Shown here piece by piece: positions 1 through 64,000 of a stretch of 64,000 nucleotides of DNA. The stretch comes from Acidobacteriota bacterium. GTDB taxonomy: Bacteria; Acidobacteriota; UBA6911; JACQSX01. The stretch is taken from NCBI GenBank assembly GCA_036507075.1, contig DASXQR010000017.1, positions 93,188 to 157,187 on the forward strand, in the 5' to 3' direction. The notes below the pieces were generated by a model. That model saw only the letters and a list, made by a program, of their open reading frames with translations, was not told where the DNA came from and made no database searches. The translations under genes and the position numbers were made by a program. The first letter of the stretch is position 1, and each line of letters opens with the position of its first letter.

Positions 1-44
1 TGTGACCGACGTTATACCGCGTAGAGTCGGTTTATAATCTAGCC

Positions 45-677
45 ATGTTCACAGGCATTATCGAAGCGGTTGGCAACGTTCGGAGCAGTAAGAAGATCGA
101 TCGCGGCATGAAGGTTGAAGTCACCTGCAGCCGCAATCTCAAATTGAGGAAAGGGAACAGTCTGGCCGTTGATGGTGTTTGCCTTACATGTGAGAAGGTG
201 AAAGGACGCGTCGTAGAATTCACTCTTTCCTCCGAGACACTGGAACGCACGCACTTCGGCTCGCTGACGAAAGGCAGGACGGTAAACCTGGAGCGGCCGC
301 TGGCCGCCAGCGGCCGCCTCGGAGGGCACTTTGTTCAGGGGCACGTCGACGGCACGGGAGCGGTTGCCTCGGTTGACCAGGATTCTCCCGGATGGCGTCT
401 GGCGCTGGAATTGCCTTTGAACCTTCTCCCCTACTGCGTTGAGAAAGGATCCATTGCCATTAACGGCGTAAGTCTCACCATTGCCGGAATTCGCGGAAAC
501 CGGATCTGGATTGCCCTGATACCCTTCACCTGGGAGAATACGGCCCTGTCCGAACTGGGGCCCGGAGACCTGGTGAACGTGGAAGTTGACTTGCTGGCAA
601 AGTATGTAAGAAATTTCACGGCGACGACCGACGCTTCAGACGAACAGTTTCTCTGGAAATTTGTCAGGGAAGGATAG
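45..677 (+). CDS. ribE: riboflavin synthase alpha subunit
   Basis: 210-aa ORF with N-terminal MFTGIIE..G motif and two lumazine-binding half repeats typical of riboflavin synthase; ribBA lies 3.3 kb downstream on the same strand. Confidence 0.9.
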   Translation: MFTGIIEAVGNVRSSKKIDRGMKVEVTCSRNLKLRKGNSLAVDGVCLTCEKVKGRVVEFTLSSETLERTHFGSLTKGRTVNLERPLAASGRLGGHFVQGHVDGTGAVASVDQDSPGWRLALELPLNLLPYCVEKGSIAINGVSLTIAGIRGNRIWIALIPFTWENTALSELGPGDLVNVEVDLLAKYVRNFTATTDASDEQFLWKFVREG

Positions 678-680
678 GGA

Positions 681-1319
681 ATGACATTCAGCAGACTCGT
701 TGATCCGGTCAAAAGAGGCGCGATGCGCATCGTTCTCTGTGTTCTCTGTGCCTCTGTGGTGATTCCGTTATTCCCTGAAACAGTCCCCTCACTGAAATTG
801 GACGAGGGAGCCATCATTGTCTGGGACACGAAAGCCCGGGACTACACCTCCGAGTTCATCATCCGAATCGCCCAGTATTCACCGGAGCGTTTTTTCGAAT
901 GGGAAAGTCGCGCCCATCAGGGCACCATTAAGATTCCGGCAAAAATCCTTAAGGAAGGGAAGAAGCTTACCTTCGCCAGGCTCTTTGACAACGGCGTAGA
1001 TATTGATAAGACCGATTCGCTCACGCTCTGGCTTAGCGAACAGATCTACCAGGAGCTCAAGACCAGCAATCGGGCGCGCGTAACCGTAGATTCTCTGAAG
1101 GATGAGTTTGTGCTGGACGAATCCTTGCAGTATCCGCTGTTGCTCAACAAGCAAGCCGTCACGGTACCGGCGCTGAAAGTTAGAGACACGCGCGGCGCCA
1201 CCTGGATCTTTCTCGACAGCGCCGTCAATCCGTTGATGCTCGAGTATCAGAATCAGTACTACACGCAGAAGATTCGCAGCATGACCACAAAGGGGAGTAT
1301 TCTCCGCTGGGTGCGCTAA
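681..1319 (+). CDS. hypothetical exported protein
   Basis: 212-aa ORF starting 4 nt after the ribE stop with a purine-rich RBS-like stretch (GGAAGGGATAGGGA); hydrophobic N-terminal signal-like segment; no recognisable domain. Confidence 0.4.
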   Translation: MTFSRLVDPVKRGAMRIVLCVLCASVVIPLFPETVPSLKLDEGAIIVWDTKARDYTSEFIIRIAQYSPERFFEWESRAHQGTIKIPAKILKEGKKLTFARLFDNGVDIDKTDSLTLWLSEQIYQELKTSNRARVTVDSLKDEFVLDESLQYPLLLNKQAVTVPALKVRDTRGATWIFLDSAVNPLMLEYQNQYYTQKIRSMTTKGSILRWVR

Positions 1320-1327
1320 AAAACGCC

Positions 1328-1621
1328 GGTTGGCGAGTTCGCGGGCTGGCGAGTTACGGGTTGTCTGGTTGCGGGTCGTCGGGTTGTCGGATTACGGGTT
1401 GCGAGTTGACGGGTTACGGGTTGTCGGGTTGACTGGCCGGTACGTCACGATACCAATTTTCCAATTTTGAGTTTCAATCTGCCAAGTCGTAACCCGTAAC
1501 ACGCCGACTCGCAAGCCGACAACCCGTTAACCCGCAACCTGTCAACCGGTCAACCCGTGAACCCGCAACCCGGAACTCGCAACCCGCTCACCCGGAACCC
1601 GTGAACCCGCAACCCGGAACG
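1328..1621. repeat. palindromic element, GTTACGG family: arms are tandem arrays of GTTACGG/GTTGCGG-type 7-8-mers (about 110 nt each) around a ~60-nt apex containing CCAATTTTCCAATTTTGAGTTTCAA
   Basis: Read directly: 1328-1440 is a direct array; 1497-1621 is the reverse-complement array (CCGTAAC, CCGCAAC units); the apex motif recurs in the element at 59742-60083. Confidence 0.9.
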
Positions 1622-1627
1622 CCGCGT

Positions 1628-2717
1628 TTAGAAGACGTACCGCAAGCCGAGCCAGATTTCACGCCTTCCGCCGTCGGTGCCCCATTGGTTGAGAAAATTT
1701 GAGGAGTTAACGCGCCCCTCCGGAATGCCAAAGTTCCGCGTATTGGTGGCGTTGAACATATCCACCCGGAACTGCAGGCGATGGTTCTCCGTGATGCGGG
1801 TATTTTTCTGGAATCCCATATCCAGATTTCCAATGCCGTCTGCTCGCAGGGTGTTTCTTCCCACGTTCCCGGTTCGCACTCCTGAGCTCGGCAAGCGTGA
1901 AAACAGACTTGCGCCGCCGGCCTTCACCAGTTCCTCAATCGACATAGAAGCAATATTGAGATTTGTATTCAGGTTGGGGCGAATAGCGTTCCCAACCAGG
2001 CTATCAATACCACTCAGGGCGCCTGTCGGATCTGCGCCATTCAGGACGGTGAACGGCGCTCCGCTCTGAAACGTGAAAAAGGAATTCAACTGCCAGCCAC
2101 CAAGGATATGGCCCGTCACTCCCTGTTGTTCTCTAAAAAAGGGAAGTTCATACACAATATTCCCGGTGAGACGGTGCGGACGATCATACGAAGATCTTGC
2201 GCGATCCGCCCGCCTGTTGAATGAATCCTGCGAAACGGCAACTTCGCCTCCAGACGGGTTGAAGATTTCCGATGCGTCGTCGATATAAGCGCTCCAGGTA
2301 TAGTGCAACTCGGAAGGGTGCTTCTTTTCTCCCGGCACTTTTATCCAGATTACTTAAAGAATTCAATTTGTTGCCGTTGTAGAACTCGAAGGCGGAGCCG
2401 TGAAAGCGGTTGGACCCGCTTTTGGTAATAATGTTCATGACCGAGCCGGCGCTCCGGCCGTACTCTGCGGCAAACTGGTTTGTAATCAGCCGGACCTCTT
2501 GAACAATGTCGGTGTTGTTGATCGGCTGCTGTCGACCGGAAACACTCGGATCATTGCTATCCTGCCCGTCGATCATGAAGTTATTCGAGCGCAGCCTCAT
2601 TCCGTTGACCGAGAAATTCACTCCGCTGGCGAAATCGGATTGACCGCTGCCGAGCTGGCTTACGCCCGGTGCCGAGAGGGCCCTCGGGCCGTCTCTCCAC
2701 CCTGAAAATTGTCCCAC
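1628..2717 (-). pseudogene. TonB-dependent receptor remnant (plug domain plus C-terminal barrel end; frameshifted, 5'-truncated, internally deleted)
   Basis: Two overlapping minus-strand ORFs, 2184..2717 (plug-domain motifs NGMRLRSNNFMIDG, AEYGRSAGSVMNIITKSG) and 1628..2338 (barrel C-terminus ending LGLRYVF); combined ~360 aa against 700-1100 aa for intact receptors; the 5' end is replaced by a Y-type repeat terminus and a 16-bp tandem array. Confidence 0.65.
2675..2698. repeat. partial copy (terminal ~22 bp) of the Y element (GGAGACGGCCCTCGGGCCGTCTCTCC-type terminus)
   Basis: AGAGGGCCCTCGGGCCGTCTCTCC matches the termini of the ~90-bp elements at 13209-13296 and 24555-24644; it forms the 5' end of the TBDR pseudo-ORF. 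Confidence 0.7.
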
Positions 2718-2800
2718 CCTAAAATTGTCCCACCCTAAAATTGTCCTGCTCTAAAAATTGTCCCAGTCTAAAAATTGGTCGCACTCTAAAAAATGTCCAA
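2698..2800. repeat. direct tandem array, 16-18-bp unit CCCACCCTAAAATTGT, about 6 copies degenerating 3'-ward
   Basis: Read directly: ccaccctgaaaattgt / cccaccctaaaattgt x2 / cctgctctaaaaattgt / cccagtctaaaaattggt / cgcactctaaaaaatgt. Confidence 0.9.
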
Positions 2801-3505
2801 ACTCCAGCCCCTTTTGAGGCCCGAATCTACGGCACACCTTACTTTGTCCCGATAAAGATCTTTGTCATCTGTGCTGGAGGGAGGAACAAGGGGCGGGTGA
2901 AACATGACCTCTACCTGGCCTCTGTTGAGCTTCCAATTCCCTTTGGGTTGAATCTCGCGCGTCCCGACCAGCGTAATGGGAACGATGGGCACGCCGGACT
3001 TGATCGACAGGATAAATCCTCCCCCCTTGAAGGCACCCAAGGTGCCGTCTCGGCTCCGGGTGCCTTCGGGATAAAGAAGAAACGAATCGCCGCTTGTGGC
3101 CTGTTCGATAGCCCGGTCGATAGCGCCCCTTCCGGCTTCCGTATCGCCCCGGTCCACCGGCACACAGCGTGCCAGCCGCATTGCCGTCGAGAGGATCGGC
3201 AGCCTCAAGAGCTCCTTTTTGAAGATCACCTTGATGTCATGAGGAATGCAGGCAAAACATACCGGAGGATCCACGTTGCTGACGTGATTGGCCATAAAAA
3301 TGAAATTTCTGGAGGCCAGATTCTCGGTGTCACCGCGAATCCGGATCCGAATGCCGGCAATCCTGAAAGCCGCGCGGATAGTCCACCGGGCTACCACGTA
3401 CATCGGATGCGGATTGCTCGTGATGGCGGTATAAAGAAGCAAGACCGGTCCGGCAAGGATGAGAACCACGGAAATCAAGAGCATTATTGCCAGCGTGCGG
3501 ATCAT
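2786..3505 (-). CDS. plsC: 1-acyl-sn-glycerol-3-phosphate acyltransferase
   Basis: 239 aa; N-terminal TM helix; acyltransferase motifs NHVSNVDP (HX4D block) and PEGTRS. Confidence 0.85.
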   Translation of the reverse strand: MIRTLAIMLLISVVLILAGPVLLLYTAITSNPHPMYVVARWTIRAAFRIAGIRIRIRGDTENLASRNFIFMANHVSNVDPPVCFACIPHDIKVIFKKELLRLPILSTAMRLARCVPVDRGDTEAGRGAIDRAIEQATSGDSFLLYPEGTRSRDGTLGAFKGGGFILSIKSGVPIVPITLVGTREIQPKGNWKLNRGQVEVMFHPPLVPPSSTDDKDLYRDKVRCAVDSGLKRGWSLDIF

Positions 3506-3550
3506 CTCTATTTCAATTACGAATGGAAAGATTTCAAAATTCCGGTTCGA

Positions 3551-3952
3551 TCATTCGTCATTGGTCATTGGTCATCCGGTCATCAGTGGCTAATGATCTA
3601 GTCTAGTTGCCTGTAACAGCAGAATCGATAGTGGTACCGCGACTGCGAAGCGCCCGGCTTTGCCGCCCATCGTGCGGAAAGGCTCTGCCTTTCCGGCAGC
3701 CCCATTCTTCACCTTCTTCCTTTCTCCGCACACCGAGGCCCAGCCTCGGTTTGCGGAGATAGGATGGAGGGCATCGCCCGGAAAGGCAAAGCCTTTCCGC
3801 ACGATGGGCGGCAAAGCCGCAAGTTCTCTTCGATTTCTTCTCACGTTCCAAGGCCGGTGGAGGGCTGAGCTCGGATGCAGCACTATCGTTTCTTCTGTTA
3901 CAGTTCACTGACGATTAACGATCAACCAATGACCAATGACCAATGACCAAGC
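3551..3952. repeat. nested palindromic element: outer arms are tandem CATTGGT / GACCAATG heptamers (3551-3586 and 3908-3952); inner 45-bp inverted repeat at 3649-3698 and 3778-3827
   Basis: Read directly: tcattcgtcattggtcattggtcatccggtcatcag versus caaccaatgaccaatgaccaatgaccaagc; inner ttgccgcccatcgtgcggaaaggc...gcctttccgcacgatgggcggcaa; the overlapping ORFs 3590..3911 are judged spurious. Confidence 0.85.
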
Positions 3953-4009
3953 AACGCGAGCCGGGCTGCGAGTTGCCAGTGTTATAATGTTTTCCCTGAA
4001 AGGGAAGCA

Positions 4010-5221
4010 ATGCCAATGTTTGCAACGATTCCGGAAGCGATAGAAGAGATAAGTGAAGGCAGGATGGTGATCGTCGTCGATGACGAAGATCGTGAAAATG
4101 AAGGAGACCTGACCATGGCTGCGGAAAAGGTAACACCGGAGGCGATTAATTTCATGGCGCGCTACGGGCGCGGCCTGATCTGTCTTCCGATGACTCCGGA
4201 ACGGCTGGCCCAACTCGAGATCCCCCCGATGGTGGCGGAAAATACCGCACGTTTTCAAACGGCATTCACTGAATCGATCGACGCCCGCCGGAGTATCACC
4301 ACTGGTATTTCTGCGGCGGATCGCGCGCATACCATACTGACGGCGGTCGATCCCAAGTGTAAACCTTCAGATCTTGTGCGCCCCGGCCATATCTTTCCCC
4401 TGCGCTCCGAGCCGGGGGGAGTGCTGAAACGCGCCGGTCAAACGGAAGCGGCGGTTGATCTGGCTCGCATTGCCGGCCTGCAGCCTGCCGGTGTGATTTG
4501 CGAGATCATGAACGACGACGGCACCATGGCGCGCCTTCCCGAGCTGGAGCACTTTGCCCGGCGCTATAATCTGAAAATTGTATCTGTTGCGGACTTGATC
4601 CGTTTTCGACTGCAGACCGAAAAGTTCGTGCACGAGGTGGCGGAAGCCGATTTACCGACGGCGTTCGGAGATTTCCGAGTAAAGGTCTTTTTGAACGAGA
4701 TCGATCACAAGACACACCTGGCGCTCATCAAAGGCGACGTTTCCGGCAGTGACAGGGAGCCGGTGCTGGTCCGGATGCAGTCACAGTCGACCATGTCGGA
4801 TGTATTCCATTCCATGCGCAGTGACAGCGGCGAGCAGTTGCGCAAGGCCATGCAGATGATCGACAACTGCGGACGCGGGGTACTGGTTTACCTGCGTCAG
4901 GAAGGAAGGGGCATTGGATTGATAAACGAGATCAAAGCCTACGCCTTGCAGGACAGCGGCAAAGACACGGTCGAAGCGAATGCCGCGCTTGGTTTTCAGG
5001 CCGATCTCCGGGACTACGGCGTGGGAGCGCAGATTCTCAACAGCCTGGGCCTGCGCAAAATCCGACTGCTGACAAATCATCCCAAGAAGGTGGTCGGTCT
5101 GGAGGGCTATGGCATGACCATCGTGGAGCAGGTTCCCCTGGAAGTCACCCCTTCCGAGTATTCGGCCAATTACCTACGGACCAAAAAAGAAAAACTGGGC
5201 CATCATCTAAAGAAAGTGTAA
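4010..5221 (+). CDS. ribBA: bifunctional 3,4-dihydroxy-2-butanone-4-phosphate synthase / GTP cyclohydrolase II
   Basis: 403 aa; the N-terminal half carries the DHBP synthase motifs ([21 protein letters not shown]-like) and the C-terminal half the GTP cyclohydrolase II Cys and Arg motifs. Confidence 0.95.
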
Positions 5222-5223
5222 AC

Positions 5224-5590
5224 GGTCATCGGGTGCGAGTTACGGGTTTTCGAGTTACGGGTTTTCGGGCTACGAGTTTCGAGTTACGAGTTTCCGGGTT
5301 ACGAGTTTCCGGGTTACGGGTTTTCGGGTTACGGGTTTTCGGGCTACGAGTTTCCGGGTTACGGGTTTTCCAATTACGAGTTTTCACGTAGGGCGTGTTC
5401 GGTTATTACTGATGTTCTTGGATTCCAAATCCTGGCTAGAGCATCGAATCTGAGATCTTTGGATCGCTAATCGAACCAAAGCCGTAACCGGAAAACCCGT
5501 AACCGGAAAACCCGTAACCCGAAAACCGTAACCGGAAAACCCGTAACCCGAAAACCCGTAACCCGAAAACCCGTAACTCGCAGCACTCCG
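5224..5590. repeat. palindromic element, GTTACGG family with a 15-mer unit GTTACGGGTTTTCGG (left arm 5224-5390, right arm 5471-5590, ~80-nt apex)
   Basis: Read directly; the right arm is CCGTAACCCGAAAAC repeated; it occupies the ribBA-ltaE intergenic gap. Confidence 0.9.
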
Positions 5591-5629
5591 ACCGCTTCGT
5601 GATTTTCATGACTTCGCAGGGGTAAGCAC

Positions 5630-6670
5630 TTGAACTCAAGAATCATTGATCTCCGAAGTGACACGGTCACCAAGCCAACGGCTGAAATGCGGCGTGCCAT
5701 GGAATCGGCCGAAGTAGGCGATGATGTCTATGGCGAGGATCCGACGGTAAACCGGCTTCAGGAGCGCGCGGCCGAGGTTTTCAACAAGGAAGCCGCATTG
5801 TTTGTCCCCACCGGCACGATGGGCAATCAGATTGCGGTAAAACTGCACACTCGATCCGGGCAAGAGGTGATCGTCGAAGAGCAGGGGCACATCTTCAACT
5901 TCGAGATGGCCACCATGGCTGCATTCTCAGGCGTGCTGGCACGACCGGTGAAAAGCACAAACGGCATCCTGGAATGGCGCCAGATCGAAGCGGCAATCCA
6001 TCCCGACATTTACTACTACGCCCGCACCGGCTTGATCGCACTCGAGAATACCCACAATATGGCGGGAGGCACCGTCTACACGCGCGCGCAAAGCGACGAG
6101 ATCTGCCATCAGGCGAACGCGCGCAAAATCCCGATACACCTGGATGGTGCCAGAATCTTCAATGCATCGGCAGCCTTGAATACGTCTGTGCGGGATCTGT
6201 GCGGCCCTTTTGATACTGTGATGTTCTGTCTTTCAAAAGGACTGTGCGCCCCGGTAGGGAGCATGCTGCTTGGTCGCCGTGATGCGATGGAAGAAGGCAG
6301 AAGGCTGCGCAAAATGCTGGGCGGGGGAATGCGCCAGGCCGGAGTGCTGGCTGCCGCGGGCCTGATCGCTTTGGAAGAGATGCCAAAGCGGCTCCATATC
6401 GATCATCAAAACGCCGCCTATTTCGCCCAGGGCGTGGCAAGCCTGCCGGGAATCTCCATCGATCCGGCGGTGGTACGGACCAACATTGTGATTTTTGATC
6501 TGTCGGCCGACAAAGGCCCGGCCAACGACCTTCTTGCAAAGCTGAAAGAGGAGAAAGTTTTTCTGGGCGCCATCGGGCCGCAGCGCATCCGCGCCGTCAC
6601 TCATGCCGATGTGAGCCGGCAAGACATCGAGCATGTGCTGGGAGTGCTGAAGAGGCTTTTGTCGAATTAA
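5630..6670 (+). CDS. ltaE: low-specificity L-threonine aldolase
   Basis: 346 aa; [10 protein letters not shown]-terminus and PLP-lysine region typical of threonine aldolases. Confidence 0.9.
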
Positions 6671-6680
6671 AGCGGAAATT

Positions 6681-6749
6681 GAACCACCAAGACACCAAGG
6701 CAACAAGCTTGTACAACGGTCATCGTGCTGGCTTGGTGTCTTGGTGGTT
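6681..6749. repeat. palindromic element, CACCAAG family (aaccaccaagacaccaaggcaacaagc ... gctggcttggtgtcttggtggtt)
   Basis: Read directly; it lies between the convergent ltaE and hemW stops. Confidence 0.9.
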
Positions 6750-6757
6750 TATCTTTT

Positions 6758-7948
6758 TTACATGAACTCGCTCAGGATCTCGTTACTCACCAGGAAACCG
6801 GGGGGCGTCAAGAAATAGCGATCGTCGGCGCGCTTTACCCATCCCTGTTCCAGGAACCACGGCCAGCGTCTTCGCAGCCGATCCTGCTTGTCAACCAGGG
6901 CATCAAGCAACAACGCGTGCACTCCGCGGCACGTACGCATGCCCAGGAAGATCTGCTCCTGTAAACTCTCCACTGCCGAGACCTCTGCCTCGTTTTCGCG
7001 CGGCGAGGTCCCGGATTCAATCCTTTCAAGATAACCGCGCAGCGATCTTATGTTGTTCCACCTTCGCACTCCGTCAAACGAGTGACTGCTTACCCCGAAG
7101 CCGAGATAGGGCACCCGCCTCCAGTATTTCCAGTTGTGCCGGCTTTGGAACCCCGGGCGCGCGAAGTTGGAGATCTCGTACTGCTGCAGGCCGTGAGATT
7201 CGAGGGCGGCGACCAGGTCGAGATACTGACGGCCCACGAAATCGTCCGATGGCAGCGCTGCTTTCCCGGCACGGATACTGCCGTGCAGCGGTGTTCCCGA
7301 ATGCAGCTCCAGTATGTAAAGGGAAAGATGGTCTACAGGAAGGGAAACAGCCGCATCAACTGAAGGTCTGACTGACAATCTGGTCTGGCCGGGCAGCCCG
7401 AGTATCAGGTCAATGCTGATGTTCCGCACCCCGTCACGCCGCGCACGATCAACCGCAGCACGCGCGTCATCAGCGGTATGGGCGCGAGTCATTGCGGTAA
7501 GTTCGGCGTCATTGAAGGATTGAACCCCGATACTCAACCGGTTTATCCCGGCCGATCGGTAAAAGCCGATTCGCTGCGCTTCCCGCGGAGACGGATTCAT
7601 CTCCAGCGAGATTTCGGCTTCGGCCGCGACGGTGAACTTGCGCGCCAGTTCTTCAAGGATCTCGCCTATAAAGTGCTCGGAAACTATAGAGGGAGTGCCC
7701 CCTCCGATGTAGATACTATCAACCGACCGGAGCAGCGACGGAACCTCGACGCAGTGAATCTCACGAATCAAGGCGGAAAGGTAGCGCCTGACTACGGCCT
7801 CGTCAAAAACCGCGGTGGAAAAATCACAATAGTTGCATTTCGTGGCACAGAACGGAATGTGCACGTAAAGGCCGGAGAGTGGTGACGACCTGCCTTCTGT
7901 CGCGTCCGGAAGAGCTTGAGAAAAATGCATCATGAATTTAGGGGGCAC
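6758..7948 (-). CDS. hemW: radical SAM heme chaperone HemW / oxygen-independent coproporphyrinogen-III oxidase-like
   Basis: 396 aa; radical-SAM CxxxCxxC (HIPFCATKCNYCDF) plus a HemN C-terminal domain; GTG start. Confidence 0.85.
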   Translation of the reverse strand: MPPKFMMHFSQALPDATEGRSSPLSGLYVHIPFCATKCNYCDFSTAVFDEAVVRRYLSALIREIHCVEVPSLLRSVDSIYIGGGTPSIVSEHFIGEILEELARKFTVAAEAEISLEMNPSPREAQRIGFYRSAGINRLSIGVQSFNDAELTAMTRAHTADDARAAVDRARRDGVRNISIDLILGLPGQTRLSVRPSVDAAVSLPVDHLSLYILELHSGTPLHGSIRAGKAALPSDDFVGRQYLDLVAALESHGLQQYEISNFARPGFQSRHNWKYWRRVPYLGFGVSSHSFDGVRRWNNIRSLRGYLERIESGTSPRENEAEVSAVESLQEQIFLGMRTCRGVHALLLDALVDKQDRLRRRWPWFLEQGWVKRADDRYFLTPPGFLVSNEILSEFM

Positions 7949-8030
7949 GAATTACGCGAATTACACGAATTTCACGAATCTTTTAAAATAAATTCGTGAA
8001 ATTCGTGAAATTCGTGCTCAACTCGTGCTC
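7947..8030. repeat. palindromic element, CGAATTACG 9-mer family (acgaattacgcgaattacacgaatttcacgaatc ... aattcgtgaaattcgtgaaattcgtgctcaactcgtgctc)
   Basis: Read directly; it overlaps the hemW GTG start and the last codons of radC. Confidence 0.9.
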
Positions 8031-8671
8031 AACTCTCCACGATCCAGGAAGCTGTAATAGCAACCGTCCCCGATGATAACATGGTCCAGCACCCTGACTC
8101 CGAGCAGTTGGCCGCACTTTACGAGTCGTTCCGTGATTTGTCGATCTTCCGCACTCGGTTCGGGATCCCCGCTCGGATGGTTGTGAAGAAAGATCACAGC
8201 CGCAGCGCTATGGCGTACCGCCGGAGTGAATACTTCACGCGGATGCACCAGAGAAGCTGTAAGCGAACCTTCCGAGACGACTTCATCGCGAATTACCCGG
8301 TTTTTTCCATTGAGCAGCAACAGAAGGAAGATCTCGTGTGTCCGGCCCCGAAAATAGTCGCGGTAGTGCTCAAACAATTGTCTGCTGTTGCGGAAAGGAC
8401 CCGGAAGGAGCACAGGTTCCTGGACCTTTCGCACCAACATCTGAAAGGCGGAAACCCGGGAGCTTTCGATCCCGAGGGCTTTCAACTCCTCGACAGTGAC
8501 CGTAAGCAGTCCGCGCATTCCGAAGCCAGCCAGAAAGATCCGACATTCCAGCTCGTTCCAGTGGAAAAGCTCTGACAGAGCTGAAACGGATTCCTTTTCG
8601 GGCGATTCCTGGCGCAGCACTCGCATGCCATACTCAACCGGGCACCCTGAAAATCTGCGAAACTTTTTCAT
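8018..8671 (-). CDS. radC: RadC-family JAB/MPN domain protein
   Basis: 217 aa; JAMM motif HNHPSGDPEPSAED and an HhH N-terminal region. Confidence 0.9.
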   Translation of the reverse strand: MKKFRRFSGCPVEYGMRVLRQESPEKESVSALSELFHWNELECRIFLAGFGMRGLLTVTVEELKALGIESSRVSAFQMLVRKVQEPVLLPGPFRNSRQLFEHYRDYFRGRTHEIFLLLLLNGKNRVIRDEVVSEGSLTASLVHPREVFTPAVRHSAAAVIFLHNHPSGDPEPSAEDRQITERLVKCGQLLGVRVLDHVIIGDGCYYSFLDRGELSTS

Positions 8672-8830
8672 GAAGAAGAACCAGCCGCTGATTTACACGA
8701 ATTGACCCGGATAGAAGCGGGCCGCGAATTTGCGCAAATAATGCTGATTAATATCAGGTCGAGGGATGGGCCCGGTTACCCGGCCTAGTTCCTCTTTCTA
8801 CCTGGCTTTCAGTATGCGTAGAATCAATGA

Positions 8831-10030
8831 ATGACTCTTCTTGCCGGCTCATCCGTGGCCACCGTCAGGCTGAAGAAGAAAGAGGACCTGCGCCTTGGTT
8901 CCGGGCATCTTTGGGTTTTTTCGAACGAAATCGCCGCACTCCAGAACAGCGATGGCGCGCTTCTGGCAAATTGTTATTCCGCCGGCGGGGTTTTCCTGGG
9001 AAGCGCGTTTTATTCCCCCCGCTCGTTGATTTCCTGCAGGCTGCTGGACCGGCGCCTGCCGTCGGAAGAGCTCACACTACAGTGGCTTAAGGACCGCATG
9101 GGCGCGGCAATCGAGTTTCGGCGGCGCCTTTTTCCCGACGACAGCAGCGCCCGCTGGATCTTTGGTGAAAGCGACGGGCTGCCGGGAATTGTTGTCGACA
9201 GGTATGGCAACACCGCCGTGGTTCAGACATTCTGCGCCGCAGCCGATGCAATGCTTCACCCGATTGCCGAGATACTCGGCGCCGAGTTTGGAATGACAAC
9301 CGTGGTGGAGCGCAACGAGTCGATTCTTCGCCAGCACGAGGAACTGGAAAGGCGACGAACGGTGTTGCTGGGCGCACAGCCCCAACTGACAGAAGTCACA
9401 GAGTGCGGCATTCGCTTCCTGGTGGACTTGTGGGGAGGGCAAAAAACCGGATATTTTCTCGACCAGAAGATGAATCGCATCTTGGTTCGGAGTTTCTCCA
9501 GGGGATTGCGTGTCCTGGATTGCTACAGCAATGTCGGCGGGTTCTCGCTGAATGCAATTAGGGGAGGAGCTGCCGGTTCGACAGCGGTCGACGCGTCAAA
9601 GGAGGTATTGGAGCTGGCCCGCAGGAGTGCTTCTCTGAACGGCTGGGCCGATTCTCTGGAGACAGTTCATTCCGATGTTTTCGATTTTCTGCAAGCGGCG
9701 GGCGCCGAGCGGCGCCGCTTCGGTCTGGTGGTCCTGGATCCTCCGTCCTTTACAAGGAACCGCAAGAGCGTCCCCGCGGCGCGGAAGGCTTATATCAAAC
9801 TGAACCAGCTGGGAATGTCGGTACTCGAGCCAGATGGGCTGCTCGTCACGGCCAGTTGTTCGCATCACATCACGGAAGACACGTTCCAGGAAGCTGTCAT
9901 GCAGGCGGCGCGCCGCGCGGGAAGGGAACTGCAGCAGATCGCTGTGCTCGTTCAATCACCGGACCATCCAGTGCTGCCGGGAATGCCGGAGACGAGATAC
10001 CTCAAAGGGGGTGTGTATCGAGTCATTTGA
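8831..10030 (+). CDS. rlmI: class I SAM-dependent rRNA methyltransferase (RlmI-like, PUA domain)
   Basis: 399 aa; N-terminal PUA-like region, C-terminal Rossmann methyltransferase motifs (VLDCYSNVGGFS, LVVLDPPSF). Confidence 0.8.
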   Translation: MTLLAGSSVATVRLKKKEDLRLGSGHLWVFSNEIAALQNSDGALLANCYSAGGVFLGSAFYSPRSLISCRLLDRRLPSEELTLQWLKDRMGAAIEFRRRLFPDDSSARWIFGESDGLPGIVVDRYGNTAVVQTFCAAADAMLHPIAEILGAEFGMTTVVERNESILRQHEELERRRTVLLGAQPQLTEVTECGIRFLVDLWGGQKTGYFLDQKMNRILVRSFSRGLRVLDCYSNVGGFSLNAIRGGAAGSTAVDASKEVLELARRSASLNGWADSLETVHSDVFDFLQAAGAERRRFGLVVLDPPSFTRNRKSVPAARKAYIKLNQLGMSVLEPDGLLVTASCSHHITEDTFQEAVMQAARRAGRELQQIAVLVQSPDHPVLPGMPETRYLKGGVYRVI

Positions 10031-10058
10031 TGAGCCGGGGGTGGCTTTGAGACGCGTC

Positions 10059-10250
10059 CAATGCGGAATGCGGAATAGGGAATAGATTTGGGAAATATGA
10101 AGCGGATTGGCAATTGCGCAATACGAAATTTGCCTAGGAATTGCTTCGATTATCGCGGTCTGACGATACATTCCATTTGACACTCCGCAATTCGTATTTC
10201 AAACTTTTATTCCGCATTCCGCATTCCGCATTCCGCATTCCGCATTCGAG
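10059..10250. repeat. palindromic element, CGGAATG family (left arm about 2.5 units, right arm 5 x CATTCCG, ~120-nt apex)
   Basis: Read directly: caatgcggaatgcggaatagggaatag ... ttccgcattccgcattccgcattccgcattccgcattcg; it lies between the convergent rlmI and ligD. Confidence 0.9.
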
Positions 10251-10255
10251 AAAGT

Positions 10256-13072
10256 TCACTTCAATCCTGCTCGTTCCACCAGCCGGTCAAGGTTGCCGAA
10301 AGCCTGCACCAGCGACTGCTTGTCTACCAGCACAGACTCAAAGATGTCCCCCGTCCGGTCAAGTCTTTTGAAAATGGTCTTCATGTTGTAATCGGCAGGA
10401 TCCAGATTCTTTCTGCCGATCTCGCGCCAGGTCATCGGAGTTGAAGCCGGAGCGCCGGTGCGGGGGCGCAACACGTAGGGTCCAACCACCGTCTTACCTC
10501 GAACATTCTGAAGGAAGTCGATGTAAACCTTGCCGGTCCGGTTCTTCACCGCCCGTTCCAGTGTCACAAGCCGGGGATAGCGCTGCACCATGATGTTTCC
10601 CAGCAGCTCTGCGAATTGGCGCGCCTGTTCGTAGGTGTATTCGGGCTGCAGCGGGACAAAGATGTGAATCCCGGTCGCTCCTGAGGTTTTCGGATAGGCG
10701 CGAAGGCCGATCATTTCCAGATACTCGTGGAGCTTCAGGGCAACCTCCTGGACCATCGAGAACGGGGCCTTTTCCGGATCAAGATCAAACACGATGAAGT
10801 CCGGATTATCGAGACTCTGGACGCGGGAGCTCCACGGGTTGTGGGGGATGCAGGCCAGATTTGCCAGATAGAGCAGCGTGTCGCGATCATTGCAAATTGT
10901 GTAGTAGACATTCCGCCGGGTATCAGGGCTATAGATCTTTGCCCTTGGGATCCATTCGGGAAAGTAGTCAGGCGTGTTTTTCTGGTAAAAGGATTGGCCG
11001 TTTATGCCGTCGGGAAAGCGCTCCAGATTCAGCGGACGGTCGCGCAGGTGGGGCAGAATGATGGGCGCGATCCGGTCGTAAAAGGAAATCAAGTCTCTCT
11101 TCGTGTAACCGTCCTCGGGCCAAAGGACCTTGTCCAAGTTGGAAAATGCAATTTCATGTTCCGTGTGGAACTCATTTTCAACAGCGGAGCGGGAGCCGGC
11201 CTTACGAGAGGTCAAAGTCTTCCCCGCTTTTGCCCGCGTGGTTGTGACGCCGGACTTCTTTGCCGGGTCCTTCAGAGACGCCGTGTCTGTCTTCTTCGCT
11301 TCCGATTTTTCAGTCCTGCGCGCACCCGAAGCCGTCTTTTTCGCCTCCGGTTGTCCTTCGCTGCCAAGCCGGGTCCTGGTGCTGCGCTTTTTCATACCGG
11401 CTGGTTTTCTAGCCTTGGCGGTGGCGCTTTCCTCAGCCAGGCGAACCGTCCGCTTCGAATCCTGTTCCTTCTCGCGGACGCAGTTGAGGGGGTCTTTGTC
11501 TTCGCGCAATCCGAGGAACACGGGATGGCGAATCATTCCGTCGTGGGTCCATTCGGTGAAACGCACCTGCGCCACCAGTACGGGTTTTACCCAGTGGACT
11601 TCGCGCAACCGCGGTGGATTGGAGAGCGGTGATTTCTCCACCTCGAGCTTCTTCAATTTGGCGTATATCTCCTTCAGTGTTGAAATCGTGAAGCCGCCGC
11701 CGGAACTGCCGGCAAATACCAGATTCTTCCGCTCGTCGTAGAGTCCCAACAGGAGGGAACCGAAATACTGGCGCGAACCCTTCGGCTCCGTGTAGCCCAC
11801 AACCACAAACTCCTGCTGCAAGGTGCATCGTATTTTGAGCCACTGGCGGCTGCGTCTGGATTCATAGAAGCTGTTGCGTTCCTTGGCCATGATTCCTTCC
11901 AGGTGACGATCCGCTGCGGCGCGGAAAAAGGCCTTGCCGCGTTCTTCCACATGGTCGGAGTAAATCAGCCGGCCTGCCGACGGTGAATTCCCGTTGGAAA
12001 GGATGACCTGCAGGATCTCTTTGCGTTTCCAGAGAGGAACTTCCGCCAGCAGGTAACCGTTGCAGTAAAGCAGATCGAAAATCACGAAGTGGACCGGCAC
12101 GTCGCGCATTCGCGCTTCCACATCCGCTGCACGAGTCAAATGCATGCGCGGCTGCAGGCGTTGAAAGCTGGACAACCCGTTTTCATCCAGGGCCACAATC
12201 TCGCCGTCGAAAATCGCTTGGTTTAACGGCATCTCCTCCAGCGCTTCCCGAACTTCAGGGAAGCGATCTTTCATTTCAAGATCATTGCGCGAGAGCAGAC
12301 GAATATTTTGGCCGTTTTTGTATGCCAGGGCGCGCACGCCGTCATATTTGATTTCAAACAGCCATTGCGGGGAATCGAACGCTTCCTCAACCAGCGTAGC
12401 CAGCATCATGCCGATTCGCCTGGGCATCGGTTCTTTCTTGCCGGACTTAATATCCAGTTTCTCCAATTGTTTTTCAGTCGGCGTATGCCACTGGCGGGCA
12501 CCCTTGCTTTTTTCCAGTTGCTCGATGGTCTTTCCCGACTTGACCGACTCGGGACGTTCGGCGGTAATGTCAACATCAGGGTTGGCTGTCTCGTCTCCCT
12601 TTTTGAACAACAGCCAATCCTTGCTGGTCCGTCCTCTGGTACGAACCAGGATCCAGACGCCTTTCAATTTCTTTCCATGGAAGAGAATGTGCAGCTTGCC
12701 CTGTTCCCACGCCGTTTGAGGATCCGGGAAATCATAATCTGTCAATTCGTACGTCCCCTTATCCCATACGATCACCGTTCCGGCGCCGTAGTTTCCTTCG
12801 GGAATAGTGCCCTCGAAATCTCCGTAGTCCAGGGGATGATCTTCAACCTGAACGGCCAGTCTCTTCTCGCGCGGATCATAAGAAGGACCCTTAGGCACAG
12901 CCCAACTGCGAAGCACTCCTTCCATTTCCAGGCGCAAGTCATAGTGCAGCCGCGTAGCCTTGTGTTTTTGGATCACAAACGTAAGTTTCCGGGGTTTGGC
13001 CTTCTTGACCTTGCCGCGCGGCTCGGGAGTGGCGGAAAAATCCCGTTTCCTGGCGTAATCCTTCAGCGACAT
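10256..13072 (-). CDS. ligD: ATP-dependent DNA ligase D (phosphoesterase-ligase-polymerase)
   Basis: 938 aa; N-terminal 3'-phosphoesterase domain, central ligase (KYDGVR adenylation motif), ~100-aa K/R/T/S-rich linker, C-terminal LigD primase-polymerase domain. Confidence 0.9.
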   Translation of the reverse strand: MSLKDYARKRDFSATPEPRGKVKKAKPRKLTFVIQKHKATRLHYDLRLEMEGVLRSWAVPKGPSYDPREKRLAVQVEDHPLDYGDFEGTIPEGNYGAGTVIVWDKGTYELTDYDFPDPQTAWEQGKLHILFHGKKLKGVWILVRTRGRTSKDWLLFKKGDETANPDVDITAERPESVKSGKTIEQLEKSKGARQWHTPTEKQLEKLDIKSGKKEPMPRRIGMMLATLVEEAFDSPQWLFEIKYDGVRALAYKNGQNIRLLSRNDLEMKDRFPEVREALEEMPLNQAIFDGEIVALDENGLSSFQRLQPRMHLTRAADVEARMRDVPVHFVIFDLLYCNGYLLAEVPLWKRKEILQVILSNGNSPSAGRLIYSDHVEERGKAFFRAAADRHLEGIMAKERNSFYESRRSRQWLKIRCTLQQEFVVVGYTEPKGSRQYFGSLLLGLYDERKNLVFAGSSGGGFTISTLKEIYAKLKKLEVEKSPLSNPPRLREVHWVKPVLVAQVRFTEWTHDGMIRHPVFLGLREDKDPLNCVREKEQDSKRTVRLAEESATAKARKPAGMKKRSTRTRLGSEGQPEAKKTASGARRTEKSEAKKTDTASLKDPAKKSGVTTTRAKAGKTLTSRKAGSRSAVENEFHTEHEIAFSNLDKVLWPEDGYTKRDLISFYDRIAPIILPHLRDRPLNLERFPDGINGQSFYQKNTPDYFPEWIPRAKIYSPDTRRNVYYTICNDRDTLLYLANLACIPHNPWSSRVQSLDNPDFIVFDLDPEKAPFSMVQEVALKLHEYLEMIGLRAYPKTSGATGIHIFVPLQPEYTYEQARQFAELLGNIMVQRYPRLVTLERAVKNRTGKVYIDFLQNVRGKTVVGPYVLRPRTGAPASTPMTWREIGRKNLDPADYNMKTIFKRLDRTGDIFESVLVDKQSLVQAFGNLDRLVERAGLK

Positions 13073-13142
13073 AGGCTCATTTTAGTTGAACGGGTCCAGC
13101 GTGGGGTTAAGAATCATGCGGGAGTGAAGTGATATTTTCGGG

Positions 13143-13201
13143 GTAGAAACGCGACGCGCCTGAGATGGCCGCGATATGTCGCGTCCCTGGAGTTTCTATA
13201 C
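13143..13201. repeat. GC-rich palindrome X (GTAGAAACGCGAC...GCGATATGTCGCGTC...GTTTCTATAC)
   Basis: Read directly; related to the perfect palindrome at 22314-22367. Confidence 0.7.
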
Positions 13202-13208
13202 TTGGGGC

Positions 13209-13296
13209 GGAGAGACGGCCCGAGGGCCGTCTCCGGGATGTCCCGGGATTGCCCTGCCGTCGACTTCGCCCGAGACGGCCATCGGACCGTCTCTCC
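13209..13296. repeat. Y element, ~88 bp with terminal inverted repeats GGAGAGACGGCCCGAGGGCCGTCTC ... GAGACGGCCATCGGACCGTCTCTCC
   Basis: Near-identical to the reverse complement of 24555-24644, with the shared internal segment CGGGATTGCCCTGCCNTCGACTTCGCCCGAGACGGCC; partial copy at 2675-2698. Confidence 0.85.
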
Positions 13297-13352
13297 GCGT
13301 GACCAACACACAGGGGCGCGATGTATCGCGGTTCGCCGATTTTCAGCCTTGA

Positions 13353-16300
13353 TTAAACCACTTTGCGCGTATCAACGCGGGTGACAGGTTCGGATCCTTT
13401 GACGGGCGCCATTGCGGGCCTGCGGCGGAAGCGGCCCATGACGTCGCGTCCGGAGCGCCCCAGCCGGCGCCAGTGAAGTGTCGCGGCCAGATCATCCAGG
13501 TAGGAATAAGCCACCGGAGTTGCCAGCAGCGTGAGCAGCAGCGACAGCGATTGACCCCCGATGACCACCATCGCAATGGCTCGACGTTCCTCGGCGCCCG
13601 GACCGGTCCCGACGGCCAGCGGCAGCATGCCGGCCACCAGCGCCAGCGTGGTCATAAGAATCGGCCGCAATCGGTCGCGGTTGCCCTGCATGATGGCTTC
13701 CAGCCGGTCCATTCCGGCGGCCCGCAGATTGTTCATGTGATCAATCTGCAGGATGGCGTTCTTTTTAACGACGCCAAACAACACCAGAATGCCCAGCGCG
13801 GAATACAGATTGAGAGTGTTGCCGGTCGCCCAAAGCGACAGCAGCGCAAAAGGAACGGAAAGCGGAAGGGACAACAGGATGGTGAACGGATGCATCAGGC
13901 TCTCGAACTGCGACGCCAGAATCATGTACATGAAAATGACCGACAGCAGGAATGCAAAAAGGAATTCCGTAAAAGTGCGCTCCAGTTCCCGCCCCTTTCC
14001 GGCAACGGTTGTGGTGTAGGAAGACGGCAAATTCATTTCCGCCGCCGCCTTTCTTAATGCGGCGATTCGGTCCGCCAGGGCATAGCCGGGCCCCACCGAG
14101 GCACGCAAACTGGCCATGCGCTGCCGGTCCAACCGGTCAACGCGCGTGGCCGTACGCGCCGGAACTATGCGCACCACGCTGTCAAGGCGAACCAGATCGC
14201 CGCCCTGGCGCGGAACGTAGAGCAGGCCGATGGTGTTTCGATTATTTCGGTCTTTTTCCGACAGTCGAAGCTGTACGTCGTAGTCGTCATTTACGGAGGC
14301 GTCACGGAACCGCGACACCCTCTGATCCCCGCCAACCATCAGGCGCAGCGCGGTGGCTATATCCTCGGTGCTGACGCCCAGGTCCGCTGCGCGAGCGCGG
14401 TCGATTTCCACCCGCAGCTCCGGTCTATCAAGTTTAAGAGTCGTGTCGGCGTCAACGATACCGCCCAGTTGCTGGGCTTTGTCACGCAGCCTTGCGATAT
14501 AAAGGGCCAGTGAATCCAGGTCCGGTCCGCGCAGTACAAAATCAATTTCCGAATAGCCGCCGCCGATATTGAAAGAAGGCGCGTTGCGGACGGAACATCG
14601 CAGGTCGCGGAATTTCCGCAGCCGCCTGCGGATTTCGACCATCACGTCGCGCTGCGAGTAATTCCCTTCAAAGGCTTGCAGCGGTTTTCCATGAAGGATT
14701 CCACGCCACAAGCGCGGGAGAGAAAAGATGCGTTCGTCATGGGGAGCGATCCGAACATATCCGCGGCCCTCGTTTACCCCGCTGATGTAGCTTCCTCCAA
14801 CACCCGCCAGCACCAGTCGGACACCGCGAACCGAGCGGATTTCACGCTCCACTTTCTGCATCACATCATCCATGGATGCCAGGCTGGTACCTTCCGGGGC
14901 ATTGATATTGACGTCAAACTCGGCCTCGTCAACATCGGTCGGAATGTATTCCTGCCTCACCTGTCGGTAGAGCGGAACTGAAGAAGCGATTACCACCAAT
15001 GCCAGCAGCGCCACGATCAGGCGGTGGCGCATGGTCACGGCAAGCAGCCGGCTGTAGGTGCGATCGATCCAGCCGTAGAAGCCCATTCTGGATCGTGCAG
15101 CCTGCTGGGTGCTGGCTGCATCCTGGGAGCGCAGCAATCGCGCGCTCATCATGGGCGTGAGCGTAAAGGAAACCAGCAAGCTGACCATCACCGCGACGGC
15201 CGCGGTGATTCCAAACTGGTAGAGAAACCGTCCTGAGATGCTGGACATGAACGAAACGGGCACAAATATGACGACCAGGCTCAAGGTTGTGGCCATGACC
15301 GCCAGCCCGATTTCCGCGGTCGCCGCGCGCGCGGCCTCAAAAGGACGGATCTTCTTTTCCTCTACGAAGCGGAAAATGTTTTCCAGGACGACGATGGCGT
15401 CATCGATAACGATTCCCACCATCAGAACCAGCGCCAGCATCGTGACGCTGTTCATCGTGAAATCCAGCGCGCGCATCATGCCGAAAGTCGAGATTACGGA
15501 AGCGGGAATCGCCACGCCGGCGATCAGCGTCGATCGCCAGTTGCGCATAAACGCCAGCACCACCAGGCATGCCAGAATGCTGCCCAAAATCAGATGAATA
15601 GTGATTTCGTGCAGCGCTTCGTAAATGTAGCGCGACTGATCGCGAATGGGCATCAGCTTGATGTCGGCGGGCAATTGGGATTCGATGCGGCGCATATTCG
15701 CCTTGACCGCTTCGATCACCGCCACTGTGTTGGCGCCCGACTGGCGGCGGACCTCCAGCGTGACGGTAGGCACTCCGTTCAGGCGCGAGGTGCTGCGCTG
15801 CTCTTTGGTCCCGTCTTCCGCCCACCCGATGTCCTGCACCCGGACCGGAGTCCCGTTGATGGTTGTGATTACCAGATCGTTGAATAATTTCGGATCCACG
15901 ATCCGTCCCATGGTTCGTAGCGTGTGCTCGTTGACAGCGCCGGTGATATTCCCTCCGGGAATGTCGGCATTCTGGCGGACCAGAGCATTGCGAATCTGCG
16001 TGATGGGAATCTGGTACGCAGCCAGTCGATCGGCATCGACCCAGATATTGATGGCGCGCTGCAGGCCGCCCTGCATGCGGATTTCTCCCACTCCCTCGGA
16101 GCGCTCCAGTTGCTGGCGCACCACTTTGTCGGCGATCTCTGTCAGCTCCCGCAGCGGACGAGGGCCGGATACGGCGATGGTCAAAACCGGGGTGGAGTCG
16201 TTGTCAAATTTGCTCACGATCGGAGGATCCGCGTCACGCGGAAGATCACGAACGACAGTCGCTACACGATCGCGAACGTCCTGCGCGGCCGTATCGATGT

Positions 16301-16601
16301 CCCGATCCAGGTTGAAAGTGGCGATGACAAAAGAAGTTCCTTGTCCGGACACGGAGCGCAGCTCACTGATGCCTTCAACGGTATTGACGGCTTCCTCAAT
16401 GCGCTGTGAGATTTCGGCTTCAGTTTCTTCAGGAGAGGCCCCGGGCAAAAAAGTACGGGTGGCCACAGTGGGGAGGTCCACGGATGGAAAGCGGTCTACC
16501 CCGAGGCGAAAGTAGCTGTCAGTACCCACGACAACCAGCGCGAGGATCAGCATGGCGGCAAAGACAGGGCGCTTTATGCAGACTTCAGCGAGCTTTTGCA
16601 T
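13353..16601 (-). CDS. efflux RND transporter permease subunit (AcrB/CzcA superfamily)
   Basis: 1082 aa, twelve-TM RND architecture, typical RND N-terminus (MQKLAEVCIKRPVFAAMLILALVVVG...). Confidence 0.9.
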   Translation of the reverse strand: MQKLAEVCIKRPVFAAMLILALVVVGTDSYFRLGVDRFPSVDLPTVATRTFLPGASPEETEAEISQRIEEAVNTVEGISELRSVSGQGTSFVIATFNLDRDIDTAAQDVRDRVATVVRDLPRDADPPIVSKFDNDSTPVLTIAVSGPRPLRELTEIADKVVRQQLERSEGVGEIRMQGGLQRAINIWVDADRLAAYQIPITQIRNALVRQNADIPGGNITGAVNEHTLRTMGRIVDPKLFNDLVITTINGTPVRVQDIGWAEDGTKEQRSTSRLNGVPTVTLEVRRQSGANTVAVIEAVKANMRRIESQLPADIKLMPIRDQSRYIYEALHEITIHLILGSILACLVVLAFMRNWRSTLIAGVAIPASVISTFGMMRALDFTMNSVTMLALVLMVGIVIDDAIVVLENIFRFVEEKKIRPFEAARAATAEIGLAVMATTLSLVVIFVPVSFMSSISGRFLYQFGITAAVAVMVSLLVSFTLTPMMSARLLRSQDAASTQQAARSRMGFYGWIDRTYSRLLAVTMRHRLIVALLALVVIASSVPLYRQVRQEYIPTDVDEAEFDVNINAPEGTSLASMDDVMQKVEREIRSVRGVRLVLAGVGGSYISGVNEGRGYVRIAPHDERIFSLPRLWRGILHGKPLQAFEGNYSQRDVMVEIRRRLRKFRDLRCSVRNAPSFNIGGGYSEIDFVLRGPDLDSLALYIARLRDKAQQLGGIVDADTTLKLDRPELRVEIDRARAADLGVSTEDIATALRLMVGGDQRVSRFRDASVNDDYDVQLRLSEKDRNNRNTIGLLYVPRQGGDLVRLDSVVRIVPARTATRVDRLDRQRMASLRASVGPGYALADRIAALRKAAAEMNLPSSYTTTVAGKGRELERTFTEFLFAFLLSVIFMYMILASQFESLMHPFTILLSLPLSVPFALLSLWATGNTLNLYSALGILVLFGVVKKNAILQIDHMNNLRAAGMDRLEAIMQGNRDRLRPILMTTLALVAGMLPLAVGTGPGAEERRAIAMVVIGGQSLSLLLTLLATPVAYSYLDDLAATLHWRRLGRSGRDVMGRFRRRPAMAPVKGSEPVTRVDTRKVV

Positions 16602-18000
16602 TTTCTTCCCAGATCACTGTTACCGGGTCTCCGCTGATCAGGTTTCCGGGCTCAATTACCACAGGCTCACCCGCGGCGAGCCCGCTGCTTATTTCGATGC
16701 GATCGCCGTCATGCCGTCCCGTCTGAACGCGTTTTTCCACCGCCTTGTCGTTCTTGACGCTGATTACTTTCTCGATTCCGGCAAACGTCACCACCGAAGA
16801 AGCCGGCACGAAAATAGAGGGTTTCAGGGCCGCCGTCAGGATCTCAGCTTTGGCAAAGCTGCCCGGTCTCAACTGCCCGCCGGCGTTGGGCACTTCAGCC
16901 TCCACCATCAGGGTTCGATTGCCTTCGGAAATCGACGGGCTGAGTCGCGCCACACGCCCGGAATGCTCACTCTGGCTGCCTTCCACACGAACTCTCACGA
17001 ACTGGCCGGTGCGAATTCCGCCGGCTTCACGCTCCGGGACTGCCAGCCGGAGCCGCAACGGATGAATTTTGACCAGTGTTACCACTGGAGCTCCAGCCGC
17101 CAGGTATTCGCCCATGGAGGCGTGGCGCTCGCGCACCATCGCGTCCAGGGGAACGTGCAGGATGGTGTCGGCCAACTGCTGTCTTGCAATTTCCAGTTCC
17201 GAGCGACGCTGAGCAAGGATGGCTTGCCTGTTGCGAACCTCTTCCTGCGCGTCCTGATACCGGCCTTCCGCCACCTGAAGGGAGGTTGCCGCTGCGTCCA
17301 GTTGCGCCCGAGAAACGATCTTCTGCTCCCAAAGAGCGCTCATGCGGTCGCTGTTAAGCTTTGCTTCCTGAAGCACCGCCCGCGCCTGCCTCACCAGAGA
17401 AGTCTTCTCCGGATCGATGTGATCGTCCTTTCCTTCGGGTGGAAGGCCCAGTCGCGCGCGGGCCTGCTGCAACGCCGTCTGCGCCTGCTCCATCCTCAAC
17501 CGGTAATCAGTGGTATCCAGCTTGGCGATCGCCTGTCCTCTGCGCACCGGGCTTCCCAGGTCCACGGAGATTTCGCTCAACCGACCCGGGACTTTCATTG
17601 CCAGCACGACTTGTTCTTCGGCGGCCAGAGTTCCGCTTACCGCAACAGCGCGCGCCACGGTTTCTTCCCGAGCGCGCGTCACGCGGACCTTTCTTGGTGC
17701 CGCGGTAGATCTCGGTCCCCGCTGGCTGGTATCGGCCGCACCTTCGCGTGAAGCCGCGGTGGTGGTTCTTTCACTGCTGCAGGCGCTCACAAAGACCGCC
17801 AGGGCGAGAGCCGGCAGCCAGAAAGCAATTTTCCGGAGGCGCAGGCTCAATTTGTTTAGCTGGCTTGTAAAGGGCCCGGTAGATTCGGAACAGGCAAAAC
17901 TTGCAGAATGGCGCCCGGACCCGCGATGAAATCCGATCTGATTCGTCACAATTCTTGCGCCCTTCCTACTACCTGATCGATGACCAAAGTGAATGAACAA
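16585..18000 (-). CDS. efflux RND transporter periplasmic adaptor (membrane fusion protein)
   Basis: HlyD/MFP-like beta-barrel and lipoyl region; overlaps the permease start by 17 nt; the real start is probably downstream of 18000, near 17850, just before the hydrophobic segment IAFWLPALALAVFVSAC; no outer-membrane factor gene is adjacent. Confidence 0.8.
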   Translation of the reverse strand: MFIHFGHRSGSRKGARIVTNQIGFHRGSGRHSASFACSESTGPFTSQLNKLSLRLRKIAFWLPALALAVFVSACSSERTTTAASREGAADTSQRGPRSTAAPRKVRVTRAREETVARAVAVSGTLAAEEQVVLAMKVPGRLSEISVDLGSPVRRGQAIAKLDTTDYRLRMEQAQTALQQARARLGLPPEGKDDHIDPEKTSLVRQARAVLQEAKLNSDRMSALWEQKIVSRAQLDAAATSLQVAEGRYQDAQEEVRNRQAILAQRRSELEIARQQLADTILHVPLDAMVRERHASMGEYLAAGAPVVTLVKIHPLRLRLAVPEREAGGIRTGQFVRVRVEGSQSEHSGRVARLSPSISEGNRTLMVEAEVPNAGGQLRPGSFAKAEILTAALKPSIFVPASSVVTFAGIEKVISVKNDKAVEKRVQTGRHDGDRIEISSGLAAGEPVVIEPGNLISGDPVTVIWEENAKAR

Positions 18001-18190
18001 CAGGCATTTTAGAATATTGGGAGCCCCTGCTCAAGCTGAAGGCACACCACGCCGCCGCCAGGGCGACACGACATGTCCTTTTGGCACTTACGGATCGCAA
18101 CGCACTTGTTTCACCGGCCCAGTCTGGTTCTCTCGGCTCGACGGGCTCGTTGCCCAAATCGAGACTGGAGGCGCTCCGTCCACGAGTCTG

Positions 18191-18322
18191 CCACGAAGGC
18201 ACGAAGACAGGAAGGTTTCCGTATTTACCCTGAAGTGAAACGTTACGAAATCCACAATCATGTTTCTAAAAGTGGCACTCTAAGATCAATCTAGATCTTC
18301 GTGCCTTCGTGGCAACTCGTGG
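18191..18322. repeat. palindromic element, CACGAAG family (ccacgaaggcacgaagacaggaagg ... cttcgtgccttcgtggcaactcgtgg) with apical core AAGTGGCACTC
   Basis: Read directly; the apex core is shared with the elements at 36115, 54038 and 56885. Confidence 0.9.
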
Positions 18323-18390
18323 ACTTGGGCGGCTCTTTGGTTGCTACGGCCGGGCTTTGACTCCGCTGCGCCCTCACAGGCTTCGTCGCC

Positions 18391-18564
18391 TCATTTGAAC
18401 GGGAAAAAGTACATCACCCATCCCAGGGCAAAGGCTGAACCTATGAAACAAAAAAGGAGCCAGAAAAAATAACGCCACCGCTCGATTTTTGTAGGCTTCA
18501 TCAGCAGCGCAAAACAGGCCGAGACCACGATGGCGAACACAACCAGCGACAAGAAATGACTCAA
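18391..18564 (-). CDS. small hydrophobic membrane protein, 57 aa (MSHFLSLVVFAIVVSACFALLMKP...); not in the supplied ORF track
   Basis: TTG start 5 nt downstream of GGAGAGG; start overlaps the stop of the upstream ORF 18561..18941 (TTGA); two predicted TM helices. Confidence 0.35.
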   Translation of the reverse strand: MSHFLSLVVFAIVVSACFALLMKPTKIERWRYFFWLLFCFIGSAFALGWVMYFFPFK

Positions 18565-18941
18565 TCTTTCCTCTCCTGCGCAATGTCAAAGGCGTCGACC
18601 ACAAACAGCATGTTCAGTAATCCTGCCGTAAGCAGGAACGTATTTCCGTATTCAAACGTAAATGCGGTGATGTCTCCCTGACCGATCCCGGCCTGCCGCG
18701 CCCAGAAATAGATCAGCCCCATGCTGATGTTGTCGAAAAACTTGAGAATAGAAAAAAAGTCGCCGCCCTCCAGACCATAGATTTTTCCGTTCTGCCTCAG
18801 TCCCAGCCAAAAGAGAATTCCAAATGAGGCTAGAAATACCAGGGCCCGGAACCATTTTTTCAAGAAAAAATGACCCATCCCGGGGACTGCCCAGGCTAGA
18901 ACGCACGCTGCAACTGTCTTTCCTGGATTCTTCAGGGTCAT
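18561..18941 (-). CDS. hypothetical membrane protein
   Basis: 126 aa with three or four hydrophobic helices; no recognisable catalytic motif. Confidence 0.4.
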   Translation of the reverse strand: MTLKNPGKTVAACVLAWAVPGMGHFFLKKWFRALVFLASFGILFWLGLRQNGKIYGLEGGDFFSILKFFDNISMGLIYFWARQAGIGQGDITAFTFEYGNTFLLTAGLLNMLFVVDAFDIAQERKD

Positions 18942-19007
18942 ATATTAAATCCCAAACTTATCAATATACCGTTTTCGGGACCACCGTGGAAAGACCGTTT
19001 CGAAAAT

Positions 19008-19126
19008 CAGAATGCGGAATGTGGATTGCGGAATGCGGAATACAATCAACTTAATTCTTCAAAGCAGACCAAATGCCTTGCTATTCCGCATTCCGCATTC
19101 CGAAATCCGTATTCGGATTCGGATTG
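19008..19126. repeat. palindromic element, CGGAATG family
   Basis: cagaatgcggaatgtggattgcggaatgcggaatac ... ctattccgcattccgcattccgaaatccgtattcggattcggattg; lies in a divergent intergenic gap. Confidence 0.9.
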
Positions 19127-19211
19127 ACCCGCTAACCCCAGCAGTCTGCCTGCGCGGCGTTTGTATTTGAAGCCTGCGTCGGTTAAACTTCATGGTTTTT
19201 CCGGAGGATGA

Positions 19212-20351
19212 TTGATCAAGAAACGCATCTTCACGCCTGGTCCCACCCCGATCTACCCGGAAGCAAGCAAAGTGATGGCCGGGCCGGCGCTACACCATCG
19301 AAAAAAAGAGTTCAAAGAGATTTTTGAACAAACGCTGAAAAATCTAAGGGCAATCTACCGGACCGAAAACGATCTGCTCATTTTAAGCTGCTCTGGCACG
19401 GGCGCCATGGAGTCGGCAGTGGTGAATCTGCTCTCGCCGGGAGCCAAAGCGCTGATCGCCACAGCCGGAAAATTCGGAGAACGATGGGAAAGTCTGTGCA
19501 AGCAATACGGGATTCAGACAACGGTCATCCGAAAGGAGTATGGTGAATCCATCACCGCTTCGGAAATCGGAAATCACCTGGAAAAGGATTCCGGCATTGA
19601 GGCCGTGTTTGTACAGGGATGCGAAAGTTCTACGGGCGCTTCCATGGATCTGAAGGCCATCGGAGAGGTGGTCTCGCGCCATTCCGGCACGGTAAGCGTG
19701 GTAGACGCGATAACCACTTTGGGCGTCGAACCCTTGTACACGGATCAATGGAAGCTGGACGTGGTGATCGGAGGGTCGCAGAAGGCCTTCATGATTCCTC
19801 CGGGCCTGGCTTTTGTCTCCATCAGCCGCAAGGCTTGGGAGAAGTCCAAGAAGTGCAGCGCCAGGAAATTCTATTTCGATTGGAGCCGGGAGCAGGCCAA
19901 CCAGCCCAAGGGCCAGACGGCTTTCACGCCGGCGGTCAATCTGGTGCAAGCACTGCTGGAATCAACGAACTTCATTCTGCAGGACGGCGTAGACGATCTA
20001 GTCGCGAATGCGTCTTTGCTGGCGCGGATGGCGCGGGCGGCGGTCCAGGCGTGGGGCTTGACGCTCTTTCCCCGCCAGCCAGCTAATGCGCTCACGGCAA
20101 TTTCCATTGCGCCTCCCCTGGATGCGCAGAGACTGATCTCAGAGTTGCAGGACAGGTTCGGGGCGGTGATTGCGGGCGGGCAGGGAGAGATGAAAGGCAA
20201 GATCATCCGCATTGCCCATCTTGGATATTATGACGCGCTTGACCTGATCGGCTTGCTGGGCGCCATTGAGTATTGTCTGCGCAAACAAGGACACAAGTTC
20301 GAACTGGGAAGCGGTGTGGCGGCAGCATTGCAGGTGCTGGCGGCGGATTGA
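19212..20351 (+). CDS. class V (AGXT/SGAT family) PLP-dependent aminotransferase, probably serine/phosphoserine aminotransferase
   Basis: 379 aa; fold-type I class V motifs and a GGSQKAF PLP-lysine region; immediately upstream of serA. Confidence 0.8.
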   Translation: MIKKRIFTPGPTPIYPEASKVMAGPALHHRKKEFKEIFEQTLKNLRAIYRTENDLLILSCSGTGAMESAVVNLLSPGAKALIATAGKFGERWESLCKQYGIQTTVIRKEYGESITASEIGNHLEKDSGIEAVFVQGCESSTGASMDLKAIGEVVSRHSGTVSVVDAITTLGVEPLYTDQWKLDVVIGGSQKAFMIPPGLAFVSISRKAWEKSKKCSARKFYFDWSREQANQPKGQTAFTPAVNLVQALLESTNFILQDGVDDLVANASLLARMARAAVQAWGLTLFPRQPANALTAISIAPPLDAQRLISELQDRFGAVIAGGQGEMKGKIIRIAHLGYYDALDLIGLLGAIEYCLRKQGHKFELGSGVAAALQVLAAD

Positions 20352-20352
20352 T

Positions 20353-20618
20353 GGAAAGCCGGAAAGCAGAAGGCAGGAGGCAGGAGGCAGGAGGCGGGAG
20401 ACGGGATCGACGCTATCAGTACCGCGATCCGTTAGGTCGCGGCGGGGAATGTAAGTGGAACTGTTACGGCCACCGGATCGAAGGCAGAAGGCGGAAGGCG
20501 GAAGGCGGTAGGTATGAGCCTAACGATCCATGCTGATCGATTGTCCGAAAGGACATACAGTGGATTTCACGCCTGTTGGTACACTGAACGACCGAACGAC
20601 TGAACGACTGAACGACTG
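20353..20618. repeat. cluster of three direct (non-inverted) tandem arrays: (AGGCAGG)x4 at 20353-20406, (GAAGGCG)x4 at 20479-20512, (CTGAACGA)x4 at 20581-20618
   Basis: Read directly, in the aminotransferase-serA gap; the track ORFs 20266..20536 translate the repeats and are judged spurious. Confidence 0.85.
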
Positions 20619-20661
20619 AGAAGCTGAGTAAGCAGCCACAAGTTCCACTCGAGCTCGAGAA

Positions 20662-22272
20662 ATGCCTGAACAAAACATCTTGATTTCCGACAACCTGTCC
20701 CCAGGCGTGGTGGACCTTCTAAAGCAGGCGGGCTTTACGCCCGACTTTCGGCCCGACATTTCGCGCAAAGATTTGCTCGCCGCCGTCGGCGAGGTCGATG
20801 TCCTGCTTGTGAGGAGCAAAACCGAGGTGGATGTGGAACTTCTGGAAGCGGCTGAAAAGTTGAAAGTCGTGGGACGCGCCGGCGCCGGTGTCGATAACAT
20901 CGATCTGGAATCTGCTACCCGCAGGGGAGTGCTGGTGATGAACACGCCAGGCGGCAACAGCATCAGCGCCGCGGAACACACCATGGCGTTGCTGCTCGCC
21001 CTGGCGAGAAAAGTGCCCCGGGCCGATTCCACAATGAAGCAGGGAAAATGGGATAAGAAGCAGTTTGAAGGCATCGAGCTGCTGGGGAAAACGCTCGGCC
21101 TGCTGGGACTGGGAAAGATCGGATCGGAAGTCGCCAAGCGCGCGGGCGCCTTTGGGATGGACGTGGTCGCATATGATCCGTACGTTCCCGAGAAGCTGGC
21201 GCGAGAGCTGGAAGTCGAGCTTCTCCCACTGGACGATCTGCTGTCGCGCTCGGATTTTATCAGCCTTCACCTGCCTCTGACGGATGCCACTGAAAAGTTG
21301 ATCAACGAGACGGCCATCGCCAAGATGAAACCGGGAATGCGGCTGATTAACTGCGCTCGCGGCGGCCTGATTGACGAGGCAGTGCTGCTGCGGGCTCTCG
21401 AGAGCGGCAAGATCGCCGCGGCTGCTCTGGATGTTTTCGAGCGCGAACCCTCTCCGAATCAGGAATTGATCGGACACCCCAACCTGATCGCCACGCCTCA
21501 CATCGCCGGCTCGACGCAGGAGGCGCAGGAGAAGGTCGGTTTCGAAATCGTGCAGCAGATCATCGATTACTTGCGCGGGGGCGTGGTTCGTAATGCTGTG
21601 AATTTTGCTTCCATCAGCTCGCGTGAGTTCGAGCAGGTCGCCCCGTACATGGAACTGGGGGAGAAACTGGGGCTGTTCCTGGGTCAGATCTGCAGGATCC
21701 GGGTGAGCGAAATTGGGATCCGTTATTACGGTGAGTTGGCTGCGCTCAACTTCAAACCGATTTCCAGTTGCATCCTGAAGGGGATTTTTGAAGCCAATAG
21801 AATCGAAGGCGTAAACATGATCAATGCTTTCAGTGCGGCCCGCGAGCGTCGAATTGTGGTCACGGAGACTTCCAGCAACCGCGAGCGAGGCTTCAAGAAC
21901 CTGATCAGCATTCAAATGCGCAATGAAACGGAAGCGGAATGGGCCGAGGGAGCGTTGCTGCATCGCGGTAATTTGAGGCTGGTTTCCGTCGACGGAATCG
22001 GCTTGGAATCGCCCATGGGAGATTTCCTGTTGTTCATTCGCAATCAGGACCAGCCGGGTGTAATCGGCCAGGTCGGCACCGCTTTGGGCGACAGCGGAAT
22101 CAATATTGCCAGTTTCACGCTCGGCCGCCACGAAGCCCGAGGCGAGGCGGTTGGAATCGTCAACACCGACTCTCCCGTGCCTGCTGAACTGTTGAAAAAA
22201 ATCCGCGAGCTGTCGGCCGTCTCATTCGCCGCTGTGGTATGTCTCGGCGGCGACGTGCGGCGCTGCAAGTGA
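20662..22272 (+). CDS. serA: D-3-phosphoglycerate dehydrogenase (with ASB and ACT domains)
   Basis: 536 aa; NAD-binding GxGxxG (GLLGLGKIG), catalytic His/Glu region, C-terminal ACT domain. Confidence 0.95.
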   Translation: MPEQNILISDNLSPGVVDLLKQAGFTPDFRPDISRKDLLAAVGEVDVLLVRSKTEVDVELLEAAEKLKVVGRAGAGVDNIDLESATRRGVLVMNTPGGNSISAAEHTMALLLALARKVPRADSTMKQGKWDKKQFEGIELLGKTLGLLGLGKIGSEVAKRAGAFGMDVVAYDPYVPEKLARELEVELLPLDDLLSRSDFISLHLPLTDATEKLINETAIAKMKPGMRLINCARGGLIDEAVLLRALESGKIAAAALDVFEREPSPNQELIGHPNLIATPHIAGSTQEAQEKVGFEIVQQIIDYLRGGVVRNAVNFASISSREFEQVAPYMELGEKLGLFLGQICRIRVSEIGIRYYGELAALNFKPISSCILKGIFEANRIEGVNMINAFSAARERRIVVTETSSNRERGFKNLISIQMRNETEAEWAEGALLHRGNLRLVSVDGIGLESPMGDFLLFIRNQDQPGVIGQVGTALGDSGINIASFTLGRHEARGEAVGIVNTDSPVPAELLKKIRELSAVSFAAVVCLGGDVRRCK

Positions 22273-22313
22273 GGCAAAGCATGAAACTCCGCAGTCACCG
22301 CTTTACGTCGTGC

Positions 22314-22367
22314 GTAGAGACGCGACATGTCGCGTCTGAGCTCAGACGCGGCATGCCGCGTCTCTAC
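22314..22367. repeat. perfect 54-bp palindrome X' (GTAGAGACGCGACATGTCGCGTCTGAGCTCAGACGCGGCATGCCGCGTCTCTAC), two sub-hairpins
   Basis: Read directly; lies between the serA stop and the copA start; related to X at 13143-13201. Confidence 0.85.
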
Positions 22368-22375
22368 ACCTGAGA

Positions 22376-24526
22376 ATGTTCAGACACCAAGCCAACAGCA
22401 AACCCAAATCAGACAAATCACAGTACGTCTGTCCCATGCATCCGGAAGTGGTGCGCGACAAACCGGGGTCCTGCCCGATATGCGGCATGGCGCTCGAACC
22501 CGGAATCCCAACCCTGGAAGAGGAAGTGAACCCGGAGCTTGTCGACATGACTCGCAGATTTTGGGTCAGCGCCGTGTTGACAGCACCACTCCTGATTAGC
22601 GCTATGGGCGGGATGATCCTGGGTCACGAGTGGAAGATCACGGGGGCCTGGTCGATTTATGTTCAGTTGGCCCTCGCTACCCCGGTGGTTCTGTGGGCAA
22701 GCCGGCCTTTCTTTGAGCGAGGCTGGGAATCGATCGTAAACCGAAGTCCCAACATGTTCACGTTGATCGCGCTGGGCGTCGGAACCGCATACCTTTACAG
22801 CCTGGTAGCCGCACTGTTTCCACGGTGGTTGCCACAGAGCGCGCGCGGCCATTCAGGTCAGCCGGATGTCTACTTCGAAGCCGCTGCGGTGATTGCCACC
22901 CTCGTTCTTCTGGGCCAAGTGCTTGAACTGCGCGCCCGCAGCAGGACTGGGGCCGCCATTCGATCACTTCTCCAACTGACGCCTGAGACCGCGAGGCGAG
23001 TGGCGCCGAATGGACAAGAAGAAGATATTCCGTTGGAACAAGTCCGAGCCGGAGACCGGCTGCGTATACGCCCGGGCGACAGGGTGCCGGTGGACGGTTT
23101 CGTGATCGAGGGCGTAAGTTCCGTCGATGAATCAATGATTTCCGGAGAACCCTTGCCCGTGGAAAAGACGCCGGGAAGCGGTGTGTCTGCCGGCACAGTG
23201 AATGGCACGGGAAGCTTCATCATGGAAGCGGAGCGAGTCGGCAGCGAGACGTTGCTGGCGCAAATTGTGCGGATGGTCAGCACGGCGCAGCGCAGCAGGG
23301 CCCCTATTCAGCGAGTGGCGGATCTGGCCGCATCCTATTTTGTACCTTTGGTGATCGTTGCTGCGCTGATCACGTTCGCGGTGTGGTGGTTTGCAGGACC
23401 AGAGCCAAAGCTGACGCATTCAATCGTGAATGCAGTCGCGGTCCTGATTATCGCCTGTCCCTGCGCCCTCGGTCTGGCGACGCCGATGTCGATCATGGTG
23501 GGAATAGGACGAGGCGCTCTTTCCGGGGTCTTAGTCCGGGACGCAGAAGCGCTGGAAGTCCTGGAAAAGGTCGATACCCTGGTGGTGGACAAGACAGGCA
23601 CCTTGACTGAAGGGAAACCTCGACTGGGAGAGATATTTGTCCTTGGCGAAAACGACGAAAAGGAGATCCTTCGCCTGGTGGCGAGTCTGGAGCGCGCCAG
23701 CGAGCATCCCCTGGCCGGCGCGATCGTGAGCGCAGCGGAAGTGAGGGGGGTGGAATTCTCCAAAGTGCAGGAGTTTCAAGCCCTTACCGGCAAAGGCATA
23801 GTTGGGAAGATCGGCGGCAAGACTGTTGCCGCGGGAAACAGCAGCTTGTTCGAGGAGCTTTCCATTCCCATCGACCCTTTGCGATCGCGCGCGGAAATGA
23901 TGCGCTCCCATGGTCAGACAGTGATGGCGGTCGCCGTGGAAGGCCGCGCAGCCGCGCTTCTGGCGGTGACGGATCCGATCAAGCCCTCAACAGTGGAAGC
24001 CATTGAGGCGCTCCATCAAGAGCGCGTGACAATCGTAATGGTCACGGGAGATGGTGAAACTACCGCAAAGGCGGTGGCGGGCAAGTTGGGCATCGACCGC
24101 GTTCAGGCAGAAGTTTTGCCTGAGCAAAAAGCGGCAATCGTGAAAAAGCTTCAGCAAGAGGGCAGGATCGTGGCTATGGCCGGCGATGGCATCAACGACG
24201 CGCCGGCGCTGGCCCAGAGTGATGTCGGAATCGCTATGGGGACGGGCGCCGACGTGGCCATGGAAAGCGCGGGGATCACACTGGTTCAGGGTGATCTGCG
24301 CGGAATCGTTCGAGCTCGAAAGCTAAGCCGGGCCACGATGAGGAACATCCGGCAGAATCTGTTCTTCGCTTTCTTCTATAACATGCTGGGCGTGCCCATT
24401 GCGGCGGGGGCGCTTTACCCTTCTTTCGGTCTTCTGCTCAGCCCTATGATTGCCAGCGCGGCGATGACATTCAGTTCCGTCTCCGTTATCGCAAACGCTC
24501 TGCGTCTACGTAGTTTGCAGCTCTAA
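22376..24526 (+). CDS. copA: copper-translocating P1B-type ATPase
   Basis: 716 aa; N-terminal Cys-rich metal-binding segment (CPMHPEV...[10 protein letters not shown]), CPC transmembrane metal site, DKTGT phosphorylation motif, GDGxNDxP hinge. Confidence 0.9.
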
Positions 24527-24554
24527 GATTCCACCACAAAGACACAGTGAGAGT

Positions 24555-24644
24555 GGAGAGACGGCCCGAGGGCCGTCTCGGGCGAAGTCGATGGCAGGGC
24601 AATCCCGTCGACATCCTCTGAGACGTCCCTCAGGACGTCTCTCC
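24555..24644. repeat. Y element copy, inverted relative to 13209-13296
   Basis: Its reverse complement aligns to 13209-13296 at >85% identity over ~88 bp; immediately downstream of copA. Confidence 0.85.
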
Positions 24645-24775
24645 GAGCGGCGAAGCCGCGCATGGCTGCCGCAAAGGCGCATGACCTTGCCAGCGGGCGA
24701 TTTGGTCCGTTAAACTGGAGTTGAGAAGTATCGATGCTCCCGCGTTTTGTGAGCTGGTTTGGTGCGAAAAAAAAC

Positions 24776-24804
24776 TTGATTTTTGTGTTGATCCAACTTA
24801 TACC
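24776..24804 (+). promoter_or_regulatory. candidate sigma70-type promoter for the ferredoxin gene (TTGATT -17 nt- TATACC)
   Basis: Sequence pattern only; the -10 box lies ~70 nt upstream of the ATG, which has a GGAGGAAAGG RBS. Confidence 0.25.
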
Positions 24805-24873
24805 AGCCCCTTGAGGCCGGCCCGGTGATATCCTGACATCGCAGGCTCAATAGGGAATTGGAGGAAAGGCAGT

Positions 24874-25113
24874 ATGACTTTTATTATTTGCGAACCCTGT
24901 GTCGACGTCAAAGACAAGGCTTGCGTCGAGGCCTGTCCGGTAGATTGCATCTATGGAGCCGAGACTGACAATCAGCTCTATATTCATCCGGACGAGTGCA
25001 TCGATTGTGGCGCCTGTGAGCCTGTTTGTCCGGTGACGGCAATCTTTCCGGAAGATGAAGTGCCCGAAAAATGGCAGCAGTATATTGACATTAATAAGAA
25101 CTACTTCAAGTAG
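24874..25113 (+). CDS. fdxA: ferredoxin (two-cluster 4Fe-4S/3Fe-4S type)
   Basis: 79 aa; CxxxxxxCP and [12 protein letters not shown] cysteine motifs. Confidence 0.9.
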
Positions 25114-25125
25114 TGCCCTTCTTTG

Positions 25126-25169
25126 CCCGGCTGGCCGTCCGCGGCCGCCACTTCAGGCCACCAGCCGGG
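25126..25169 (+). terminator. candidate hairpin terminator downstream of the ferredoxin gene (stem CCCGGCTGG/CCAGCCGGG, followed by TTGTGTTT)
   Basis: 9-bp GC stem with a GC-rich loop and a U-rich tail, read directly; the tail is not a canonical U-tract. Confidence 0.3.
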
Positions 25170-25301
25170 TTGTGTTTCACATCACGCCCCCCTCCCCAAG
25201 TATCTGGTAATAAATAGCTTTTATACAGCCGGGTCAAAAACGCTTTAAACGCAGCACTTTAAAGTGTAGGATTCCGGATTGCTCCTCCAGGACAACTCTA
25301 C

Positions 25302-26975
25302 ATGAAGCAAAACCGCAGGGAATCGGACGGCTCAGTCGACAAGCGTACGGAAAGCTCAGGAGAAAATCTTTCCCATGTGGATTACCGTGCGCTGGTGGAG
25401 AATCTGAAAGAAGGCGTCTATCGCAGCACTTTTGACGGTCAAATCCTGCTGGCCAACCCGGCCCTGGCAAAGATCCTGGGATACGACTCGGTAGCCGATT
25501 TGAAGCGCGTCAACGTAAAGGAAATGTACGTTGACCCGCTCGACAGGGAAGAGAACATCAACACACTGATTCGAGACCGCTCCGTCTCGCGCTATTGCCT
25601 TCGGCTGAAAAAGAAAAACGGAGAAACAATTATCGTCGAAGAGACCGGTCAAGCGGTTTTTGACGCCGAGGGGCAGGTCCTCTATTGCGAAGGAATCATC
25701 CAGGACGTCACCGAGCGGGTCGCGGCTGAAATCCGATACCGCAGCCTGGTCGAGAATGCCGGCGATGCTATCTGGACGCTCGATTCAGAAGGGCGTTTCG
25801 TCTCGGTGAACCGCGCGTTTGAGCGGATTCTCGGGTTTGCGCGCGACTCTCTGGTGGGAAAGCATATCGTCGATTGCGATTTGATTGCTCCCGAGTACAT
25901 AAGCCTCGTGGTGAAAGAATTCAAGCAGCGTTTGCAGGGAGAACCGAGCAGAGCGTACGAAATCGAAGTGCTCGACATAAACGGCAATCGAATTCCGATT
26001 GAAATCAGCACTCAGCGGCTGCAGGTCGATGCCCAGACCGTCGAGATAGTGGGAATAGGGCGAGATATGCGCGCCCGCAAAGCTCTGGAGCGGGAGTTGG
26101 TCTCCACCAAGAATCATCTGCAGAGCGTCATCGACAATGCGCTGGATGCCATCATTGTTACCGACGACAGAGGAACGATTCAGGGGTGGAACAAGGGCGC
26201 CGAGCGGATTTTTGAAGTAAAGCGGCAGGCAATGCTGGGGCAGCCGATCGACAAGATTTTCCCCGAAGATAAGTATTTTTCTTACTACCGAGCGCGCCGA
26301 AACCTTGCGCTGGGGAACCCTGTAAGCGATCTGGAACTGACCTGGGTTAGAACAGACGGCACTCAGATACACCTGAACATTTCCGTATCACCGATACGGA
26401 ACGAGAAGGGGAGCGTTGTCGGGGCCAGCGCGATTGCCAGGGACACCACGGAAAAGAAAAAACTGGAAGTGACTCTGCAGCATCTGGTAATCACCGATCA
26501 CCTTACGGAGACTTTCAACCGTTACTACTTTGACCAGTTGTTGCAGAAAGAAATTACCCGTTCCAAGCGCCACGGTTACGCTCTTTCCATCGCCCTGATC
26601 GACATCGACGGCTTTAAGGCCATCAATGATCGGCACGGCCATCAGATCGGCGACAAGGTGCTCAAGGAAAGCGCCCGTATTTTGAAGTCCAGTATCCGAA
26701 ACTCCGACACGCTGGTTCGCTATGGAGGAGACGAGTTTCTGATTCTGCTGCCGGAAACCGATCAAAACAAGATCCTGTACGTCGTGCGTCGGATTGAAGA
26801 GAAGCTGCACATCTGGAATCAGGATGAATCTTTTCTCGATCGCCCGCTTGAATTCAGCATCGGCTATGCCACGTGCGTGGGCGGCGACGATGTGGAAAAG
26901 TCCCTTCGCTCCGCCGATATGCAGATGTATGAACAAAAAAACCGAAAGCGCGGCGGTCGGGAAACGATCATGTAA
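25302..26975 (+). CDS. multi-PAS sensor diguanylate cyclase (GGDEF)
   Basis: 557 aa; three or four PAS/PAC repeats, C-terminal GGDEF domain with intact RYGGDEF and an RxxD I-site (RNSD). Confidence 0.9.
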   Translation: MKQNRRESDGSVDKRTESSGENLSHVDYRALVENLKEGVYRSTFDGQILLANPALAKILGYDSVADLKRVNVKEMYVDPLDREENINTLIRDRSVSRYCLRLKKKNGETIIVEETGQAVFDAEGQVLYCEGIIQDVTERVAAEIRYRSLVENAGDAIWTLDSEGRFVSVNRAFERILGFARDSLVGKHIVDCDLIAPEYISLVVKEFKQRLQGEPSRAYEIEVLDINGNRIPIEISTQRLQVDAQTVEIVGIGRDMRARKALERELVSTKNHLQSVIDNALDAIIVTDDRGTIQGWNKGAERIFEVKRQAMLGQPIDKIFPEDKYFSYYRARRNLALGNPVSDLELTWVRTDGTQIHLNISVSPIRNEKGSVVGASAIARDTTEKKKLEVTLQHLVITDHLTETFNRYYFDQLLQKEITRSKRHGYALSIALIDIDGFKAINDRHGHQIGDKVLKESARILKSSIRNSDTLVRYGGDEFLILLPETDQNKILYVVRRIEEKLHIWNQDESFLDRPLEFSIGYATCVGGDDVEKSLRSADMQMYEQKNRKRGGRETIM

Positions 26976-26989
26976 GGCTCCGAACAAAA

Positions 26990-27159
26990 GTTACGGGTTC
27001 CGGGTTTCGAGTTACGGGTTTTCGTAACCCAGAAACTTGCTTTTCTCAGTTGCTCTACCGAAGACTCCCGCCTGTAAACCCAATCTTTGCCCGCATAGAT
27101 TTCGGGTCTCTGCAAATTCGTCATATCTCGCAACCCGGAACCCGTAACTCGCAAACCGG
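26990..27159. repeat. palindromic element, GTTACGG family (short arms, ~100-nt apex)
   Basis: ttacgggttccgggtttcgagttacgggttttcgtaaccc ... cgcaacccggaacccgtaactcgcaaaccgg. Confidence 0.8.
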
Positions 27160-27261
27160 ATCCTGCATTGACGAACCTTCTCCTGGCTGCTAGCTGATTG
27201 ACAAACCTTCTCCTAGCTGGTAGAAAAACTTTTTTCTGCAAACACAGCGGGAGAGGACTGA

Positions 27262-28224
27262 TTGATTCAGGTTGAAAATCTCACAAAACGTTATGCCGGC
27301 ACAACGGCAATTCAGGATGTCACGTTTGACGTCAAGAAGGGAGAGATTGTCGGGTTTCTCGGGCCAAACGGCGCGGGCAAAACCACGACAATGCGCATTC
27401 TGGCGGGATTCATTCCGGCAACCGCCGGGACCGCCCGCGTCAGCGGCTTTGACGTCTTCGAGCAACCGCTCGAAGTGAAGCGACGAATCGGGTATATGCC
27501 CGAAAACCCGCCTCTCTACCTGGAATTGTCGGTAGACTCGTTTCTCACCTTTGTCGGCCAGATCAAGGGCGTCAACCCTGACAAGCTTCCCTCGCGCCTG
27601 GAGGCCGTCAAGGAACAGTGCGGGCTGTCGGATGTCGGAGGCAGGCTGATCAGGCATCTGTCCAAGGGATTCCGGCAGCGCGTCGGACTGGCACAGGCAC
27701 TGATCCATGATCCTGAAGTGTTGATTCTGGATGAGCCGACCGTCGGGCTTGATCCTAAACAAATCATCGAAGTGCGGGAGCTGATCAAGCGGCTGGGGGG
27801 AGAACATACCATCATTCTCTCCACTCACATCCTTCCCGAAGTGAGCATGACTTGCCAGCGCGTGGTAATCATCAGTCACGGCAAAGTGGTGGCCATCGAT
27901 ACTCCCGAAAACCTCAAGACCAAGCTTGTAGGAGCGCATCAAGTGCATGTCGAGTGCCGCGGTGAATCGGAGAAAATACGGGCGGTGCTGGCCTCTGTTC
28001 CCGGGCTGAAGAATATTCAGCTCGAATCGTCGAATGCAACGAACCTGTTTCGCGTGGAGATGGAGCCGGGACAGGATGCCAGGGGAGCCATTGCCCGCGC
28101 AGTGGTTCAGAGCGGCGCCGAACTGCTGGAGCTGAGAACCAGCGGCCCCAGCCTGGAAGAAGTCTTCCTGAAGCTCACCACTGACGAAATTGCCGAAACC
28201 GCCGGAACCGAGGTTGAAGCATGA
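27262..28224 (+). CDS. ABC transporter ATP-binding protein (GldA-like)
   Basis: Walker A GPNGAGKTT, ABC signature and Walker B; first gene of a four-gene unit. Confidence 0.85.
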   Translation: MIQVENLTKRYAGTTAIQDVTFDVKKGEIVGFLGPNGAGKTTTMRILAGFIPATAGTARVSGFDVFEQPLEVKRRIGYMPENPPLYLELSVDSFLTFVGQIKGVNPDKLPSRLEAVKEQCGLSDVGGRLIRHLSKGFRQRVGLAQALIHDPEVLILDEPTVGLDPKQIIEVRELIKRLGGEHTIILSTHILPEVSMTCQRVVIISHGKVVAIDTPENLKTKLVGAHQVHVECRGESEKIRAVLASVPGLKNIQLESSNATNLFRVEMEPGQDARGAIARAVVQSGAELLELRTSGPSLEEVFLKLTTDEIAETAGTEVEA

Positions 28225-29012
28225 AGAATATCTTTACGATCTGGAAGAAGGAACTGAATCTGATGTTCGTGTCGCCGATCGCCTACGTGGTGCTAACCAT
28301 GTTCCTGGCCCTGGCGGGTTTTTTCTTCTACGTCATCGTCACCGGTGTGATGCGCAGCAGCATTCAGGAAATGCTGCGGTCGCAGCAGTTTGGCGGCCCG
28401 CCTCCACCGCGCGATATGGTGCTGGATGTGTTTCGCAACTTTTTTGGCGTTCTGAGCACCATTGTCCTGTTTGTGCTCCCGATGCTTACCATGGGCTCAT
28501 TCGCCGAAGAGAAGAAGCGGGGTACCATCGAGTTGCTGATGACGTCGCCTCTCACCCACTGGCAGGTTATCCTGGGGAAGTTTCTCGGATCGCTCTCGTT
28601 CTTTGTGCTGATGCTGCTCCCCACTCTTATTTACGGTTTTTTTCTGTTCAGCCACAGCGAGCCGGCGCCGCAATGGGGACCGATACTGTCCGGCTATCTG
28701 GGAATTTTCCTTCTGGGCGCGGTGCTGATTTCTATCGGGATTTTCATTTCATCCATGACCGAGAACCAGATTATCGCCGGGGTTGTAACATTTGCCCTTT
28801 TTATTTTTCTCTGGGTGATAGACGTTAATGCCGGGCCTGAGGGGAGTGGTTTCTGGAGCGAGCTGATGCGCTACCTGTCAATACTCAAATACTACGAAGA
28901 TTTCACCAAGGGAGTAATCGACACGACAAGCCTCGTTTTTTACGGCAGCCTGATCCTGTTTGGGCTGTTTTTGACGTCTGCTTCCATTGAATCGATGCGG
29001 TGGCGGGAATGA
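28221..29012 (+). CDS. ABC-2 type permease (GldF-like)
   Basis: 263 aa, six TM helices; ATGA overlap with the ATPase gene. Confidence 0.8.
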   Translation: MKNIFTIWKKELNLMFVSPIAYVVLTMFLALAGFFFYVIVTGVMRSSIQEMLRSQQFGGPPPPRDMVLDVFRNFFGVLSTIVLFVLPMLTMGSFAEEKKRGTIELLMTSPLTHWQVILGKFLGSLSFFVLMLLPTLIYGFFLFSHSEPAPQWGPILSGYLGIFLLGAVLISIGIFISSMTENQIIAGVVTFALFIFLWVIDVNAGPEGSGFWSELMRYLSILKYYEDFTKGVIDTTSLVFYGSLILFGLFLTSASIESMRWRE

Positions 29013-30532
29013 ATCGCTTGCTTCGCTATGTTCCGGCGGCCGGGGTGGTGCTGCTGCTGGCCGGCTACTTCTATTATTCCATTCGAAGCGAGTGGTCTAT
29101 CGCAGCGCAGGTAATGGTCTATGGAGGGGGAGCGCTGCTGCTGTTTTCCCTCTTCTGGCAGTGGGAGAGAATCCAGAAGAGCTTTCACCGTCGGGCGGTC
29201 CGTTATGGAAGCGCGGCCGGCCTGGTGCTGCTGGTCCTTCTAGGAATTCTTGGGCTGATCAATTTCCTCAGCTTCAAACACAGTAAGCGCTATGACCTGA
29301 CGGAAAACCAGTTGTTCAGTCTTTCCGACCAATCCAGAAAGATCACGCAGAATCTGAAGCAGGATATTTACGTCACCGTTTTCCAGAAAGGAAAACTTCC
29401 CGACAGCCTTCGGGATCTGATGCTGGAATATCAGGCGGCCGGAAAGCGCTTTCACTTCACCGTGGTGGACCCAGACCAAAACCCGCCCAAGGCCCGCGAG
29501 CTTGGAGTGCAGAGGCTCGGAGACATCATTGTTTCGGCAGGATCCAAAAAGGAGCGGATCGAGACGGCAACGGAAGAATCCATTACCAACGCGATAATCA
29601 AGGTGACCCGCGGCAAGAACAAGATTATTTACTACGTTACCGGTCATGGCGAGAGAGACTTGAACAGCACCGGCGCCGACGGTTTTTCGGTGGCCAAACA
29701 AAAGATGGACACACAGAACTACGACCTCAAGCCCCTCGTCCTGGCCGAAGAAAAGAAAGTCCCTGCCGATGCGTCAGTAGTGCTGGTGGTGGGACCGAAG
29801 TTTCAGTTGCTGCAACCCGAGGTGGACGCGCTGCAGAGCTATCTTGACCAGGGAGGACGCCTGTTGCTGCTGGTTGATCCTGAAACCAATCCCGGCCTGG
29901 ATGATTTTTTGAAGAGCAAAGGTTTAACGCTCGACAATGACGTGGTGGTCGATGCCAGTGGAATCGGGCAGATGTTCGGCATTGGCCCGGCGGCTCCGCT
30001 GGTGACCACCTACGAGGGACACGCTATTACGCAGGGATTTGAGAATACCATGACGTTCTTCCCTCTGGCGCGATCCATCACCACAGCCGCGTCGAGCGAT
30101 CAGGGCTACTCGTCGCAGGTCTTGATAAAAAGCAATCAGCGGTCCTGGGGAGAAACCGAGCTGAAGGGAGGCAGCGCAAAATTCGACGCCGGCAAAGACA
30201 AGCAGGGGCCTCTGAACATGGCCGTAGTGGCCACCAAGCGGATCGACGACAAGAGGCAGGCCAAGATCGTTCTCTTTGGCGACTCGGATTTTGCCGGCAA
30301 CGCCTATTTCCAGCGCCCTACGCCCCGCAACGGCGATCTGTTTTTGAATTCCGTAAACTGGCTTGCAGAGGACACCGAACTGATGGCGATCCGGCCGCAC
30401 GCCCCCCAGTCGCGGAGCATTAACATGTCGCTTGCCCAGACCAACATGCTCTTTTACCTGACCATGATCCTGATGCCGGCCGCGGCGCTGATTGCAGGCG
30501 CTGCCGTCTGGTGGAATCGACGACGAGCTTAA
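29000..30532 (+). CDS. GldG-like ABC transporter auxiliary protein
   Basis: 510 aa; N- and C-terminal TM anchors around a large periplasmic domain; overlaps the permease gene end. Confidence 0.7.
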   Translation: MAGMNRLLRYVPAAGVVLLLAGYFYYSIRSEWSIAAQVMVYGGGALLLFSLFWQWERIQKSFHRRAVRYGSAAGLVLLVLLGILGLINFLSFKHSKRYDLTENQLFSLSDQSRKITQNLKQDIYVTVFQKGKLPDSLRDLMLEYQAAGKRFHFTVVDPDQNPPKARELGVQRLGDIIVSAGSKKERIETATEESITNAIIKVTRGKNKIIYYVTGHGERDLNSTGADGFSVAKQKMDTQNYDLKPLVLAEEKKVPADASVVLVVGPKFQLLQPEVDALQSYLDQGGRLLLLVDPETNPGLDDFLKSKGLTLDNDVVVDASGIGQMFGIGPAAPLVTTYEGHAITQGFENTMTFFPLARSITTAASSDQGYSSQVLIKSNQRSWGETELKGGSAKFDAGKDKQGPLNMAVVATKRIDDKRQAKIVLFGDSDFAGNAYFQRPTPRNGDLFLNSVNWLAEDTELMAIRPHAPQSRSINMSLAQTNMLFYLTMILMPAAALIAGAAVWWNRRRA

Positions 30533-30534
30533 TC

Positions 30535-31827
30535 ATGATTGCCGGCAAAAAGATCGCTGTTCTGGGCGTAATCTTTCTGGGACTTCTGGCCTTCGTTTAT
30601 TTCCACGAAATACGCGGGAAGGGCGAAGCCGACAAGCAGCAATCGGAGGCTAAGAAGGTCGTTCAGTTCAATGCCGACAAGGTTCGGAAAATTGCCCTGT
30701 CGCGAAGAAACGAGAGTCCCACTGTTGCCGTGAAAGAAGGCGCCAAGTGGAGAATCATCGAACCGGTTCAGGCGGTCGCCGACAGCACGGCGGTTGACGC
30801 TTTGCTGCAGTCGTTGGCTGATATGTCCTCGGACCGCACTCTGGAGAAAGTGGACTTAGGAAAATACGGTTTGAAGAGTCCCAGTGTCACGGTGACCCTG
30901 GAGGAACCAGGCAAGAAACTTGTGCTTTACTTCGGAGACAAAGATTTTTCCGGCAGCAATGTCTACCTGACGCTGGACAACGCAAAGGTGGAAATTGTTC
31001 CCGACGCCGCCTATACCAAGGCGATGGCTCCTGTTTCAGAGTTGCGGGATAAAACCATTCTGGATTTCAACGCGGATGCTATCGACCGAATCGAAATCCA
31101 CCGCCAAGGCGATGTTGTGGAGCTGAAGAAACAAAAGGATGGGTGGCGCCTGGCAAGGCCTGTGCCGGATCACGCGGACGATGCGACCGTGGATTCGCTG
31201 GTCAATTCGATCCGATATGGGCGGATCCAGGATTTTGCCGCGGATTCCCTGGACCAACTCAAAAAATACGGCTTGCAGCCGCCTGCCTTGCAGATCGTTG
31301 TTTTTGCGGGAGAGAAACGAAGCGAACTCAATGTTGGTGGGAAGAGTGGTGACAACAACTACGCGTACGCCGCCGGGCGGACTGTAGTGTTTACCGTCCC
31401 CAAGGACGTTCTGGAGAAGGCAACTCAGCCAGCGGAAAAATTGCTCTCGCGCGAAGTTTTGAAATTCGAACGCGACAAGGTAAACAAGATTGAAGCCACA
31501 ACGGAGAAGGGAAAGTGGTCAGTCGCCAGGAAGGGAAACCGCTGGAGCGTCACGGAGCCGGCGGGCAATGAAAAGAAGAATTTTCAGGATTCTCGCGTAT
31601 TGTTCGCTCTGGAAACATTACGCGGTGATCGAGCCAAGAATCCCGGTGCGCTCGTAAAACCGACGCTGGTTTATACGCTGACCCTATCCGACTCCACCAT
31701 CCGCGTAGAAATCTTCAAGAAGGGAAAGGACTGGCTGGCCAGGAGCAGCCAGTCAGACAAGGTGTTCCAGGTACCTGAAGACAAAGTGGAGACCCTGAAT
31801 AAGTCCATCGAGAGCTTCCTGGAATGA
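30535..31827 (+). CDS. DUF4340-like protein that accompanies GldG-type systems
   Basis: About 430 aa; N-terminal TM anchor; start ATG at 30535 directly after the gldG-like stop (the track ORF begins at 30511). Confidence 0.6.
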   Translation: MIAGKKIAVLGVIFLGLLAFVYFHEIRGKGEADKQQSEAKKVVQFNADKVRKIALSRRNESPTVAVKEGAKWRIIEPVQAVADSTAVDALLQSLADMSSDRTLEKVDLGKYGLKSPSVTVTLEEPGKKLVLYFGDKDFSGSNVYLTLDNAKVEIVPDAAYTKAMAPVSELRDKTILDFNADAIDRIEIHRQGDVVELKKQKDGWRLARPVPDHADDATVDSLVNSIRYGRIQDFAADSLDQLKKYGLQPPALQIVVFAGEKRSELNVGGKSGDNNYAYAAGRTVVFTVPKDVLEKATQPAEKLLSREVLKFERDKVNKIEATTEKGKWSVARKGNRWSVTEPAGNEKKNFQDSRVLFALETLRGDRAKNPGALVKPTLVYTLTLSDSTIRVEIFKKGKDWLARSSQSDKVFQVPEDKVETLNKSIESFLE

Positions 31828-31832
31828 TTTCG

Positions 31833-32074
31833 AATGCGGAATGTGAAATGCGGAATGATTTTAGATGGGGAATGCGGAATGCGAAATGCGGAATGATTTT
31901 AGATGCGGAATGCGGAATGCGGAATGCGGAATAAGGAAGTGAGCTTTTTCTATCTTCGGAGAGTCGAGCCAAACATTCGGCGTTCCCCATTCCGCATTCT
32001 CCATTCCCCATTCCGCATTCTCCATTCCGCATTTAAAATCATTCCGCATTCCGCATTCCGCATTCCGCATTCGG
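31833..32074. repeat. large palindromic element, CGGAATG family; each arm ~100 nt and internally duplicated (gaatgcggaatgNgaaatgcggaatgattttagatg x2)
   Basis: Read directly; the right arm is the reverse complement (cattccgcattctccattcc x2 ... cattccgcattccgcattccgcattccgcattcgg); it supplies the first ~57 codons of the track ORF 31903..33090. Confidence 0.9.
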
Positions 32075-33090
32075 AAGTCTTGCTGGTCCTGCTGCTTGCT
32101 CTTCTAGTGTCCGCTTCCTGCCGCAGCGATGCCACCAACCGCATTGTGGTTTACTCCACGCACGGCAAGGAGCTTCTGGGCGACCTGCAAAAACGGTTTG
32201 AGGGCCAAAATCCGGGCCTGGATGTCCAGTGGCTGGACATGGGATCGCAGGACGTGCTGGACAGGCTTCGCTCCGAGAAGGCAAATCCGCAGGCGGATGT
32301 CTGGTTTGGCGCCCCCAACGTAATGTTTAGCCAGGCCTCGCGCGAGGGTCTGCTCCAGAGTTACCTTCCCACCTGGGCCGATAAGGTGCCCGCCTCGGCG
32401 CGGGGCTTAAACGACGCGTGGTTTGGGACTTACTTCACGCCCGAGGTGATCGGTTACAACAGTAATGCGGTGAAGGATCAGGATGTGCCGCGAGACTGGG
32501 ATGATCTTCTGTTGCCGCGCTGGAGAAAGAGGATCATCATTCGCGACCCGGTCGCGTCGGGGACGATGCGCACGATCTTTGGAGCTATGCTTTTCCGTTT
32601 TCAGAAACAGGGAGACGTCGAGAAGGGCTTTGACTGGCTTCGCCGGCTGGATGCAAACACCAAAGAATATGTGGCCAATTCGACGATTCTCTTTCAGAAG
32701 ATGGCGCGCGGTGAAGCCGACATCACGCTGTGGAACATGCCTGACATGGAACTGCAGCGAAACATCTACCATTTTCCTTTCGGCTACGTTTTCCCGTCCA
32801 GCGGGACACCGTATCTTACCGAGGGGATTGCCCTGGTACGACGGGAAAGGAATTCCGAGGCTGCCCGGAAGTACTATGAATTTGTAACTTCAGAGGAGAG
32901 TCTCAGAATGGCGGCCGAAAAATATGCCCGCATTCCGGCCCGTGCTGATATCCCCGCCTCCAGCCTTCCTCCCAACATTGCGCGGGCTCGAGAACAAATC
33001 CGCCCCTTGGACCTTGACTGGGAAGTGCTGGAAAAAGAGTCCAAAGGCTGGATAAAAAGGTGGGAAACGGAAATCAGGGGCTCCGGCTAG
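31903..33090 (+). CDS. ABC transporter periplasmic substrate-binding protein (iron(III)/FbpA-like family)
   Basis: Type II periplasmic binding protein fold; signal-peptide-like LLVLLLALLVSASC; the first ~57 codons are repeat-derived, so the true start is probably near 32070-32085. Confidence 0.75.
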   Translation: MRNAECGMRNKEVSFFYLRRVEPNIRRSPFRILHSPFRILHSAFKIIPHSAFRIPHSEVLLVLLLALLVSASCRSDATNRIVVYSTHGKELLGDLQKRFEGQNPGLDVQWLDMGSQDVLDRLRSEKANPQADVWFGAPNVMFSQASREGLLQSYLPTWADKVPASARGLNDAWFGTYFTPEVIGYNSNAVKDQDVPRDWDDLLLPRWRKRIIIRDPVASGTMRTIFGAMLFRFQKQGDVEKGFDWLRRLDANTKEYVANSTILFQKMARGEADITLWNMPDMELQRNIYHFPFGYVFPSSGTPYLTEGIALVRRERNSEAARKYYEFVTSEESLRMAAEKYARIPARADIPASSLPPNIARAREQIRPLDLDWEVLEKESKGWIKRWETEIRGSG

Positions 33091-33296
33091 CTCGATTATT
33101 CAGGAGAACTTAACCGCCAAGACCGCCAAGAGCAGCGCAAAGGACGGGGCTGAAGCTTGAAGTATGAAGGCCATCCAGGCAGCATCAAAAGTTGGCGTGA
33201 TGCCCTTCATACTTCAAGCTTCAGCCCCGTCCTTTGCGCCATTCTTAGCGATCTTGGCGGTCTTGGCGGTTAAGATTTTTTGAATAGTTCGAGCTA
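33086..33296. repeat. ~210-bp palindromic element, ACCGCCAAG family: TIR TAGCTCGATTATTCAGG..., arms (ACCGCCAAG)x2, inner perfect ~37-bp inverted repeat GCGCAAAGGACGGGGCTGAAGCTTGAAGTATGAAGG
   Basis: Read directly; homologous in architecture and sequence to 47024-47228; inside the ABC operon between the binding-protein gene (whose TAG stop lies in the TIR) and the ATPase gene. Confidence 0.9.
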
Positions 33297-33349
33297 ATTC
33301 GATTTTCAAATTCGAAACTCGCACCCCCAACCTGCTAACCTATTGCTGC

Positions 33350-34402
33350 ATGTCATTGGTGCTCGACAACGTCTCAAAGAAATATGGCGCGACGCAAGCG
33401 GTGACAGACTTTTCGCTTGAGATGAATGCCGCAGAGATCTTGTGCCTGCTGGGACCGAGCGGCTGCGGCAAGACCACCACGCTGCGTCTGATTTCCGGGC
33501 TGGAATTTCCCGATCAGGGCAGGATCGGCTTCGACGGGCACGACATTACGGACGTGGCTCCGCAGAAACGCCGCTTTGGCATGGTATTTCAGTCCTATGC
33601 ATTGTTTCCTCACATGAACGTGTTTGAAAACGTCGCGTTCGGTCTGAGAGCTCTGGGCGTGGGAAAAGGCGAAATTCGCGAGCGCGTTAGAAAGGCCCTG
33701 GAACTGCTCCAGATTGATTCAAAGTTTGATCGCCGAATTCAGGATCTCAGCGGAGGCGAGCAACAGCGTGTTGCGGTCGCTCGCGCTGTTGTCATTGAAC
33801 CGCGCCTGCTGCTGCTGGATGAGCCGTTGAGCAATCTGGATGCCGTGTTGCGTGAAACCACCCGCACTCAGCTTCGGCAGCTGATCCGCAGGCTGAGGAT
33901 TGGCGCCGTTTTTGTTACGCACGACCAGGAAGAGGCGTTTGCGCTGGGTGATCGAGTGGCCGTGATGAAGTCCGGCAGGCTTCAGCAGCTCGGAACCCCG
34001 TCGGAAATATATGAGCGTCCGGCAAACCTGTTCGTGGCGCAATTCATGGGAAAGTCCAACGTCCTCGACGTAAGCGCTCGCAACGGATCCGGGCAGTTCT
34101 CAACCGGTGATCTGGTCTGGAAAGCGGGCCGGCCCGCGGAGCGGTCCGGCAGTATGCATGCGTTCTTTCGACCCGATCAGGTCCAGCTCGGTGGTGCCGG
34201 CATTAATTCAGCTACCGTGGAGATTGTGGATCTGCAACGCACCATCCGCGGCCTGTTGCTGGTGGCGCGTTTGGAAGCGCATCTGATTGAAGTGCAGGCG
34301 CCCATGTCCGTGTCGGATTCATCTCTCTCCCGCCTCAAAATCGGCGACCAGGTACAGATCTACGTACCGCCCGATGCGATTCATCTCTTTCCGCATGAGT
34401 AA
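33350..34402 (+). CDS. ABC transporter ATP-binding protein (FbpC/PotA-type, with C-terminal TOBE-like domain)
   Basis: Walker A GPSGCGKTT, signature LSGGEQQRVAVAR, Walker B LLLDEP. Confidence 0.9.
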   Translation: MSLVLDNVSKKYGATQAVTDFSLEMNAAEILCLLGPSGCGKTTTLRLISGLEFPDQGRIGFDGHDITDVAPQKRRFGMVFQSYALFPHMNVFENVAFGLRALGVGKGEIRERVRKALELLQIDSKFDRRIQDLSGGEQQRVAVARAVVIEPRLLLLDEPLSNLDAVLRETTRTQLRQLIRRLRIGAVFVTHDQEEAFALGDRVAVMKSGRLQQLGTPSEIYERPANLFVAQFMGKSNVLDVSARNGSGQFSTGDLVWKAGRPAERSGSMHAFFRPDQVQLGGAGINSATVEIVDLQRTIRGLLLVARLEAHLIEVQAPMSVSDSSLSRLKIGDQVQIYVPPDAIHLFPHE

Positions 34403-36068
34403 TCGCGCGCGCGCCGTCGTCGTTGCCCTGGTGGTGTTCATAGCGGTATGGCTGATACTTTTTCCACATTTGTTTATCGGCGCGGAAAGTGTCCGCACCG
34501 CGGACGGCTGGGGTTTGGAGAACTATCGCCAGTTTTTCACCGAACCCTCCAATCTTGAAGCCACGCTGAACAGCTTCTGGATCTCGGTCTGGAGCGTCTT
34601 GCTGGCAGCCGTGATTGGAACCCCTCTGGCGTTTCTTTTCCATAACCTGGAGTTTCCGGGGCGAAGGATATTTGCAACGCTTGCAGGGCTTCCCATACTG
34701 CTGCCACCGCTGGTCGGGAGCATCGCGATCATGTTTCTCTACGGCGAAAGCGGCGTCTTCAGCCGCTCGCTGCAGGCCGTTCTGGCCTTGAGTGAGCCTC
34801 CTTTTCGGTTCACGGGGTTTTTTGCAATCCTTGCCGTGCATGCTTATACGCTGTATGTCTATTTTTTTCTTTTTGTCAGTTCCGGATTGGATCGGCTGGA
34901 TCGCTCGCAACTGGAAGCCGCCCGCAGCCTGGGGGCGTCACAAACCCGAACATTTCTCAGCATCACGCTGCCGCTGCTCACGCCTGCTCTGGTGGGAGCA
35001 TCGCTGATTACATTTTTGACGTCGATGGCAAGCTTCAGCGCGCCATACCTCTTTGGGGGTGGAACGCGCGTTTTAACGGTGCAGATCTTCAATGCCAAAG
35101 TTAACGGCGACGTCGCTCTTGCCTATACGCAGTCGATCGTCCTGGTATCGGTTTCGATCTTGATGCTGGCACTGCTGCGGTATTTTGAATCGCGCCGGTT
35201 GTATGCCGGGGCTTCCAGAGGAACTGCTGCCGTGCGGCGGCGCATTGGCAATCCGCGGTTGGAAAAACTGCTGGGGTTGGCGGGGATTGTTGCGGTCATC
35301 TTCCTGCTGCTGCCGCACCTGACCATCCTGCTGGTCAGCTTTGTGAAGGAAGGTTCCTGGACGACGCAGATCCTGCCTCCCGAGTACAGTACGGAGAATT
35401 ACCGGCGGCTGTTCGCCGATGCGCAGTTTTTTGAGCCGATCCGCAACAGCCTGCTGATGTCTCTGGCGGCCACGCTGGCCAACCTGGTCTGGGGTTTTCT
35501 GGCTGCCTACCTGCTGTCATCAAAGAGGGCGTTTCTGGGACGTCGCGTGCTGGAAGGCATCATTCTCCTGCCCTGGGCGCTGCCCGGAACGGTAATGGCC
35601 ATTGCGTTGGCCTCCACTTTTTCTGTGAATGCCCCGCTGCAGGGCCGTATTTTGCTGGTGGGTAGTTTCTGGATCCTGCCGCTTGCGTATTTTGTGCGGA
35701 ACGTGCCTTTGATGGTGCGGGCGATTCAATCCAGCTTCGCTCAGGCGGATCCTGCTATTGAAGAAGCCGCCTACACGCTTGGGGCAGGCCCGGTGCTTAC
35801 GCTGCGGAGCGTCGTGGTGCCGTTGGTGATGCCGGGAATTGTCACGGGCAGCCTGATGGCATTGGTCATGGCTTTGGGCGAGTTTGTTGCTTCCATCGTC
35901 TTGTACACTCCTCTAAACCGCCCCATCTCGGTAGAGATACTGGCGCAACTCAGACAGTTCAGCTTCGGAACAGCCGCGGCCTACGGCGTAGTGCTGAGCA
36001 TTCTGATCGCGGCCGTTTTTATAGCTACACAATTGCTCAGTGGGAAGACAAATCAATTCCGCATTTGA
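34395..36068 (+). CDS. ABC transporter permease (two fused FbpB-type modules)
   Basis: ATG at 34395 overlaps the ATPase stop; 12 TM helices; two EAA-like loops (EAARSLGAS, EAAYTLGAG). Confidence 0.85.
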   Translation: MSNRARAVVVALVVFIAVWLILFPHLFIGAESVRTADGWGLENYRQFFTEPSNLEATLNSFWISVWSVLLAAVIGTPLAFLFHNLEFPGRRIFATLAGLPILLPPLVGSIAIMFLYGESGVFSRSLQAVLALSEPPFRFTGFFAILAVHAYTLYVYFFLFVSSGLDRLDRSQLEAARSLGASQTRTFLSITLPLLTPALVGASLITFLTSMASFSAPYLFGGGTRVLTVQIFNAKVNGDVALAYTQSIVLVSVSILMLALLRYFESRRLYAGASRGTAAVRRRIGNPRLEKLLGLAGIVAVIFLLLPHLTILLVSFVKEGSWTTQILPPEYSTENYRRLFADAQFFEPIRNSLLMSLAATLANLVWGFLAAYLLSSKRAFLGRRVLEGIILLPWALPGTVMAIALASTFSVNAPLQGRILLVGSFWILPLAYFVRNVPLMVRAIQSSFAQADPAIEEAAYTLGAGPVLTLRSVVVPLVMPGIVTGSLMALVMALGEFVASIVLYTPLNRPISVEILAQLRQFSFGTAAAYGVVLSILIAAVFIATQLLSGKTNQFRI

Positions 36069-36114
36069 ATCACCGCCCCACAAATCCTCAAATTCCACCT
36101 TGCCAGGCTCCTTG

Positions 36115-36244
36115 CCACGAAGTCACGAAGGCACGAAGTTCAACAGTTCTATTCGAAGTGACACTCGGGCAAAAACAATCAATATTTATGAGAAGTGCCA
36201 CTACAAACTAAATCTCGCCTTTCGTGTCTTCGTGTCTTCGTGGC
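36115..36244. repeat. palindromic element, CACGAAG family (ccacgaagtcacgaaggcacgaag ... cctttcgtgtcttcgtgtcttcgtgg), apex core GAAGTGACACTC
   Basis: The 24-nt left arm is identical to 56886-56909; the apex is homologous to the other CACGAAG elements. Confidence 0.9.
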
Positions 36245-36289
36245 GGTTTCGGCGGTCGGGCTTGCCGGGTTCCACACCGGAGCGAAAAG

Positions 36290-36345
36290 CCTGGCTTGGT
36301 GCCTTGGTGGTTCCAAAACTTTTTTCACCACCAGGACACCAAGCT
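36290..36345. repeat. small palindromic element, CACCAAG family (ctggcttggtgccttggtgg ... caccaccaggacaccaagctcc)
   Basis: Read directly; a further CTTCGTG half-array at 36396-36420 encodes the C-terminus of the ORF 36398..37696. Confidence 0.85.
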
Positions 36346-36397
36346 CCAAAACTTTCATTCTGCCGCATCGTTGGTCCGTGCTACCGTGGTTGCAGGT

Positions 36398-37696
36398 CTA
36401 GGGCTTCGTGGTCTTCGCGGCTCGATTTTCGGCGCCTCCCGGCCATGCGAACACAGTCCAGGCAAACAGGGCGGGCAGCACATGCAGGAGCACCCTGGAA
36501 AGCGACGTGCCCATATGCCATTCAAATGGGTAAGGCGCGAAAAAATAACTGAAGAAATACAAAGCGAGTTGACCGAAAAACAGCCACTTCAACCGGTACG
36601 GGTCCTGCCTTGTCCAAAGCAGCAATAACGGCAGCCACCAGGCAAAGTTCCATTTCCAGCCATTAAACATCTCCGTCAGCATCACTCCTAGAATGCCGGC
36701 TGCCCTGGGCAGCATTTCGAAATCCGGAATTGTTGCGCGATCCACAAACCACGCCTCCGAGCCGAATAGGTGCTTTGGAATCCAGAATGCAAAGATTCCG
36801 GCTGTCACGCCGGCCAGGGCGGCTATCAACGGCAATCGCTTCTTCACGCCCGCTGAAAGGAATTCGGCGAAAATGAGATAGGCGCAGAACAATAACGAGA
36901 ATGCGATTCCTTCAGCTTTGGTCCAGCAGGTGAGAAAGATGGTAACCGCCAGCAGAACCGCCGTGCGCGGTTCGGGCCGGATTTGCAGCAGCAGCGCGAG
37001 AAAAATCGACGCGGCAATAAGGGTTTCCAGGATCAAATCCGCATCGCGGTTGAAGGCACCCACAAGAGCAAAGGGTATGACGACATAAGCGGCTGTGAAA
37101 GTGAGAGAGGAGCCGCGTTCCCATCGCAATCTAGCCGAAGAATAGAGGATCAATAACAGCGAGCAAAAGAACATAAATACGATGCCTTTTGCGGCGTCTT
37201 CGGAAAATCTTCCTTTGAGCCTGCCAAACCATGCGTGCATCAGCGGAATATTCCACGGGTAGGACGGCTGCACGTCGCGGAATCTGACGGCCTCCTGGCC
37301 GGTCAGCTTTCCTTCAATCGCGATTACCTTGCCCTTGAAAAGCCACATCGATATGGCATCCCATTCAACGACAGGCATGATTACGACATGCGTCCAGACT
37401 TGTGCCAGCGCCGCTGCGATGAGTAACAGCGCTGCACCGTCTTTCCAGGTCCAGTTCTTGATATTCCAGCGCGGTCTGATGGCGACGGTGAAGAGCAGAA
37501 ACGGGGAAAGAATCAATGCGCTCCAGAAAGCTTGGGCGCGCCAGGCTTCCATAAGGCCGAAATCGATCAGCGCATGAACGCCGGCCGAAACCGGAAATGC
37601 CAATCCGAGCTTTTCCGAAAGACGTGCCCGCGGGATGGCGCAATGAACCATCCCGGCGCCAGTCAACAAAAGCCAGACAAATGCGAGCCAGCTCAT
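36398..37696 (-). CDS. polytopic membrane protein, possible GT-C-type glycosyltransferase
   Basis: 432 aa, at least ten TM helices, short loop motif VEWDAISMW; the last 8 aa are encoded by repeat sequence. Confidence 0.4.
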   Translation of the reverse strand: MSWLAFVWLLLTGAGMVHCAIPRARLSEKLGLAFPVSAGVHALIDFGLMEAWRAQAFWSALILSPFLLFTVAIRPRWNIKNWTWKDGAALLLIAAALAQVWTHVVIMPVVEWDAISMWLFKGKVIAIEGKLTGQEAVRFRDVQPSYPWNIPLMHAWFGRLKGRFSEDAAKGIVFMFFCSLLLILYSSARLRWERGSSLTFTAAYVVIPFALVGAFNRDADLILETLIAASIFLALLLQIRPEPRTAVLLAVTIFLTCWTKAEGIAFSLLFCAYLIFAEFLSAGVKKRLPLIAALAGVTAGIFAFWIPKHLFGSEAWFVDRATIPDFEMLPRAAGILGVMLTEMFNGWKWNFAWWLPLLLLWTRQDPYRLKWLFFGQLALYFFSYFFAPYPFEWHMGTSLSRVLLHVLPALFAWTVFAWPGGAENRAAKTTKP

Positions 37697-38136
37697 TGCT
37701 TTCGGTTCTTCAGCAGGACCACTTGCGGACTTTCATAGAGCTTTTCATAATTCTGGAAGGAAAATCCGGCGGGAACGCGTGGATAAAGCAGGGTGAATTC
37801 CGGTTTCAGTCCCGGATTCGAGATGGTATCGAAAAGAGTCCGGGTGGGATACAGCTCGTAGTCAAGCAGATGATGAAGATAGACCCTTTTCTCATCCTCC
37901 ATCTCTCCAGCCAGCAAAATAATCGATCCGGAAGGGACCTTCTCTCTCACTACCGTCACACACTCTCCCGAGCCCGGGAACATCACGTCGCGCTTTTGCA
38001 GGTTGCCTTTGAGACCCGCGTAGTCTTTCCACTCTCTGAACATATTGGGAAAGCCTTCTGCCGCGAAATAGGCGATGCCGGCGCCAAACCAGATAAAGGC
38101 AATCAGGCGAACCGGTAAACGTGGTTGTTTTTCCAT
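37693..38136 (-). CDS. hypothetical membrane-anchored protein
   Basis: 147 aa; N-terminal TM helix; ATGA overlap with the downstream membrane-protein gene. Confidence 0.4.
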   Translation of the reverse strand: MEKQPRLPVRLIAFIWFGAGIAYFAAEGFPNMFREWKDYAGLKGNLQKRDVMFPGSGECVTVVREKVPSGSIILLAGEMEDEKRVYLHHLLDYELYPTRTLFDTISNPGLKPEFTLLYPRVPAGFSFQNYEKLYESPQVVLLKNRKQ

Positions 38137-38203
38137 TCAGACCGCCCTGAGGAATTCAAAAGGCTGGTTTGGCATTCCTATTTATAATAGCAACCGGTGA
38201 CTT

Positions 38204-39352
38204 ATGAAAATTGGCATCACATGTTATCCCACGTACGGCGGAAGCGGTGTGGTTGCTTCGGAGCTTGGAAAAAGCCTGGCGGAGCGGGGCCACGAAGTGC
38301 ACTTCATTTCATCTTCTCTCCCGAACCGCATTTTTGAGCTGACCGACCGCATTCGGTTCCATGAAGTCGATGTGATGGATTATCCGCTTTTTGAATATGC
38401 GCCCTATTGCCTGGCGCTCGCCACGAGGATGGCGGAAGTGGCAGAGCAGGAGAACCTGGATCTGCTTCACGTGCATTATGCCATTCCGCACTCCATCAGC
38501 GCTTACCTGGCAAGGGAGATGCTGGCTGAAAGACGGCGCCTTCCAATTGCAACCACGCTCCATGGAACCGACATTACACTGGTGGGTCGCAATCACAGCT
38601 ATCTGCCGATCACGCGCTTCGGCATTCGCCAGAGCGACGGCGTCACGGCTGTGTCGCGTTATTTGAAGAGCGCCACCCAGCGCGAATTCTGTTGCGACTG
38701 CGAGATCGAGGTGATTCCCAATTTCATCGACGGAAACGTCTTCCAGCGGCGCTTTTCGCAGGAGTTGTACCAGCGCTTTGCGCCCGACGGTGAGCGTATT
38801 CTGGTGCATCTTTCAAACTTTCGTCCGGTCAAACGAGTGCAGGATGTGGTGAAGGTGTTCTTCGGAATCCAGAAGAGTGTCCCCTCGGTGCTGTTGCTTC
38901 TGGGCGATGGAACGGAGCGGTCGAATGTCGAGTTTCTGGTACGCGAGCTGGGCATCAATCACAAGGTTTTTTTCATCGGAAAGATGAACAAGCCGGCCGA
39001 GTACCTTTCCATCTCCGACCTGATGATTCTACCGAGCGAGCTGGAGAGTTTTGGTTTGGCGGCGCTGGAGGCGATGGCATGTGAGGTGCCGGTAATTGCA
39101 ACCCGTGTGGGAGGCCTTCCCGAACTGGTGGAAGCGGGCCAGGTGGGTTGCCTGGCTCCTGTGGGGGCGATTGACGAGATGGTTCGCTGCGGGATTGAAT
39201 TACTGACCGACGAGAAGCGGCTGCGAAGTTTTGGAGCAGAGGCGCGGCGGCGGGCTCTGGAACGATACGATCGCGATCAGATCGTCCCCCAATACGAGGC
39301 TTTCTATCGAAAGCTCGTCAATGGCGATATTGCAAAAGCGGATTGTCCGTAG
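38204..39352 (+). CDS. GT4 family glycosyltransferase (BshA/MshA-like)
   Basis: 382 aa; N-terminal GITCYPTYGGSGVVASELG Rossmann motif and C-terminal EX7E-type motif typical of retaining GT4 enzymes. Confidence 0.75.
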   Translation: MKIGITCYPTYGGSGVVASELGKSLAERGHEVHFISSSLPNRIFELTDRIRFHEVDVMDYPLFEYAPYCLALATRMAEVAEQENLDLLHVHYAIPHSISAYLAREMLAERRRLPIATTLHGTDITLVGRNHSYLPITRFGIRQSDGVTAVSRYLKSATQREFCCDCEIEVIPNFIDGNVFQRRFSQELYQRFAPDGERILVHLSNFRPVKRVQDVVKVFFGIQKSVPSVLLLLGDGTERSNVEFLVRELGINHKVFFIGKMNKPAEYLSISDLMILPSELESFGLAALEAMACEVPVIATRVGGLPELVEAGQVGCLAPVGAIDEMVRCGIELLTDEKRLRSFGAEARRRALERYDRDQIVPQYEAFYRKLVNGDIAKADCP

Positions 39353-39363
39353 TCCCCCAGGTC

Positions 39364-39430
39364 CACCGCGAAGGCGCGAAAGCGCGAACAACAGAGTCAG
39401 GCATTTTCGCGCCTTCGCGCCTTCGCGGTG
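39364..39430. repeat. palindromic element, CGCGAAG family (caccgcgaaggcgcgaaagcgcgaac ... ttttcgcgccttcgcgccttcgcggtg)
   Basis: Read directly; lies between the convergent GT4 gene and the 39435..40001 ORF. Confidence 0.9.
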
Positions 39431-39434
39431 AGTA

Positions 39435-40001
39435 TTAACGGAAATTCGAAACGGCCCTTACCACGTCCGATGCGATCCGATGCGGCAAATTTTGTGTTGG
39501 CTCGCCCGCTGGAAATTTGTAATCCTCGAGCCAGAAGGGAAGATTAGGCCGGTGCACGGAGGCCAGGTATACCTTCAGATGCAGATTGTCTTTGGCGTGC
39601 GATACGCGGCCGGTAACGACAAAGTCGATCCCCAGCTCGCGAGCTGCCTGGCCCAGGTCGGATTGTCTGCTCTTGAATGGCTTGGATTCCTGGAAAGGAA
39701 GCGTTTCCAGCCTTCGGTAACGCGAAATTTCGCTCGCAATACTGCCTGCCAGGCCGTCCAGCATTCGATCATTGTCTGCGTTTTCAGCCCCGAGGAAGGG
39801 AAGTACCGCAATTCGCCGAGGAGGCGGCTGCACTCCGCTCTTGCCCGTCAGCAGGAACAGCCAGAAGGGACTGGTGGCGACAATCGCCGTGACCAGGAGG
39901 GCAACGATGACCCAGATGCCTTGAGTACGCGTCGATTCTTTGTGCCCTTTGTGTCTTAGTGGTGAAAGACTCATTAACCACAAAGGCACAAAGAACACCA
40001 A
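39435..40001 (-). CDS. hypothetical protein with a TolB-N-terminal-like motif (IAVLPF...)
   Basis: 188 aa; the N-terminal ~25 aa are encoded by the CACAAAG palindrome at 39926-39990, so the true start is probably downstream. Confidence 0.4.
   Translation of the reverse strand: MVFFVPLWLMSLSPLRHKGHKESTRTQGIWVIVALLVTAIVATSPFWLFLLTGKSGVQPPPRRIAVLPFLGAENADNDRMLDGLAGSIASEISRYRRLETLPFQESKPFKSRQSDLGQAARELGIDFVVTGRVSHAKDNLHLKVYLASVHRPNLPFWLEDYKFPAGEPTQNLPHRIASDVVRAVSNFR
39926..39990. repeat. palindromic element, CACAAAG variant of the CACCAAG family (ttctttgtgccctttgtgtcttagtggtg ... taaccacaaaggcacaaagaacacc)
   Basis: Read directly; same architecture as the element at 42731-42780. Confidence 0.85.
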
Positions 40002-41780
40002 CTAATGGGAAGCGAAAGAAGATCCAACCAGGCCATGGAAAGCGCCCGTCGCTGTGCTCCGCACTGTGCCTTCATTCCCTCTCCCGGAATCGGAGGCGAG
40101 GGCGCTGGAGGAGCGGCTGTATTCGTGTCGTGACAGAACTTCCATGATTTCATCGACACAGTGACGGGCCGACCCGGCTCGAGAGGCAAAATTATTGCAG
40201 AAAATCGCAAACGCGAGACGCTTGCCTTGCAGTGTGTACAGGAAACCTCCCAACGCAACGGCGTTGGACAGAGTTCCCGTCTTTCCAAAGATCCGCTGCG
40301 CTGTGGCGTCGCTGGAAAGCCGGTGCCGCAGCGTTCCGTCGATTGATGCCACCGACAGGCTCGACACAAACTGGGGGTAGTAGTTCTGCGAGGCTACAAA
40401 GCGCAACAACGAGATTTCGACGTGCGGGCTCAATAAATTGCTCTTGGATAATCCGGACCCGTCGTAAATGGCAACATCTCGGGGATTGATGCCGGTCTGC
40501 GCCACGTAATCCTGGACCACGGAGATGCCCGCTTCGGTGGTGCTGCGTCCGCGCACTTCGCTGCCGACCAGGCGCAGGAGCAACTCTGCATAAGAATTCA
40601 CGCTCCGCTTGTTGATGATACTGATCGCGTCCAGCAGGGGAGGCGACTCGTGCCTGGCCCATTCCTTCATTTCCCGGTAGGGAATTCCGCCGCCGTGGTG
40701 CGACACGGGCATTCCTGCAACGTCGATCCCTTCGTGCTGCAGAGATTCCTTCAGCAGATAGGCGGCAAAACCTGCCGGATCGTCTACTTTGATGTACCGG
40801 GAGTGACTTCCCGCGCGCAACGGCAGCCTTCCGGTAAGGACGATCGTGTTTTTTCCCGGGACTTTGGAGACGTTGAAAGTGCTTCTGCGCGCCCGCGTTG
40901 CAGTAGCCCGGTTGATGATCCGGAAATAGTCCGTACTCGGCTCCGTGTAGACGCGCACAGGGGCGCCGTTGCGGACGGGGATCGCGCGGACTGCAACCAG
41001 ATTGTCGTTGAAAGAAAGAGCGCTTACCGACGTGTCATCATCGGAGTCGCTGTCCGCTAACTTCTGATCTCCCAGCCGATCTCCCGGGGAATTCTCATCT
41101 CTGAGCTGCTGCGCCACGGCAGAAGTCGGGGGAGGTTGGTAGGGGTAAAGAGAATCGTCGCCCACAATGTTGCCGCCAATGCGGTGCACTCCATGGGCCC
41201 GCAACTTCGCGGCAATTTCGTCAAAAAAGCTGGATGCGTTGTTCTTAAGGAAATTACGCGAGAAAAAAGGATCTCCGCCGCCGCGCAAGACCAGGTTACC
41301 GCGGAGGGTTCCGTCCGGATCCAGGTTAGAATGACTGTAAACGGCTGTCTTGAATCGATAATCCGCGCCAAGGTAATGCATTGCCGTGGCAGTGGTAAAC
41401 AGTTTCATGTTCGACGCTGGGATCATCGGGATGGAAGAATTGTGGGAGTAGATGATCTGGTTCTCATCAAGAGAAAGAACCTCAATGCCCCACTCAGCCA
41501 GATCATTGGGGTGCCGATTGATCAGTTCTTCGATCTTCGCCTCCAGAGCCGGGTCAATAGCCAGCGTGGGCGCAGGAGGAACCGAACCTGCCCGCACGGG
41601 CTGCGATGTGGCCGAACCTGCCCGCAGATAAACTGTGCCGTCGGGGGCGACAGTGCGTTGCTGCACTCCAAAGACAAAACGACCGTTGGATACTGAGCCG
41701 GAAAGCAGCGTCACATAAAGGCAAACTGCCAACAGCAGGATGTTTTTTAGAGTCGAAGGGAAGTACCTGGATATCTTCAT
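40002..41780 (-). CDS. dacB: D-alanyl-D-alanine carboxypeptidase/endopeptidase (PBP4, peptidase S13)
   Basis: 592 aa; signal peptide; SxxK-type motif (ASNMK) and S13 family blocks. Confidence 0.85.
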   Translation of the reverse strand: MKISRYFPSTLKNILLLAVCLYVTLLSGSVSNGRFVFGVQQRTVAPDGTVYLRAGSATSQPVRAGSVPPAPTLAIDPALEAKIEELINRHPNDLAEWGIEVLSLDENQIIYSHNSSIPMIPASNMKLFTTATAMHYLGADYRFKTAVYSHSNLDPDGTLRGNLVLRGGGDPFFSRNFLKNNASSFFDEIAAKLRAHGVHRIGGNIVGDDSLYPYQPPPTSAVAQQLRDENSPGDRLGDQKLADSDSDDDTSVSALSFNDNLVAVRAIPVRNGAPVRVYTEPSTDYFRIINRATATRARRSTFNVSKVPGKNTIVLTGRLPLRAGSHSRYIKVDDPAGFAAYLLKESLQHEGIDVAGMPVSHHGGGIPYREMKEWARHESPPLLDAISIINKRSVNSYAELLLRLVGSEVRGRSTTEAGISVVQDYVAQTGINPRDVAIYDGSGLSKSNLLSPHVEISLLRFVASQNYYPQFVSSLSVASIDGTLRHRLSSDATAQRIFGKTGTLSNAVALGGFLYTLQGKRLAFAIFCNNFASRAGSARHCVDEIMEVLSRHEYSRSSSALASDSGRGNEGTVRSTATGAFHGLVGSSFASH

Positions 41781-41900
41781 GCGGCAAAAGTTCCCGTACT
41801 ATAAACTAAAAACCCAATAGCCGCAAGTGATTAGCTGCACACAACGATGCTGGACAGGTAAGATCTGCAAATTTTGCCTGGTCTTGTAGTCTGGCGTCTC

Positions 41901-42647
41901 TTAGCTCACCACTTTACCGATGCGACTCCATCGGGTTTTACTGAAGAAATAGACGATTCTTGTGCCGTAAAGTTTCACCAGTTCAACAAGATTCGTCTTA
42001 GTGTAGGCGTAGGGATCGTCCTCGTATGACCAGAAAATGAACAGAGGACGTCCGACGATGAGCTCCTCTGGAAGGGTTCCCCAATAACGGCTGTCGGCAC
42101 TGTCATCGCGGTTGTCGCCCATCATGAAATAGTGGTGGGGGGGGATGGTAAAGGGTGCGAGGCTGTCGCGACGGTTATCGTGATAGGCGCCCCACGCGAA
42201 AACGTTGGGATCGGAGTGCACTTTGTAGTTTTCCTGCAGTGGTTTACCGTCGATGTAGACAGTTTTGTCGCGAATCTCAAACCTTTCTCCCGGCAGGCCG
42301 ATCGCACGTTTGACATACAGGACTTCGGGGTTCTGCGGATATTTGAAGACAATGATGTCTCCCCGGCGGATTTTGTGCCTGGGAAGCAGTGGATTGCTGG
42401 AATGAAGCCCGGTTCGGACGGTAAATTTGTCAATGATCAGGCGGTCGCCCACCAGGATGGTGGGCACCATGGACGGCGTGGGAACCGTCATAGGATGGAG
42501 AATGAACGTTGTCACGAACAAAGCCAGGATGGTGCAGATCGCGGTTGTTACAAAGTATTCGCGAAAGGTACTGTACTGAATCTGCGGCTCGGCTGTGGCA
42601 ACCGGCGGCTGCTCTTCGATTTCTTCGCGCTGATCGATTAAATTCAA
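41901..42647 (-). CDS. lepB: signal peptidase I
   Basis: 248 aa; conserved Ser and Lys boxes (PSMVPTI, VKRAIGLPGE) and the GDNRDDSADSRYWG box. Confidence 0.9.
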   Translation of the reverse strand: MNLIDQREEIEEQPPVATAEPQIQYSTFREYFVTTAICTILALFVTTFILHPMTVPTPSMVPTILVGDRLIIDKFTVRTGLHSSNPLLPRHKIRRGDIIVFKYPQNPEVLYVKRAIGLPGERFEIRDKTVYIDGKPLQENYKVHSDPNVFAWGAYHDNRRDSLAPFTIPPHHYFMMGDNRDDSADSRYWGTLPEELIVGRPLFIFWSYEDDPYAYTKTNLVELVKLYGTRIVYFFSKTRWSRIGKVVS

Positions 42648-42730
42648 TTCAAGGCTCCATAAGTCTTAGCTGATGCGCGCCAATCCAAGGATCGGCATCA
42701 CCCGCCACATGAAGTATACGTACAAACCTG

Positions 42731-42780
42731 ACTTGGTGTCTTGGTGGTTCATTCTTTGTTCACCACCAAGGCACCAAGCC
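42731..42780. repeat. small palindromic element, CACCAAG family (cttggtgtcttggtgg ttcattctttg ttcaccaccaaggcaccaag)
   Basis: Read directly. Confidence 0.85.
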
Positions 42781-42872
42781 AGCTCAACTTCCACACTTCT
42801 GATCCCCAGCCGGCCGAATTCGTTTTACTTCACCACCCTGCACATCGGGCCGGAGTCTAGGCAAACCTTGGA

Positions 42873-43433
42873 TTATAAAAAGAGTTCCCGGCAGGCGCAA
42901 TGCAATTTGACTCCGCTTTGGTCCAGGCCGGCCATCAGATCGGCTGCGGTGCGTCCCAGTAAAGGGTGTCTCCAAGTCTTGTCGATTTCCAGCATGGGTA
43001 CCAGGACAAAAGGTCGAAAATGCATTCGGGGATGTGGCACTGTCAGATCAAGAGCAACAGGGAGCCGGGCTAAGCTGGGGCCCGAAGCCCGGTGCTGCTG
43101 GCCCAGCGTGAAGCAGACGCGCCCAAAGGCCAGCAGATCCAGGTCCAGAGTGCGACGGCTGTCCGAGTCGCTGCGGACGCGACCATTATCTCTTTCGATC
43201 CTCAGCATTTCGGCAAGAAGCGGGACTACATCCAGGTCCGTTTGCAAGCGGCAAACCAGATTGAGAAACTTCCCGCCAGGCCCGGAATAACCCGGTGCCC
43301 AGACCGGCGCCGTTTCGTAAATAGATGAAAACCGTGTTTCTCCCAGGCGCGAAAGCGACTCGGCGGCCCGCCGCAGATAAGCCCTTCGATCGTCCAGATT
43401 GGAGCCCAAACCGATCCAGGCTTCACTCATCAA
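42873..43433 (-). CDS. folK: 2-amino-4-hydroxy-6-hydroxymethyldihydropteridine diphosphokinase
   Basis: 186 aa; HPPK motifs (IGLGSNL, ETAPV, RTLDLDLL, PHPRMHFRPFVLVP). Confidence 0.85.
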   Translation of the reverse strand: MMSEAWIGLGSNLDDRRAYLRRAAESLSRLGETRFSSIYETAPVWAPGYSGPGGKFLNLVCRLQTDLDVVPLLAEMLRIERDNGRVRSDSDSRRTLDLDLLAFGRVCFTLGQQHRASGPSLARLPVALDLTVPHPRMHFRPFVLVPMLEIDKTWRHPLLGRTAADLMAGLDQSGVKLHCACRELFL

Positions 43434-45646
43434 AACAGACTCTCCGGCTGTGGAATTGTTCCGAACGTTCCGATTCCCTTCAGAAAGAACGAAAACCGGA
43501 ATTGTGATTCACGGCGCACGGCGACGTCGAACTGGAAAAACTGAAGCGACACTCCGCAGCAGTCCCAGAAATAATTCAGCCGCGTGCTGTTGTAGACCAG
43601 CGCCGATCGCTGAATATCGTAGTTGAGCGTCGTTCCGGCGGAAAAACCTCGGGCGCGATTTCCGAAAAATGCCGAGGTTTGAATCTGGTTGCTTGTAAAG
43701 CTTGAAGGATCCAGTTTCCGCGTCAGGAAGTAAGTGGTAGCGGCATACCACAGGCCTTTGGAAAACGAACCCGTCACGCTGGTGTTCCGAAAGCTGCTGC
43801 GCTGCGTGTCGTAGTCGGCGCGCAGGTCGGCGCTGTATCTGTACGACGGGTTGAATCGAAACACTGCCGTCACCGGAGAAAAACGTCTTTTTTCGGTCGC
43901 GTAAAGGAACCCGGTGAGCGTGTTCAGCGGATAGAACTGGTTGACGCTTCCCGGATCCAGAGCACCCCCGAAAGTTGGGTCGAAAAAATATTTCTGCGCC
44001 ACCTGGAATGACATCGTCTCGATGTTGGTATCCCCATCGCCGTATACATTGCGGCGCCGGAAGAAGCGCTGAGTAATGCCGTACTCGACTTCGTTGGTAT
44101 CAGCGACGGCATCGACCTCGTCAAAACGAATGATGCGCGGAAACTCGTTGATGCCCTGAATCCACCGGTAGCGCACTTCGGGCTCGATGGTATGCCGAAA
44201 TCCGCCCCAAAGTTCAAAGCGGCGCTCGATCACGGGTCCCAGCACATCGACCACCGCCTCCAGGTATTCACGATTCAGTCTCTTATTTGAAAGGCGGCCG
44301 GTCGCTGTGTCGCGGCTGTTGCTGTAAAAAGTTTCACGCGCCCCGAATTTCGGAAAGATCGACAAGAATGAAGTCTTCAGGCCTGAGTAGTAAATACGGG
44401 GAAAGAAGTCGAACCTCTGGACGATATCGGGAGTTTGCAGCAGAGCGTCTGAGCGGTTCAGTCCTTCCAGCGTGGATTCGAATTCCAAGCGAAAGTTCCT
44501 TCCCAGCGGGGCGCCTGCGGATCTCAGTTGGATGGAGGGCGAGCTGCGAACCAGGATATTGCGGACGGGGAAAAATGTCTCCTCGCGATTAAAGGAAATA
44601 TTGAAGCTCAGAGACCCGAAATTATTCGTCAGAAAGGCCGTGGAAATTTCGTTTGGCGTCGTGGCGGCGCGAAAAGTATCCGAGAACACCTGACGAAACA
44701 CCAGATTGGTAGTGAGGTTGAGCATCGCTACGCCGCGGAATCCGTTGGCAAACTGAGTGTGCGCGTTTGCAAGAAAAATCGTGCCCCCCTGTCGCAGGCG
44801 GTCGTTGACCGAGTAGACATTCAGAAGAATGTCGGTGGCCTTGTTGGGCCGCGCTCGAAAAGTGGCGCCATAACCCGGGCCCCGCTGCGTAAAGTACTCT
44901 CCCAGAATGGTTACGTCCGCGCTCTCGCCCAGGGTGAGATAGAACTCCTCGCTGAAGCGACGCCCTTTGTTATTTGAAGTACCACTGGCCGGCAGCAGAA
45001 AGCCCGATGCGCGACGCTTTCTCTGCAGCGGGATCCGCACGAACGGGGTATAGAACACGGGCAGGCTTTTTACGCGGAAGATTGCATTGTACGCATGCAC
45101 CGAGCTGTTTACCCGAATGGAGGCCCGGCCCGGATTGAAACTCCATTTGGGAAGCGCTTCGTTGCAGGAAGTGACAAATCCGCCCTCGACTTTGTAAGTC
45201 TCCGGCCCGGTCTTAATGATCACATCGCCTTTAATGTAAAACTCGCGGTCGGTAAAGCCTTCGGCGTCATAAAGCCGTCCGGTTTGATTTTTGAGGTTCA
45301 GTTCGGCGCGGCTTCCCTCGATCCAGTGGATCCCCTGCGACAGGCGAAGCCGGCCGGGTGCAACGGCATCATCCGTTTCCGAATTGTATTCCACTCGCTC
45401 TGAAGTCAGGACCATATCCTTGTGCGTGATGCGCACGTTTCCAGTAGCGCTCCACTGGTCCTTTCCCAGTCGCTCGATGCGGTCGGCCTCAAGAAGAATT
45501 ACACCGTCGGGTCGTGGGATTTCCGCCGTGGCGCGGGGCGCATTCTGTGAGTACAGAGGGCTGAACATGAAACAGAAGCAGCAGAGCAGCCACGATTTGC
45601 GCCACGTCATCCCGGCTTTGTAACCTGAAGCGGATATTGAATGCAA
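43430..45646 (-). CDS. lptD: LPS-assembly outer-membrane protein LptD (OstA family)
   Basis: 738 aa; signal peptide, N-terminal OstA/LptA-like beta-jellyroll, large C-terminal barrel region. Confidence 0.7.
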   Translation of the reverse strand: MHSISASGYKAGMTWRKSWLLCCFCFMFSPLYSQNAPRATAEIPRPDGVILLEADRIERLGKDQWSATGNVRITHKDMVLTSERVEYNSETDDAVAPGRLRLSQGIHWIEGSRAELNLKNQTGRLYDAEGFTDREFYIKGDVIIKTGPETYKVEGGFVTSCNEALPKWSFNPGRASIRVNSSVHAYNAIFRVKSLPVFYTPFVRIPLQRKRRASGFLLPASGTSNNKGRRFSEEFYLTLGESADVTILGEYFTQRGPGYGATFRARPNKATDILLNVYSVNDRLRQGGTIFLANAHTQFANGFRGVAMLNLTTNLVFRQVFSDTFRAATTPNEISTAFLTNNFGSLSFNISFNREETFFPVRNILVRSSPSIQLRSAGAPLGRNFRLEFESTLEGLNRSDALLQTPDIVQRFDFFPRIYYSGLKTSFLSIFPKFGARETFYSNSRDTATGRLSNKRLNREYLEAVVDVLGPVIERRFELWGGFRHTIEPEVRYRWIQGINEFPRIIRFDEVDAVADTNEVEYGITQRFFRRRNVYGDGDTNIETMSFQVAQKYFFDPTFGGALDPGSVNQFYPLNTLTGFLYATEKRRFSPVTAVFRFNPSYRYSADLRADYDTQRSSFRNTSVTGSFSKGLWYAATTYFLTRKLDPSSFTSNQIQTSAFFGNRARGFSAGTTLNYDIQRSALVYNSTRLNYFWDCCGVSLQFFQFDVAVRRESQFRFSFFLKGIGTFGTIPQPESLF

Positions 45647-45660
45647 ATCCCAAAAGCTCT

Positions 45661-45719
45661 AACCGCGAAAGCGCGAAAGGCTAGCTTTTTTATTTCGCGC
45701 CTTCGCGCCTTTGCGGTGG
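45661..45719. repeat. palindromic element, CGCGAAAG family
   Basis: aaccgcgaaagcgcgaaagg ctagcttttttat ttcgcgccttcgcgcctttgcggtgg. Confidence 0.85.
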
Positions 45720-45801
45720 AATTTAGCTTGCGTGACGGCCGTAACTAGAAAACGCCGCCCGATTCTGGTAGCTTGAAACGCTTTCAGAAGGGATAAAACA
45801 G

Positions 45802-47022
45802 TTGCTGGTACGTGCCCCCCAACTCGATCGGATTCGGATCTCGGAGAACAAACTCGAGGTTCCCAGGGAAATTTCCATTCCCTATATCGTCGGCGACGGA
45901 ATCGGCGAGGATATTTCTCCGATCACCATCGATGTTCTGCGCACCGCCGTCGAGGCGGCATACACGGACCGCCGGATTGAATGGTTCGAGCTCCCGGCCG
46001 GTGACGCAGGCGAGCGGAAAGTGGGCAGCCGCCTGCCCAGCGAGACACTGCAGTATCTGCGCGAACACGTCGTTTCTCTGAAGGGTCCGCTGGCGACTCC
46101 CGTGGCCGCGGGATTTCGCAGCGTGAACGTGATCTTGCGAAAACTGCTGGATTTGTACGCCTGCGTTCGACCCTGCCGCTACACTCCGGGCGTCCCCAGT
46201 CCCATGAAACATCCCGAGCATGTCAACGTTGTGGTTTTTCGCGAAAACACCGAAGACGTTTACATGGGCGTCGAGTACGAAAAGGGCTCGGATCGTGCCG
46301 ACAAGCTTAGGCGCTTCCTGGGCGAGGAGCTGGGAGATTTCATTCGAGAAGGATCGGGAATTGGAATCAAGCCCATCAGCGAGTTTGGAAGCAAGCGATT
46401 TGTCCGAAAGGCTATCCAATACGCGTTCGATCGCAAGCGCGACCTTGTAACGCTGGTTCACAAAGGCAACATCATGAAGCATACCGAAGGCGCGTTTATG
46501 CGCTGGGGGTATGAAGTGGCCGAACAGGAATTTGCCGGCCGGATTGTGAAAGGAGAGGGCCCGCCGATCCCGGGCAAAGTGCGCATCAATGATCGCATTG
46601 CCGACAATATGTTCCAGCAGGTGATCCTTCGCCCCGACAAGTACGCCGTGCTGGCGACACCCAATTTGACCGGCGATTACCTTTCCGATACCTGTGCCGC
46701 ACTGGTGGGCGGGCTGGGCCTGGCCCCCGGGGCCAACATCGGAGATCATTACGCCGTCTTTGAAGCGACGCACGGAACGGCGCCCGATATCGCCGGAAAA
46801 GACCTGGCCAATCCTTCAGGCCTGGTCCTGTCAGGCAGGATGCTGCTCAACTACATCGGCTGGGACCAAGCGGCTCAACTTGTCACCAAGGCCGTTGAGC
46901 TGTCGGTTCAGGGCCGCCGCGTGACTGCCGACCTGGCCGTGCAGATGGAGAAATCCAGCACTGTCGGATCTCGTGAATTTGGGGAGATCTTGAAGGAAAA
47001 TATCCGCCGGGCTGCGCGTTAG
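45802..47022 (+). CDS. icd: NADP-dependent isocitrate dehydrogenase
   Basis: 406 aa; IDH/IMDH family blocks (GDGIGxD, NLTGDYLSD, HGTAPDIAG). Confidence 0.95.
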   Translation: MLVRAPQLDRIRISENKLEVPREISIPYIVGDGIGEDISPITIDVLRTAVEAAYTDRRIEWFELPAGDAGERKVGSRLPSETLQYLREHVVSLKGPLATPVAAGFRSVNVILRKLLDLYACVRPCRYTPGVPSPMKHPEHVNVVVFRENTEDVYMGVEYEKGSDRADKLRRFLGEELGDFIREGSGIGIKPISEFGSKRFVRKAIQYAFDRKRDLVTLVHKGNIMKHTEGAFMRWGYEVAEQEFAGRIVKGEGPPIPGKVRINDRIADNMFQQVILRPDKYAVLATPNLTGDYLSDTCAALVGGLGLAPGANIGDHYAVFEATHGTAPDIAGKDLANPSGLVLSGRMLLNYIGWDQAAQLVTKAVELSVQGRRVTADLAVQMEKSSTVGSREFGEILKENIRRAAR

Positions 47023-47023
47023 T

Positions 47024-47228
47024 CCCTGGATTATTCAGGCAAAAACTTCACCGCCAAGAACGCCAAGACCGCCAAGAGTAGCGCACAGGACCGGGCTGGA
47101 ACTTGAAATAGAAACTACTCAGGTGTTGTAGGTTTGGCTTTCATATTTCAAGTTCCAGCCCGGTCCTGTGCGCTATTCTTAGCGGTCTTGGCGTTCTTGG
47201 CGGTGAAGTTTTCTTGATTAATCCCTGC
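47024..47228. repeat. ~205-bp palindromic element, ACCGCCAAG family, homologous to 33086-33296 (TIR CCCTGGATTATTCAGG..., arms (NCGCCAAGA)x3, inner ~35-bp perfect inverted repeat GCGCACAGGACCGGGCTGGAACTTGAAATA)
   Basis: Read directly; begins 2 nt after the icd stop. Confidence 0.9.
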
Positions 47229-47270
47229 CAGGCGATTTTAGGGGAAACATATCGCCTGACTTGACGTAAT

Positions 47271-47684
47271 ATGAGATTCAAAAGGGAAAGTATGCCGATA
47301 AAGTCGATTAAGAAAAACGCAGCCGTGCCGAACATAGAAGATTCTCCGATGAGCGACAAACCATCCCCGCAAACCGACGGCAAGTGGCCCTCCTACACGA
47401 TGGTGGAAGATCGGATGCGGAAGATCTACTTTGAGTTCTACCGGGAAACCTACAAAAGCAGCGTCCTGGATCGGAAGACCAAGGAGTTGGTTGCCATCGC
47501 GGCTTCCATCGGATTCAAATGTCAGGGTTGTTTGGAAGGGCACATCAAGAAAGCGCTCAAGCACGGAGCCAGCAAGCAAGAGCTCAGTGAGGCAATCGCG
47601 ATCGCGATGGGTGTGGCCGCCGCCGGCGCGGTGGATTTGACCGATATCGCCGCCGCTCACCTGAAACTTAAACACTTCGAATAA
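47271..47684 (+). CDS. carboxymuconolactone decarboxylase (AhpD-like) family protein
   Basis: 137 aa; CxxC (CQGC) within the AhpD-like helix bundle. Confidence 0.75.
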   Translation: MRFKRESMPIKSIKKNAAVPNIEDSPMSDKPSPQTDGKWPSYTMVEDRMRKIYFEFYRETYKSSVLDRKTKELVAIAASIGFKCQGCLEGHIKKALKHGASKQELSEAIAIAMGVAAAGAVDLTDIAAAHLKLKHFE

Positions 47685-47707
47685 ACCATCACCGTAATCT
47701 CGGCGCC

Positions 47708-48649
47708 ATGAAACGAAAATTAATGTCCCTCCTGTTGATTCTGGCAGGTCTCGCCTCCTGGCACCATTTTGTGCCCGCCCAGTCGACTCCCGCGGCCGAC
47801 GTTCGCACCGCGCCGGTCACGTCCCAAAGCATCGCACCGGAGAATGCGGGCGCGGTGGAATTCAAGTCGCTGGAAAGCAACATTCTGGGCCAGCCTCTGA
47901 ACTTCAGCATTTATCTGCCCCCTTCCTACGCCAAAGGAGAGCAGAAATATCGAGTGATCTATTTCCTGCATGGCCTTTTTGAAAACGAGAAGCGCTGGTC
48001 TGACCGCGGCGGCAAAGAACTGCTGGATCGTTTGATTGCAGACAAGAAGGTGGGTGAGCTTGTCGTCGCAATTCCGGATGGGGGACGCAGCTTTTACACC
48101 AACTATTATGACGGGTCCAGGAAATACGAGGATGCCGTGCTGCAGGAATTCATTCCATATGTGGAAAGCCACTATCGCATCCTGCGGGGAACGAAATCAC
48201 GCGCTTTGAGCGGAAGTTCCATGGGCGGTTACGGCGCTCTGAAAATAGGCATGAAGCATCCCGACCTGTTTGACTCCGTCTCGGCGCACAGTGCCGTGCT
48301 GGTTCCAAAGTTCCCCGAGGTGATCGAACCCGGAACCCGGCAGGCGCGTTACCTGCAAATCCTGGAGGGCCCTTTCGGCAAGCCGTTCAATCGCGATTAC
48401 TGGGAAAGCGAAAACCCGCTGCGCCTGGCCGAAGATCCGCAGAAATTTCGCAATTTGAAGCTTTATTTTGACTGTGGAGACAAAGACCGCTACGGTTTTG
48501 ACGAAGGCGCGCGCGAGCTCCATCGGGTTCTGGAAGAGAAAGGTTTCAAGCACGAGTTTGCCATCCTCCCTGGTGATCACGGATGGGAATACCTGAAGCA
48601 GTACATGGATCGATCGCTCGTGTTTCACTGGAAGCATTTCGAGGATTGA
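47708..48649 (+). CDS. secreted esterase family protein (alpha/beta hydrolase)
   Basis: 313 aa; signal peptide; GSSMGG nucleophile elbow. Confidence 0.8.
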   Translation: MKRKLMSLLLILAGLASWHHFVPAQSTPAADVRTAPVTSQSIAPENAGAVEFKSLESNILGQPLNFSIYLPPSYAKGEQKYRVIYFLHGLFENEKRWSDRGGKELLDRLIADKKVGELVVAIPDGGRSFYTNYYDGSRKYEDAVLQEFIPYVESHYRILRGTKSRALSGSSMGGYGALKIGMKHPDLFDSVSAHSAVLVPKFPEVIEPGTRQARYLQILEGPFGKPFNRDYWESENPLRLAEDPQKFRNLKLYFDCGDKDRYGFDEGARELHRVLEEKGFKHEFAILPGDHGWEYLKQYMDRSLVFHWKHFED

Positions 48650-48678
48650 ACCGCGAAGGCGCGAAAGCGCGAAAACCC
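48649..48678. repeat. solo half-element: single CGCGAAG-type arm with no inverted partner
   Basis: aaccgcgaaggcgcgaaagcgcgaaaaccc; same unit order as the left arm at 39364-39387. Confidence 0.7.
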
Positions 48679-48703
48679 AGACATCCGCCAAAGTTCTGTT
48701 TCA

Positions 48704-50407
48704 GTGCTGAAAAGGCCCGGCATCTCTGCCCGTAATTCGCTGTTTCAGCTTCTTCGCAGTGAATGGGTCTTCGGCTGTTCGCTGGCCGCCGGCATCACTC
48801 TCCGCCTCTACCAGATCCGAAGACAAATCCCCGCCGACGATGAATGGCATGCGCTGACCGCCGTTCTGTACTCCGACTATCCTTCTATCCTTACTCATTT
48901 TGGCAGCGCGGACCGCAGCATCCCGTTGACCGCTTTTTACGAAATACTCTCCCATACTGTGGGGCTGTCGGAGATGGAGATGCGGTTTTTGCCTCTGGCC
49001 TGCGGCATCGCTGCTCTGCTGGTTGTGCCGCTGGTGGCTGGTTTTGCCGTCGGGCGGCCCGCAGCCCGCATCACCGGATCGCTGCTTGCGCTTTCACCGC
49101 TTCATATTTATTTCAGCCGATACGCCCGACCTTACGGCATCACAATGTTGATCGCCTGGGTCGGGTTGTTCGCGTTTTATCGCTGGTGGGTAAACGCCCA
49201 GGACGACTGGCGCTGGGTCTACGTTGCCTGTGCGGTTGCGGGACCCTATTTTCATCTCGTGGTAGCTCCGGTTTTATTGTCCCCCCTGGTGCTGCTGCTG
49301 TTTTGGAGCGTGGCATCAAGGACTACCCATCAGGATCATTTCCGCTGGCGGCAGATAGGAAGCCTTATCGTCGCCCTGGCGGGCGGATTCTGTCTGTTGT
49401 TTCTGCTTCCTGTGCTGGTTGACTTTGGCTCGCTGCAGGGGAAAGTGAGCCGAAGCGGCATCACATGGAATAGTATCAGCGGAGCTGCTCATCTTCTGGC
49501 CGGATCGCGCAGCAATGCGTTTGTGATGGTCGCTGCGCTTCTTTGCGTGGCGGGCGCCGTTATTCTGTATCGCCGCAGCCGGCGCCTGGCGGCATTTCTG
49601 CTGTTTGTGGTTTTCTGCCAGGCGCTGTTCGCGGTGGCGACAGCGCCCGAGGGGATCCATGTGCCGATCGTGCTGGCGCGCTACCTGCTGGCGCTTCTTC
49701 CCATTTTGCTGCTTTTGGCGGCTGTCAGCGTGCAACGTTTGGACCAGGCTCTGGGAAAGCTGAGCTACTATCCTGCCGGCAGTTTGGCGGCATTGCTGGT
49801 GCTGGCGCAGTTCTTCGCCGGGCCCCTTCGCTCCATTTACTACTTCCCGAACAACTGGACCAATCATGCCATCTTCCAGTACTACTACTACCGGCCGGAG
49901 GGGCAGAATCCCTATGAGGACATCCTGCGACCCAAAGCCATTCCTGCCTTTTACAGCCGGCTGGCTTCACTTCCCCGGGGCAGTGTTTCGGTGGTGGAAG
50001 CTCCCTGGTACTACGAGTGGCAAAACATTCATTTTCTGTATTACCAGCAGGCCCACCGGCAGTGGATGTATGTCGGCTTTGTGGACGAAAATGTTCTCGC
50101 TGTGCGGACCGGCGAGCTGCCTCGCGCCCTGCCCGGATTCTGGTTCCGTAATTTTGTGCATGTCGCCGACCTTGCGGGTCTCCGGTACCGGCATGTCAAC
50201 TATGTCATCTTTCACAAAGACATAGCGCACGAGATTCCCAATCTTGCGCCCAGACCGGCGGTTGATGTTTCGCACTGGATGGATTACTACCGCCGGGAAT
50301 TCGGTGCGCCGATATTTGAAGACACACTGTTGGCGGTTTTCGATGTTTCTCGTGGATTGCCACAAAGACACCAAGCCACAAAGGATCAGGATTTAGGTTT
50401 GAAGTGA
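48704..50407 (+). CDS. GT-C superfamily membrane glycosyltransferase (GT39/83-like)
   Basis: 567 aa, at least eleven TM helices; DD/DE motif in the first loop (PADDEWH); large C-terminal domain. Confidence 0.5.
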   Translation: MLKRPGISARNSLFQLLRSEWVFGCSLAAGITLRLYQIRRQIPADDEWHALTAVLYSDYPSILTHFGSADRSIPLTAFYEILSHTVGLSEMEMRFLPLACGIAALLVVPLVAGFAVGRPAARITGSLLALSPLHIYFSRYARPYGITMLIAWVGLFAFYRWWVNAQDDWRWVYVACAVAGPYFHLVVAPVLLSPLVLLLFWSVASRTTHQDHFRWRQIGSLIVALAGGFCLLFLLPVLVDFGSLQGKVSRSGITWNSISGAAHLLAGSRSNAFVMVAALLCVAGAVILYRRSRRLAAFLLFVVFCQALFAVATAPEGIHVPIVLARYLLALLPILLLLAAVSVQRLDQALGKLSYYPAGSLAALLVLAQFFAGPLRSIYYFPNNWTNHAIFQYYYYRPEGQNPYEDILRPKAIPAFYSRLASLPRGSVSVVEAPWYYEWQNIHFLYYQQAHRQWMYVGFVDENVLAVRTGELPRALPGFWFRNFVHVADLAGLRYRHVNYVIFHKDIAHEIPNLAPRPAVDVSHWMDYYRREFGAPIFEDTLLAVFDVSRGLPQRHQATKDQDLGLK

Positions 50408-50476
50408 CCCCTCCCACCTTGAAAATTCTAGGTAATTGTGGATTCTGAGTGTTAAATTCGGAAACTGGCTGTTACC

Positions 50477-50551
50477 GGCGCTATCGTCTAACGGTTAGGA
50501 CGCGGCCCTCTCAAGGCTGAAATACGGGTTCGATTCCCGTTAGCGCTACCA
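50477..50551 (+). tRNA. tRNA-Glu (anticodon CTC)
   Basis: Folded by hand: 7-bp acceptor stem GGCGCTA/TAGCGCT, anticodon stem CGGCC/GGCTG with loop CTCTCAA, T-loop TTCGATT, 3' ACCA; 75 nt. Confidence 0.85.
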
Positions 50552-50625
50552 TCCAGGTTACAAGTTGACAGGAGCAAGAGTTACCAGTTTTGATGAGAAC
50601 TCTGTGGTGGAGGCGGTTTTTTCTG

Positions 50626-50660
50626 GAGAACTGCGGCCCGGCCGAGACCAGAAAGCCGGC
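50626..50660. repeat. short direct tandem 6-mer array (CACGAGC ACGTGC ACGTCA ACGACC ACGACT ACG) downstream of tRNA-Glu
   Basis: Read directly. Confidence 0.6.
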
Positions 50661-50738
50661 CACGAGCACGTGCACGTCAACGACCACGACTACGTCTGAT
50701 GCGTATTCGGTTTTTTAGAATCTTACTAAGAAAATTCT

Positions 50739-52250
50739 CTAATTCTTAGCCTTTGCCGCCGAATTGGCGGAATGCGTCTTGTGCATCAGCTTTTCAATGT
50801 CGCGCATCTGGCGCGGGAGGCGATGCGACAGATGCTGGCAGCCGTCGGCGGTAACCAGGAAATCGTCTTCGATTCGAACACCGATGCCTGTATATTTTTC
50901 GAAGGCAGGCCGAATCTTTTCGATCCACTGGGCGTTCTTTCCGTCCTGCGCCAGCTCCTCAAGCAAGCTCCCGCGGACGTAAATTCCCGGTTCTACAGTC
51001 AGAATCATCCCTGGCTTGAATGCTGTTCCACGGTCGCCGACGTCGTGAACATCCAGACCCAGCCAGTGGCTGGTTCCATGCATAAAAAAACTGCGATACT
51101 GGTCGCTGGCCGGGTCTGTGATCAGACCTAAACGCAGAAGGCCCTGCTTGACAACTTCCACGGCGCGCTGATGCACCTGCTGGATGGTGGCGCCCGGCTT
51201 GATCGCTTTAATCGCTTCTTCCTGTGCGTTAAGGACAATCTGATAGACGTCGGCCTGTGCCGGGGTGAATTTCCCGTCGACGGGCACGGTGCGTGTGATG
51301 TCTGCGGCGTAGTAGTCGAATTCGGCGCCCACATCCATCAACAGTAAATCGCCCGCATTCATTTTCCGGTTGTTCTCTTCGTAGTGCAGAATGGTGGAGT
51401 TTCGGCCGGAGCCGATAATTGACGGAAAAGCGGCTTCTGTTCCGTTTTTGGTGTAATTCGAATCAATCACCGCCTGGACCTCGTACTCGTACATTCCAGG
51501 CGCCACTTTTCGAATTGCGTCCAGCAGTCCATCCGAAGTGATGTCGATGGCGCGTTTCACGTTCTCGATTTCCTGCGCCTCTTTGACCTGGCGGAGCGAA
51601 GCGAATATGTCGCTCGCGTCACGAATATTCACCACCGGGAACCGCTCACGAAGCCTGTTGGCAAATTCAAATTCAGGCGTGAGCTGCCCGCGCAGGCCGG
51701 GATGGTCTTCCAGCAAAAGGAATACCGGGACTTCTCCCATTTTCAAATGAGTGAAGAACCGGGCGTATTCGTCCATATTCAGGTACCGATTCACGCCGTA
51801 GGGTTGGCCGTAAAGCAGGGCGTCGATAAAGTCATCGAATTCGCTGCGGCTGTAAATGTTGCTGATGCCCGAGCTCTGCAGAGCCTCTTCGCGCGTGAGT
51901 CGATGTCCGGTCCAAACCTCGCGTGACGGATTTCGGTCCAGAACGAACAGATTCTCCTTTCGAGTCACCGCCGGAGGCATCAGGACCAGCACCGTTCCTT
52001 CCTGCCTGATGCCGGTCAGGTAGTAAAGGTTATTCTCCTGTCTAAACTTGTAAAGTACATCTCCACTGAATTTTTTTGCCGGCGGGCTGAACAGGATCAG
52101 CATCCCCTGCTCTCCCATCTTTTTCATCACGGCGGCGCGCCGCTGAGCATACGTGTCTGCCAGTGATGAAGCCCGGGCGCGATAACCGGCCAGAGAGCAG
52201 ACGCTGAAAAGCAGGAAAGCGAAAAGGAAGCAACTGGTGATCTTTTTCAT
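50739..52250 (-). CDS. pepP: Xaa-Pro aminopeptidase (M24B)
   Basis: 503 aa; signal peptide; M24 pita-bread metal ligands including HGTSHWLGLDVHD. Confidence 0.9.
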   Translation of the reverse strand: MKKITSCFLFAFLLFSVCSLAGYRARASSLADTYAQRRAAVMKKMGEQGMLILFSPPAKKFSGDVLYKFRQENNLYYLTGIRQEGTVLVLMPPAVTRKENLFVLDRNPSREVWTGHRLTREEALQSSGISNIYSRSEFDDFIDALLYGQPYGVNRYLNMDEYARFFTHLKMGEVPVFLLLEDHPGLRGQLTPEFEFANRLRERFPVVNIRDASDIFASLRQVKEAQEIENVKRAIDITSDGLLDAIRKVAPGMYEYEVQAVIDSNYTKNGTEAAFPSIIGSGRNSTILHYEENNRKMNAGDLLLMDVGAEFDYYAADITRTVPVDGKFTPAQADVYQIVLNAQEEAIKAIKPGATIQQVHQRAVEVVKQGLLRLGLITDPASDQYRSFFMHGTSHWLGLDVHDVGDRGTAFKPGMILTVEPGIYVRGSLLEELAQDGKNAQWIEKIRPAFEKYTGIGVRIEDDFLVTADGCQHLSHRLPRQMRDIEKLMHKTHSANSAAKAKN

Positions 52251-52284
52251 ACTCTCGTATCATTATACAGGTCCGGGCCGGTCA

Positions 52285-52324
52285 GAGTTACGGGTTGAGA
52301 GTTTCAACCCGCAAACCCGGAACC
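52285..52324. repeat. mini palindromic element, GTTACGG family (agagttacgggttgagag tttc aacccgcaaacccggaacc)
   Basis: Read directly, in the divergent gap between pepP and folE. Confidence 0.7.
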
Positions 52325-52335
52325 TTTGAGGAGAT

Positions 52336-52929
52336 ATGCCAGTCAAAATTTCAGAACCACCCGTGGAATCTAAAGAGAAGAGGATCGAAGACAAGCTGCG
52401 CGACTTGATTGAAGAAATGGGCGAAGACCCGGAGCGTGACGGCCTGCGGGAAACACCCCAGAGAATGGCCGAGTCATTCCGATTTTTGACCAGCGGATAC
52501 CGGGTTGATCCCATGAAGCTCATCAAGGACGCGCTTTTCGATGTCAGTTACAACGAAATGGTGATCGTCAAGAACATTGAAGTATTCTCACTTTGCGAAC
52601 ACCACGTCCTCCCCTTTTATGGGAAGTGCCATGTGGCTTATATTCCGAACGGCAGGGTAATCGGACTGAGCAAAATCCCGCGGGTGGTGGACGCGTTTGC
52701 CCGCAGGCTGCAGATCCAGGAGCGCCTGACGGTCCAGATTGCGGAAACAATCGAAGAAGCGGTCCGTCCCAGAGGGGTGGCTGTGGTGATGGAGGCGGTG
52801 CATCTTTGCATGGTGATGCGCGGCGTGGAAAAGCAAAATAGCGTCGCCGTCACAAGCTCCATGCTGGGCACATTCAAGGAGCACATGGAAACCAGGAATG
52901 AATTCCTGAGTCTGATCGGCAGGAAGTAA
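52336..52929 (+). CDS. folE: GTP cyclohydrolase I
   Basis: 197 aa; conserved [20 protein letters not shown] and RLQIQERLT blocks. Confidence 0.95.
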
Positions 52930-52931
52930 AA

Positions 52932-53969
52932 TTGGGCGAAGGCGCGAACAGCGCGATTATGCAAAGTGAAAAAGAGCTTTACTTCAGATACATCGAGAAA
53001 AAAGGCTTAAAGAATACCGAGCAGCGGCTCCAGATTCTTGAGACGTTCCTGCAGATGCCGGGCCATTTCACCGCTTTCGATCTTCACGCGATTGTGAAGA
53101 AGAAAAATCCGCAGATTGGCATCTCTACCGTCTTTCGCACCATGAAACTGCTCGAGGAATGCGGTCTTGCCAAATCCGTCAAGATCAGCGATGAAGAGAA
53201 GAGCTACGAATACAATCCGACGCACCACCATCATCTGGTTTGCTCGGAATGTCATGCCACTATCGAGTTCATCCATCCGACGCTGGAGCGAATCATGGAG
53301 GAGATTCCCCTCGAGTACGGATTCGTTGCCACCGGCCACAAACTGCAGATCTTCGGCACGTGCGAGAAATGTCAGAAGGGCGCCAAGATGGAAAAAGGGG
53401 GCGGGCCCGTACAGGAAAACGTTTCGAAGGTTTTCGAGCGCGATGTGCTCCGCATTTTCGTCCAGACAGAGGAGCGCGGGATCAGGTTCTACAGCTCAAG
53501 ACTGAACCGATTCAAGGAAGACTGGAGCCGCCGTCTTTTCTCCGCGCTGGCAGAGGAAGAGAACCATCACCTGCAGCTGCTGCAGCGCCAGTATCAGAAA
53601 CTGCTGCAGGAAAATCGGTGGCTGGAGGAAAAGCCGCGGTTCTTTATCTTCGATTCCAATGAAGTCGCCAACGCGTTCAGCCGTTCGTCTTCGGACTTCA
53701 AGAAGACTCTCACCGGCCAGGACGATGAAATGAACACCCTGAAAGAAGCCTGGCATATGGAGAAAGAAAATCACGAGTTCTTTGCCAACATGGCGGGAAA
53801 ACTGGACGGCGTGGGCAGAGAACTGTGCCTGGAGTTTGCAGACGAAGAAAAGCATCACATGCAGTTGATCCAGTTTGCCATCGACAACCTTCAGCGGGTC
53901 CGTTCCGATCCCGAGCAGCGCGCCATTTTCATCAAACAACTGGAAAAAGAAATACTGCAGCTTAAATAA
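52932..53969 (+). CDS. Fur-family transcriptional regulator fused to a C-terminal rubrerythrin-like (ferritin-like diiron) domain
   Basis: 345 aa; residues ~15-155 form a complete Fur/PerR domain (TVFR helix, HHHHLVCSEC, GTCEKC); residues ~160-345 carry the four-helix pattern E / EExxH / E / EExxH (VQTEERG, LAEEENHHLQ, MEKENHEFF, FADEEKHHMQ). Confidence 0.8.
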   Translation: MGEGANSAIMQSEKELYFRYIEKKGLKNTEQRLQILETFLQMPGHFTAFDLHAIVKKKNPQIGISTVFRTMKLLEECGLAKSVKISDEEKSYEYNPTHHHHLVCSECHATIEFIHPTLERIMEEIPLEYGFVATGHKLQIFGTCEKCQKGAKMEKGGGPVQENVSKVFERDVLRIFVQTEERGIRFYSSRLNRFKEDWSRRLFSALAEEENHHLQLLQRQYQKLLQENRWLEEKPRFFIFDSNEVANAFSRSSSDFKKTLTGQDDEMNTLKEAWHMEKENHEFFANMAGKLDGVGRELCLEFADEEKHHMQLIQFAIDNLQRVRSDPEQRAIFIKQLEKEILQLK

Positions 53970-54230
53970 CAACCGTAAGAACCAAGCCAGGAGCCGAACC
54001 GCGCGCGTAAGCAAGCGGACCCTGCACTGGGAATTTGACCACGAAGCCACGAAGAGCCGCTATTCATTTTGTTGAACACTTCCCATAACTCGATCAGATT
54101 GTCGAAGAAGTGGCACTTCTAACTTGATCGTTGTTCTTCGGGTCTTCGTGCTTTCGTGGCAAATCCCCAGTGCAGGGTCCGCTTGCTTACGCGCGCGGTT
54201 CGGCTCCTGGCTTGGTTCTTACAACCAACC
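53969..54230. repeat. nested palindromic element: ~68-bp near-perfect outer inverted repeat (53969-54037 and 54160-54230) around CACGAAG-type inner arms and the apex core GAAGTGGCACTTC
   Basis: Read directly; followed by a short CAAC/ACGGACA tandem stretch running into the ATG at 54259. Confidence 0.9.
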
Positions 54231-54258
54231 ACGGACAACGGACAACTGACCACGAACA

Positions 54259-55242
54259 ATGAATTACAGAATACTGGGCAAAAGCGGCCTCCGAGTGAGT
54301 GAAATAGGCTTCGGGTGTTGGGCGATTGGCGGACCCTTCGAGTTGAGCGGGTTGCCGATCGGATGGGGTCCCGTGGATGACAACCAGTCGATAGCCGCAG
54401 TGCGCCGCGCTCTGGAACTGGGTGTGAACTTTTTCGATACCGCCGATGTGTACGGTTTTGGACACAGCGAGAAAATACTGGGCGAAGCGCTGCGCGGGTT
54501 CCGGAATTCGGTTGTGATTGCGTCCAAAGTGGGCAACACCCGCCAGGCGGACGGCATGCGCTTGAAGGATTTTTCCGCGCGCCACATTGTGAAGTCTTGC
54601 GACGATTCCCTTTGCAGGCTGGGAACGGATTACATTGATCTTTACCAGTTGCACAACCCCACCTTGGACCAGATTTTTTCAGGAGATGCGGGAGAGGCGC
54701 TGGAGAAACTTCAGTCGTCGGGAAAAATTCGCAGCTTCGGCGTCTCCATCAGCCATCCTTCAGAAGGCCTGGAAATCATTGGAAGGAACTTCGGCGCTAC
54801 CCTGCAGGTTCTTTATAACGTTTTGAACCAGAAACCGGCGGACGGTTTATTCAATGCCGCCAGGAAAAACGACTGCGGAATTATTGTGCGCGTGCCTCTG
54901 GCCTCCGCTTTACTCACCGGAAAGATCAGATCCGGCAGTTTTGATCCCCGGGACAATCGCAACAATTTCCTCACCGCCTCCAGGCTGCAGGAAGTGCTTC
55001 CAAAAGTAGATCGTTATCTTGAGCTGTGCAGGGATTACTCGCTCCGACCGGTTCAGGCCGCTCTGAAATTCATTCTGGCGCATCCGGCCGTCAGCACCGC
55101 TATACCGGGAGCGAAATCCACCGAGCAGGTTGACGAGAACGTTGCTGCATGCAAAGCGGAAATGCCTCCCGGGATGCTGGAGTCCCTGCGCCGGGAATTC
55201 AGGACCTACAATTTTTATCTGCGTCATGGGATCAAAATATGA
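54259..55242 (+). CDS. aldo/keto reductase
   Basis: 327 aa; AKR catalytic tetrad context (D..Y..K..H), GFGCW N-terminal motif. Confidence 0.9.
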   Translation: MNYRILGKSGLRVSEIGFGCWAIGGPFELSGLPIGWGPVDDNQSIAAVRRALELGVNFFDTADVYGFGHSEKILGEALRGFRNSVVIASKVGNTRQADGMRLKDFSARHIVKSCDDSLCRLGTDYIDLYQLHNPTLDQIFSGDAGEALEKLQSSGKIRSFGVSISHPSEGLEIIGRNFGATLQVLYNVLNQKPADGLFNAARKNDCGIIVRVPLASALLTGKIRSGSFDPRDNRNNFLTASRLQEVLPKVDRYLELCRDYSLRPVQAALKFILAHPAVSTAIPGAKSTEQVDENVAACKAEMPPGMLESLRREFRTYNFYLRHGIKI

Positions 55243-55269
55243 GAACAGCGGTCTACGCGGCTCGATCAA

Positions 55270-55412
55270 AATGCGGATTTCGGAATGCGGAATGCGGAAT
55301 CTCAGAAATGCGGAATGCGGAATGTGGAATAATGTGGAATAAGGAGTAATTTGGGTTTGGGCTTCGCAAATTTCTGTAATATTCCGCATTCCGAAATCCG
55401 CATTTTTACGTA
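55270..55412. repeat. palindromic element, CGGAATG family
   Basis: ttcggaatgcggaatgcggaatctcagaaatgcggaatgcggaatgtggaataatgtggaataagg ... attccgcattccgaaatccgcatttt. Confidence 0.9.
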
Positions 55413-55442
55413 TCTTGGAAAATGTTCACAACTGTTGCCTAC

Positions 55443-56810
55443 TTATCTCAATTTCCGCAAACCCACATTGGCCGCAATTTGAAGCGGGTCCCATAGCGGA
55501 GCGTGCGGCGGGGAATAAGCAAGATCGAGTTGCGCCAGTTGGGTCAAGGTTAACCCCGAGCTGATCGCGCCCACGGCTACGTCAATCCGCTTGCAGGTCC
55601 AGGGACTTCCGGCAATTTGCGCGCCCAGGATCTTTTCCGTTTCCCGGTCGAAAACGATTTTCACAGTGACTTTCTCCCGGGGAGGGAAGTATCCCGCCCG
55701 CGAAGCGGTGCCCACAGAAGCGCTTTCGCAGTTAAATCCCATCCCGCGAGCTTCTCCTTCGCTCAATCCGGTGCGCGCCACGGAAAGCGAAAAGAACCGC
55801 GTGATGGAAGTCTGCAGCACTCCCGGGTATTCGGTTCGCATGCCCGCCATGTTTTCGCCGGCCACTCGACCCTGCTGCACGGCATGAGTTCCCAAAGCGC
55901 TGGCCAGCGCTTTACCGGTGATCCGATGCTTTGCTTCGGCGCAGTTGCCCGCGGCGTAAATCCCGTCCTGGGAGGTTTCCATGCGCGGGTTGACTTCTAT
56001 AGCGCCGCTGCGGCCAATAGCCAGTCCTGCTTTTTGGGCCAGAGCAACGTCGGGAACGACACCGGTGTCCAGCAGGATCATGTCTGCATGATAGCGGGCA
56101 CTCGACGTGACTACGCCGCTGGGAGTATCACTGTGGAAAATTATCTCGCGCACCGGTTCGAAATATCCGATCCTGATGCCGTTAGCAGCGCACTCGCCGG
56201 CAATCAAGGCGGCAATATCTGGATCCACGGCCGAGAAAATCTGCTCGTTTCTTTCGAGAACCTGCACGGAAATCCCTTTTTTAACCAGAGACTCGGCCAT
56301 GTTCAGGCCGATGTAACCGCCTCCCACTACAATCGCGGTACCGGGGTGCCGGTCGTCAATGAATTTTCGAATCGCGACAACGTCTTCAAGCCGGCTGATT
56401 TTGAACACCGAAGGATGGTCGGCTCCATGGATGCTCTGCAGTGCCGGCCGGTAACCGGTGGAGACTAAAAGCTGATCGTAGGGAAGGCGCTCTTCCAGTC
56501 CTGTGCGCGCATCCCGCGCCAGTACTTCTCTTCTGCCTGTGAGTATCTCTGTTGCCTCCCATTCGGTGCGGGCGTTGATTCCCCGCTCGGCCCTGGCCGT
56601 TTCAGGTGTGAGCGCGAGCAACTCCTCTTCGCGGGAGACCAGTCCTTCGACAAAATACGGGGCGCCGCAGATGGAATAGGAGACGTAGCGGCTCTTCTCA
56701 AGAACCACGACTTGCACATCGGGGCGCAGGCGCCGGAGGCGTGAAGCGGCCGTCATGCCTGCGGCATTCCCGCCGATGATGACAACGCGCTGTTTGCCGA
56801 AAAGAGGCAT
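55443..56810 (-). CDS. FAD-dependent pyridine nucleotide-disulfide oxidoreductase (CoA-disulfide reductase / NADH oxidase family)
   Basis: 455 aa; FAD GxGxxG (IIGGNAAG), single redox Cys in VSYSICGAPYF, second NAD(P) Rossmann motif. Confidence 0.85.
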   Translation of the reverse strand: MPLFGKQRVVIIGGNAAGMTAASRLRRLRPDVQVVVLEKSRYVSYSICGAPYFVEGLVSREEELLALTPETARAERGINARTEWEATEILTGRREVLARDARTGLEERLPYDQLLVSTGYRPALQSIHGADHPSVFKISRLEDVVAIRKFIDDRHPGTAIVVGGGYIGLNMAESLVKKGISVQVLERNEQIFSAVDPDIAALIAGECAANGIRIGYFEPVREIIFHSDTPSGVVTSSARYHADMILLDTGVVPDVALAQKAGLAIGRSGAIEVNPRMETSQDGIYAAGNCAEAKHRITGKALASALGTHAVQQGRVAGENMAGMRTEYPGVLQTSITRFFSLSVARTGLSEGEARGMGFNCESASVGTASRAGYFPPREKVTVKIVFDRETEKILGAQIAGSPWTCKRIDVAVGAISSGLTLTQLAQLDLAYSPPHAPLWDPLQIAANVGLRKLR

Positions 56811-56849
56811 GGTCAGTAAGGTATGCCAGAAAACTGTGATTATGGGAAT

Positions 56850-57079
56850 GTTAAGTTACGGCTTGACGAGTTACGGGATCTTTACCACGAAGTCACGAAG
56901 GCACGAAGATTTAACAATTCAGTTAGAAGTGTCACTCCTGCTCGATCGTGGGTGATTTAAGAAATCACACTACAGGATAAATCCTGATTCTTCGTGACTT
57001 CGAGGCTTCGTGGCAAAGAGCCCGTAACTCGTCAACCCGCCAACCCGGAACTCGTTAACCCGTCAACCCCCGTCAACTG
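56850..57079. repeat. composite palindromic element: outer GTTACGG-type arms, inner CACGAAG arms (accacgaagtcacgaaggcacgaag ... cttcgtgacttcgaggcttcgtgg), apex core GAAGTGTCACTC
   Basis: Read directly; inner arm and apex are homologous to 36115-36244. Confidence 0.9.
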
Positions 57080-57147
57080 AATGAGAATTTCACAATTATT
57101 TAATTCCCACACTGCTCCTCCTTCGGTAGCATCGGTTACGGGAGCTC

Positions 57148-57609
57148 ATGCCGTCCGGACAGAGAAGAGAGAAGCGGCTCAGGATCTTGTTTGTGTGCCT
57201 GGGAAACTGCTGCCGAAGCCAGATGGCTGAGGGCCTGGCTCGAAAAATCGCTCCTCAGTACGAGATTTACAGCGCCGGCCTGCTTCCTGCCGGCTTTGTC
57301 AGCTCACAGGCGATCTCGGTGATGCAGGAGGAAGGGATCGAAATCGGCGACCAGGAAAGCAAGGGTCTTGATGCCGTCGACGTGGACCAGATGGACGTAA
57401 TCGTTGCCATGGGCGGATTTCCCGCCGCAGACTTTGTTCCCAGGCCGCAGGGGAAACTGGTCCAGGAATGGGACATCGAAGACCCGATCGGTCGCGACAT
57501 CGGATTCTACCGGAAGACGCGCGCCCAGCTTGCAGACAAAATCACCCGCCTCCTGGCCGAGCTCGAGGGAGAATTTGCCACAAAACCACAAAGTCACGGA
57601 GGATCTTGA
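57148..57609 (+). CDS. low-molecular-weight phosphotyrosine phosphatase / ArsC-like family protein
   Basis: 153 aa; P-loop CLGNCCRSQMAEG (CX5R); lacks the two downstream Cys of thioredoxin-coupled ArsC. Confidence 0.75.
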   Translation: MPSGQRREKRLRILFVCLGNCCRSQMAEGLARKIAPQYEIYSAGLLPAGFVSSQAISVMQEEGIEIGDQESKGLDAVDVDQMDVIVAMGGFPAADFVPRPQGKLVQEWDIEDPIGRDIGFYRKTRAQLADKITRLLAELEGEFATKPQSHGGS

Positions 57610-57684
57610 GGAATCCAGGCTTCTCTCTGTGGCTCGATGGCTTTGCGGCAAATCATGAAAACTGTTATACTTGAGAGGTTTATG

Positions 57685-57927
57685 ATGATTCGAATGTACA
57701 CAACCGTGTGGTGCCCGGACTGCCACGCCGCCAAGAGATTCCTTAAAGAACGTGGCATTGAGTTCCAGGAAATCAATATCGAGGAGGATCCTGGGGCGGT
57801 GGATTTTGTGGTCCAGGCCAATGCGGGACGTCGCAGCGTTCCCACATTTGAAATCGACGGCCGCACATTTAGTTGCAGTCCCTTCAATGCCCGTAAGTTG
57901 AAGGAAAATTTAGGAATTCAGGCATAA
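57685..57927 (+). CDS. glutaredoxin-like small redox protein (CPDC active site)
   Basis: Thioredoxin-fold motif VWCPDC; probable start ATG at 57685, 6 nt after GAGAGG (the track ORF starts at 57637). Confidence 0.7.
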
Positions 57928-57931
57928 ATCT

Positions 57932-58462
57932 ATGGAAGAGATGCAAGAGGAGCTTCAGGTCCATATGGCTTCGGCGATTCCCGTGATCGGCGAGTCGAAG
58001 GAGCCTAAGCCAAATTTCATTACCACCACCGTGGAACAGGTCTTTCGCTGGGCCCGGAAATCATCGCTCTGGCCGATGACCTTTGGCCTGGCCTGCTGTG
58101 CCATCGAGATGATGGCTACGGGCGCTTCTCGTTTTGACATGGACCGTTTTGGCGCCGGGATTTTTCGTCCCAGCCCCCGCCAGTCCGATCTGATCATTAT
58201 CGCGGGAACCGTGACTCTGAAGATGGCGCCGATCGTGAAGCGCGTGTACGACCAGATGCCCGATCCCAAGTGGGTGATCTCCATGGGCGCCTGCTCAAAT
58301 TGCGGTGGTCCTTTCAATTCCTATTCGGTTCTGCAGGGAGTCGACAAGGTGATTCCGGTGGACGTTTACATTCCGGGATGCCCTCCCCGGCCGGAGGCTC
58401 TGCTGTACGGAGTGATGAGACTGCAGGACAAGATCATGGGTAAAGCCGGAAAGGTCGCTTAA
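57932..58462 (+). CDS. nuoB: NADH-quinone oxidoreductase subunit B, copy 1
   Basis: 176 aa; N2-cluster cysteines ([20 protein letters not shown]). Confidence 0.9.
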
Positions 58463-58464
58463 AT

Positions 58465-58932
58465 ATGAACTTGCTGCGGCGCATCTTGTTCATCGACATT
58501 ATCAAAGGTTTGTTGATCACGTTTCCTTACATGTTCCGCCGTACTTATACGGAACAATATCCGACGCAGCGGCCGCAGATTGCGGAACGGTACCGAGGTG
58601 CGCCGCGATTGAATCTTGATCCTGAGACCAAAGAGACGTTGTGCATCTCATGCAACCTCTGCGCCCTGGCCTGCCCGGAGGACCTGATCGTAGTTACCAG
58701 CGAACGGGATCCAAAGACCAGCCGAAAAATCCTGCAGGAGTTTACCTTTGACCTGTCACGCTGCCTGTTCTGCGGATTGTGCCAGGAAGCATGTCCGGTC
58801 AATGCCATCGAACTGACACAGTATTTCGAACTGGCTGCCTACGACAAGAACGGTTCGAAATGGGACAAGTACAAACTTGAGCACGGACCAACAGCGCTGC
58901 CCGGCTTGAGCCCGACGTCTGATGCGAAATGA
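58465..58932 (+). CDS. nuoI: NADH-quinone oxidoreductase subunit I (2x[4Fe-4S])
   Basis: 155 aa; two CxxCxxCxxxCP motifs. Confidence 0.9.
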   Translation: MNLLRRILFIDIIKGLLITFPYMFRRTYTEQYPTQRPQIAERYRGAPRLNLDPETKETLCISCNLCALACPEDLIVVTSERDPKTSRKILQEFTFDLSRCLFCGLCQEACPVNAIELTQYFELAAYDKNGSKWDKYKLEHGPTALPGLSPTSDAK

Positions 58933-59435
58933 AGAGTTACAAGATCATTCAGTATCCCGACCCGATACTGCGCAAAGTGGCGCCGCCCGTTAAAGTATTT
59001 GACCGAAAGCTTGCGTCAGCGGCGCAAAGGATGATCGCGACGATGTACCGGAACAAAGGAGTCGGTCTGGCCGGGCCGCAGGTCAATCTCCTGGAGCGCA
59101 TCCTGGTCATCGATACTTCGGAGAATCGAGACCAGCCTCGCGTGGTGATCAATCCTGAGATCCTTCATTCTGAAGGCAAGATCGCCATGGAGGAAGGGTG
59201 TCTCAGTATCCCCGACGTGAGAATCCGTGTCGTGAGGGCGGCGCAGGTCACCGTCAAGGCCCAGGACGAACTGGGGCGCTTTTTCCAAATCACGGCAAGC
59301 GACCTGGAGGCAGTCGTCTTCCAGCATGAGATCGATCACCTCAATGGTGTTCTGATCCTGGATTACGCCTCACCCGAGGCGGAGTTCGGGCCGCAAGCAG
59401 ACAGTGAAAAACCATCGCGTCTGGCCTCGCGATGA
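58929..59435 (+). CDS. def: peptide deformylase
   Basis: 168 aa; GVGLAGPQ, EGCLS and QHEIDHLNG motifs; ATGA overlap with nuoI. Confidence 0.9.
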   Translation: MKSYKIIQYPDPILRKVAPPVKVFDRKLASAAQRMIATMYRNKGVGLAGPQVNLLERILVIDTSENRDQPRVVINPEILHSEGKIAMEEGCLSIPDVRIRVVRAAQVTVKAQDELGRFFQITASDLEAVVFQHEIDHLNGVLILDYASPEAEFGPQADSEKPSRLASR

Positions 59436-59452
59436 ATCACGCGCGATGAATC

Positions 59453-59734
59453 ATGCATATAGAGTTTGTCGAAAGAAAACACCGGCTGAACTGGAAACTG
59501 CCAAGCGAAATTGCGTCTCTGCACCTTACTTATCCACGGGGCCGAATCGTCAAGTACTTCAGAGATAAGAACTACGGATTCATCAAAGCAAAAAACGGGC
59601 GGCATCTTTTCTTTTTCATTCCGGAAATCGATTTAATGGGGTCGGAAGATTCACTGCGCGTGGGTCTGGAAGTGGGGTACGACGTCACGCTGGTGGGCAA
59701 AAAGATGCGCGTCACGAAACTCAAGATCTATTAA
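59453..59734 (+). CDS. hypothetical small protein, possible cold-shock-domain-like fold
   Basis: 93 aa; KNYGFIK...GRHLFFFIPEI resembles a CSD RNP motif; weak. Confidence 0.35.
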   Translation: MHIEFVERKHRLNWKLPSEIASLHLTYPRGRIVKYFRDKNYGFIKAKNGRHLFFFIPEIDLMGSEDSLRVGLEVGYDVTLVGKKMRVTKLKIY

Positions 59735-59741
59735 GTTATCG

Positions 59742-60083
59742 ACTTGGCGGGTTACCGGGTTGCGGGTTAGCGGGTTGAGGGTTAGCGAGTTGCGGGTTAG
59801 CGGGTTACGGGTTAGCGGGTTTGCGAGTTACGGGTTTGCGAGTTACGGGTTAGCGAGTTACGGGTTATGGAGTTCAAATCCAGAATGAAAAATTACTGAA
59901 AGCGGCTCACCGCGAGGGCGAACTTTCAATTTTCCAATCTTGAGTTCGACAACTCGCAACCCGTAACGCGGTAACCCGCCAACCCGTAACTAGATAACCC
60001 GCAACCCGGTAACCCGCCAACCCGCAACCCGGTAACCCGCAACGCGCTAACCCGCAATGCGGTAACCCGTCAACGCGGAACTA
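59742..60083. repeat. large palindromic element, GTTACGG/GTTAGCGG family (arms ~130 nt, apex ~80 nt containing CAATTTTCCAATCTTGAGTTCGA)
   Basis: Read directly; the right arm is the array of CCGCTAACCC/CCGTAACCC units; apex motif shared with 1441-1500. Confidence 0.9.
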
Positions 60084-60090
60084 AATCCAT

Positions 60091-60441
60091 ATGGGTACCA
60101 TAGGCCTGGTAATGTATATCGTGGCGGCTGCCGGAATTGCCGGGGCGTTGCTTTTGCTGGCGACTTTTGTCGGGCCAAAGCGAGCCAACCCCGTCAAGGC
60201 AACACCATTTGAGTGCGGCAACCCTCCTCACGATATTTCGCGCGGCAGGTTTTCCATAAAGTTTTTTCTTGTGGCCCTGCTGTTTATTCCGTTCGATGTC
60301 GAGCTGATGTTTCTTTTTCCGTGGGCGGTGGTGTTCCGATCGCTCGGAGTCCAGGGTTTTGTCGCGATGGCGGCGTTCCTCGGCTTCATGTTCGTGGGTT
60401 TGATTTACGCCTGGACGAAAGGGGCATTGCAATGGCAGTGA
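60091..60441 (+). CDS. nuoA: NADH-quinone oxidoreductase subunit A
   Basis: 116 aa, three TM helices; conserved FECG and FDVE motifs. Confidence 0.9.
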   Translation: MGTIGLVMYIVAAAGIAGALLLLATFVGPKRANPVKATPFECGNPPHDISRGRFSIKFFLVALLFIPFDVELMFLFPWAVVFRSLGVQGFVAMAAFLGFMFVGLIYAWTKGALQWQ

Positions 60442-60902
60442 ATACGCCTGCCGGCGGATTTTTCACCAGTCGCCTGGACAAGATGATCGGCTGGGCACGG
60501 AAATATTCGATTTTCCAGTACCCGTTTGTGACCGCCTGCTGCGGAATGGAGTACATGGCCACGGCCTGCGCGCATTACGATGTGGACCGTTTCGGCGCGG
60601 GCCTCCCGCGCTTTTCTCCACGCCAGGCCGACGTTTTGTTCGTCGTCGGAACTATCAGCCATAAGCTCGCGCCCACGTTGAAGATGATTTATGACCAGAT
60701 GTGCGAGCCCAAGTGGGTGGTGGCTTTCGGTGTTTGTACTTGCACCGGCGGCTTTTACGATAATTACGCGACTGTCATGGGAATCGATACGATCATTCCG
60801 GTGGATGTTTACATACCGGGCTGCCCGCCGCGGCCGGAAACGGTTTTGGACGGCCTGATAAAACTCCAGGCTAAGATACAAATGGAGCCGCAATTGCTGT
60901 GA
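60432..60902 (+). CDS. nuoB: NADH-quinone oxidoreductase subunit B, copy 2
   Basis: ATG at 60432 (MAVNTPAGG...) overlapping the nuoA end; CCGMEYMA, GVCTCTGG, GCPP; the track ORF 60213 carries a spurious 73-aa extension. Confidence 0.9.
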   Translation: MAVNTPAGGFFTSRLDKMIGWARKYSIFQYPFVTACCGMEYMATACAHYDVDRFGAGLPRFSPRQADVLFVVGTISHKLAPTLKMIYDQMCEPKWVVAFGVCTCTGGFYDNYATVMGIDTIIPVDVYIPGCPPRPETVLDGLIKLQAKIQMEPQLL

Positions 60903-61384
60903 GCCGGATGAGCCTGACTCTTGGAAAACTGAAAGAGAATTTCAGTGATTCCATTTTCGAACTTGGAAACTATCGGGGAGACGACTTTGCCGTGGTCCGC
61001 GGCGATCGCATCGTGGAAATCGCCCGTTTTATACGCGATCATCCTGAGCTGCAGTACAACTTTCTGATTGATTTGACGGCGGTGGATTATCCCAGGCGCT
61101 CGCCGCGCTTTGAAGTTGTTTATCACTTCTTGTCGCTCCCGTTTAAGCATCGGGTTCGGTTGAAAGTCCCCGTCGAGGAGAAAAACGCGGAAGTCCCTTC
61201 GCTGGTGTCACTGTGGGATGGAGCGAACTGGTTTGAACGTGAAGTGTGGGACATGTTTGGTATTCGCTTTCAGGGCCATCCGGATCTGAGGCGCATCCTT
61301 CTTTACGAAGGATTCGAAGGTCATCCGCTGCGCAAGGATTACCCCATCAACAGGCGACAGCCCCTGATCGGGCCCAAAAACTAA
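60899..61384 (+). CDS. nuoC: NADH-quinone oxidoreductase subunit C
   Basis: 161 aa; ATGA-type overlap with nuoB; NuoC 30-kDa family blocks. Confidence 0.85.
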   Translation: MSRMSLTLGKLKENFSDSIFELGNYRGDDFAVVRGDRIVEIARFIRDHPELQYNFLIDLTAVDYPRRSPRFEVVYHFLSLPFKHRVRLKVPVEEKNAEVPSLVSLWDGANWFEREVWDMFGIRFQGHPDLRRILLYEGFEGHPLRKDYPINRRQPLIGPKN

Positions 61385-61388
61385 TTCC

Positions 61389-62453
61389 GTGGGACGAACT
61401 TCCATCGCAGATCGACTGGTCGGGCAGCGACTCTCAGAGTTGCTGAGGGTGATCCGTCCTGGAGGCGAGTTCGTCATTCTGACCCACAACAATCCCGATC
61501 CGGACAGTATCGCCTCAGGGCTGGCCTTGCGCACACTGGTGCGTGAAAAGCGGGGTCTTGAAGGCCGGCTGGCCTACGGCGGCATGCTGGGGAGAGCCGA
61601 GAATCAAGCGATGGTTCGCATCCTGCAAATTGAGCTCATTCACGTGCGCGATCTGCAGTTGAAGACGAGCGATACGATCGCAATTGTGGACACGCAGCCG
61701 CGCACCGGCAACAACGCGCTGCCGGGAGGTATCGTGCCCGATATTGTCATCGACCATCATCCGTTCCGGGAGGAAACAGCGGGGGTAACGTATCACGACG
61801 TACGGGAGCATTATGGCGCCACCAGCACCATGCTGCTTGAATATTTGAACGAAGCCGGTGTTGAGCTTGACAGGAAACTGGCGACCGCCCTGTTCTACGC
61901 GATCAAAACAGAAACGGCAAACCTGGTGCGCGAAGTGCACCAGGCCGACATGCAGGCTTATCTCACTCTCTATCCGATTGTCGATAAGTCGTGCCTGGCG
62001 CGCATCGAGCAGGCTTCCGTTCCACGAGAGTATTACCAGGCGTTCCATGCGGCGCTGGAGAACAGCTTTGTGTGCGACAAAGCCGTGGTTTCGCGCCTGC
62101 AGTCCATCCGTAATCCGGATATGGTGGCCGAGATTGCCGACTTCCTGTTGCGGCTGCGCGGAACGGAATGGACATTTGCGATGGCGCGATTCGGCAATGA
62201 CTTGATCCTCTCCACGCGCACGATAAGTCCGGATGAAGATGCCGGCAACGTGATGCAGCGAGTGGTGGGAGATTACGGCACTGCGGGAGGCCACGGCACA
62301 ATGGCGGGGGGCCAGGTTCGCCTCGAAGGTTTGAATGCGCAGGCGATGGAGCAGCTTGAGGCGGAGCTAACGGATCGTTTCCTCAACGCAGTCCTTGGAG
62401 ACACAGCCGGTAAAGTGGTGCGCGAACCTTTGTGTGAAATCGATGGAAAGTGA
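61389..62453 (+). CDS. DHH-family phosphoesterase (NrnA-like nanoRNase/pAp phosphatase)
   Basis: 354 aa; DHH motifs I-IV (ILTHNNPDPDSIAS, VDTQP, DHH, GGH in GTAGGHGTMAGG); lies between nuoC and nuoD. Confidence 0.8.
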   Translation: MGRTSIADRLVGQRLSELLRVIRPGGEFVILTHNNPDPDSIASGLALRTLVREKRGLEGRLAYGGMLGRAENQAMVRILQIELIHVRDLQLKTSDTIAIVDTQPRTGNNALPGGIVPDIVIDHHPFREETAGVTYHDVREHYGATSTMLLEYLNEAGVELDRKLATALFYAIKTETANLVREVHQADMQAYLTLYPIVDKSCLARIEQASVPREYYQAFHAALENSFVCDKAVVSRLQSIRNPDMVAEIADFLLRLRGTEWTFAMARFGNDLILSTRTISPDEDAGNVMQRVVGDYGTAGGHGTMAGGQVRLEGLNAQAMEQLEAELTDRFLNAVLGDTAGKVVREPLCEIDGK

Positions 62454-63795
62454 AGTTATTGATTCTTCGACTCCGGTAAACACCAACCGGATGCTGGTGT
62501 CTTTCGGCCCGTCCCATCCGGCCATGCACGGGACCATCAAGATCGATGTGGAGCTGGACGGGGAAACGGTGATGGACGCCCGCGTCGAGATTGGCTACCT
62601 GCACCGTGCGTTTGAGAAAAGTTCGGAGCAGGGAAATTATCAGCACCCGATCCCTTATGCCGATCGCCTTAATTATGTCTCGCCGCTGATCAATAATTTC
62701 GGTTATGCCGAGGCGGTGGAAAAACTCCTTGATGTGGAGATTACCGACCGCTGCAAGTACGTCCGCGTGATCATGAGCGAGCTGTCGCGCGTCACGGACC
62801 ACTTGACCTGTATCGGCGCCAGCGCTATGGAGCTGGGAGCGTTCAGCGTATTTCTCTACATGATCAAGGCGCGGGAATACCTCTATGAGCTGATCGAGGA
62901 TGTCACCGGTGCCCGTTTAACGGTCAGTTATGTTCGCATCGGAGGGGTTAAGGCGGACTTTCCGCCGGGCTTTGAAGAAAAGACCCGCGTTGCCATGCGC
63001 AAGACCCGTGAAGTGCTCGGCGAAGTCGACCGGCTGTTGACAAAGAACCGGATCTTCCATGATCGCATGAAGGGCGTCGGCGTTTGCACTCAGGAACTCG
63101 CGGTCCGTTACGGCATCACGGGCCCGTTTCTGCGGTCCACGGGAATCAACTACGACGTGCGCAAGACGACTCCTTACCTGGTTTATGACCGCTTTGATTT
63201 CCAGATTCCTCTGGGAACAAACGGCGACAACTATGACCGTTACCGCTGCCGCATGGCCGAGATGGAGCAGAGCATGCGGATCATTGAACAGGCATTCGAC
63301 CAGATGCCGGAAGGCGAGCTGAATGTGGATGTCGCGGACATGTCAATTCCGGCGGCTGAGATGAGGGATTTAGGGAAACTGGGCGCGACCGAAGGTCTGG
63401 TAAGGCGCGATGTAGAGCCCGAGCCGACGCTGGAGGGAACAAATCGCGCGGCCAGCCGGCTGGTCAATATTGTGGACAAGAGGGTCGTGTTGCCCCCCAA
63501 GGAGGAGACCTACAGCAACATTGAAGGCCTGATGAACCATTTCAAAATGGTGATGACCGGTCACGGAGTGCGACCTCCCAAGGGTGAAGCCTACTCGGCG
63601 GTGGAAGGCGGCAACGGAGAGTTGGGCTTTTACGTGGTAAGTGACGGCACTGATCGCCCGTATCGCGTGCGCTGCCGGCCGCCGTGTTTTCCCATTATGG
63701 CGGCACTGCCGCATTTGCTCATCGGCTACTCGGTGGCGGACATCGTGCCCACTTTTGGTTCGGTCAACATGGTCGGAGGAGAGCTGGATCGATGA
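62443..63795 (+). CDS. nuoD: NADH-quinone oxidoreductase subunit D
   Basis: ATG at 62443 (MESEVID...) overlapping the DHH gene end by 11 nt; NuoD 49-kDa family blocks (FGPSHPAMHGT, RIGGV). Confidence 0.9.
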   Translation: MESEVIDSSTPVNTNRMLVSFGPSHPAMHGTIKIDVELDGETVMDARVEIGYLHRAFEKSSEQGNYQHPIPYADRLNYVSPLINNFGYAEAVEKLLDVEITDRCKYVRVIMSELSRVTDHLTCIGASAMELGAFSVFLYMIKAREYLYELIEDVTGARLTVSYVRIGGVKADFPPGFEEKTRVAMRKTREVLGEVDRLLTKNRIFHDRMKGVGVCTQELAVRYGITGPFLRSTGINYDVRKTTPYLVYDRFDFQIPLGTNGDNYDRYRCRMAEMEQSMRIIEQAFDQMPEGELNVDVADMSIPAAEMRDLGKLGATEGLVRRDVEPEPTLEGTNRAASRLVNIVDKRVVLPPKEETYSNIEGLMNHFKMVMTGHGVRPPKGEAYSAVEGGNGELGFYVVSDGTDRPYRVRCRPPCFPIMAALPHLLIGYSVADIVPTFGSVNMVGGELDR

Positions 63796-64000
63796 GTCTG
63801 GAAGTTCTCTCGGAAAAGATGCTGTCGGAAATCTCTGAGATTCTGGCCAGGTATCCGCAGCAGCGCGCCGCTCTATTGCCGATCTTGAATGCCTGCCAGC
63901 GCGAATACGGCTTCATTTCGCAGCGGACCGAGGAGGCAGTCGCCGAGTTGCTTGGCATCCCTGTGATTGAAATACGGGAAACAATCAGCTTTTACAGCCT
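63792..64000 (+). CDS. nuoE: NADH-quinone oxidoreductase subunit E (5' partial, runs off the window)
   Basis: ATG at 63792 overlapping the nuoD stop; N-terminal sequence MSLEVLSEKMLSEISEILARYPQQRAALLPIL typical of NuoE. Confidence 0.75.
   Translation, partial: MSLEVLSEKMLSEISEILARYPQQRAALLPILNACQREYGFISQRTEEAVAELLGIPVIEIRETISFYS

Follow-up and report, generated by a model that had tools for sequence, protein, structure and literature searches.

Tandem-repeat-armed palindromes in an Acidobacteriota genome and their probable relation to small-gene cassettes

The window, a 64-kb stretch of a soil-type Acidobacteriota genome, contains 23 palindromic elements whose arms are tandem arrays of 7-9-mers. 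The reading preferred here, with a probability of about 0.6, is that these elements are gene-less, MITE-like derivatives of small palindromic cassettes of the IVS type. Of the three functions that a preliminary description of this DNA proposed for the elements, a role as non-autonomous mobile elements has the best support, given the arms and ends shared with gene-bearing copies elsewhere.

Elements of the window

Arrays were located with Tandem Repeats Finder (TRF) and an inverted-repeat finder, followed by direct reading of the sequence. The elements and one solo arm are given below, where z refers to folding against dinucleotide shuffles.

E1, 1328-1625: GTTACGG/GGGTTGN-type arms of about 9-18 units, apex 55 nt, z -6.0; convergent gap, with the two stop codons 8 and 2 nt away; G4 motif in arm; apex motif in common with E24
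E2, 3547-3950: CATTGGT x3.6 and ACCAATG x3.7, z -18; divergent gap; apex of roughly 340 nt with a second, non-tandem palindrome and an ORF with no Pfam match
E3, 5222-5582: 15-nt double unit GGGTTACGGGTTTTC, x10 and x7, apex 92 nt, z -11; gap between ribBA and a lyase gene
E4, 6683-6752: CACCAAG x3 preceded by AAC, CTTGGTG x2 followed by GTT; convergent gap
E5, 7946-8016: CACGAATTA x3.8 and AAATTCGTG x3, apex 10 nt; flanked by two minus-strand genes
E6, 10059-10247: GGAATGC x2.4 and GCATTCC x5.6, apex 125 nt; convergent gap
E7, 18176-18322: CACGAAG family, 3-4 units per arm, apex 90 nt with GAAGTGNCACT motifs
E8, 19010-19125: GGAATGC x4.6 and GCATTCC x4.6; divergent gap
E9, 26990-27160: GTTACGG x4.4 and AACCCGG x4.1, apex 111 nt; 3' of a PAS-GGDEF gene
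E10, 31821-32072: GGAATGC x13.6 and GCATTCC x13.7, z -13.5; 38-nt higher-order repeat in the GGAATGC arm only; overlaps the stop codon of the upstream gene
E11, 33111-33272: ACCGCCAAG x2 arms and a long unique stem, z -23.6; homologue of E18; within an ABC operon
E12, 36114-36244: CACGAAG x3 and CTTCGTG x3, apex 89 nt with two GAAGTGNCACT motifs
E13, 36293-36340: small, reversed arm order, CTTGGTG x2 then CACCAGG/CACCAAG
E14, 39362-39429: CGCGAAG x3 and CTTCGCG x3, apex 17 nt, z -10.8; convergent gap
E15, 39933-40000: reversed order, CTTTGTG x3 then CACAAAG x3; 1 nt past a stop codon
E16, 42731-42779: reversed order, CTTGGTG x2 then CACCAAG x2
E17, 45660-45717: CGCGAAAG x2 and CTTCGCG x3; divergent gap between lptD and icd
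E18, 47048-47206: CGCCAAG x3 arms with TTCAC ends and a long unique stem, 97% complementary, z -21
Solo arm, 48652-48674, plus strand: CGCGAAAG x2.9, without an inverted partner
E20, 52285-52325: short GTTACGG-type hairpin; divergent gap, 10 nt 5' of the folE start
E21, 53975-54222: composite, outer 63-nt unique palindrome (98% complementary) around a CACGAAG element, z -21
E22, 55270-55404: GGAATGC x8.4 and GCATTCC x3.4, unequal arms, z -11; convergent gap
E23, 56854-57077: nested, GTTACGG-type outer arms and a CACGAAG x3 inner element, z -10; divergent gap
E24, 59744-60081: GGGTTAGC/GGGTTAC-type arms of about 130 nt each (134 nt by the inverted-repeat finder), apex 70 nt, z -12.8; gap between a cold-shock-domain gene and nuoA

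The arrays first described were all recovered: GTTACGG-type at 1328, 5224, 26990, 52285, and 59742 and as outer arms at 56850; CGGAATG at 10059, 19008, 31833, and 55270; CACGAAG at 18191, 36115, 54038, and 56885; CACCAAG/CACAAAG at 6681, 36290, 39926, and 42731; CGCGAAG at 39364 and 45661, with the solo arm at 48652; ACCGCCAAG at 33086 and 47024; CATTGGT at 3551/3925; and CACGAATTA at 7946. The element reported inside an ABC operon is E11, flanked by the binding-protein and ATPase genes, with E10 just upstream.

The inverted-array elements are thus real, but the claim that they fill nearly every gap was too broad. Of the 33 intergenic gaps that are 30 nt or longer, 22 (67%) contain such elements, which cover 47% of intergenic bases. 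Most of the element-free gaps are occupied by other repeats. The apex is 2 to about 340 nt long rather than 15 to 120 nt, and the order of direct array followed by reverse complement is inverted in three CACCAAG-type elements (36290, 39926, and 42731).

Element abundance is far beyond chance. A conservative detector of TRF pairs counted 14 inverted pairs of arrays for the window versus 0-1 in each of 20 shuffles, and short-period arrays number 81 versus ~23 in shuffles. In silico, 23 out of 23 elements fold far below their dinucleotide shuffles (z -2.4 to -23.6). The same elements were recovered in independent JGI and Logan assemblies and are therefore not an assembly artefact.

No match was found to a named repeat family (REP/BIME, ERIC, Correia, etc.) or to any Rfam family, as had been stated; the architecture itself, however, has been noted before, unnamed, as paired tandem octa-/heptanucleotide sites in Geobacter metallireducens in 2009 (PMC2700814) and in Xanthomonas in 2015 (PMC4692102).

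Arms, ends, and cassette genes in other genomes

Confinement to this region, which the preliminary description named as a ground for refutation, is not seen, and the same architecture is present in many phyla. Arrays of (CACGAAGN)3 are present at more than 119 genome loci, about half of them with an inverted partner no more than 260 nt away. In viral contigs, CACGAAG arrays occupy 32 loci, versus 9, 6, and 3 for three composition-matched permuted units (~5-fold). The end consensus of the array is TTnAC followed by CACGAAG, and ends of the TTnAC type are also found on E4, E11, E14, E17, and E18 of the window.

The two arms are not interchangeable. The purine-rich arm is the 5' arm in 40 out of 45 CAC-type pairs, in 22 out of 24 and 21 out of 22 pairs with different units from other genomes, and in 17-18 out of 24 in the window. 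This placement of the purine/G-rich arm is a near-universal rule, and it fits an arm that provides a ribosome-binding site. In gene-bearing cassettes the 5' arm carries GAAGG/AGGAG directly before the start codon.

Among 203 ORFs flanking CAC-type arrays, GxxExxY is the sole recurrent family, and no recurrent transposase was found. The left and right arrays exactly bracket a GxxExxY/PF13366 gene at four loci (L112, L116, L105, and L120) and partly do so at L044. When GxxExxY genes were found by protein homology, 4 out of 5 independent loci were array-flanked (L192, L193, L196, and L180), in a sample made up of the closest relatives of array-selected queries and so biased to one subfamily. The L192 cassette sits between carA and carB.

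PF05635 genes are also enclosed by inverted arrays, once in L042 and twice in L116. A sample of PF05635 loci picked by peptide patterns alone, independent of arrays, has complementary tandem-heptamer flanks of many different units at 28 of 31 loci (22 of about 24 distinct ones), versus 1 of 31 in mismatched-locus controls.

Gene-less and gene-bearing elements have ends in common in one Planctomycetota locus (L116), where positions 496-534 match 1856-1894 (39 nt, 100%) and positions 5100-5149 match 3652-3701 (50 nt, 98%). Neither a GxxExxY or PF05635 gene nor a recognisable remnant of one was found in the window or in three related loci, so the link of the window elements to these genes rests on shared architecture and shared ends. 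The association of arrays with genes is seen for CACGAAG-type, CAGGAGA/GAGACGG-type, and many other units and does not cover the exact GGAATGC or GTTACGG units of the window; GGAATGC arrays in viral contigs are mostly solo, with no GxxExxY or PF05635 gene nearby.

Variation between genomes and competing explanations

The elements could be purely a product of local mutation, in which replication slippage builds an array beside a hairpin already present and intrastrand template switching (quasipalindrome correction) mirrors it into the other arm, with no mobility or function. Over 11 kb compared between near-identical strains, the only indels are 15 extra nt in the right arm of E3 (one double unit more in L125 and L126) and 21 extra nt in the right arm of E6 (three heptamers more in L125). 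These whole-unit changes indicate slippage, which upholds the earlier suggestion of slippage-driven arm expansion. Unequal arms and the 38-nt duplication limited to one arm of E10 are in keeping with it. E11 and E18 differ by 8 compensatory pair changes, with none one-sided or broken, which is consistent with arm-to-arm copying. In relatives with 84-85% RibBA identity the orthologous gaps contain different units, as in the E3 gap of L122 and L123, where both have inverted arrays. The arms stay complementary. Related genomes differ both in which gaps are occupied and in the sequence of the units, and most orthologous gaps do not conserve occupancy.

Homologous copies at non-orthologous sites speak against local mutation. 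The CACGAAG elements (E7, E12, E21, and E23) have their arms and two GAAGTGNCACT motifs in common, with an apex of 89-90 nt in the first three and an inner apex of about 81 nt in E23. A composite 78% identical to E21 is found in L177, at a non-orthologous locus without gene homology to the window. E11 and E18 are homologous as well. Element copies are thus dispersed. Against the cassette reading, no target-site duplication was seen at the elements, and in composites the flanks are complementary right up to the inner element. The end sequences kept across phyla, the excess of the CACGAAG unit over permuted controls, the ends in common with gene-bearing cassettes, and the polarity rule, unpredicted by slippage and template switching, also stand against local mutation, which is an unlikely explanation.

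The elements could instead be dedicated bidirectional terminators or 3' mRNA-stabilising hairpins of the REP-in-malEFG kind, products of selection at each site that took the place of canonical intrinsic terminators. Many start 1-15 nt past a stop codon and fit convergent gaps exactly, and E11 follows the binding-protein gene of its operon. Canonical hairpins with a T-run are unenriched (72 sites versus about 71 expected), with almost none at gene ends, and one relative has a canonical terminator at the E1 position. The compensatory changes of E11 and E18 show that pairing is kept. However, divergent 5'-5' gaps are occupied as often (5 out of 7) as 3' ends (about 70%), and elements are present in 17 out of 26 gaps holding a 3' end. 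There is no T-run 3' of the right arm, and the flank consensus of T upstream and A downstream is the reverse of that of a bidirectional terminator. Folding energies show no sense-strand preference, and the turnover of occupancy is likewise unfavourable. The terminator role raised earlier is accordingly not favoured, and this explanation is quite improbable.

Binding-site arrays for a chromosomal or regulatory protein are a poorer candidate still. In G. metallireducens the sites were proposed to serve an IHF/HU-type global regulator (PMC2700814), although protein binding is putative even there. The spacing of the short units is regular, often with exactly three of them to an arm, and the conserved inner 13-nt palindromes of the CACGAAG family (GAAGTGNCACTTC) resemble dimer operators. 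A repeat-reading protein, as first suggested, is hard to square with the presence of at least eight unrelated unit families within 64 kb, with orthologous gaps that differ in unit, with freely variable copy number, and with a 7-9-bp spacing out of helical phase.

Movement as REP/REPIN-type elements by a RAYT (an IS200-like Y1 transposase) whose gene would lie elsewhere in the genome is very improbable. In its favour are the intergenic position of the elements, their palindromic form, great abundance, and nesting or clustering, and other REP-like palindromes are present in the same gaps. The elements nevertheless lack a conserved 5' tetranucleotide and a REP core of 20-40 nt, their arms being tandem arrays, and the only family recurrently flanking CAC-type arrays is GxxExxY. 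As the preliminary description had it, no transposase or RAYT/Y1 domain was found among the window ORFs scanned with Pfam, where genes at 57.6-63.8 kb were judged from JGI precomputed calls.

G-quadruplex formation, an idea put forward for heptamers of Xanthomonas (GGGAATC) and Nostoc (GGGGATT), fits the GGG tracts of GTTACGG-type arms, the location of 6 of the 7 canonical G4 motifs of the window in E1, E3, and E24 (always the G-rich arm), and a convergent orientation like that in Xanthomonas (PMC4692102), but is refuted as a general explanation by the 20 of 23 elements without a G4 motif, and the CACGAAG, GGAATGC, CACCAAG, CGCGAAG, and CGCCAAG units have no G-runs.

Proposed origin and RNA-level behaviour

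For the elements as gene-less cassette derivatives, the full-length form would be an inverted pair of 7-9-mer arrays placed tightly around one small gene. This gene would encode either a GxxExxY PD-(D/E)XK nuclease (PF13366/TIGR04256) or a PF05635 protein, the four-helix-bundle "23S rRNA intervening sequence protein". The purine/G-rich 5' array would supply a Shine-Dalgarno-like sequence immediately 5' of the start codon, and the window copies would retain only the arms and a short apex. The nuclease of the cassette suggests itself as a candidate spreading agent. The direction could also be the opposite, with gene-less palindromes as targets of gene insertion instead of deletion derivatives.

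The architecture resembles that of 23S rRNA intervening sequences, for which cutting by RNase III has been demonstrated experimentally (PMC4990558). In Coxiella the terminal stem of the 23S IVS is 28 bp long and is cut by RNase III at the first of 3-4 tandem heptamers, which lie upstream of a small ORF and vary in number among strains (PMC4990558). By analogy, the window elements probably work at the RNA level, as long stems of the RNase III type. A transcript that runs through an element would form a stem of 20-130 bp, which RNase III would be expected to cut as in the intervening sequences, and processed or stabilised 3' ends would be a by-product. Such cutting would allow RNA insertions to be tolerated both between genes and within operons.

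What is new here is the link between tandem-repeat-armed hairpins and GxxExxY/PF05635 small-gene cassettes, a widespread but barely described family in which each cassette normally carries one small gene.

Inverted arrays of short tandem units in intergenic DNA

The window, which comes from an Acidobacteriota metagenome-assembled genome, contains 23 palindromic elements (labeled between E1 and E24) with arms composed of tandem arrays. Tandem Repeats Finder detected short-period arrays (7–9 nucleotides, or 15-nucleotide double units) at all of the sites named in the preliminary description, and direct reading of the sequence bore out the unit families and coordinates reported there. The arrays are paired by an inverted-repeat finder into palindromes with arms of 16–134 nucleotides that are 71–98% complementary. 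In E2, E21, and E23, an inner element lies exactly at the center of an outer palindrome.

A curated gene map was constructed from ORFs and Pfam matches, plus the JGI gene calls of an identical contig, and intergenic gaps of at least 30 nucleotides were counted (n = 33). The 23 elements are spread over 22 of the 33 gaps at about one element per 2.7 kb, and cover 3,791 of 8,058 intergenic bases (47%). Occupied gaps include 6 of 7 convergent, 5 of 7 divergent, and 11 of 19 co-directional gaps. The earlier statement that nearly every gap holds an element was overstated, but the phenomenon is massive when measured in intergenic bases.

A conservative detector found 14 inverted array pairs in the window and 0–1 per shuffle in 20 shuffles. 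All 23 elements fold far below dinucleotide shuffles, with z values of −2.4 to −23.6. Independent JGI and Logan assemblies contain the same elements without change, so these are not assembly artefacts. The window is a real, striking, and very dense case of a little-studied repeat class.

Other repeats and irregularities present in the window are as follows.

1628–2717, minus strand: truncated pseudogene adjoining E1, in two ORFs whose matches to an 838-position outer-membrane beta-barrel/TonB-receptor profile are restricted to its two ends (Plug and barrel start; barrel end). The related genome L122 has no gene at this position.
2697–2798: 17-nucleotide tandem repeat (CCACYCTAAAAATTGTC, six copies) between two minus-strand genes, with no inverted partner.
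13140–13300 and 24554–24645: REP-like repeat of about 90 nucleotides with GGAGAGACGGCCCGAGGGCCGTCTC-type palindromes, copies 85–88% identical. Two more copies occur in the non-orthologous metagenome contig L177 (11–207).
13150–13190 and 22318–22372: palindromes of the family (GT)AGAGACGCG-nnnn-CGCGTCTCT(AC), also found in the related genome L123 (8205–8290). These sit in gaps without a tandem-array element.
20366–20619 and 54231–54259: direct-only purine-rich arrays upstream of genes, some Shine-Dalgarno-like. GCAGGAG (×5), GAAGGCG (×4.7), and ACTGAACG (×4.6) precede serA, and ACGGACA (×4) reaches the start codon of an aldo-keto reductase.
31821–32078: E10, the element before the ABC genes. 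The upstream gene has its stop codon TGA (31825–31827) within the first GGAATGA unit. Downstream, the longest ORF of the binding-protein gene (from 31903) runs through the entire array, which leaves the true start of this gene uncertain.
50655–50700: hexamer array CACGNN (CACGAGCACGTGCACGTCAACGACCACGACTACG) downstream of tRNA-Glu. This hexamer type makes a full palindrome in L122 (9685–9810).
52932–53969: single 345-aa ORF with a FUR-family domain and rubrerythrin repeats, either an unusual fusion or two merged genes.

A dedicated role as terminators, in which the elements would have been selected as transcription ends, had been proposed earlier and is not favored. Divergent gaps are occupied equally, and folding shows no strand bias. 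The 15 nucleotides downstream are not T-rich, as a U-tract would require, except at E4, E11, and weakly E18. The CAC-type (CACGAAG-like) ends carry T upstream and A downstream, which is the reverse of the expected order. Canonical terminator consensus sites are not enriched in the window either (72 versus about 71 expected), so the elements may still act as de facto 3’ hairpins. A G-quadruplex does not serve as a general account, with four or more G3 tracts separated by loops of 1–7 nucleotides present only in E1, E3, and E24 (3 of 23). A promoter role was rejected, as the 8 of 20 promoter-like hits that fall in elements are no more than AT-richer intergenic DNA predicts. The outer end of the CAC-type arm (TTGCCACGAAG / TTGACCACGAAG) resembles a −35 hexamer, and an A/T-rich box similar to a −10 element lies about 17 nucleotides further inward (18315–18288, 57016–56987, 36158–36186, and others).

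Variation and dispersal of the elements

Two JGI contigs from different samples match the window at 99.5–99.7% identity across 6.5 and 11.3 kb. The right arm of E3, located between ribBA and a lyase gene, has one extra 15-nucleotide double unit in both contigs, and the right arm of E6, located in a convergent gap, has three extra heptamers. These unit gains are the sole indels between the near-identical strains, and only 1 of 15 substitutions falls inside an element. Whole-unit indels in one arm at a time support the slippage-driven arm expansion suggested in the preliminary description. Since slippage-type change affects one arm at a time, it also accounts for unequal arms. Both of these contigs (L125 and L126) begin just past E2, and short-read contigs in general tend to break at elements.

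Arm complementarity is kept over longer times. The long-stem elements E11 and E18 are homologous, and among their 51 predicted pairs, eight carry changes at both positions. No pair is changed at just one position, and no pair is broken.

Related genomes with the same gene order and RibBA 84–85% identical were also compared. The ribBA-lyase gap contains an inverted array pair in all three genomes, but the units differ (GGGTTACGGGTTTTC; TCGAATGT/TCGAATTT; GTCGCAGG/GTCGAAAG). The acyltransferase/ribBA gap has CATTGGT arms in the window and a CACGNN hexamer palindrome in one relative. At other orthologous gaps, one genome has an element where another has a solo array, a REP-like palindrome, or an ordinary terminator hairpin. 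A relative at 78% has few arrays. Architecture and occupancy are thus in flux between related genomes, without conservation of sequence.

The elements form dispersed repeat families and are not only local growths. Four CACGAAG elements have in common their arms and two inner GAAGTGNCACT(TC) palindromes. An apex of 89–90 nucleotides is common to E7, E12, and the composite element E21, while the inner apex of the nested element E23 is about 81 nucleotides. An apex motif is common to E1 and E24. The metagenome contig L177, which has no gene homology to the window, contains an E21-like composite (a unique outer arm plus a CACGAAG element) with 78% identity. A metagenome scan for the arm plus inner motif returned only three loci, with no gene-bearing copy of the window’s own CACGAAG family.

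An exact scan for (CACGAAGN)3, using one genome per species, found at least 119 loci. The matches listed, isolates included, come from Acidobacteriota, Planctomycetota, Verrucomicrobiota, Gemmatimonadota, Nitrospirota, Chloroflexota, Bacteroidota, Myxococcota, Actinomycetota, and Alpha-, Beta-, and Gammaproteobacteria. The architecture thus exists in many phyla and is not confined to this region; confinement to the region was the outcome that the preliminary description had named as counting against its claim. An inverted partner lies within 260 nucleotides in about half of the loci among the matches listed. Paired loci usually have three units per arm and a non-conserved apex of 8–222 nucleotides. 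These loci and the window’s CAC-type elements share the end consensus TTnAC followed directly by CACGAAG.

In viral contigs, the real unit was found at 32 loci, versus 9, 6, and 3 for three permuted units of the same composition (about 5×), and plus/minus pairs were found for the real unit only. Inverted array pairs of unrelated units are also present at (CACGAAGN)3 loci. The IMG/VR contig L132 contains six inverted array pairs of different units within 10 kb, and the IMG/VR contig L131 (3704–4512) has inverted CACGGAACA arrays on either side of a gene resembling phage Mu Gp27.

Small genes between inverted arrays and arm polarity

Among 203 ORFs flanking CAC-type arrays, only one family recurs, a PD-(D/E)XK protein of 125–138 aa (PF13366 / TIGR04256, “GxxExxY protein”), and no recurrent transposase was found. 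Distant arms that might have bracketed a transposase were rejected, with nif genes at locus L005 and non-coding apexes at L004, L009, and L041. The GxxExxY gene sits exactly between left and right arrays at four loci (L112, L116, L105, and L120) and partially so at L044. GxxExxY genes retrieved by homology show the same array flanking at 4 of 5 independent loci, and overlaps between the GxxExxY loci were checked. The array runs to the start codon and resumes right after the stop codon, forming a unit of 480–550 nucleotides in the spacer between housekeeping genes such as carA/carB. Most database GxxExxY genes lie on contigs of 0.5–3 kb. A sequence search of the protein against solved structures returned no match. 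PMC3424549 lists the function of PF13366 as unknown and notes multiple transfers.

ORFs of PF05635 (“23S rRNA intervening sequence protein”) are likewise enclosed by arrays, one in L042 and two in L116. A sample of 31 loci (about 24 distinct) encoding PF05635 relatives was retrieved independently of arrays, using only peptide patterns. At 28 of the 31 loci, the sequence upstream of the gene is complementary to that downstream of it, versus 1 of 31 mismatched-locus controls. Tandem heptamers or octamers of many different units (AGGGAGT, GTAGGCT, GGGCTTT, GGGTGTA, GACTGTT, GGCAGGAG, and others) make up the complementary stretches. The upstream arm is the G-rich one, and AGGAG or GGAGG is often found just before the ATG.

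Gene-less palindromes have both their architecture and their ends in common with these small-gene cassettes. In L116, an 8-kb Planctomycetota locus, gene-less palindromes and gene-bearing cassettes share ends of 39 nucleotides at 100% and 50 nucleotides at 98% identity, including the leader and the flank outside the array. This locus (MAG JA3.bin18, 100–7630), a useful reference for the class, combines three gene-bearing cassettes (two PF05635, one GxxExxY) with at least two gene-less array palindromes that share their ends. Gene-bearing cassettes with element-type ends, as candidate autonomous partners, were found in other genomes (L116, L112, L192, L193, and others), and none was found in the window or related loci. 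A tblastn search of the window with three GxxExxY queries, then with two PF05635 queries added, gave no match (E ≤ 0.001 and ≤ 0.01), and Pfam gave nothing for the apex ORFs. No gene was seen enclosed by the exact GGAATGC or GTTACGG units, and the GGAATGC arrays of viral contigs are mostly solo and have no small-gene partner.

A palindrome reads alike on both strands, so the order of its arms is an intrinsic property. The purine-rich arm (usually G>C) is the 5’ arm in 40 of 45 CAC-type pairs. Pairs of other units in other genomes follow this order in 22 of 24 cases, as do 21 of 22 further pairs and 17–18 of 24 in the window. Given the G-rich arm and the AGGAG/GGAGG motif upstream of PF05635 genes, this polarity has a simple reading, in which the 5’ arm would give the cassette gene its ribosome-binding site whichever way the gene points. 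Rho avoidance as the cause of the polarity was rejected, as the exceptions are not confined to convergent gaps. Selection at the RNA level, judged from G-U asymmetry, was also rejected, with no consistent sense-strand advantage in folding.

Known systems and proposed origin

The intervening sequences (IVS) of 23S rRNA are the closest parallel with a small gene. They are regarded as selfish and are excised by RNase III (PMC4990558). The Coxiella IVS has a 28-bp terminal stem and strain-variable heptamers (GACAGAT, three to four copies) upstream of a PF05635-type ORF, and RNase III cuts at the first heptamer (PMC4990558). In the IVS of Leptospira, Coxiella, Salmonella, and others, as in the window, terminal inverted repeats form a long stem, and tandem heptamer-type units vary in number between strains (+15 and +21 nucleotides in strains near-identical to the window). 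The IVS heptamers are at the 5’ side, just upstream of the ORF. The PF05635 ORF lies in the IVS loop, and PF05635 genes outside rRNA have the same array-flanked housing. Unlike IVS, the window elements are intergenic, lack an ORF, and have arms of up to 130 nucleotides at a frequency of about one element per 2.7 kb. The window contains no rRNA, and thus no insertion in helix 25 or 45 of a 23S rRNA gene. Its sole Rfam match at the gathering threshold is tRNA-Glu, and at E ≤ 1, only generic long-hairpin microRNA-precursor models appear, far below threshold.

Paired arrays were noted earlier in Geobacter metallireducens and in Xanthomonas. The “global regulator sites” of Geobacter metallireducens, classes 1–3 (GTTGCTYN, TCTCCGTS, and MTYCTGA), are paired tandem octa- or heptanucleotides with 24, 21, and 8 opposite-strand pairs, guessed to be IHF/HU sites (Aklujkar et al. 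2009, PMC2700814). Three to five tandem 7–9-mers are followed at variable distance by the same array on the opposite strand, several unit classes exist per genome, and all pairs are intergenic, including within operons (proBA). Their density is far lower than here, and that account makes no tie to small ORFs or RNA structure. The insertion sequences ISGme8 and ISGme9 are found near Geobacter sites. Xanthomonas has 70–75 “convergent” GGGAATC heptamer pairs, read as G-quadruplexes (Rehm et al. 2015, PMC4692102). These also have one array per strand with the G-rich arm first, an orientation that equals the purine-5’ order, and lie in intergenic DNA close to stop codons. Copy number varies between species while the type is kept. 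Xanthomonas has a single unit family, unlike the window, and the G-quadruplex account cannot hold for 20 of the 23 window elements. As in both systems, the window elements carry the same short array on both strands, facing, at variable distance, and in intergenic DNA.

Cyanobacterial STRR and long simple sequence repeats of 5–11 nucleotides were reportedly described in Mazel 1990 and Mrazek 2007 (cited in PMC4679880 and PMC4692102). The (TCATTGG)n array at 3551 is identical to the STRR2 array, (TTGGTCA)n. The window arms resemble such repeats in being intergenic tandem units of 5–11 nucleotides, with heptamers concentrated in intergenic DNA, but the paired architecture does not. Published accounts present these repeats as direct arrays and do not include inverted pairing, complementarity, or cargo genes.

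REP/BIME/REPIN, ERIC, Correia/NEMIS, and RUP sequences are, like the window elements, abundant, intergenic, hairpin-forming, nested, and tolerated in operons, and effects on mRNA ends are likely, as for REP and MITEs. The elements also resemble MITEs in having terminal inverted repeats, no coding capacity, a length of less than about 500 bp, and several dispersed homologous copies. Unlike REP and MITEs, their arms are tandem arrays of variable number with at least eight unit types, and no 20–40-nucleotide palindrome with a conserved 5’ tetranucleotide (REP core) was found. No Y1/RAYT domain was found in the window ORFs scanned with Pfam, in agreement with the preliminary description. No target-site duplication was found at the elements, whose flanks are instead complementary to each other. 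The candidate autonomous partner is a 130-aa nuclease or a four-helix bundle, not a transposase. In the foldback (FB) transposons of Drosophila, the long terminal inverted repeats are likewise built from short tandem repeats, copy number is variable, and coding sequence is often absent. These are eukaryotic elements on a kilobase scale, and nothing indicates common descent.

We infer that the window elements are gene-less derivatives, or possibly empty targets, of small-gene cassettes. Transcripts across the elements would fold into long stems that RNase III would cut, as in rRNA. Such cutting would allow spacers and operons to tolerate insertions and, as a side effect, would shape mRNA ends. 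More broadly, and tentatively (probability about 0.3), inverted tandem-heptamer arms may represent a pan-bacterial, undescribed class of miniature mobile cassettes with one-gene cargo, nuclease-driven spread, a gene-less majority, and a purine-5’ rule. The cargo would be a single GxxExxY PD-(D/E)XK nuclease or IVS four-helix-bundle gene, and the 23S rRNA IVSs would merely be the best-known insertions of the class. The gene-less intergenic palindromes here, in Geobacter, and in Xanthomonas would be the non-autonomous majority. Spread would depend on the nuclease, which might, for instance, cut extruded palindromes or empty arms and home into them, and the universal purine-5’ polarity would be a design rule supplying a ribosome-binding site in either orientation. 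In the literature searched, no paper was found linking heptamer arrays, inverted pairs, rRNA IVS, and PF13366, and a search by exact repeat strings returned nothing relevant.

Heptamers are the most over-represented long simple repeats of bacterial genomes and have so far been explained singly, as G-quadruplexes, IHF sites, or translational signals. For 35 years, the intervening sequences of 23S rRNA have remained a curiosity, and in environmental bacteria the genes for GxxExxY and “IVS protein” rank with the most common small genes whose function is unknown. The evidence ties these three into one kind of element with a simple, checkable anatomy and polarity rule, and a testable unifying hypothesis accompanies the repeat class of the window. 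The elements disrupt short-read assemblies, where several contigs end at them, and can be mistaken for small-RNA genes or terminators. If true, the hypothesis would give a function-neutral account of much intergenic DNA in some lineages (nearly half here), would make inverted arrays a search key for cassettes, and would provide a concrete hypothesis for the role of PF13366 and PF05635 proteins.

Follow-up and report, generated by a model that had tools for sequence, protein, structure and literature searches.

We analysed a window of 64,000 nucleotides of Acidobacteriota DNA and conclude that two repeats found in it, X and Y, very probably form one REP/REPIN-type (BIME-like mosaic) intergenic repeat family, small selfish hairpins of an uncultured lineage of soil Acidobacteriota, and that the copies flanking the copper ATPase gene copA reflect colonisation of a hot spot and not a vehicle for this gene. 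The family is assigned to the REP/REPIN-RAYT systems because its hairpins are abundant, intergenic and flank a RAYT-like HUH transposase gene, of which internally deleted units exist. Systems of this known kind, apparently undescribed for Acidobacteriota, are reportedly the subject of work by Nunvar in 2010 and by Bertels and Rainey in 2011.

The hairpin unit and its arrangement in the window

All copies share one theme, a hairpin of 20-25 nt which reads 5'-G(G/T)AG-AGACG-(3-4 variable stem bases)-(2-4 nt loop)-(complement)-CGTCT-C-3' and mostly occurs in inverted pairs. In the Y type, two GGAG-tagged hairpins enclose a core of 38-40 nt, and in the X' type (X2) two GTAG-tagged hairpins are separated by a 6-nt spacer; both types occur together with further small GC hairpins and a CTGGAGTTT... 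linker. Within the 64 kb covered of the window's own genome, seven AGACG-N10-CGTCT hairpins were found at four sites. GAGACG-N(4-30)-CGTCTC was observed four times (0.17 expected), and GTAG with a perfect stem at two sites, both in X2 (0.22 expected). The Y hairpins and a solo copy carry the GGAG tag, as opposed to GTAG...CTAC on X2, and both tag forms were found beside RAYT-like genes. Variants within the window preserve the stem (compensatory T-A in Y2; GAC/GTC versus GGC/GCC in X2). The X and Y repeats that an earlier note on this DNA had located are real and lie where it placed them (Table 1), and the termini GGAGAGACGG...CCGTCTCTCC which it gave for Y are present at both ends in Y1 and Y2 alike.

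Table 1. Repeats and adjoining genes in the window (positions count from the first nucleotide of the window).
Feature	Position	Strand	Description
TonB-dependent receptor (TBDR) pseudogene	1628-2717	-	5' truncation (Plug profile position 32 onward) and internal deletion
Solo REP-type hairpin B	2674-2698	-	- strand reads GGAGAGACGGCCCGAGGGCCCTCTC, one stem mismatch; inner foot adjoins first residues of TBDR (Plug domain) homology
Outer linker	2699-2807	-	CTGGAGTTT, then GGACAATTTTAGGGT-like units, about six tandem repeats, period 16-17; compare DASXTB01 linker CTGGAGTTTGGACATTTT
X1, left and middle parts	13143-13186	+	GTAG-AAACGCGACGCG..., then GC hairpin A (GGCCGCGATATGTCGCGTCC, 13167-13186)
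Linker CTGGAGTTTCTATACTTGGGGC	13187-13208	+	connects hairpin A with hairpin B; counted partly as X1 in the earlier note
Y1, REPIN-like inverted pair	13209-13296		hairpin B 13209-13233, 38-nt core 13234-13271, hairpin B' 13272-13296
Second A-type hairpin GGGGCGCGATGTATCGCGGTTC	13314-13335		mirrors hairpin A across Y1
X2 (X'), GTAG-tagged REP dimer	22314-22367		tags outward; GTAG-AGACGCGACATGTCGCGTCT-GAGCTC-AGACGCGGCATGCCGCGTCT-CTAC
copA, P1B-type copper ATPase	22376-24526	+	HMBD domain present, YHS domain absent; between X2 and Y2, not repeat sequence
Y2 (Y'), inverted relative to Y1	24555-24644		hairpin B 24555-24579, 40-nt core, hairpin B'' 24620-24644 (GAGACGTCCCTCAGGACGTCTCTCC), compensatory G-C to T-A

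Y1 and Y2 lie in opposite orientation, as had been claimed: after reverse-complementing, Y2 aligns with Y1 over the full length (80/90 identical; 53 nt at 94% in another comparison). Y1, Y2 and X2 are inverted pairs that fold as a larger hairpin, a feature of REPINs and BIMEs, with Y1 forming one long hairpin (z -5.5 and -7.4) and X2 reaching a z of -8.3. MITEs span 70-300 nt and have terminal inverted repeats and a target-site duplication; Y measures 88-90 nt with 25-nt inverted ends, the 13167-13335 unit about 170 nt, and no target duplication is visible.

X1 and Y1 are neighbours in the ligD-acrB gap, as the earlier note stated, and the whole unit there (13167-13335, about 170 nt) reads A-linker-B-core-B'-x-A', with a third CGCGATGTATCGCG hairpin at 13317-13330 in the right flank of Y1. 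The proposal that X1 is a palindrome related to X2 survives in part, as its palindromy is weak (fold z -1.5 and -2.8) and the likeness is limited to GTAGAnACGCGAC plus the CGCGAYATGTCGCG hairpin; a GTAG...CTAC unit homologous to X1 was found at locus L061 (119-183). The right half of X1 and the left hairpin of Y1 (13166-13234) make up one module, and since this module reappears undivided in two further genomes (84-89% identity), the boundary between X and Y is not a natural one. Of the proposed repeat set, one related family stands. X2 is not the perfect 54-bp palindrome it had been taken for, with only 50/54 positions self-complementary; because the four deviating positions compensate one another within their own half, X2 consists of two separate perfect 20-nt hairpins between GTAG and CTAC.

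At the TBDR pseudogene, whose barrel coverage comprises positions 1-38 and then 624-827 of 838, the supposed terminal fragment of Y (2675-2698) does match the terminal hairpin, with one mismatch, but it is a whole single hairpin and no fragment. It sits exactly at the 5' breakpoint, abutting the start of homology, which bears out the placing of a repeat at the broken end of this gene. The acyltransferase gene (2786-3505, - strand) ends within the outer linker, where its stop codon lies.

Copies in related assemblies and a RAYT-like transposase

Across assemblies, at least 80 hairpin loci were found, about 65 of them from one metagenome-assembled genome (MAG). In this MAG, the related Acidobacteriota assembly DASXTB01, at least 120 strict hairpin copies occupy at least 65 loci; relaxed matches number at least 143, and at least 29 inverted doublets with a spacing of 48 nt are present. 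The genome scan left one pair of the stem unconstrained, and in 119/120 of the DASXTB01 copies listed this pair is Watson-Crick (85 G-C, 34 C-G), which argues that the hairpin structure is maintained; loop orientation relative to the GGAG tag is constant in the 120 copies listed. Under a crude ORF model, 51 of the DASXTB01 hairpin clusters listed are intergenic versus 2 within ORFs, and among the hairpin gaps convergent ones are over-represented and divergent ones under-represented (17/28/6 versus a background of 48/153/43). In the relatives, the hairpins are abundant between genes in unrelated contexts, and in DASXTB01 they fill many successive intergenic gaps. The window holds four sites per 64 kb.

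A RAYT-like gene flanked by hairpins was detected in three other assemblies, DASXTB01 among them (L001, L097 and L098/L099). L001 251-775 encodes a Y1_Tnp protein of 174 aa (P0241; Pfam 29.3 bits versus a gathering score of 23; NCBIfam REP_Tyr_transpos E 2e-13), and hairpin B, together with the outer linker of the family, stands on both sides of the gene (177-201 and 824-848). In L097, a second assembly, the protein is 87% identical, and the hairpins upstream (at 52 nt) and downstream (at 44 nt) are 97% complementary, and the gene for a 45% identical protein in L098 is flanked by GAGACGTCCCAGCGGGACGTCTC-TAC and GTAG-AGACGCC...CGTCTC hairpins. Among solved structures, a profile of 58 homologues gave E. 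coli TnpA-REP (4ER8) as its sole significant match (E 1e-8), with the HUH and Tyr motifs in alignment; H80 and H82 are invariant among the 58, and Y160 is nearly so. REP_Tyr_transpos matches 58/58 homologues (E down to 7e-20), at 50-54 bits and below the curated NCBIfam cut-off of 80, whereas the IS200 model matches 2/58. Judged by sequence, the RAYT-like protein is a distant clade. The transposase unit of DASXTB01 occurs as one complete copy and at least five truncated ones, with internally deleted copies at L061, L049, L021, L071 and L012. A RAYT is typically single-copy and does not replicate itself, and in this respect the unit seems to resemble an insertion sequence more. In the 64-kb window itself, no RAYT-like gene was found.

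These data also bear on whether the hairpins could be host-selected RNA elements that mainly end or stabilise upstream transcripts (serA, copA, acrB), their spread being secondary. REPs as 3' RNA elements are treated in literature summarised in PMC3733652, and all four sites of the window lie 0-60 nt past a stop codon. The folds are very stable (-46 to -71 kcal/mol, z -5 to -8), and Y1 and Y2 are oriented alike relative to the transcript of the upstream gene. However, the orientation of Y proves nothing, as there are only two Y copies, and no Rfam family was found for the X/Y hairpins. Intrinsic termination, which takes a G+C-rich hairpin followed by a T run, was rejected as an explanation: no T run (U-tract in the transcript) follows X or Y, and none of the six terminator-like sites found by a terminator scan coincides with them. 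Finally, hairpins flanking the transposase gene and the existence of deleted derivatives point to spread by transposition. We consider a primary role as RNA elements unlikely.

The surroundings of copA

X2 and Y2 lie just upstream and just downstream of copA, as the earlier note had observed: X2 begins 41 nt past the serA stop and ends 9 nt ahead of the longest copA ORF, where it occupies the place of the missing N-terminal YHS domain, and Y2 follows 28 nt past the copA stop. The same organism is represented by two metagenome copies, and these do not differ. The immediate vicinity of X2 to copA and its strong dyad would fit an operator, a GAGACGCGACATGTCGCGTCTC-type palindrome bound by a metal-responsive regulator. 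Nevertheless, no MerR-, CsoR- or ArsR-type regulator gene was found adjoining copA, and operators are short, whereas X2 has 54 nt and two separate hairpins. RAYT-like genes in unrelated contexts are flanked by hairpins, or contain hairpins, whose GTAGAGACG/CGTCTCTAC ends are identical, and in the closest relative the intergenic space between serA and copA is zero. The operator, offered as an alternative in the earlier note, is therefore extremely improbable.

According to the principal reading of that note, X2 and Y2 are the halves of one mobile unit, unsplit at 13.2 kb, which carried or received copA between them. At 13.2 kb X directly adjoins Y, and the edges of the segment specific to the window are 41 nt from X2 and roughly 60-95 nt from Y2. 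Two relatives with 76% SerA identity (L089, L088) have no copA between serA and fdx, and a third carries a different 7 kb insert there, with another copper ATPase; on gene order in these genomes, the serA-fdx gap is a variable locus. In the closest relative (L083, SerA 88%), however, copA overlaps the serA stop, leaving no intergenic space, and X2 is missing, which places X2 outside whatever brought copA. X2 also lacks the CTGGAGTTT linker connecting X1 with Y1; X2 and Y2 are of different element types, and no direct repeats or target duplication were seen at their outer edges. The composition of copA is unremarkable, and the closest relative's metagenome has a further Y copy, without cargo, at an unrelated locus. 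Since hairpins fill many successive intergenic gaps in DASXTB01, a gene flanked by them is expected by chance, and their abundance in unrelated intergenic contexts speaks against repeats paired around genes as ends of a cargo. A composite transposon was rejected as well: neither the same element at both ends nor a target duplication was found, and L083 has copA without X2. Thus, the hot spot proposed in the earlier note stands in the form of a variable gap, but copA between the halves of a composite repeat is very unlikely.

Comparison with known systems and proposed course of events

Like the REP/REPIN-RAYT systems and BIMEs of Pseudomonas and Enterobacteria (Di Nocera 2013, PMC3733652), the family consists of imperfect palindromes within the 20-40 nt of REPs, tagged at the 5' end with GTAG in X2 and with GGAG in Y, whose inverted pairs form long hairpins and which build mosaic clusters with other motifs. 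The copies in the window and in DASXTB01 are mostly extragenic and downstream of genes, and in other assemblies a Y1/HUH transposase gene comparable to E. coli TnpA-REP (structure 4ER8) lies between its own hairpins. In contrast to those systems, the hairpins represent a new sequence class with an AGACG...CGTCT foot, the abundant form is tagged GGAG where the canonical tag is GTAG, and the protein is only distantly related to the E. coli RAYT. No GTAG REPs are reported for Acidobacteriota in PMC3733652. The same source describes TIRtrons or TIRYTs (Koribacter versatilis, Terriglobus, Acidobacterium, Granulicella), tyrosine transposase genes with longer inverted repeats, some of which belong to moderately abundant repeat families. 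By description, the terminal module of our family (GC hairpin, linker and hairpin B, about 60 nt) resembles these in acting like a terminal inverted repeat, but it contains a tagged hairpin of REP type and greatly exceeds the abundance described there. With the IS200/IS605 family it shares a Y1 HUH transposase, subterminal hairpins in place of classical terminal repeats and short non-coding derivatives formed by internal deletion, whereas the homologues fit the RAYT model and the dispersed hairpins far outnumber the gene. CGTC-tagged REPs, which have an unpaired CGTC tag, stems starting with A-T pairs, a CCA tail and no transposase (PMC3733652), share the CGTC tetranucleotide at the end of each hairpin, but were ruled out: in the present family CGTC pairs with GACG at the foot of G+C-rich stems, and the repeats go with a transposase.

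For this REP/REPIN-type family, we propose that a RAYT-like enzyme would act on hairpins of single-stranded DNA and spread non-coding copies in trans, the mechanism put forward for REPINs and RAYTs. The copies in the window would be passengers behind the stop codons of the acyltransferase gene, acrB, serA and copA, and the two repeats at copA would have colonised a variable intergenic hot spot. As side effects, hairpins may have served as deletion endpoints: the 5' truncation of the TBDR gene coincides exactly with the foot of one, and next to X2 copA lacks its YHS-coding 5' end. The transcripts of serA, copA and acrB may also have gained very stable 3' hairpins.

Tagged hairpin repeats in the window

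The window contains a family of tagged hairpins whose structure and polarity are maintained (Table). Its most evident members are the two Y elements, Y1 in the gap between ligD and acrB and Y2 downstream of copA, which proved to be real repeats: after reverse-complementing one of them, both align end to end with 80 of 90 positions identical. Each consists of two inverted terminal hairpins, GGAGAGACG-N10-CGTCTC, flanking a core of 38–40 nt, and upon folding forms a single extended hairpin (z −5.3 to −7.4). When the window was scanned for GAGACG-N(4-30)-CGTCTC, four occurrences were found versus 0.17 expected. The palindromes (X) which the earlier note had grouped with Y fared less well. X2, upstream of copA and supposedly a perfect palindrome, has the sequence GTAG-AGACGCGACATGTCGCGTCT-GAGCTC-AGACGCGGCATGCCGCGTCT-CTAC and is self-complementary at only 50 of 54 positions. 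Since its halves differ by compensatory changes (GAC/GTC versus GGC/GCC), X2 is best regarded as a pair of distinct 20-nt hairpins, both perfect, whose AGACG/CGTCT foot is identical to that of the Y hairpins. X1, next to Y1, showed only weak self-complementarity upon folding. Common to X1 and X2 are the start GTAGAnACGCGAC and the small hairpin CGCGAYATGTCGCG, an extra copy of which is located on the other side of Y1 (13317–13330). Further, the boundary drawn between X and Y is unnatural, as the right half of X1 and the left hairpin of Y1 (13166–13234) recur together elsewhere, matching two loci (L077, L061) of DASXTB01, a related Acidobacteriota metagenome-assembled genome, and one (L010) of a second such genome, DASYPF01, at 84–89% over 71–74 nt. 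The conserved module comprises the GC hairpin GGCCGCGACAnGTCGCGGCC, followed by CTGGAGTTTCTAcaTTTTGGgAGC and GGAGAGACGGCCnnnnGGCCGTCTC. Given this conservation across genomes, the whole of 13167–13335 reads [A]-linker-[B]-core-[B']-x-[A'], where A is the small GC hairpin and B the GGAG-tagged hairpin. Rfam searches at gathering and permissive thresholds gave nothing relevant, and neither terminators nor promoters were found at the elements by the respective scans. The window's locus is also present, with identical repeats, on two JGI metagenome contigs.

Features of the window
Feature	Position	Strand	Remarks
Heptamer-type arrays	1327–1616, 5213–5595, 10059–10261, 19010–19121, 26988–27157, 31832–32079, 55276–55404, 56854–57069, 59725–60090		
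TBDR ORF	1628–2338	−	barrel positions 624–827 of 838
TBDR ORF	2184–2717	−	Plug positions 32–103, barrel positions 1–38
Acyltransferase gene	2786–3505	−	
ligD	10256–13072	−	
X1	13143–13201		
Y1	13209–13296		
acrB-type RND pump	13353–16601	−	
Membrane fusion protein of the acrB-type pump	16585–18000	−	
DUF6677 gene			between the membrane fusion protein and class-V aminotransferase genes
Class-V aminotransferase	19212–20351	+	
serA	20662–22272	+	
X2	22314–22367		
copA	22376–24526	+	
Y2	24555–24644		
Ferredoxin (fdx)	24874–25113	+	79 aa
PAS-GGDEF protein	25302–26975	+	
Long inverted repeats	33113–33261, 47042–47212, 53975–54222		
Exact 24-nt repeat	39365–39388, 48650–48673		

A further hairpin (2674–2698) abuts the remnant of a TonB-dependent receptor (TBDR) gene. 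This site had been taken for a terminal fragment of Y (2675–2698) fused to the broken gene. It is indeed a hairpin copy, but a complete single one with one mismatch rather than a fragment; the word “fused” is accurate, as TBDR homology begins right where the hairpin has its inner foot, at approx. nt 2672. The hairpin's other side is occupied by an array of the outer linker and by an acyltransferase gene, which has its 3′ end there: read on the minus strand, 2699–2807 consists of CTGGAGTTT and about six tandem GGACAATTTTAGGGT-like units (period 16–17) before the hairpin, and the acyltransferase stop codon lies inside this array. The linker of the module at 13.2 kb is present at this site as well. 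We conclude that the 5′ breakpoint of the TBDR gene is a deletion or rearrangement junction exactly at the hairpin foot, not a simple Y insertion; that insertion disrupts genes is something we would infer rather than observe. Beyond its 5′ truncation, the pseudogene lacks about 585 profile positions internally and is frame-shifted, appearing as two overlapping ORFs.

Other repeats were seen besides this family. Intergenic arrays of 7–8 nt tandem units (CGGGTTA/CGAGTTA type and ATTCCGC type), which form large inverted repeats around a centre, are probably the first repeat family of the earlier note; similar heptamer arrays exist in DASXTB01, and window positions 20352–20406 match several loci there. 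Three long near-perfect inverted repeats have arms of 63–69 nt (90–98% complementary) and short tandem units (CCGCCAAGA, CACGAAG) at their outer ends; as 33115–33173 is 85% complementary to 47135–47193, they represent a further dispersed family. The exact 24-nt repeat ACCGCGAAGGCGCGAAAGCGCGAA, located just past two genes, forms a small GC hairpin motif with a GAA loop, akin to companions of the hairpin family in DASXTB01.

Relatives of the hairpins and a RAYT-like transposase

One genome per species was scanned with GGAGAGACGNCCNNNNGGNCGTCTC, which returned at least 80 loci. About 65 of the 80 loci listed belong to DASXTB01, which is distinct from the window's genome as coding matches between them are absent. 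The matches listed contain at least 143 hairpin copies by relaxed and at least 120 by strict counting. The single stem pair not fixed by the scan pattern is Watson-Crick in 119 of the 120 strict copies listed (85 G-C, 34 C-G), and in the copies listed the loop is nearly always YGNG when GGAG is set at the 5′ end. Both pairing and loop orientation indicate that the hairpin is maintained with fixed polarity; the five GGAG hairpins of the window follow the same rule. Inverted doublets 48 nt apart, at least 29 among the matches listed, are part of a conserved unit some 120 nt long, and many copies at the loci listed are combined into mosaics with GTAG-tagged hairpins and further small GC hairpins.

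In this relative, the hairpins are abundant, mosaic and intergenic. Based on a crude model using ORFs of at least 150 aa, 51 clusters at the loci listed are intergenic and two are inside ORFs; under the first ORF model, 26 clusters had appeared to be inside, which was rejected, as these were short spurious ORFs crossing G+C-rich repeats. By the same crude model, gaps with hairpins (17/28/6) compared to background gaps (48/153/43) show an over-representation of convergent and an under-representation of divergent gaps. Such an intergenic distribution with an excess of convergent gaps is the usual REP pattern (PMC3733652). A metagenome scan with the Y core yielded seven loci, six of them chance matches in coding sequence; the collection evidently does not include the window organism's own samples. 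The seventh (L096) is a real Y copy from the metagenome of the closest relative, at an unrelated locus; it matches the right part of Y1 with 93% identity, and the contig begins (position 1) within it. Two 1864-nt Logan contigs (L101, L102) stop about 70 nt past the serA stop, i.e., in the middle of X2. These three cases of contigs ending in or beside repeats suggest that the hairpins break assemblies.

Hairpins flank a gene similar to REP-associated tyrosine transposases (RAYTs) in three assemblies. In DASXTB01 (L001, 251–775), a 174-aa ORF encodes a Y1_Tnp protein (Pfam 29.3 bits, gathering score 23), the best NCBIfam match of which is the RAYT model (E 2e-13, under the curated cut-off). This gene is flanked by the hairpin at 177–201 and 824–848, and its outer flank, GCTCCCAAAATGTAGAAACTCGAG plus a GC hairpin, is the same module as in the window. 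In another assembly (L097, GCA_030157145), the gene for an 87% identical protein is flanked by two hairpins that are 97% complementary to each other, one located 52 nt upstream, the other 44 nt downstream. In a further organism (L098/L099), the gene of a protein with 45% identity is flanked by GAGACGTCCCAGCGGGACGTCTC-TAC and GTAG-AGACGCCGCCGCTGGCGCGTCTC, carrying the GTAG tag and AGACG foot as in X2. A fourth homologue (L105) is without flanking hairpins, but contains GTAGAGACGCCCCGGCGGGGCGTCTCTAC within its ORF. Using a profile of 58 homologues, E. coli TnpA-REP (PDB 4ER8) was the sole significant solved relative (E 1e-8), with the HUH motif and the tyrosine region in alignment. The NCBIfam RAYT model matches every one of the 58, several of which JGI names RayT. 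The profile was needed, as a PDB search with the L001 protein (P0241) alone gave only spurious viral polymerase matches. An E. coli RAYT sequence tried as a seed had no Pfam match and was discarded; a weak tblastn match between it and L001 served as a lead only, which was then tested independently. Two ordinary IS200-type TnpA genes of DASXTB01 (L012 1764–2273 and L043 6339–6794, both on the minus strand; Pfam Y1_Tnp 80–90 bits) were not accepted as evidence, being near AGACG hairpins but not flanked by them. The window itself contains no RAYT-like gene.

Deletion derivatives of the transposase gene unit occur in DASXTB01. At L061, the first approx. six codons are joined directly to the last approx. 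130 nt of the gene, forming an internally deleted copy, and further partial copies are found at L049, L021, L071 and L012. It is by such internal deletion that a transposon gives rise to non-coding derivatives. Among the side observations, the most unusual concerns many transposase genes of this clade, which bear their own hairpin in frame. At least 19 of the 58 proteins, from several phyla, have VET..R.VST after the HUH motif, sometimes repeated; at the DNA level, an in-frame GTAGAGACG...CGTCTCTAC hairpin in the variable loop was seen in L098 (3178–3230) and L105 (1774–1802).

copA and the gap between serA and fdx

Comparison of contigs encoding the closest SerA relatives shows that the serA–fdx gap is a variable spot and that the presence of hairpins at the copA locus is lineage-specific. 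L089 (SerA 76%) has the window's order minus copA (aminotransferase-serA-[293 nt]-fdx-PAS-ABC genes). DASYPF01 (L088, SerA 76%) also has no copA, and within its gap of about 580 nt lies a long GTAG-tagged inverted repeat of a different kind (11660–11945, arms of approx. 50 nt around approx. 170 nt), thus REP-type elements of another family reside in the same gap. In L085 (JACQSX01, SerA 76%), about 7 kb separate serA from fdx and contain a cupredoxin gene and the gene of another, HMA-type copper ATPase in opposite orientation, so that copper genes appear to have entered the gap independently; genes for a Nal1-type peptidase, a PIN-domain protein and a guanylate-cyclase-domain protein are also found there (3105–9524). 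In the outgroup L103 (SerA 59%), synteny is lost past serA. In the closest relative (L083/L084, SerA 88%), the copA start overlaps the serA stop (GTGA), leaving no intergenic space and no X2; these contigs end inside copA, before the position that Y2 takes in the window. The AGACG hairpin is absent from the loci of all these syntenic relatives. Hence, either copA joined serA before X2 arrived, or X2 was lost in L083. Although copA lies between X2 and Y2, the idea that it was carried as cargo between two halves of one composite repeat is contradicted by the L083 arrangement and by the differing nature of X2 and Y2. An operator function, i.e., a regulator binding palindromes of the X2 type, is contradicted as well, as no regulator gene is adjacent and the same hairpins surround transposase genes.

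X2 adjoins a 5′ shortening of copA. The N-terminal end of L083 CopA is a YHS domain, which is included in most database homologues (approx. 810 aa), whereas CopA of the window (716 aa) has none; it is homologous to the protein of L083 (69% identity) from about codon 11 onwards, approx. 35 nt past X2. Leftover YHS homology in the serA–copA gap is not claimed, since DNA local alignment to the 5′ end of L083 copA was no better than shuffles and the protein-level signal was carried by the KS..Q(F/Y)VCPMHP segment alone. The base composition of copA showed no clear anomaly compared to its neighbours. An exact-sequence look-up of the 716-aa protein gave no match, since the start in public gene calls is Met21 (22436), 20 codons downstream. 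This start would remove the first cysteine from the HMBD motif (YVCPMHP); an ATG start at 22376, 9 nt past X2, is likelier, which would place the ribosome-binding region in or against the X2 hairpin.

Proposed mechanism and significance

REP/REPIN-RAYT systems are well known. On single-stranded DNA, the RAYT-like enzyme would recognise the G(G/T)AG tag together with the AGACG foot and might multiply the non-coding units, much as is proposed for REPINs and has been demonstrated in vitro for TnpA-REP of E. coli (see also PMC3733652). Copies would persist downstream of genes as the site of least harm, where they could act as deletion endpoints and, when transcribed, form very stable 3′ hairpins. 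The hairpins may have an RNA function as an added role, but a U-tract, an Rfam family and a terminator-like site are all absent. Taken together, an undescribed, phylum-spanning REP-RAYT lineage is conceivable, though we consider this joint reading rather doubtful: it would combine IS-like activity in Acidobacteriota (based on extra and internally deleted gene copies), in-frame self-hairpins (in at least one third of the clade's genes, after the HUH motif, in a variable loop, hinting at self-recognition or self-regulation) and remodelling of host genes (YHS loss of copA beside X2, TBDR truncation at a hairpin foot).

A survey reported GTAG REPs in Proteobacteria, Cyanobacteria, Chloroflexi and the PVC group, and only tyrosine transposases flanked by terminal inverted repeats (TIRs) in Acidobacteria (PMC3733652). 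Literature searches gave no description of the AGACG-foot family. Such repeats can be annotated in soil metagenomes by means of the hairpin consensus and the transposase profile, which is of practical value if, as suggested, they break assemblies. A false lead, a copper-resistance gene on a novel composite element, is removed: the striking local pattern can be put down to the ordinary genome ecology of REP-type selfish hairpins. The serA–fdx gap looks like a small hot spot at which different copper-handling genes were gained and lost, and a REP-RAYT family is now documented for Acidobacteriota, beyond the TIR-flanked transposases of the survey (PMC3733652).

Follow-up and report, generated by a model that had tools for sequence, protein, structure and literature searches.

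The textbook sensors of iron and peroxide in bacteria are the regulators of the Fur family, which, to our knowledge, are single-module proteins of about 130–170 residues. In Desulfovibrio, the genes perR, rbr and rdl, which form one operon, pair a regulator of this family with a diiron protein of the rubrerythrin superfamily. Diiron proteins of the COG1633/erythrin type, which include TM1526 of T. maritima (1vjx), the P. furiosus protein 2fzf and symerythrin (3qhb), are themselves single-domain proteins whose function is either unknown or enzymatic. A precedent for the joining of an erythrin-type diiron domain to an iron-homeostasis module is provided by MbfA, where the partner is a membrane transporter, the iron exporter VIT1. 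In FBXL5 and in the bacterial hemerythrin-diguanylate cyclases, a diiron four-helix bundle serves as an iron or O2 sensor on an output module. However, these sensors offer a conceptual analogue only, as they differ from the protein described here in both their fold family (hemerythrin, with His-rich ligands) and their outputs.

The 64-kb stretch of DNA that was analysed (the window) encodes a protein in which a complete Fur-family module and a ferritin-like domain of the rubrerythrin superfamily, with a full set of diiron ligands, are present in one chain. The two kinds of protein that share one operon in Desulfovibrio, a Fur-family regulator and a diiron protein of the rubrerythrin superfamily, are represented here within a single polypeptide, and in contrast to MbfA the partner of the diiron domain is a transcription factor. 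In the literature that we searched, neither a fusion of Fur with rubrerythrin or with a ferritin-like protein nor a ferritin-fold sensor domain within a transcription factor was described.

Gene limits, layout and distribution of the fusion

The maximal open reading frame of this gene, with its stop codon included, contains both domains in one frame, and no stop codon or frameshift was found between its two halves. The original prediction of a genuine single-chain fusion is borne out by these results, and the fusion is not an assembly artefact. The start of the gene calls for revision. Although a Shine-Dalgarno-like sequence (AGGAAG, 52921–52926) is located 5 nt ahead of the TTG at 52932, the first nine residues that this start adds are not conserved in any orthologue. 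The close orthologues (P0002–P0009) begin either at the position of the ATG at 52959 or a few residues from it, and HEY2930613.1, which belongs to the same 90%-identity cluster as the window protein, is annotated by NCBI as a protein of 336 aa starting from this ATG. Judged from these comparisons, the ATG at 52959 rather than the TTG is likely the true start. The spacing of 3 nt from folE that was reported earlier is doubtful, because it depends upon a probably over-extended TTG start that is unconserved, while both the orthologues and NCBI use the ATG. The numbers of single residues given below refer to the 336-aa form. The features of the locus are as follows.

52336–52929, plus strand: folE (GTP cyclohydrolase I, PF01227; Pfam E 3e-75), upstream of the fusion gene
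52932–53969, plus strand: fusion protein, maximal open reading frame (345 aa from TTG)
52959–53969, plus strand: fusion protein, probable true coding sequence (336 aa from ATG, MQSEKELYF...)
52998–53351, plus strand: Fur-family domain, winged-helix DNA-binding part and dimerisation/metal part (Pfam PF01475)
53223–53252, plus strand: HHHHLVCSEC, with His90 and His92 of the regulatory site and the first CxxC of the structural zinc site
53361–53372, plus strand: second CxxC (C135, C138) of the Cys4 zinc site, invariant in 99/99
53379–53426, plus strand: variable inter-domain linker of ~16 residues (about 141–156)
53427–53906, plus strand: erythrin-type ferritin-like four-helix bundle (Pfam PF02915, profile, AF2, Foldseek)
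53469–71, 53559–70, 53760–62 and 53847–58, plus strand: predicted diiron ligands E171, E201/H204, E268 and E297/H300, respectively
53910–53963, plus strand: extra C-terminal helix (residues 318–335), specific for the window clade (AF2)
54259–55242, plus strand: aldo/keto reductase gene (Pfam PF00248, E 2.1e-60), downstream of the fusion gene

The mean pairwise identity among family members is 53–54% for the Fur domain and 49% for the C-terminal domain (~180–190 residues), but only 23% for the linker, which is also the least confident stretch of the AF2 model (pLDDT 63–73). The C-terminal additions are clade-specific, consisting of an amphipathic helix in the window protein and of basic tails in the Vicinamibacterales clade; the helix formed by residues 318–335 is missing from relatives of 30–40% identity, which either end earlier or bear a basic tail.

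A survey for the same fusion in other Acidobacteriota, which had been suggested together with the original prediction, was positive: of 600 stretches that matched the pattern, all from species-representative genomes, at least 554 code for a relative, and the two-domain architecture is common to nearly all of the 103 metagenome protein clusters. Almost all of the 80 genome matches listed are from Acidobacteriota, and some genomes contain two paralogues. The genome copies and metagenome proteins that were compared are only about 30–40% identical to the window protein. The combination of a Fur module with a ferritin-like domain is shown to be an ancient character of the Acidobacteriota. Four sequences (P0100–P0103) considered as stand-alone homologues of the C-terminal domain were rejected, as they are truncated fusions. 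The members of this family are described in databases only as "transcriptional repressor" or "Fur family ferric uptake regulator", labels under which the second domain is hidden.

The Fur-type module and the ferritin-like domain

The N-terminal module matches the Pfam FUR family (PF01475) over residues 23–140, corresponding to positions 1–120 of the 121-position profile, with an E-value of 1.9e-32. In searches of the PDB its solved relatives include C. jejuni Fur (6d57, 8.4e-26), B. subtilis PerR (2fe3, 2.9e-20) and two Zur structures (3mwm, 1.4e-19; 2o03, 7.6e-19). The fusion is like the Fur proteins of C. jejuni (6d57/4ets), H. pylori (2xig) and B. subtilis in its full-length domain match, its winged helix and the Arg of its recognition helix. 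The AF2 models are confident (pLDDT 88.8 and 90.7, the latter for the C-terminal domain), and by Foldseek the predicted structure superposes upon the metal-bound closed forms of Fur (2xig, TM 0.81, rmsd 2.2 Å; 5nhk, TM 0.83, rmsd 2.0 Å). The protein shares with them a Cys4 structural zinc site and the His/Glu/His/His/Glu residues of the regulatory site, including the Glu typical of Fur.

The motifs quoted earlier for both domains, viz. HHHHLVCSEC and GTCEKC (53355–53372) in the N-terminal half and the series E, EExxH, E, EExxH in the C-terminal half, are all present. Residues H90, H92, C95 and C98 are unchanged in all 99 family members, as are C135 and C138, which with C95 and C98 make up the structural zinc site. 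The partners of H90 and H92 in the regulatory site, H36, E84 and E103, are either invariant or retained in 98 of the 99. In an ungapped alignment, H36/E84/H90/H92/E103 correspond to H37/D85/H91/H93/D104 of PerR.

The PerR and Fur proteins can be told apart at positions N61 (in the recognition helix H4) and D104 of B. subtilis PerR, the Fur counterpart of the first being R61 (PMC8638851). In the fusion family these positions are occupied by Arg60 and Glu103, both of which are invariant in the 99 members, none of which has the Asn and Asp of the PerR subfamily. Further, E84 also replaces an Asp of PerR, and the NCBIfam models for PerR gave at most 60 bits against cut-offs of 180–250. Based upon these residues, the N-terminal module is of the Fur type and not of the PerR type. 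Hence, of the earlier description as a "Fur/PerR-family regulator", the complete Fur-family module stands whereas the PerR alternative does not. The module nevertheless differs from Fur proper in a number of respects besides the added ferritin-like domain. Its scores with the NCBIfam Fur equivalogs are far below their cut-offs (NF051892, 82.2 vs. 220; NF051891, 80.1 vs. 200; NF006999, 64.9 vs. 146 bits), the third Fur metal site (equivalents of H89, H91 and H127) varies across the family, and no Fur box was found nearby.

The C-terminal half is matched by the Pfam Rubrerythrin family (PF02915) with 33.4 bits for the whole protein and 35.5 bits for this half alone, both above the cut-off of 22.8, and the proposal that it belongs to the ferritin superfamily is upheld by this search. 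The structure prediction also points to a ferritin-like fold. The AF2 model of this domain (pLDDT 90.7, pTM 0.86) has long helices at its residues 4–29, 37–67, 105–130 and 133–165, and its top PDB matches by Foldseek are mainly ferritin-like (3ez0, bacterioferritin, 1vjx, 2fzf, MJ0754), with weak scores (E of 0.013 or higher, TM 0.5–0.6). The ligands E171, E201/H204, E268 and E297/H300 are located on the predicted helices A–D. Seven residues past E171 there is a Tyr (Y178), and a Tyr at this distance from the first Glu is also found in the centres of ferritin, bacterioferritin and rubrerythrin. Of the 80 genome copies, 79 possess every ligand of the set E, Y, ExxH, E, ExxH, as do 85 of the 99 metagenome proteins. 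The other 14, all of which belong to one subclade, have one or more degenerate diiron ligands but keep all Fur-site residues. Both of the metal-ligand sets are thus shown to be under strong purifying selection.

When the family profile was compared with all PDB sequences, the matches were TM1526 (1vjx, 8.7e-9), 2fzf (3.7e-8) and symerythrin (3qhb, 5e-3), together with encapsulated ferritins and bacterioferritins, and no entry named rubrerythrin was found at E≤1. A search of 1.84 billion proteins identified stand-alone homologues, erythrin/DUF2383 proteins of 165–180 aa, from about E 1e-28. No rubredoxin domain was detected by Pfam, no CxxC motif is present beyond residue 138, and the protein ends in helices. 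Based upon these comparisons, the C-terminal module resembles the stand-alone COG1633 erythrin proteins and not the peroxidase rubrerythrins. It shares with the former a two-hairpin bundle and the pattern E/ExxH/E/ExxH, but differs from them by its FxRD and PxFxxF motifs, a helical crossover insert and its tether to a DNA-binding regulator. The N-terminal domain of MbfA (NF045676) also gave a weak match (E 8.5e-7) to residues 10–161 of the C-terminal half, limited to the erythrin part; as the score is 28.7 bits in relation to a cut-off of 450 bits, the fusion is not an MbfA.

These results bear upon the suggestion, made by analogy with the perR-rbr-rdl operon of Desulfovibrio, that a PerR-like peroxide sensor has been fused to its effector rubrerythrin. 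The presence of PerR among the solved relatives, of equivalents of the oxidisable His residues (H36 and H90) and of the name Rubrerythrin for the Pfam family of the C-terminal domain is consistent with such a fusion. However, the family-wide invariance of Arg60, Glu103 and Glu84 and the low scores with the PerR models argue against the first partner, and the second is unsupported because the C-terminal domain is without a rubredoxin module and is COG1633-like in both its solved and its stand-alone relatives. We consider a regulator-effector pair of this kind to be very improbable.

A bifunctional protein, in which a Fur regulator is combined with an active ferroxidase or peroxidase or a mini iron store, would detoxify Fe(II) and H2O2 at the DNA or protect the Fe(II) site of Fur, in a manner loosely like that of Dps or rubrerythrin. 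This reading draws upon the ferroxidase-centre pattern with its Tyr at +7 and upon the presence of encapsulated ferritins, bacterioferritins and Dps-like proteins among the relatives. Against it, the protein is without rubredoxin or another domain for electron entry, no rubrerythrin-named structure was matched at E≤1, and the second Glu that follows the helix-C ligand by three residues in D. vulgaris rubrerythrin has no counterpart here, where this stretch reads E268-K-E-N (family consensus E-R-G-S). Moreover, a cell normally contains only a few copies of a regulator, which would not be enough for detoxification or storage in bulk. A catalytic or storage role thus appears improbable, if somewhat less so than the PerR-rubrerythrin pair.

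It is also possible that the ferritin-like domain is mainly a device for oligomerisation or a scaffold, with a metal site that is structural or vestigial and with regulation exerted via the Fur site alone; by pairing, the bundles would then join Fur dimers into tetramers or larger complexes, or make the dimer more stable. Given the 14 members with a degenerate site, metal binding by this domain is dispensable in some lineages, which also fits a structural role. Further, the family-specific invariant residues away from the metal site, viz. F159, R161 and D162 at the start of helix A and P226, F228 and F231 in the crossover, could form an interface, and the clade-specific C-terminal helix and basic tails suggest interaction surfaces. 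However, 79 of the 80 species genomes retain the ligands and the second-shell Tyr at an overall identity of 30–40%, which would be difficult to account for if metal binding were not under selection, and the degenerate forms are limited to one subclade, with two paralogues present in some genomes. We regard a mainly structural role as unlikely, although it deserves more weight than either of the two preceding readings.

Gene neighbourhood and operator searches

In the window genome, folE and the fusion gene are probably co-transcribed: the stop codon of folE abuts the fusion gene, and the promoter (TTGAC-N17-TAC(C/T)AT) that orthologues possess 12–16 nt ahead of the fusion ATG is lacking here. 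The adjacency of folE is kept only in the clade of 75–82% identity and it is broken in one relative (L087). The aldo/keto reductase gene comes next after the fusion gene in each of the five relatives with a contig that reaches beyond it (L081, L083, L085, L086 and L088). In other clades the neighbours include a gene for an ErpA/IscA Fe-S carrier, which is directly upstream in 13 of 59 loci, and in others a 2Fe-2S ferredoxin gene or, as judged from its sequence, a TonB-dependent receptor-like gene adjoins the fusion gene; M24 peptidases and map are also found near family members. The iron-related neighbours of some clades (erpA/iscA, 2Fe-2S ferredoxin, TonB-receptor-like) have been counted for the proposed iron role. 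An "FdhE-like" neighbour was rejected, as it is a spurious antisense reading frame over the erpA gene. Clustering of the neighbours at 80 loci revealed no operon partner that is present family-wide, and because the neighbourhoods differ between clades no regulon can be inferred from them. The fusion gene has the appearance of a global regulator that stands alone and not of a member of a fixed operon.

Scans of the whole 64-kb window for Fur (19-mer, 7-1-7), PerR, Zur and Irr/ICE boxes gave counts near those expected from shuffled sequence, and upstream of folE and of the fusion gene none of these boxes was found. Footprinting of the regions upstream of both genes in six close relatives revealed only the above sigma-70-like promoter and no palindrome. 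The Fur-box-like operator that had been anticipated ahead of folE or the fusion gene was thus not found. Other candidate sites were set aside. The best Fur-like site (at 8737), which is flanked by RadC and a methyltransferase gene, is probably due to chance; among 59 distant homologues, the sole inverted repeat to recur ahead of the gene (TGGAGA-N3-TCTCCA) belongs to the coding sequence at the start codon; and the idea that heptad-repeat hairpins beside the gene in relatives are operator arrays was dropped because paired repeat arrays pervade the intergenic DNA of the window.

The folE paralogue that is Zur-regulated is of another type, GCYH-IB/FolE2. The earlier argument from a Zur- or Fur-regulated neighbour loses its force here, as the folE of the window is of the PF01227 type, its adjacency is narrow-clade synteny and no box is present upstream. 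The same observations are relevant to whether the Fur module may sense another metal (Mn, Zn or Ni, as in Mur-, Zur- or Nur-like proteins), with the diiron domain unrelated to the signal. The metal specificity of Fur-family proteins is not readable from their sequences (PMC8638851), the Zur structures are good matches, and folE, the M24 peptidases and map encode metalloenzymes. However, the best matches are to Fur proper, no Zur box was found in the window, the folE next to the fusion gene is not of the Zur-regulated type, and the third Fur metal site is variable. A non-iron signal accordingly ranks with the improbable readings, slightly below the catalytic or storage role and slightly above the PerR-rubrerythrin pair.

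Proposed working and significance of the fusion

Our favoured reading, to which we would give about even chances, is that the protein is a Fur-type repressor in which the diiron domain constitutes a second iron or redox input that tunes DNA binding. On this reading it is a metal-dependent DNA-binding repressor with a winged helix, a structural Cys4 zinc site and a His/Glu regulatory site for Fe(II) or Mn(II). A flexible linker tethers to its C-terminus a four-helix bundle of the erythrin type, in which the carboxylate-bridged diiron site is complete. The Fur module would occupy its operators when the regulatory site is metallated, and the diiron domain would respond either to Fe(II) occupancy or to the oxidation of a diferrous centre by O2 or H2O2. 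A change in the state of the diiron centre would then alter the conformation or the oligomeric state of the protein, thereby tuning DNA binding, and the regulator would combine information on iron supply with that on oxidative (Fenton) risk. The step at which the diiron domain acts as a second iron/redox sensing or oligomerising module is one that we infer, and the built-in diiron sensor contained in the original prediction is still a viable idea.

A bolder form of this proposal, which we hold more tentatively, is that the fusion is the main iron regulator of the Acidobacteriota, in which a ferritin-fold diiron switch (diferrous vs. diferric-oxo), sensitive to O2/H2O2 or to iron load, gates the DNA-binding Fur module. 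If this is true, a single polypeptide would compute both iron sufficiency and exposure to oxidants, by a mechanism so far undescribed among transcription factors.

The Acidobacteriota are among the most abundant and the least genetically tractable phyla of soil, and the presence of this fusion in hundreds of their species provides a concrete route into the iron regulation of the phylum. A covalently joined and strongly conserved diiron domain would represent a new wiring of metal and redox sensing into transcription, and whether diiron sites of the ferritin fold can serve as sensors may be tested directly on this fusion. In these bacteria, one protein may read iron supply and oxidative conditions together.

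Domain architecture and start of the fusion gene

The fusion gene is flanked by two genes on the same strand:

52336..52929 (+), folE, directly before the fusion ORF, PF01227 type (Pfam)
52932..53969 (+), fusion ORF, a single open frame, 345 aa from TTG
54259..55242 (+), aldo/keto reductase gene, after the fusion ORF

Residues 23-140 of the encoded protein comprise a complete Fur domain (Pfam, E 1.9e-32, profile positions 1-120 of 121), and its C-terminal half matches the Rubrerythrin-family domain with 33.4 to 35.5 bits (Pfam cut-off 22.8 bits). Neither a stop nor a frameshift separates the two halves, and the single-ORF architecture of the original prediction, a Fur-family regulator joined to a rubrerythrin-like domain, is correct. 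Close orthologues start with MQxEKELYF, or a few residues away from it, at the position of ATG 52959. The 336-aa form (HEY2930613.1) is annotated by NCBI in the protein's own 90% cluster, the JGI call is 345 aa, and the sequence AGGAAG is found 5 nt upstream of the TTG. As the nine extra N-terminal residues of the TTG form show no conservation, the true start is likely 52959.

The Fur module and the diiron domain

An ungapped alignment to B. subtilis PerR (2fe3) provides the following residue equivalences.

Residues of PerR and their equivalents in the window protein (numbered from ATG 52959)
PerR H37: H36
PerR N61: R60
PerR D85: E84
PerR H91: H90
PerR H93: H92
PerR D104: E103

Asn61 and Asp104 are regarded as canonical PerR residues; their counterparts in Fur proteins are Arg and Glu, and replacing this Glu by Asp renders Fur sensitive to H2O2 (PMC8638851). 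In the 99 aligned family members R60, E84, H90, H92, E103 and the cysteines 95, 98, 135 and 138 are invariant, and H36 is retained in 98. The closest solved protein is C. jejuni Fur (8.4e-26), followed by PerR (2.9e-20) and Zur (1.4e-19). An AlphaFold2 model of the window protein (pLDDT 88.8, pTM 0.79) is best superposed on closed, metallated Fur (2xig, TM 0.81, rmsd 2.2 Å; 5nhk, TM 0.83, rmsd 2.0 Å). The N-terminal module is an intact metalloregulator module of the Fur type and not of the PerR type. The third Fur metal site (H89, H91, H127) is kept in the window's clade, consisting of relatives with 75-82% identity, and replaced in most of the family; specificity of the module for another metal is very unlikely. 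The argument for a PerR-Rbr fusion is not supported, as R60 and E103 are Fur-type residues and a rubredoxin module is absent from the window protein by both sequence and Pfam analysis; such a fusion is highly improbable.

The solved structures matched by a profile of 18 C-terminal domains include TM1526 of T. maritima (8.7e-9), 2fzf of P. furiosus (3.7e-8) and symerythrin (5e-3), as well as encapsulated ferritins, bacterioferritins and designed diiron bundles; none of the entries at E<=1 in this search is named rubrerythrin. In the model of this domain (pLDDT 90.7, pTM 0.86) a helical crossover connects two long helical hairpins. Ferritin-like bundles predominate among its top Foldseek neighbours, the matches being weak (E 0.013 or higher, TM 0.5-0.6). 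Together with the Pfam match, these neighbours agree with the ferritin-like fold that had been proposed. All residues of the ligand pattern E171 / E201-x-x-H204 / E268 / E297-x-x-H300 are retained in 85 of 99 metagenome proteins and, together with Y178, in 79 of 80 species genomes, which marks an intact, selected diiron-type site; F159, R161, D162, P226, F228 and F231 are invariant, family-specific residues outside it. The C-terminal module belongs to the erythrin-type ferritin-like diiron domains and is not a peroxidase rubrerythrin, and a local ferroxidase or peroxidase function is quite unlikely. In 14 proteins, mostly from one subclade, Asn, Lys, Asp or Ala occupies at least one ligand position while the Fur site is kept. 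This degenerate subclade favours a mainly structural or oligomerising role of the domain, which we consider unlikely.

When 1.84 billion representatives were searched exhaustively with a profile, 36 matches reached E<=1e-30, all of them fusions or fragments; 821 reached E<=1e-10 and 6059 reached E<=1e-3. Since stand-alone Rubrerythrin/DUF2383 proteins of 165-180 aa appear from ~1e-28, the domain was recruited from the stand-alone COG1633-like pool. By mean pairwise identity, the DNA-binding part (54%), the dimerisation part (53%) and the erythrin domain (49%) are better conserved than the linker (23%), which is the pattern of two selected domains on a free, flexible tether.

Distribution and gene neighbourhood

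In a search of 5.8 billion proteins 103 clusters were matched, nearly all of 306-345 aa and most with both Pfam domains; P0100-P0103, the few clusters below this length, proved to be truncated forms of the fusion. The window protein shares 75-82% identity with eight clusters and 26-39% with all others. The survey proposed for other Acidobacteriota was likewise positive: with each GTDB species represented by one genome, at least 554 of the 600 stretches matched by pattern encode a relative, and the best 80 loci are almost all from Acidobacteriota (Terriglobia, Vicinamibacterales and unclassified MAGs). Database names are limited to 'transcriptional repressor' or 'Fur family ferric uptake transcriptional regulator', no NCBIfam model matches the window protein at or above its cut-off, and no description of such a Fur fusion was found in the full-text literature searched. 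The fusion is an Acidobacteriota-wide, uncharacterised Fur-family variant with an erythrin-type diiron domain. Some genomes seem to contain two paralogues: one MAG (JBOGJG01) has two separate loci (L004 and L009). For locus L058 two tandem copies were suggested by ORF clustering, and later tblastn found only one full-length copy.

The 75-82% clade shows the conserved order M24 peptidase (-), folE, fusion, aldo/keto reductase, pyridine-nucleotide-disulphide oxidoreductase (-), LMW phosphatase/ArsC-like and nuo-like genes; the folE-fusion spacer is 56 to 425 nt, and one locus (L087) has four genes inserted there. At 57932-59435 of the window, NuoB-like (Oxidored_q6), 4Fe-4S ferredoxin-like and peptide deformylase genes form a compact unit before nuoA-D, an arrangement shared with L081, L083 and L085, which are close relatives.

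Across the family the neighbours vary by clade. An ErpA/IscA A-type Fe-S carrier gene (Pfam Fe-S_biosyn, PF01521, E 1.3e-20; ending ...IKNPNAxSTCGCGQSF*) lies directly upstream on the same strand, at 9-173 nt, in 13 of the 59 loci that could be evaluated, all of them Vicinamibacterales-type (L052, L055, L056, L058, L060, L063, L064, L067, L069, L074, L075, L077 and L078). This is a conserved gene pair tying the regulator to Fe-S metabolism. Additionally, a methionine aminopeptidase is found upstream in 13 loci, a divergent 2Fe-2S ferredoxin gene beside the fusion in five, and a putative TonB-dependent receptor gene, judged from sequence only, in three. No universal partner was found across the family, iron-related neighbours being present in some clades only, as expected of a global regulator.

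The gap between the fusion-gene stop and the aldo/keto reductase start is filled by an inverted repeat (53975-54037/54160-54222; 63 nt, 81 nt with gaps, 98% complementary, 122-nt spacer) that occurs once in the window and may act as a large terminator hairpin or represent a small element, mobile or palindromic. The intergenic DNA is also rich in paired tandem arrays with units of 7-8 nt (or 15 nt), the second being the reverse complement of the first, e.g., (GAATGCG)n then (CATTCCG)n, which would form long hairpins. Examples are:

1328-1433/1491-1625
5239-5385/5478-5577
19010-19041/19083-19114
31832-31932/31974-32072
55270-55330/55381-55404
59747-59867/59958-60081

Similar heptad arrays are found beside the fusion gene in L083, L086, L088, L052, L056, L063 and L069, and the arrays look like a genome-wide trait of these Acidobacteriota that is not tied to this gene. 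Lastly, a 17-nt unit (CCACTCTAAAAATTGTC) is repeated six times in tandem at 2697-2798, close to the genes of an acyltransferase (2786..3505, -) and an outer-membrane beta-barrel protein (1628..2338, -), the latter gene being cut off.

Transcription and proposed sensing role

In the orthologues L081, L083 and L085-L088 a conserved promoter-like element, TTGAC-N17-TAC(C/T)AT(A/G)G, lies only 12-16 nt upstream of the ATG, so that the leader would be very short. In the window (52900-52960) this element is lost and the gene abuts folE, the folE stop being 29 nt from the ATG. As its own element is absent and the folE stop is close, the gene is probably co-transcribed with folE.

The window scan revealed no canonical Fur, PerR, Zur or ICE boxes near folE or the fusion gene, with counts close to the shuffled expectation, and footprinting of orthologous upstream regions gave no palindrome; the Fur-box-like operator that had been suggested upstream of either gene was not found by these two approaches. 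The best Fur-like site of the window is located between the genes of RadC and a methyltransferase. The Zur-controlled folE paralogue is of another type, GCYH-IB. As folE here is of the PF01227 type, the folE/Zur argument is inapplicable.

Our preferred reading, which we regard as evenly balanced, is that the metallated Fur module binds operators and the diiron domain adds a second input. The latter would be the iron occupancy or oxidation state of the diferrous centre, and it would be transmitted through conformation or oligomerisation. The fusion is of note because this proposed sensing role is directly testable.
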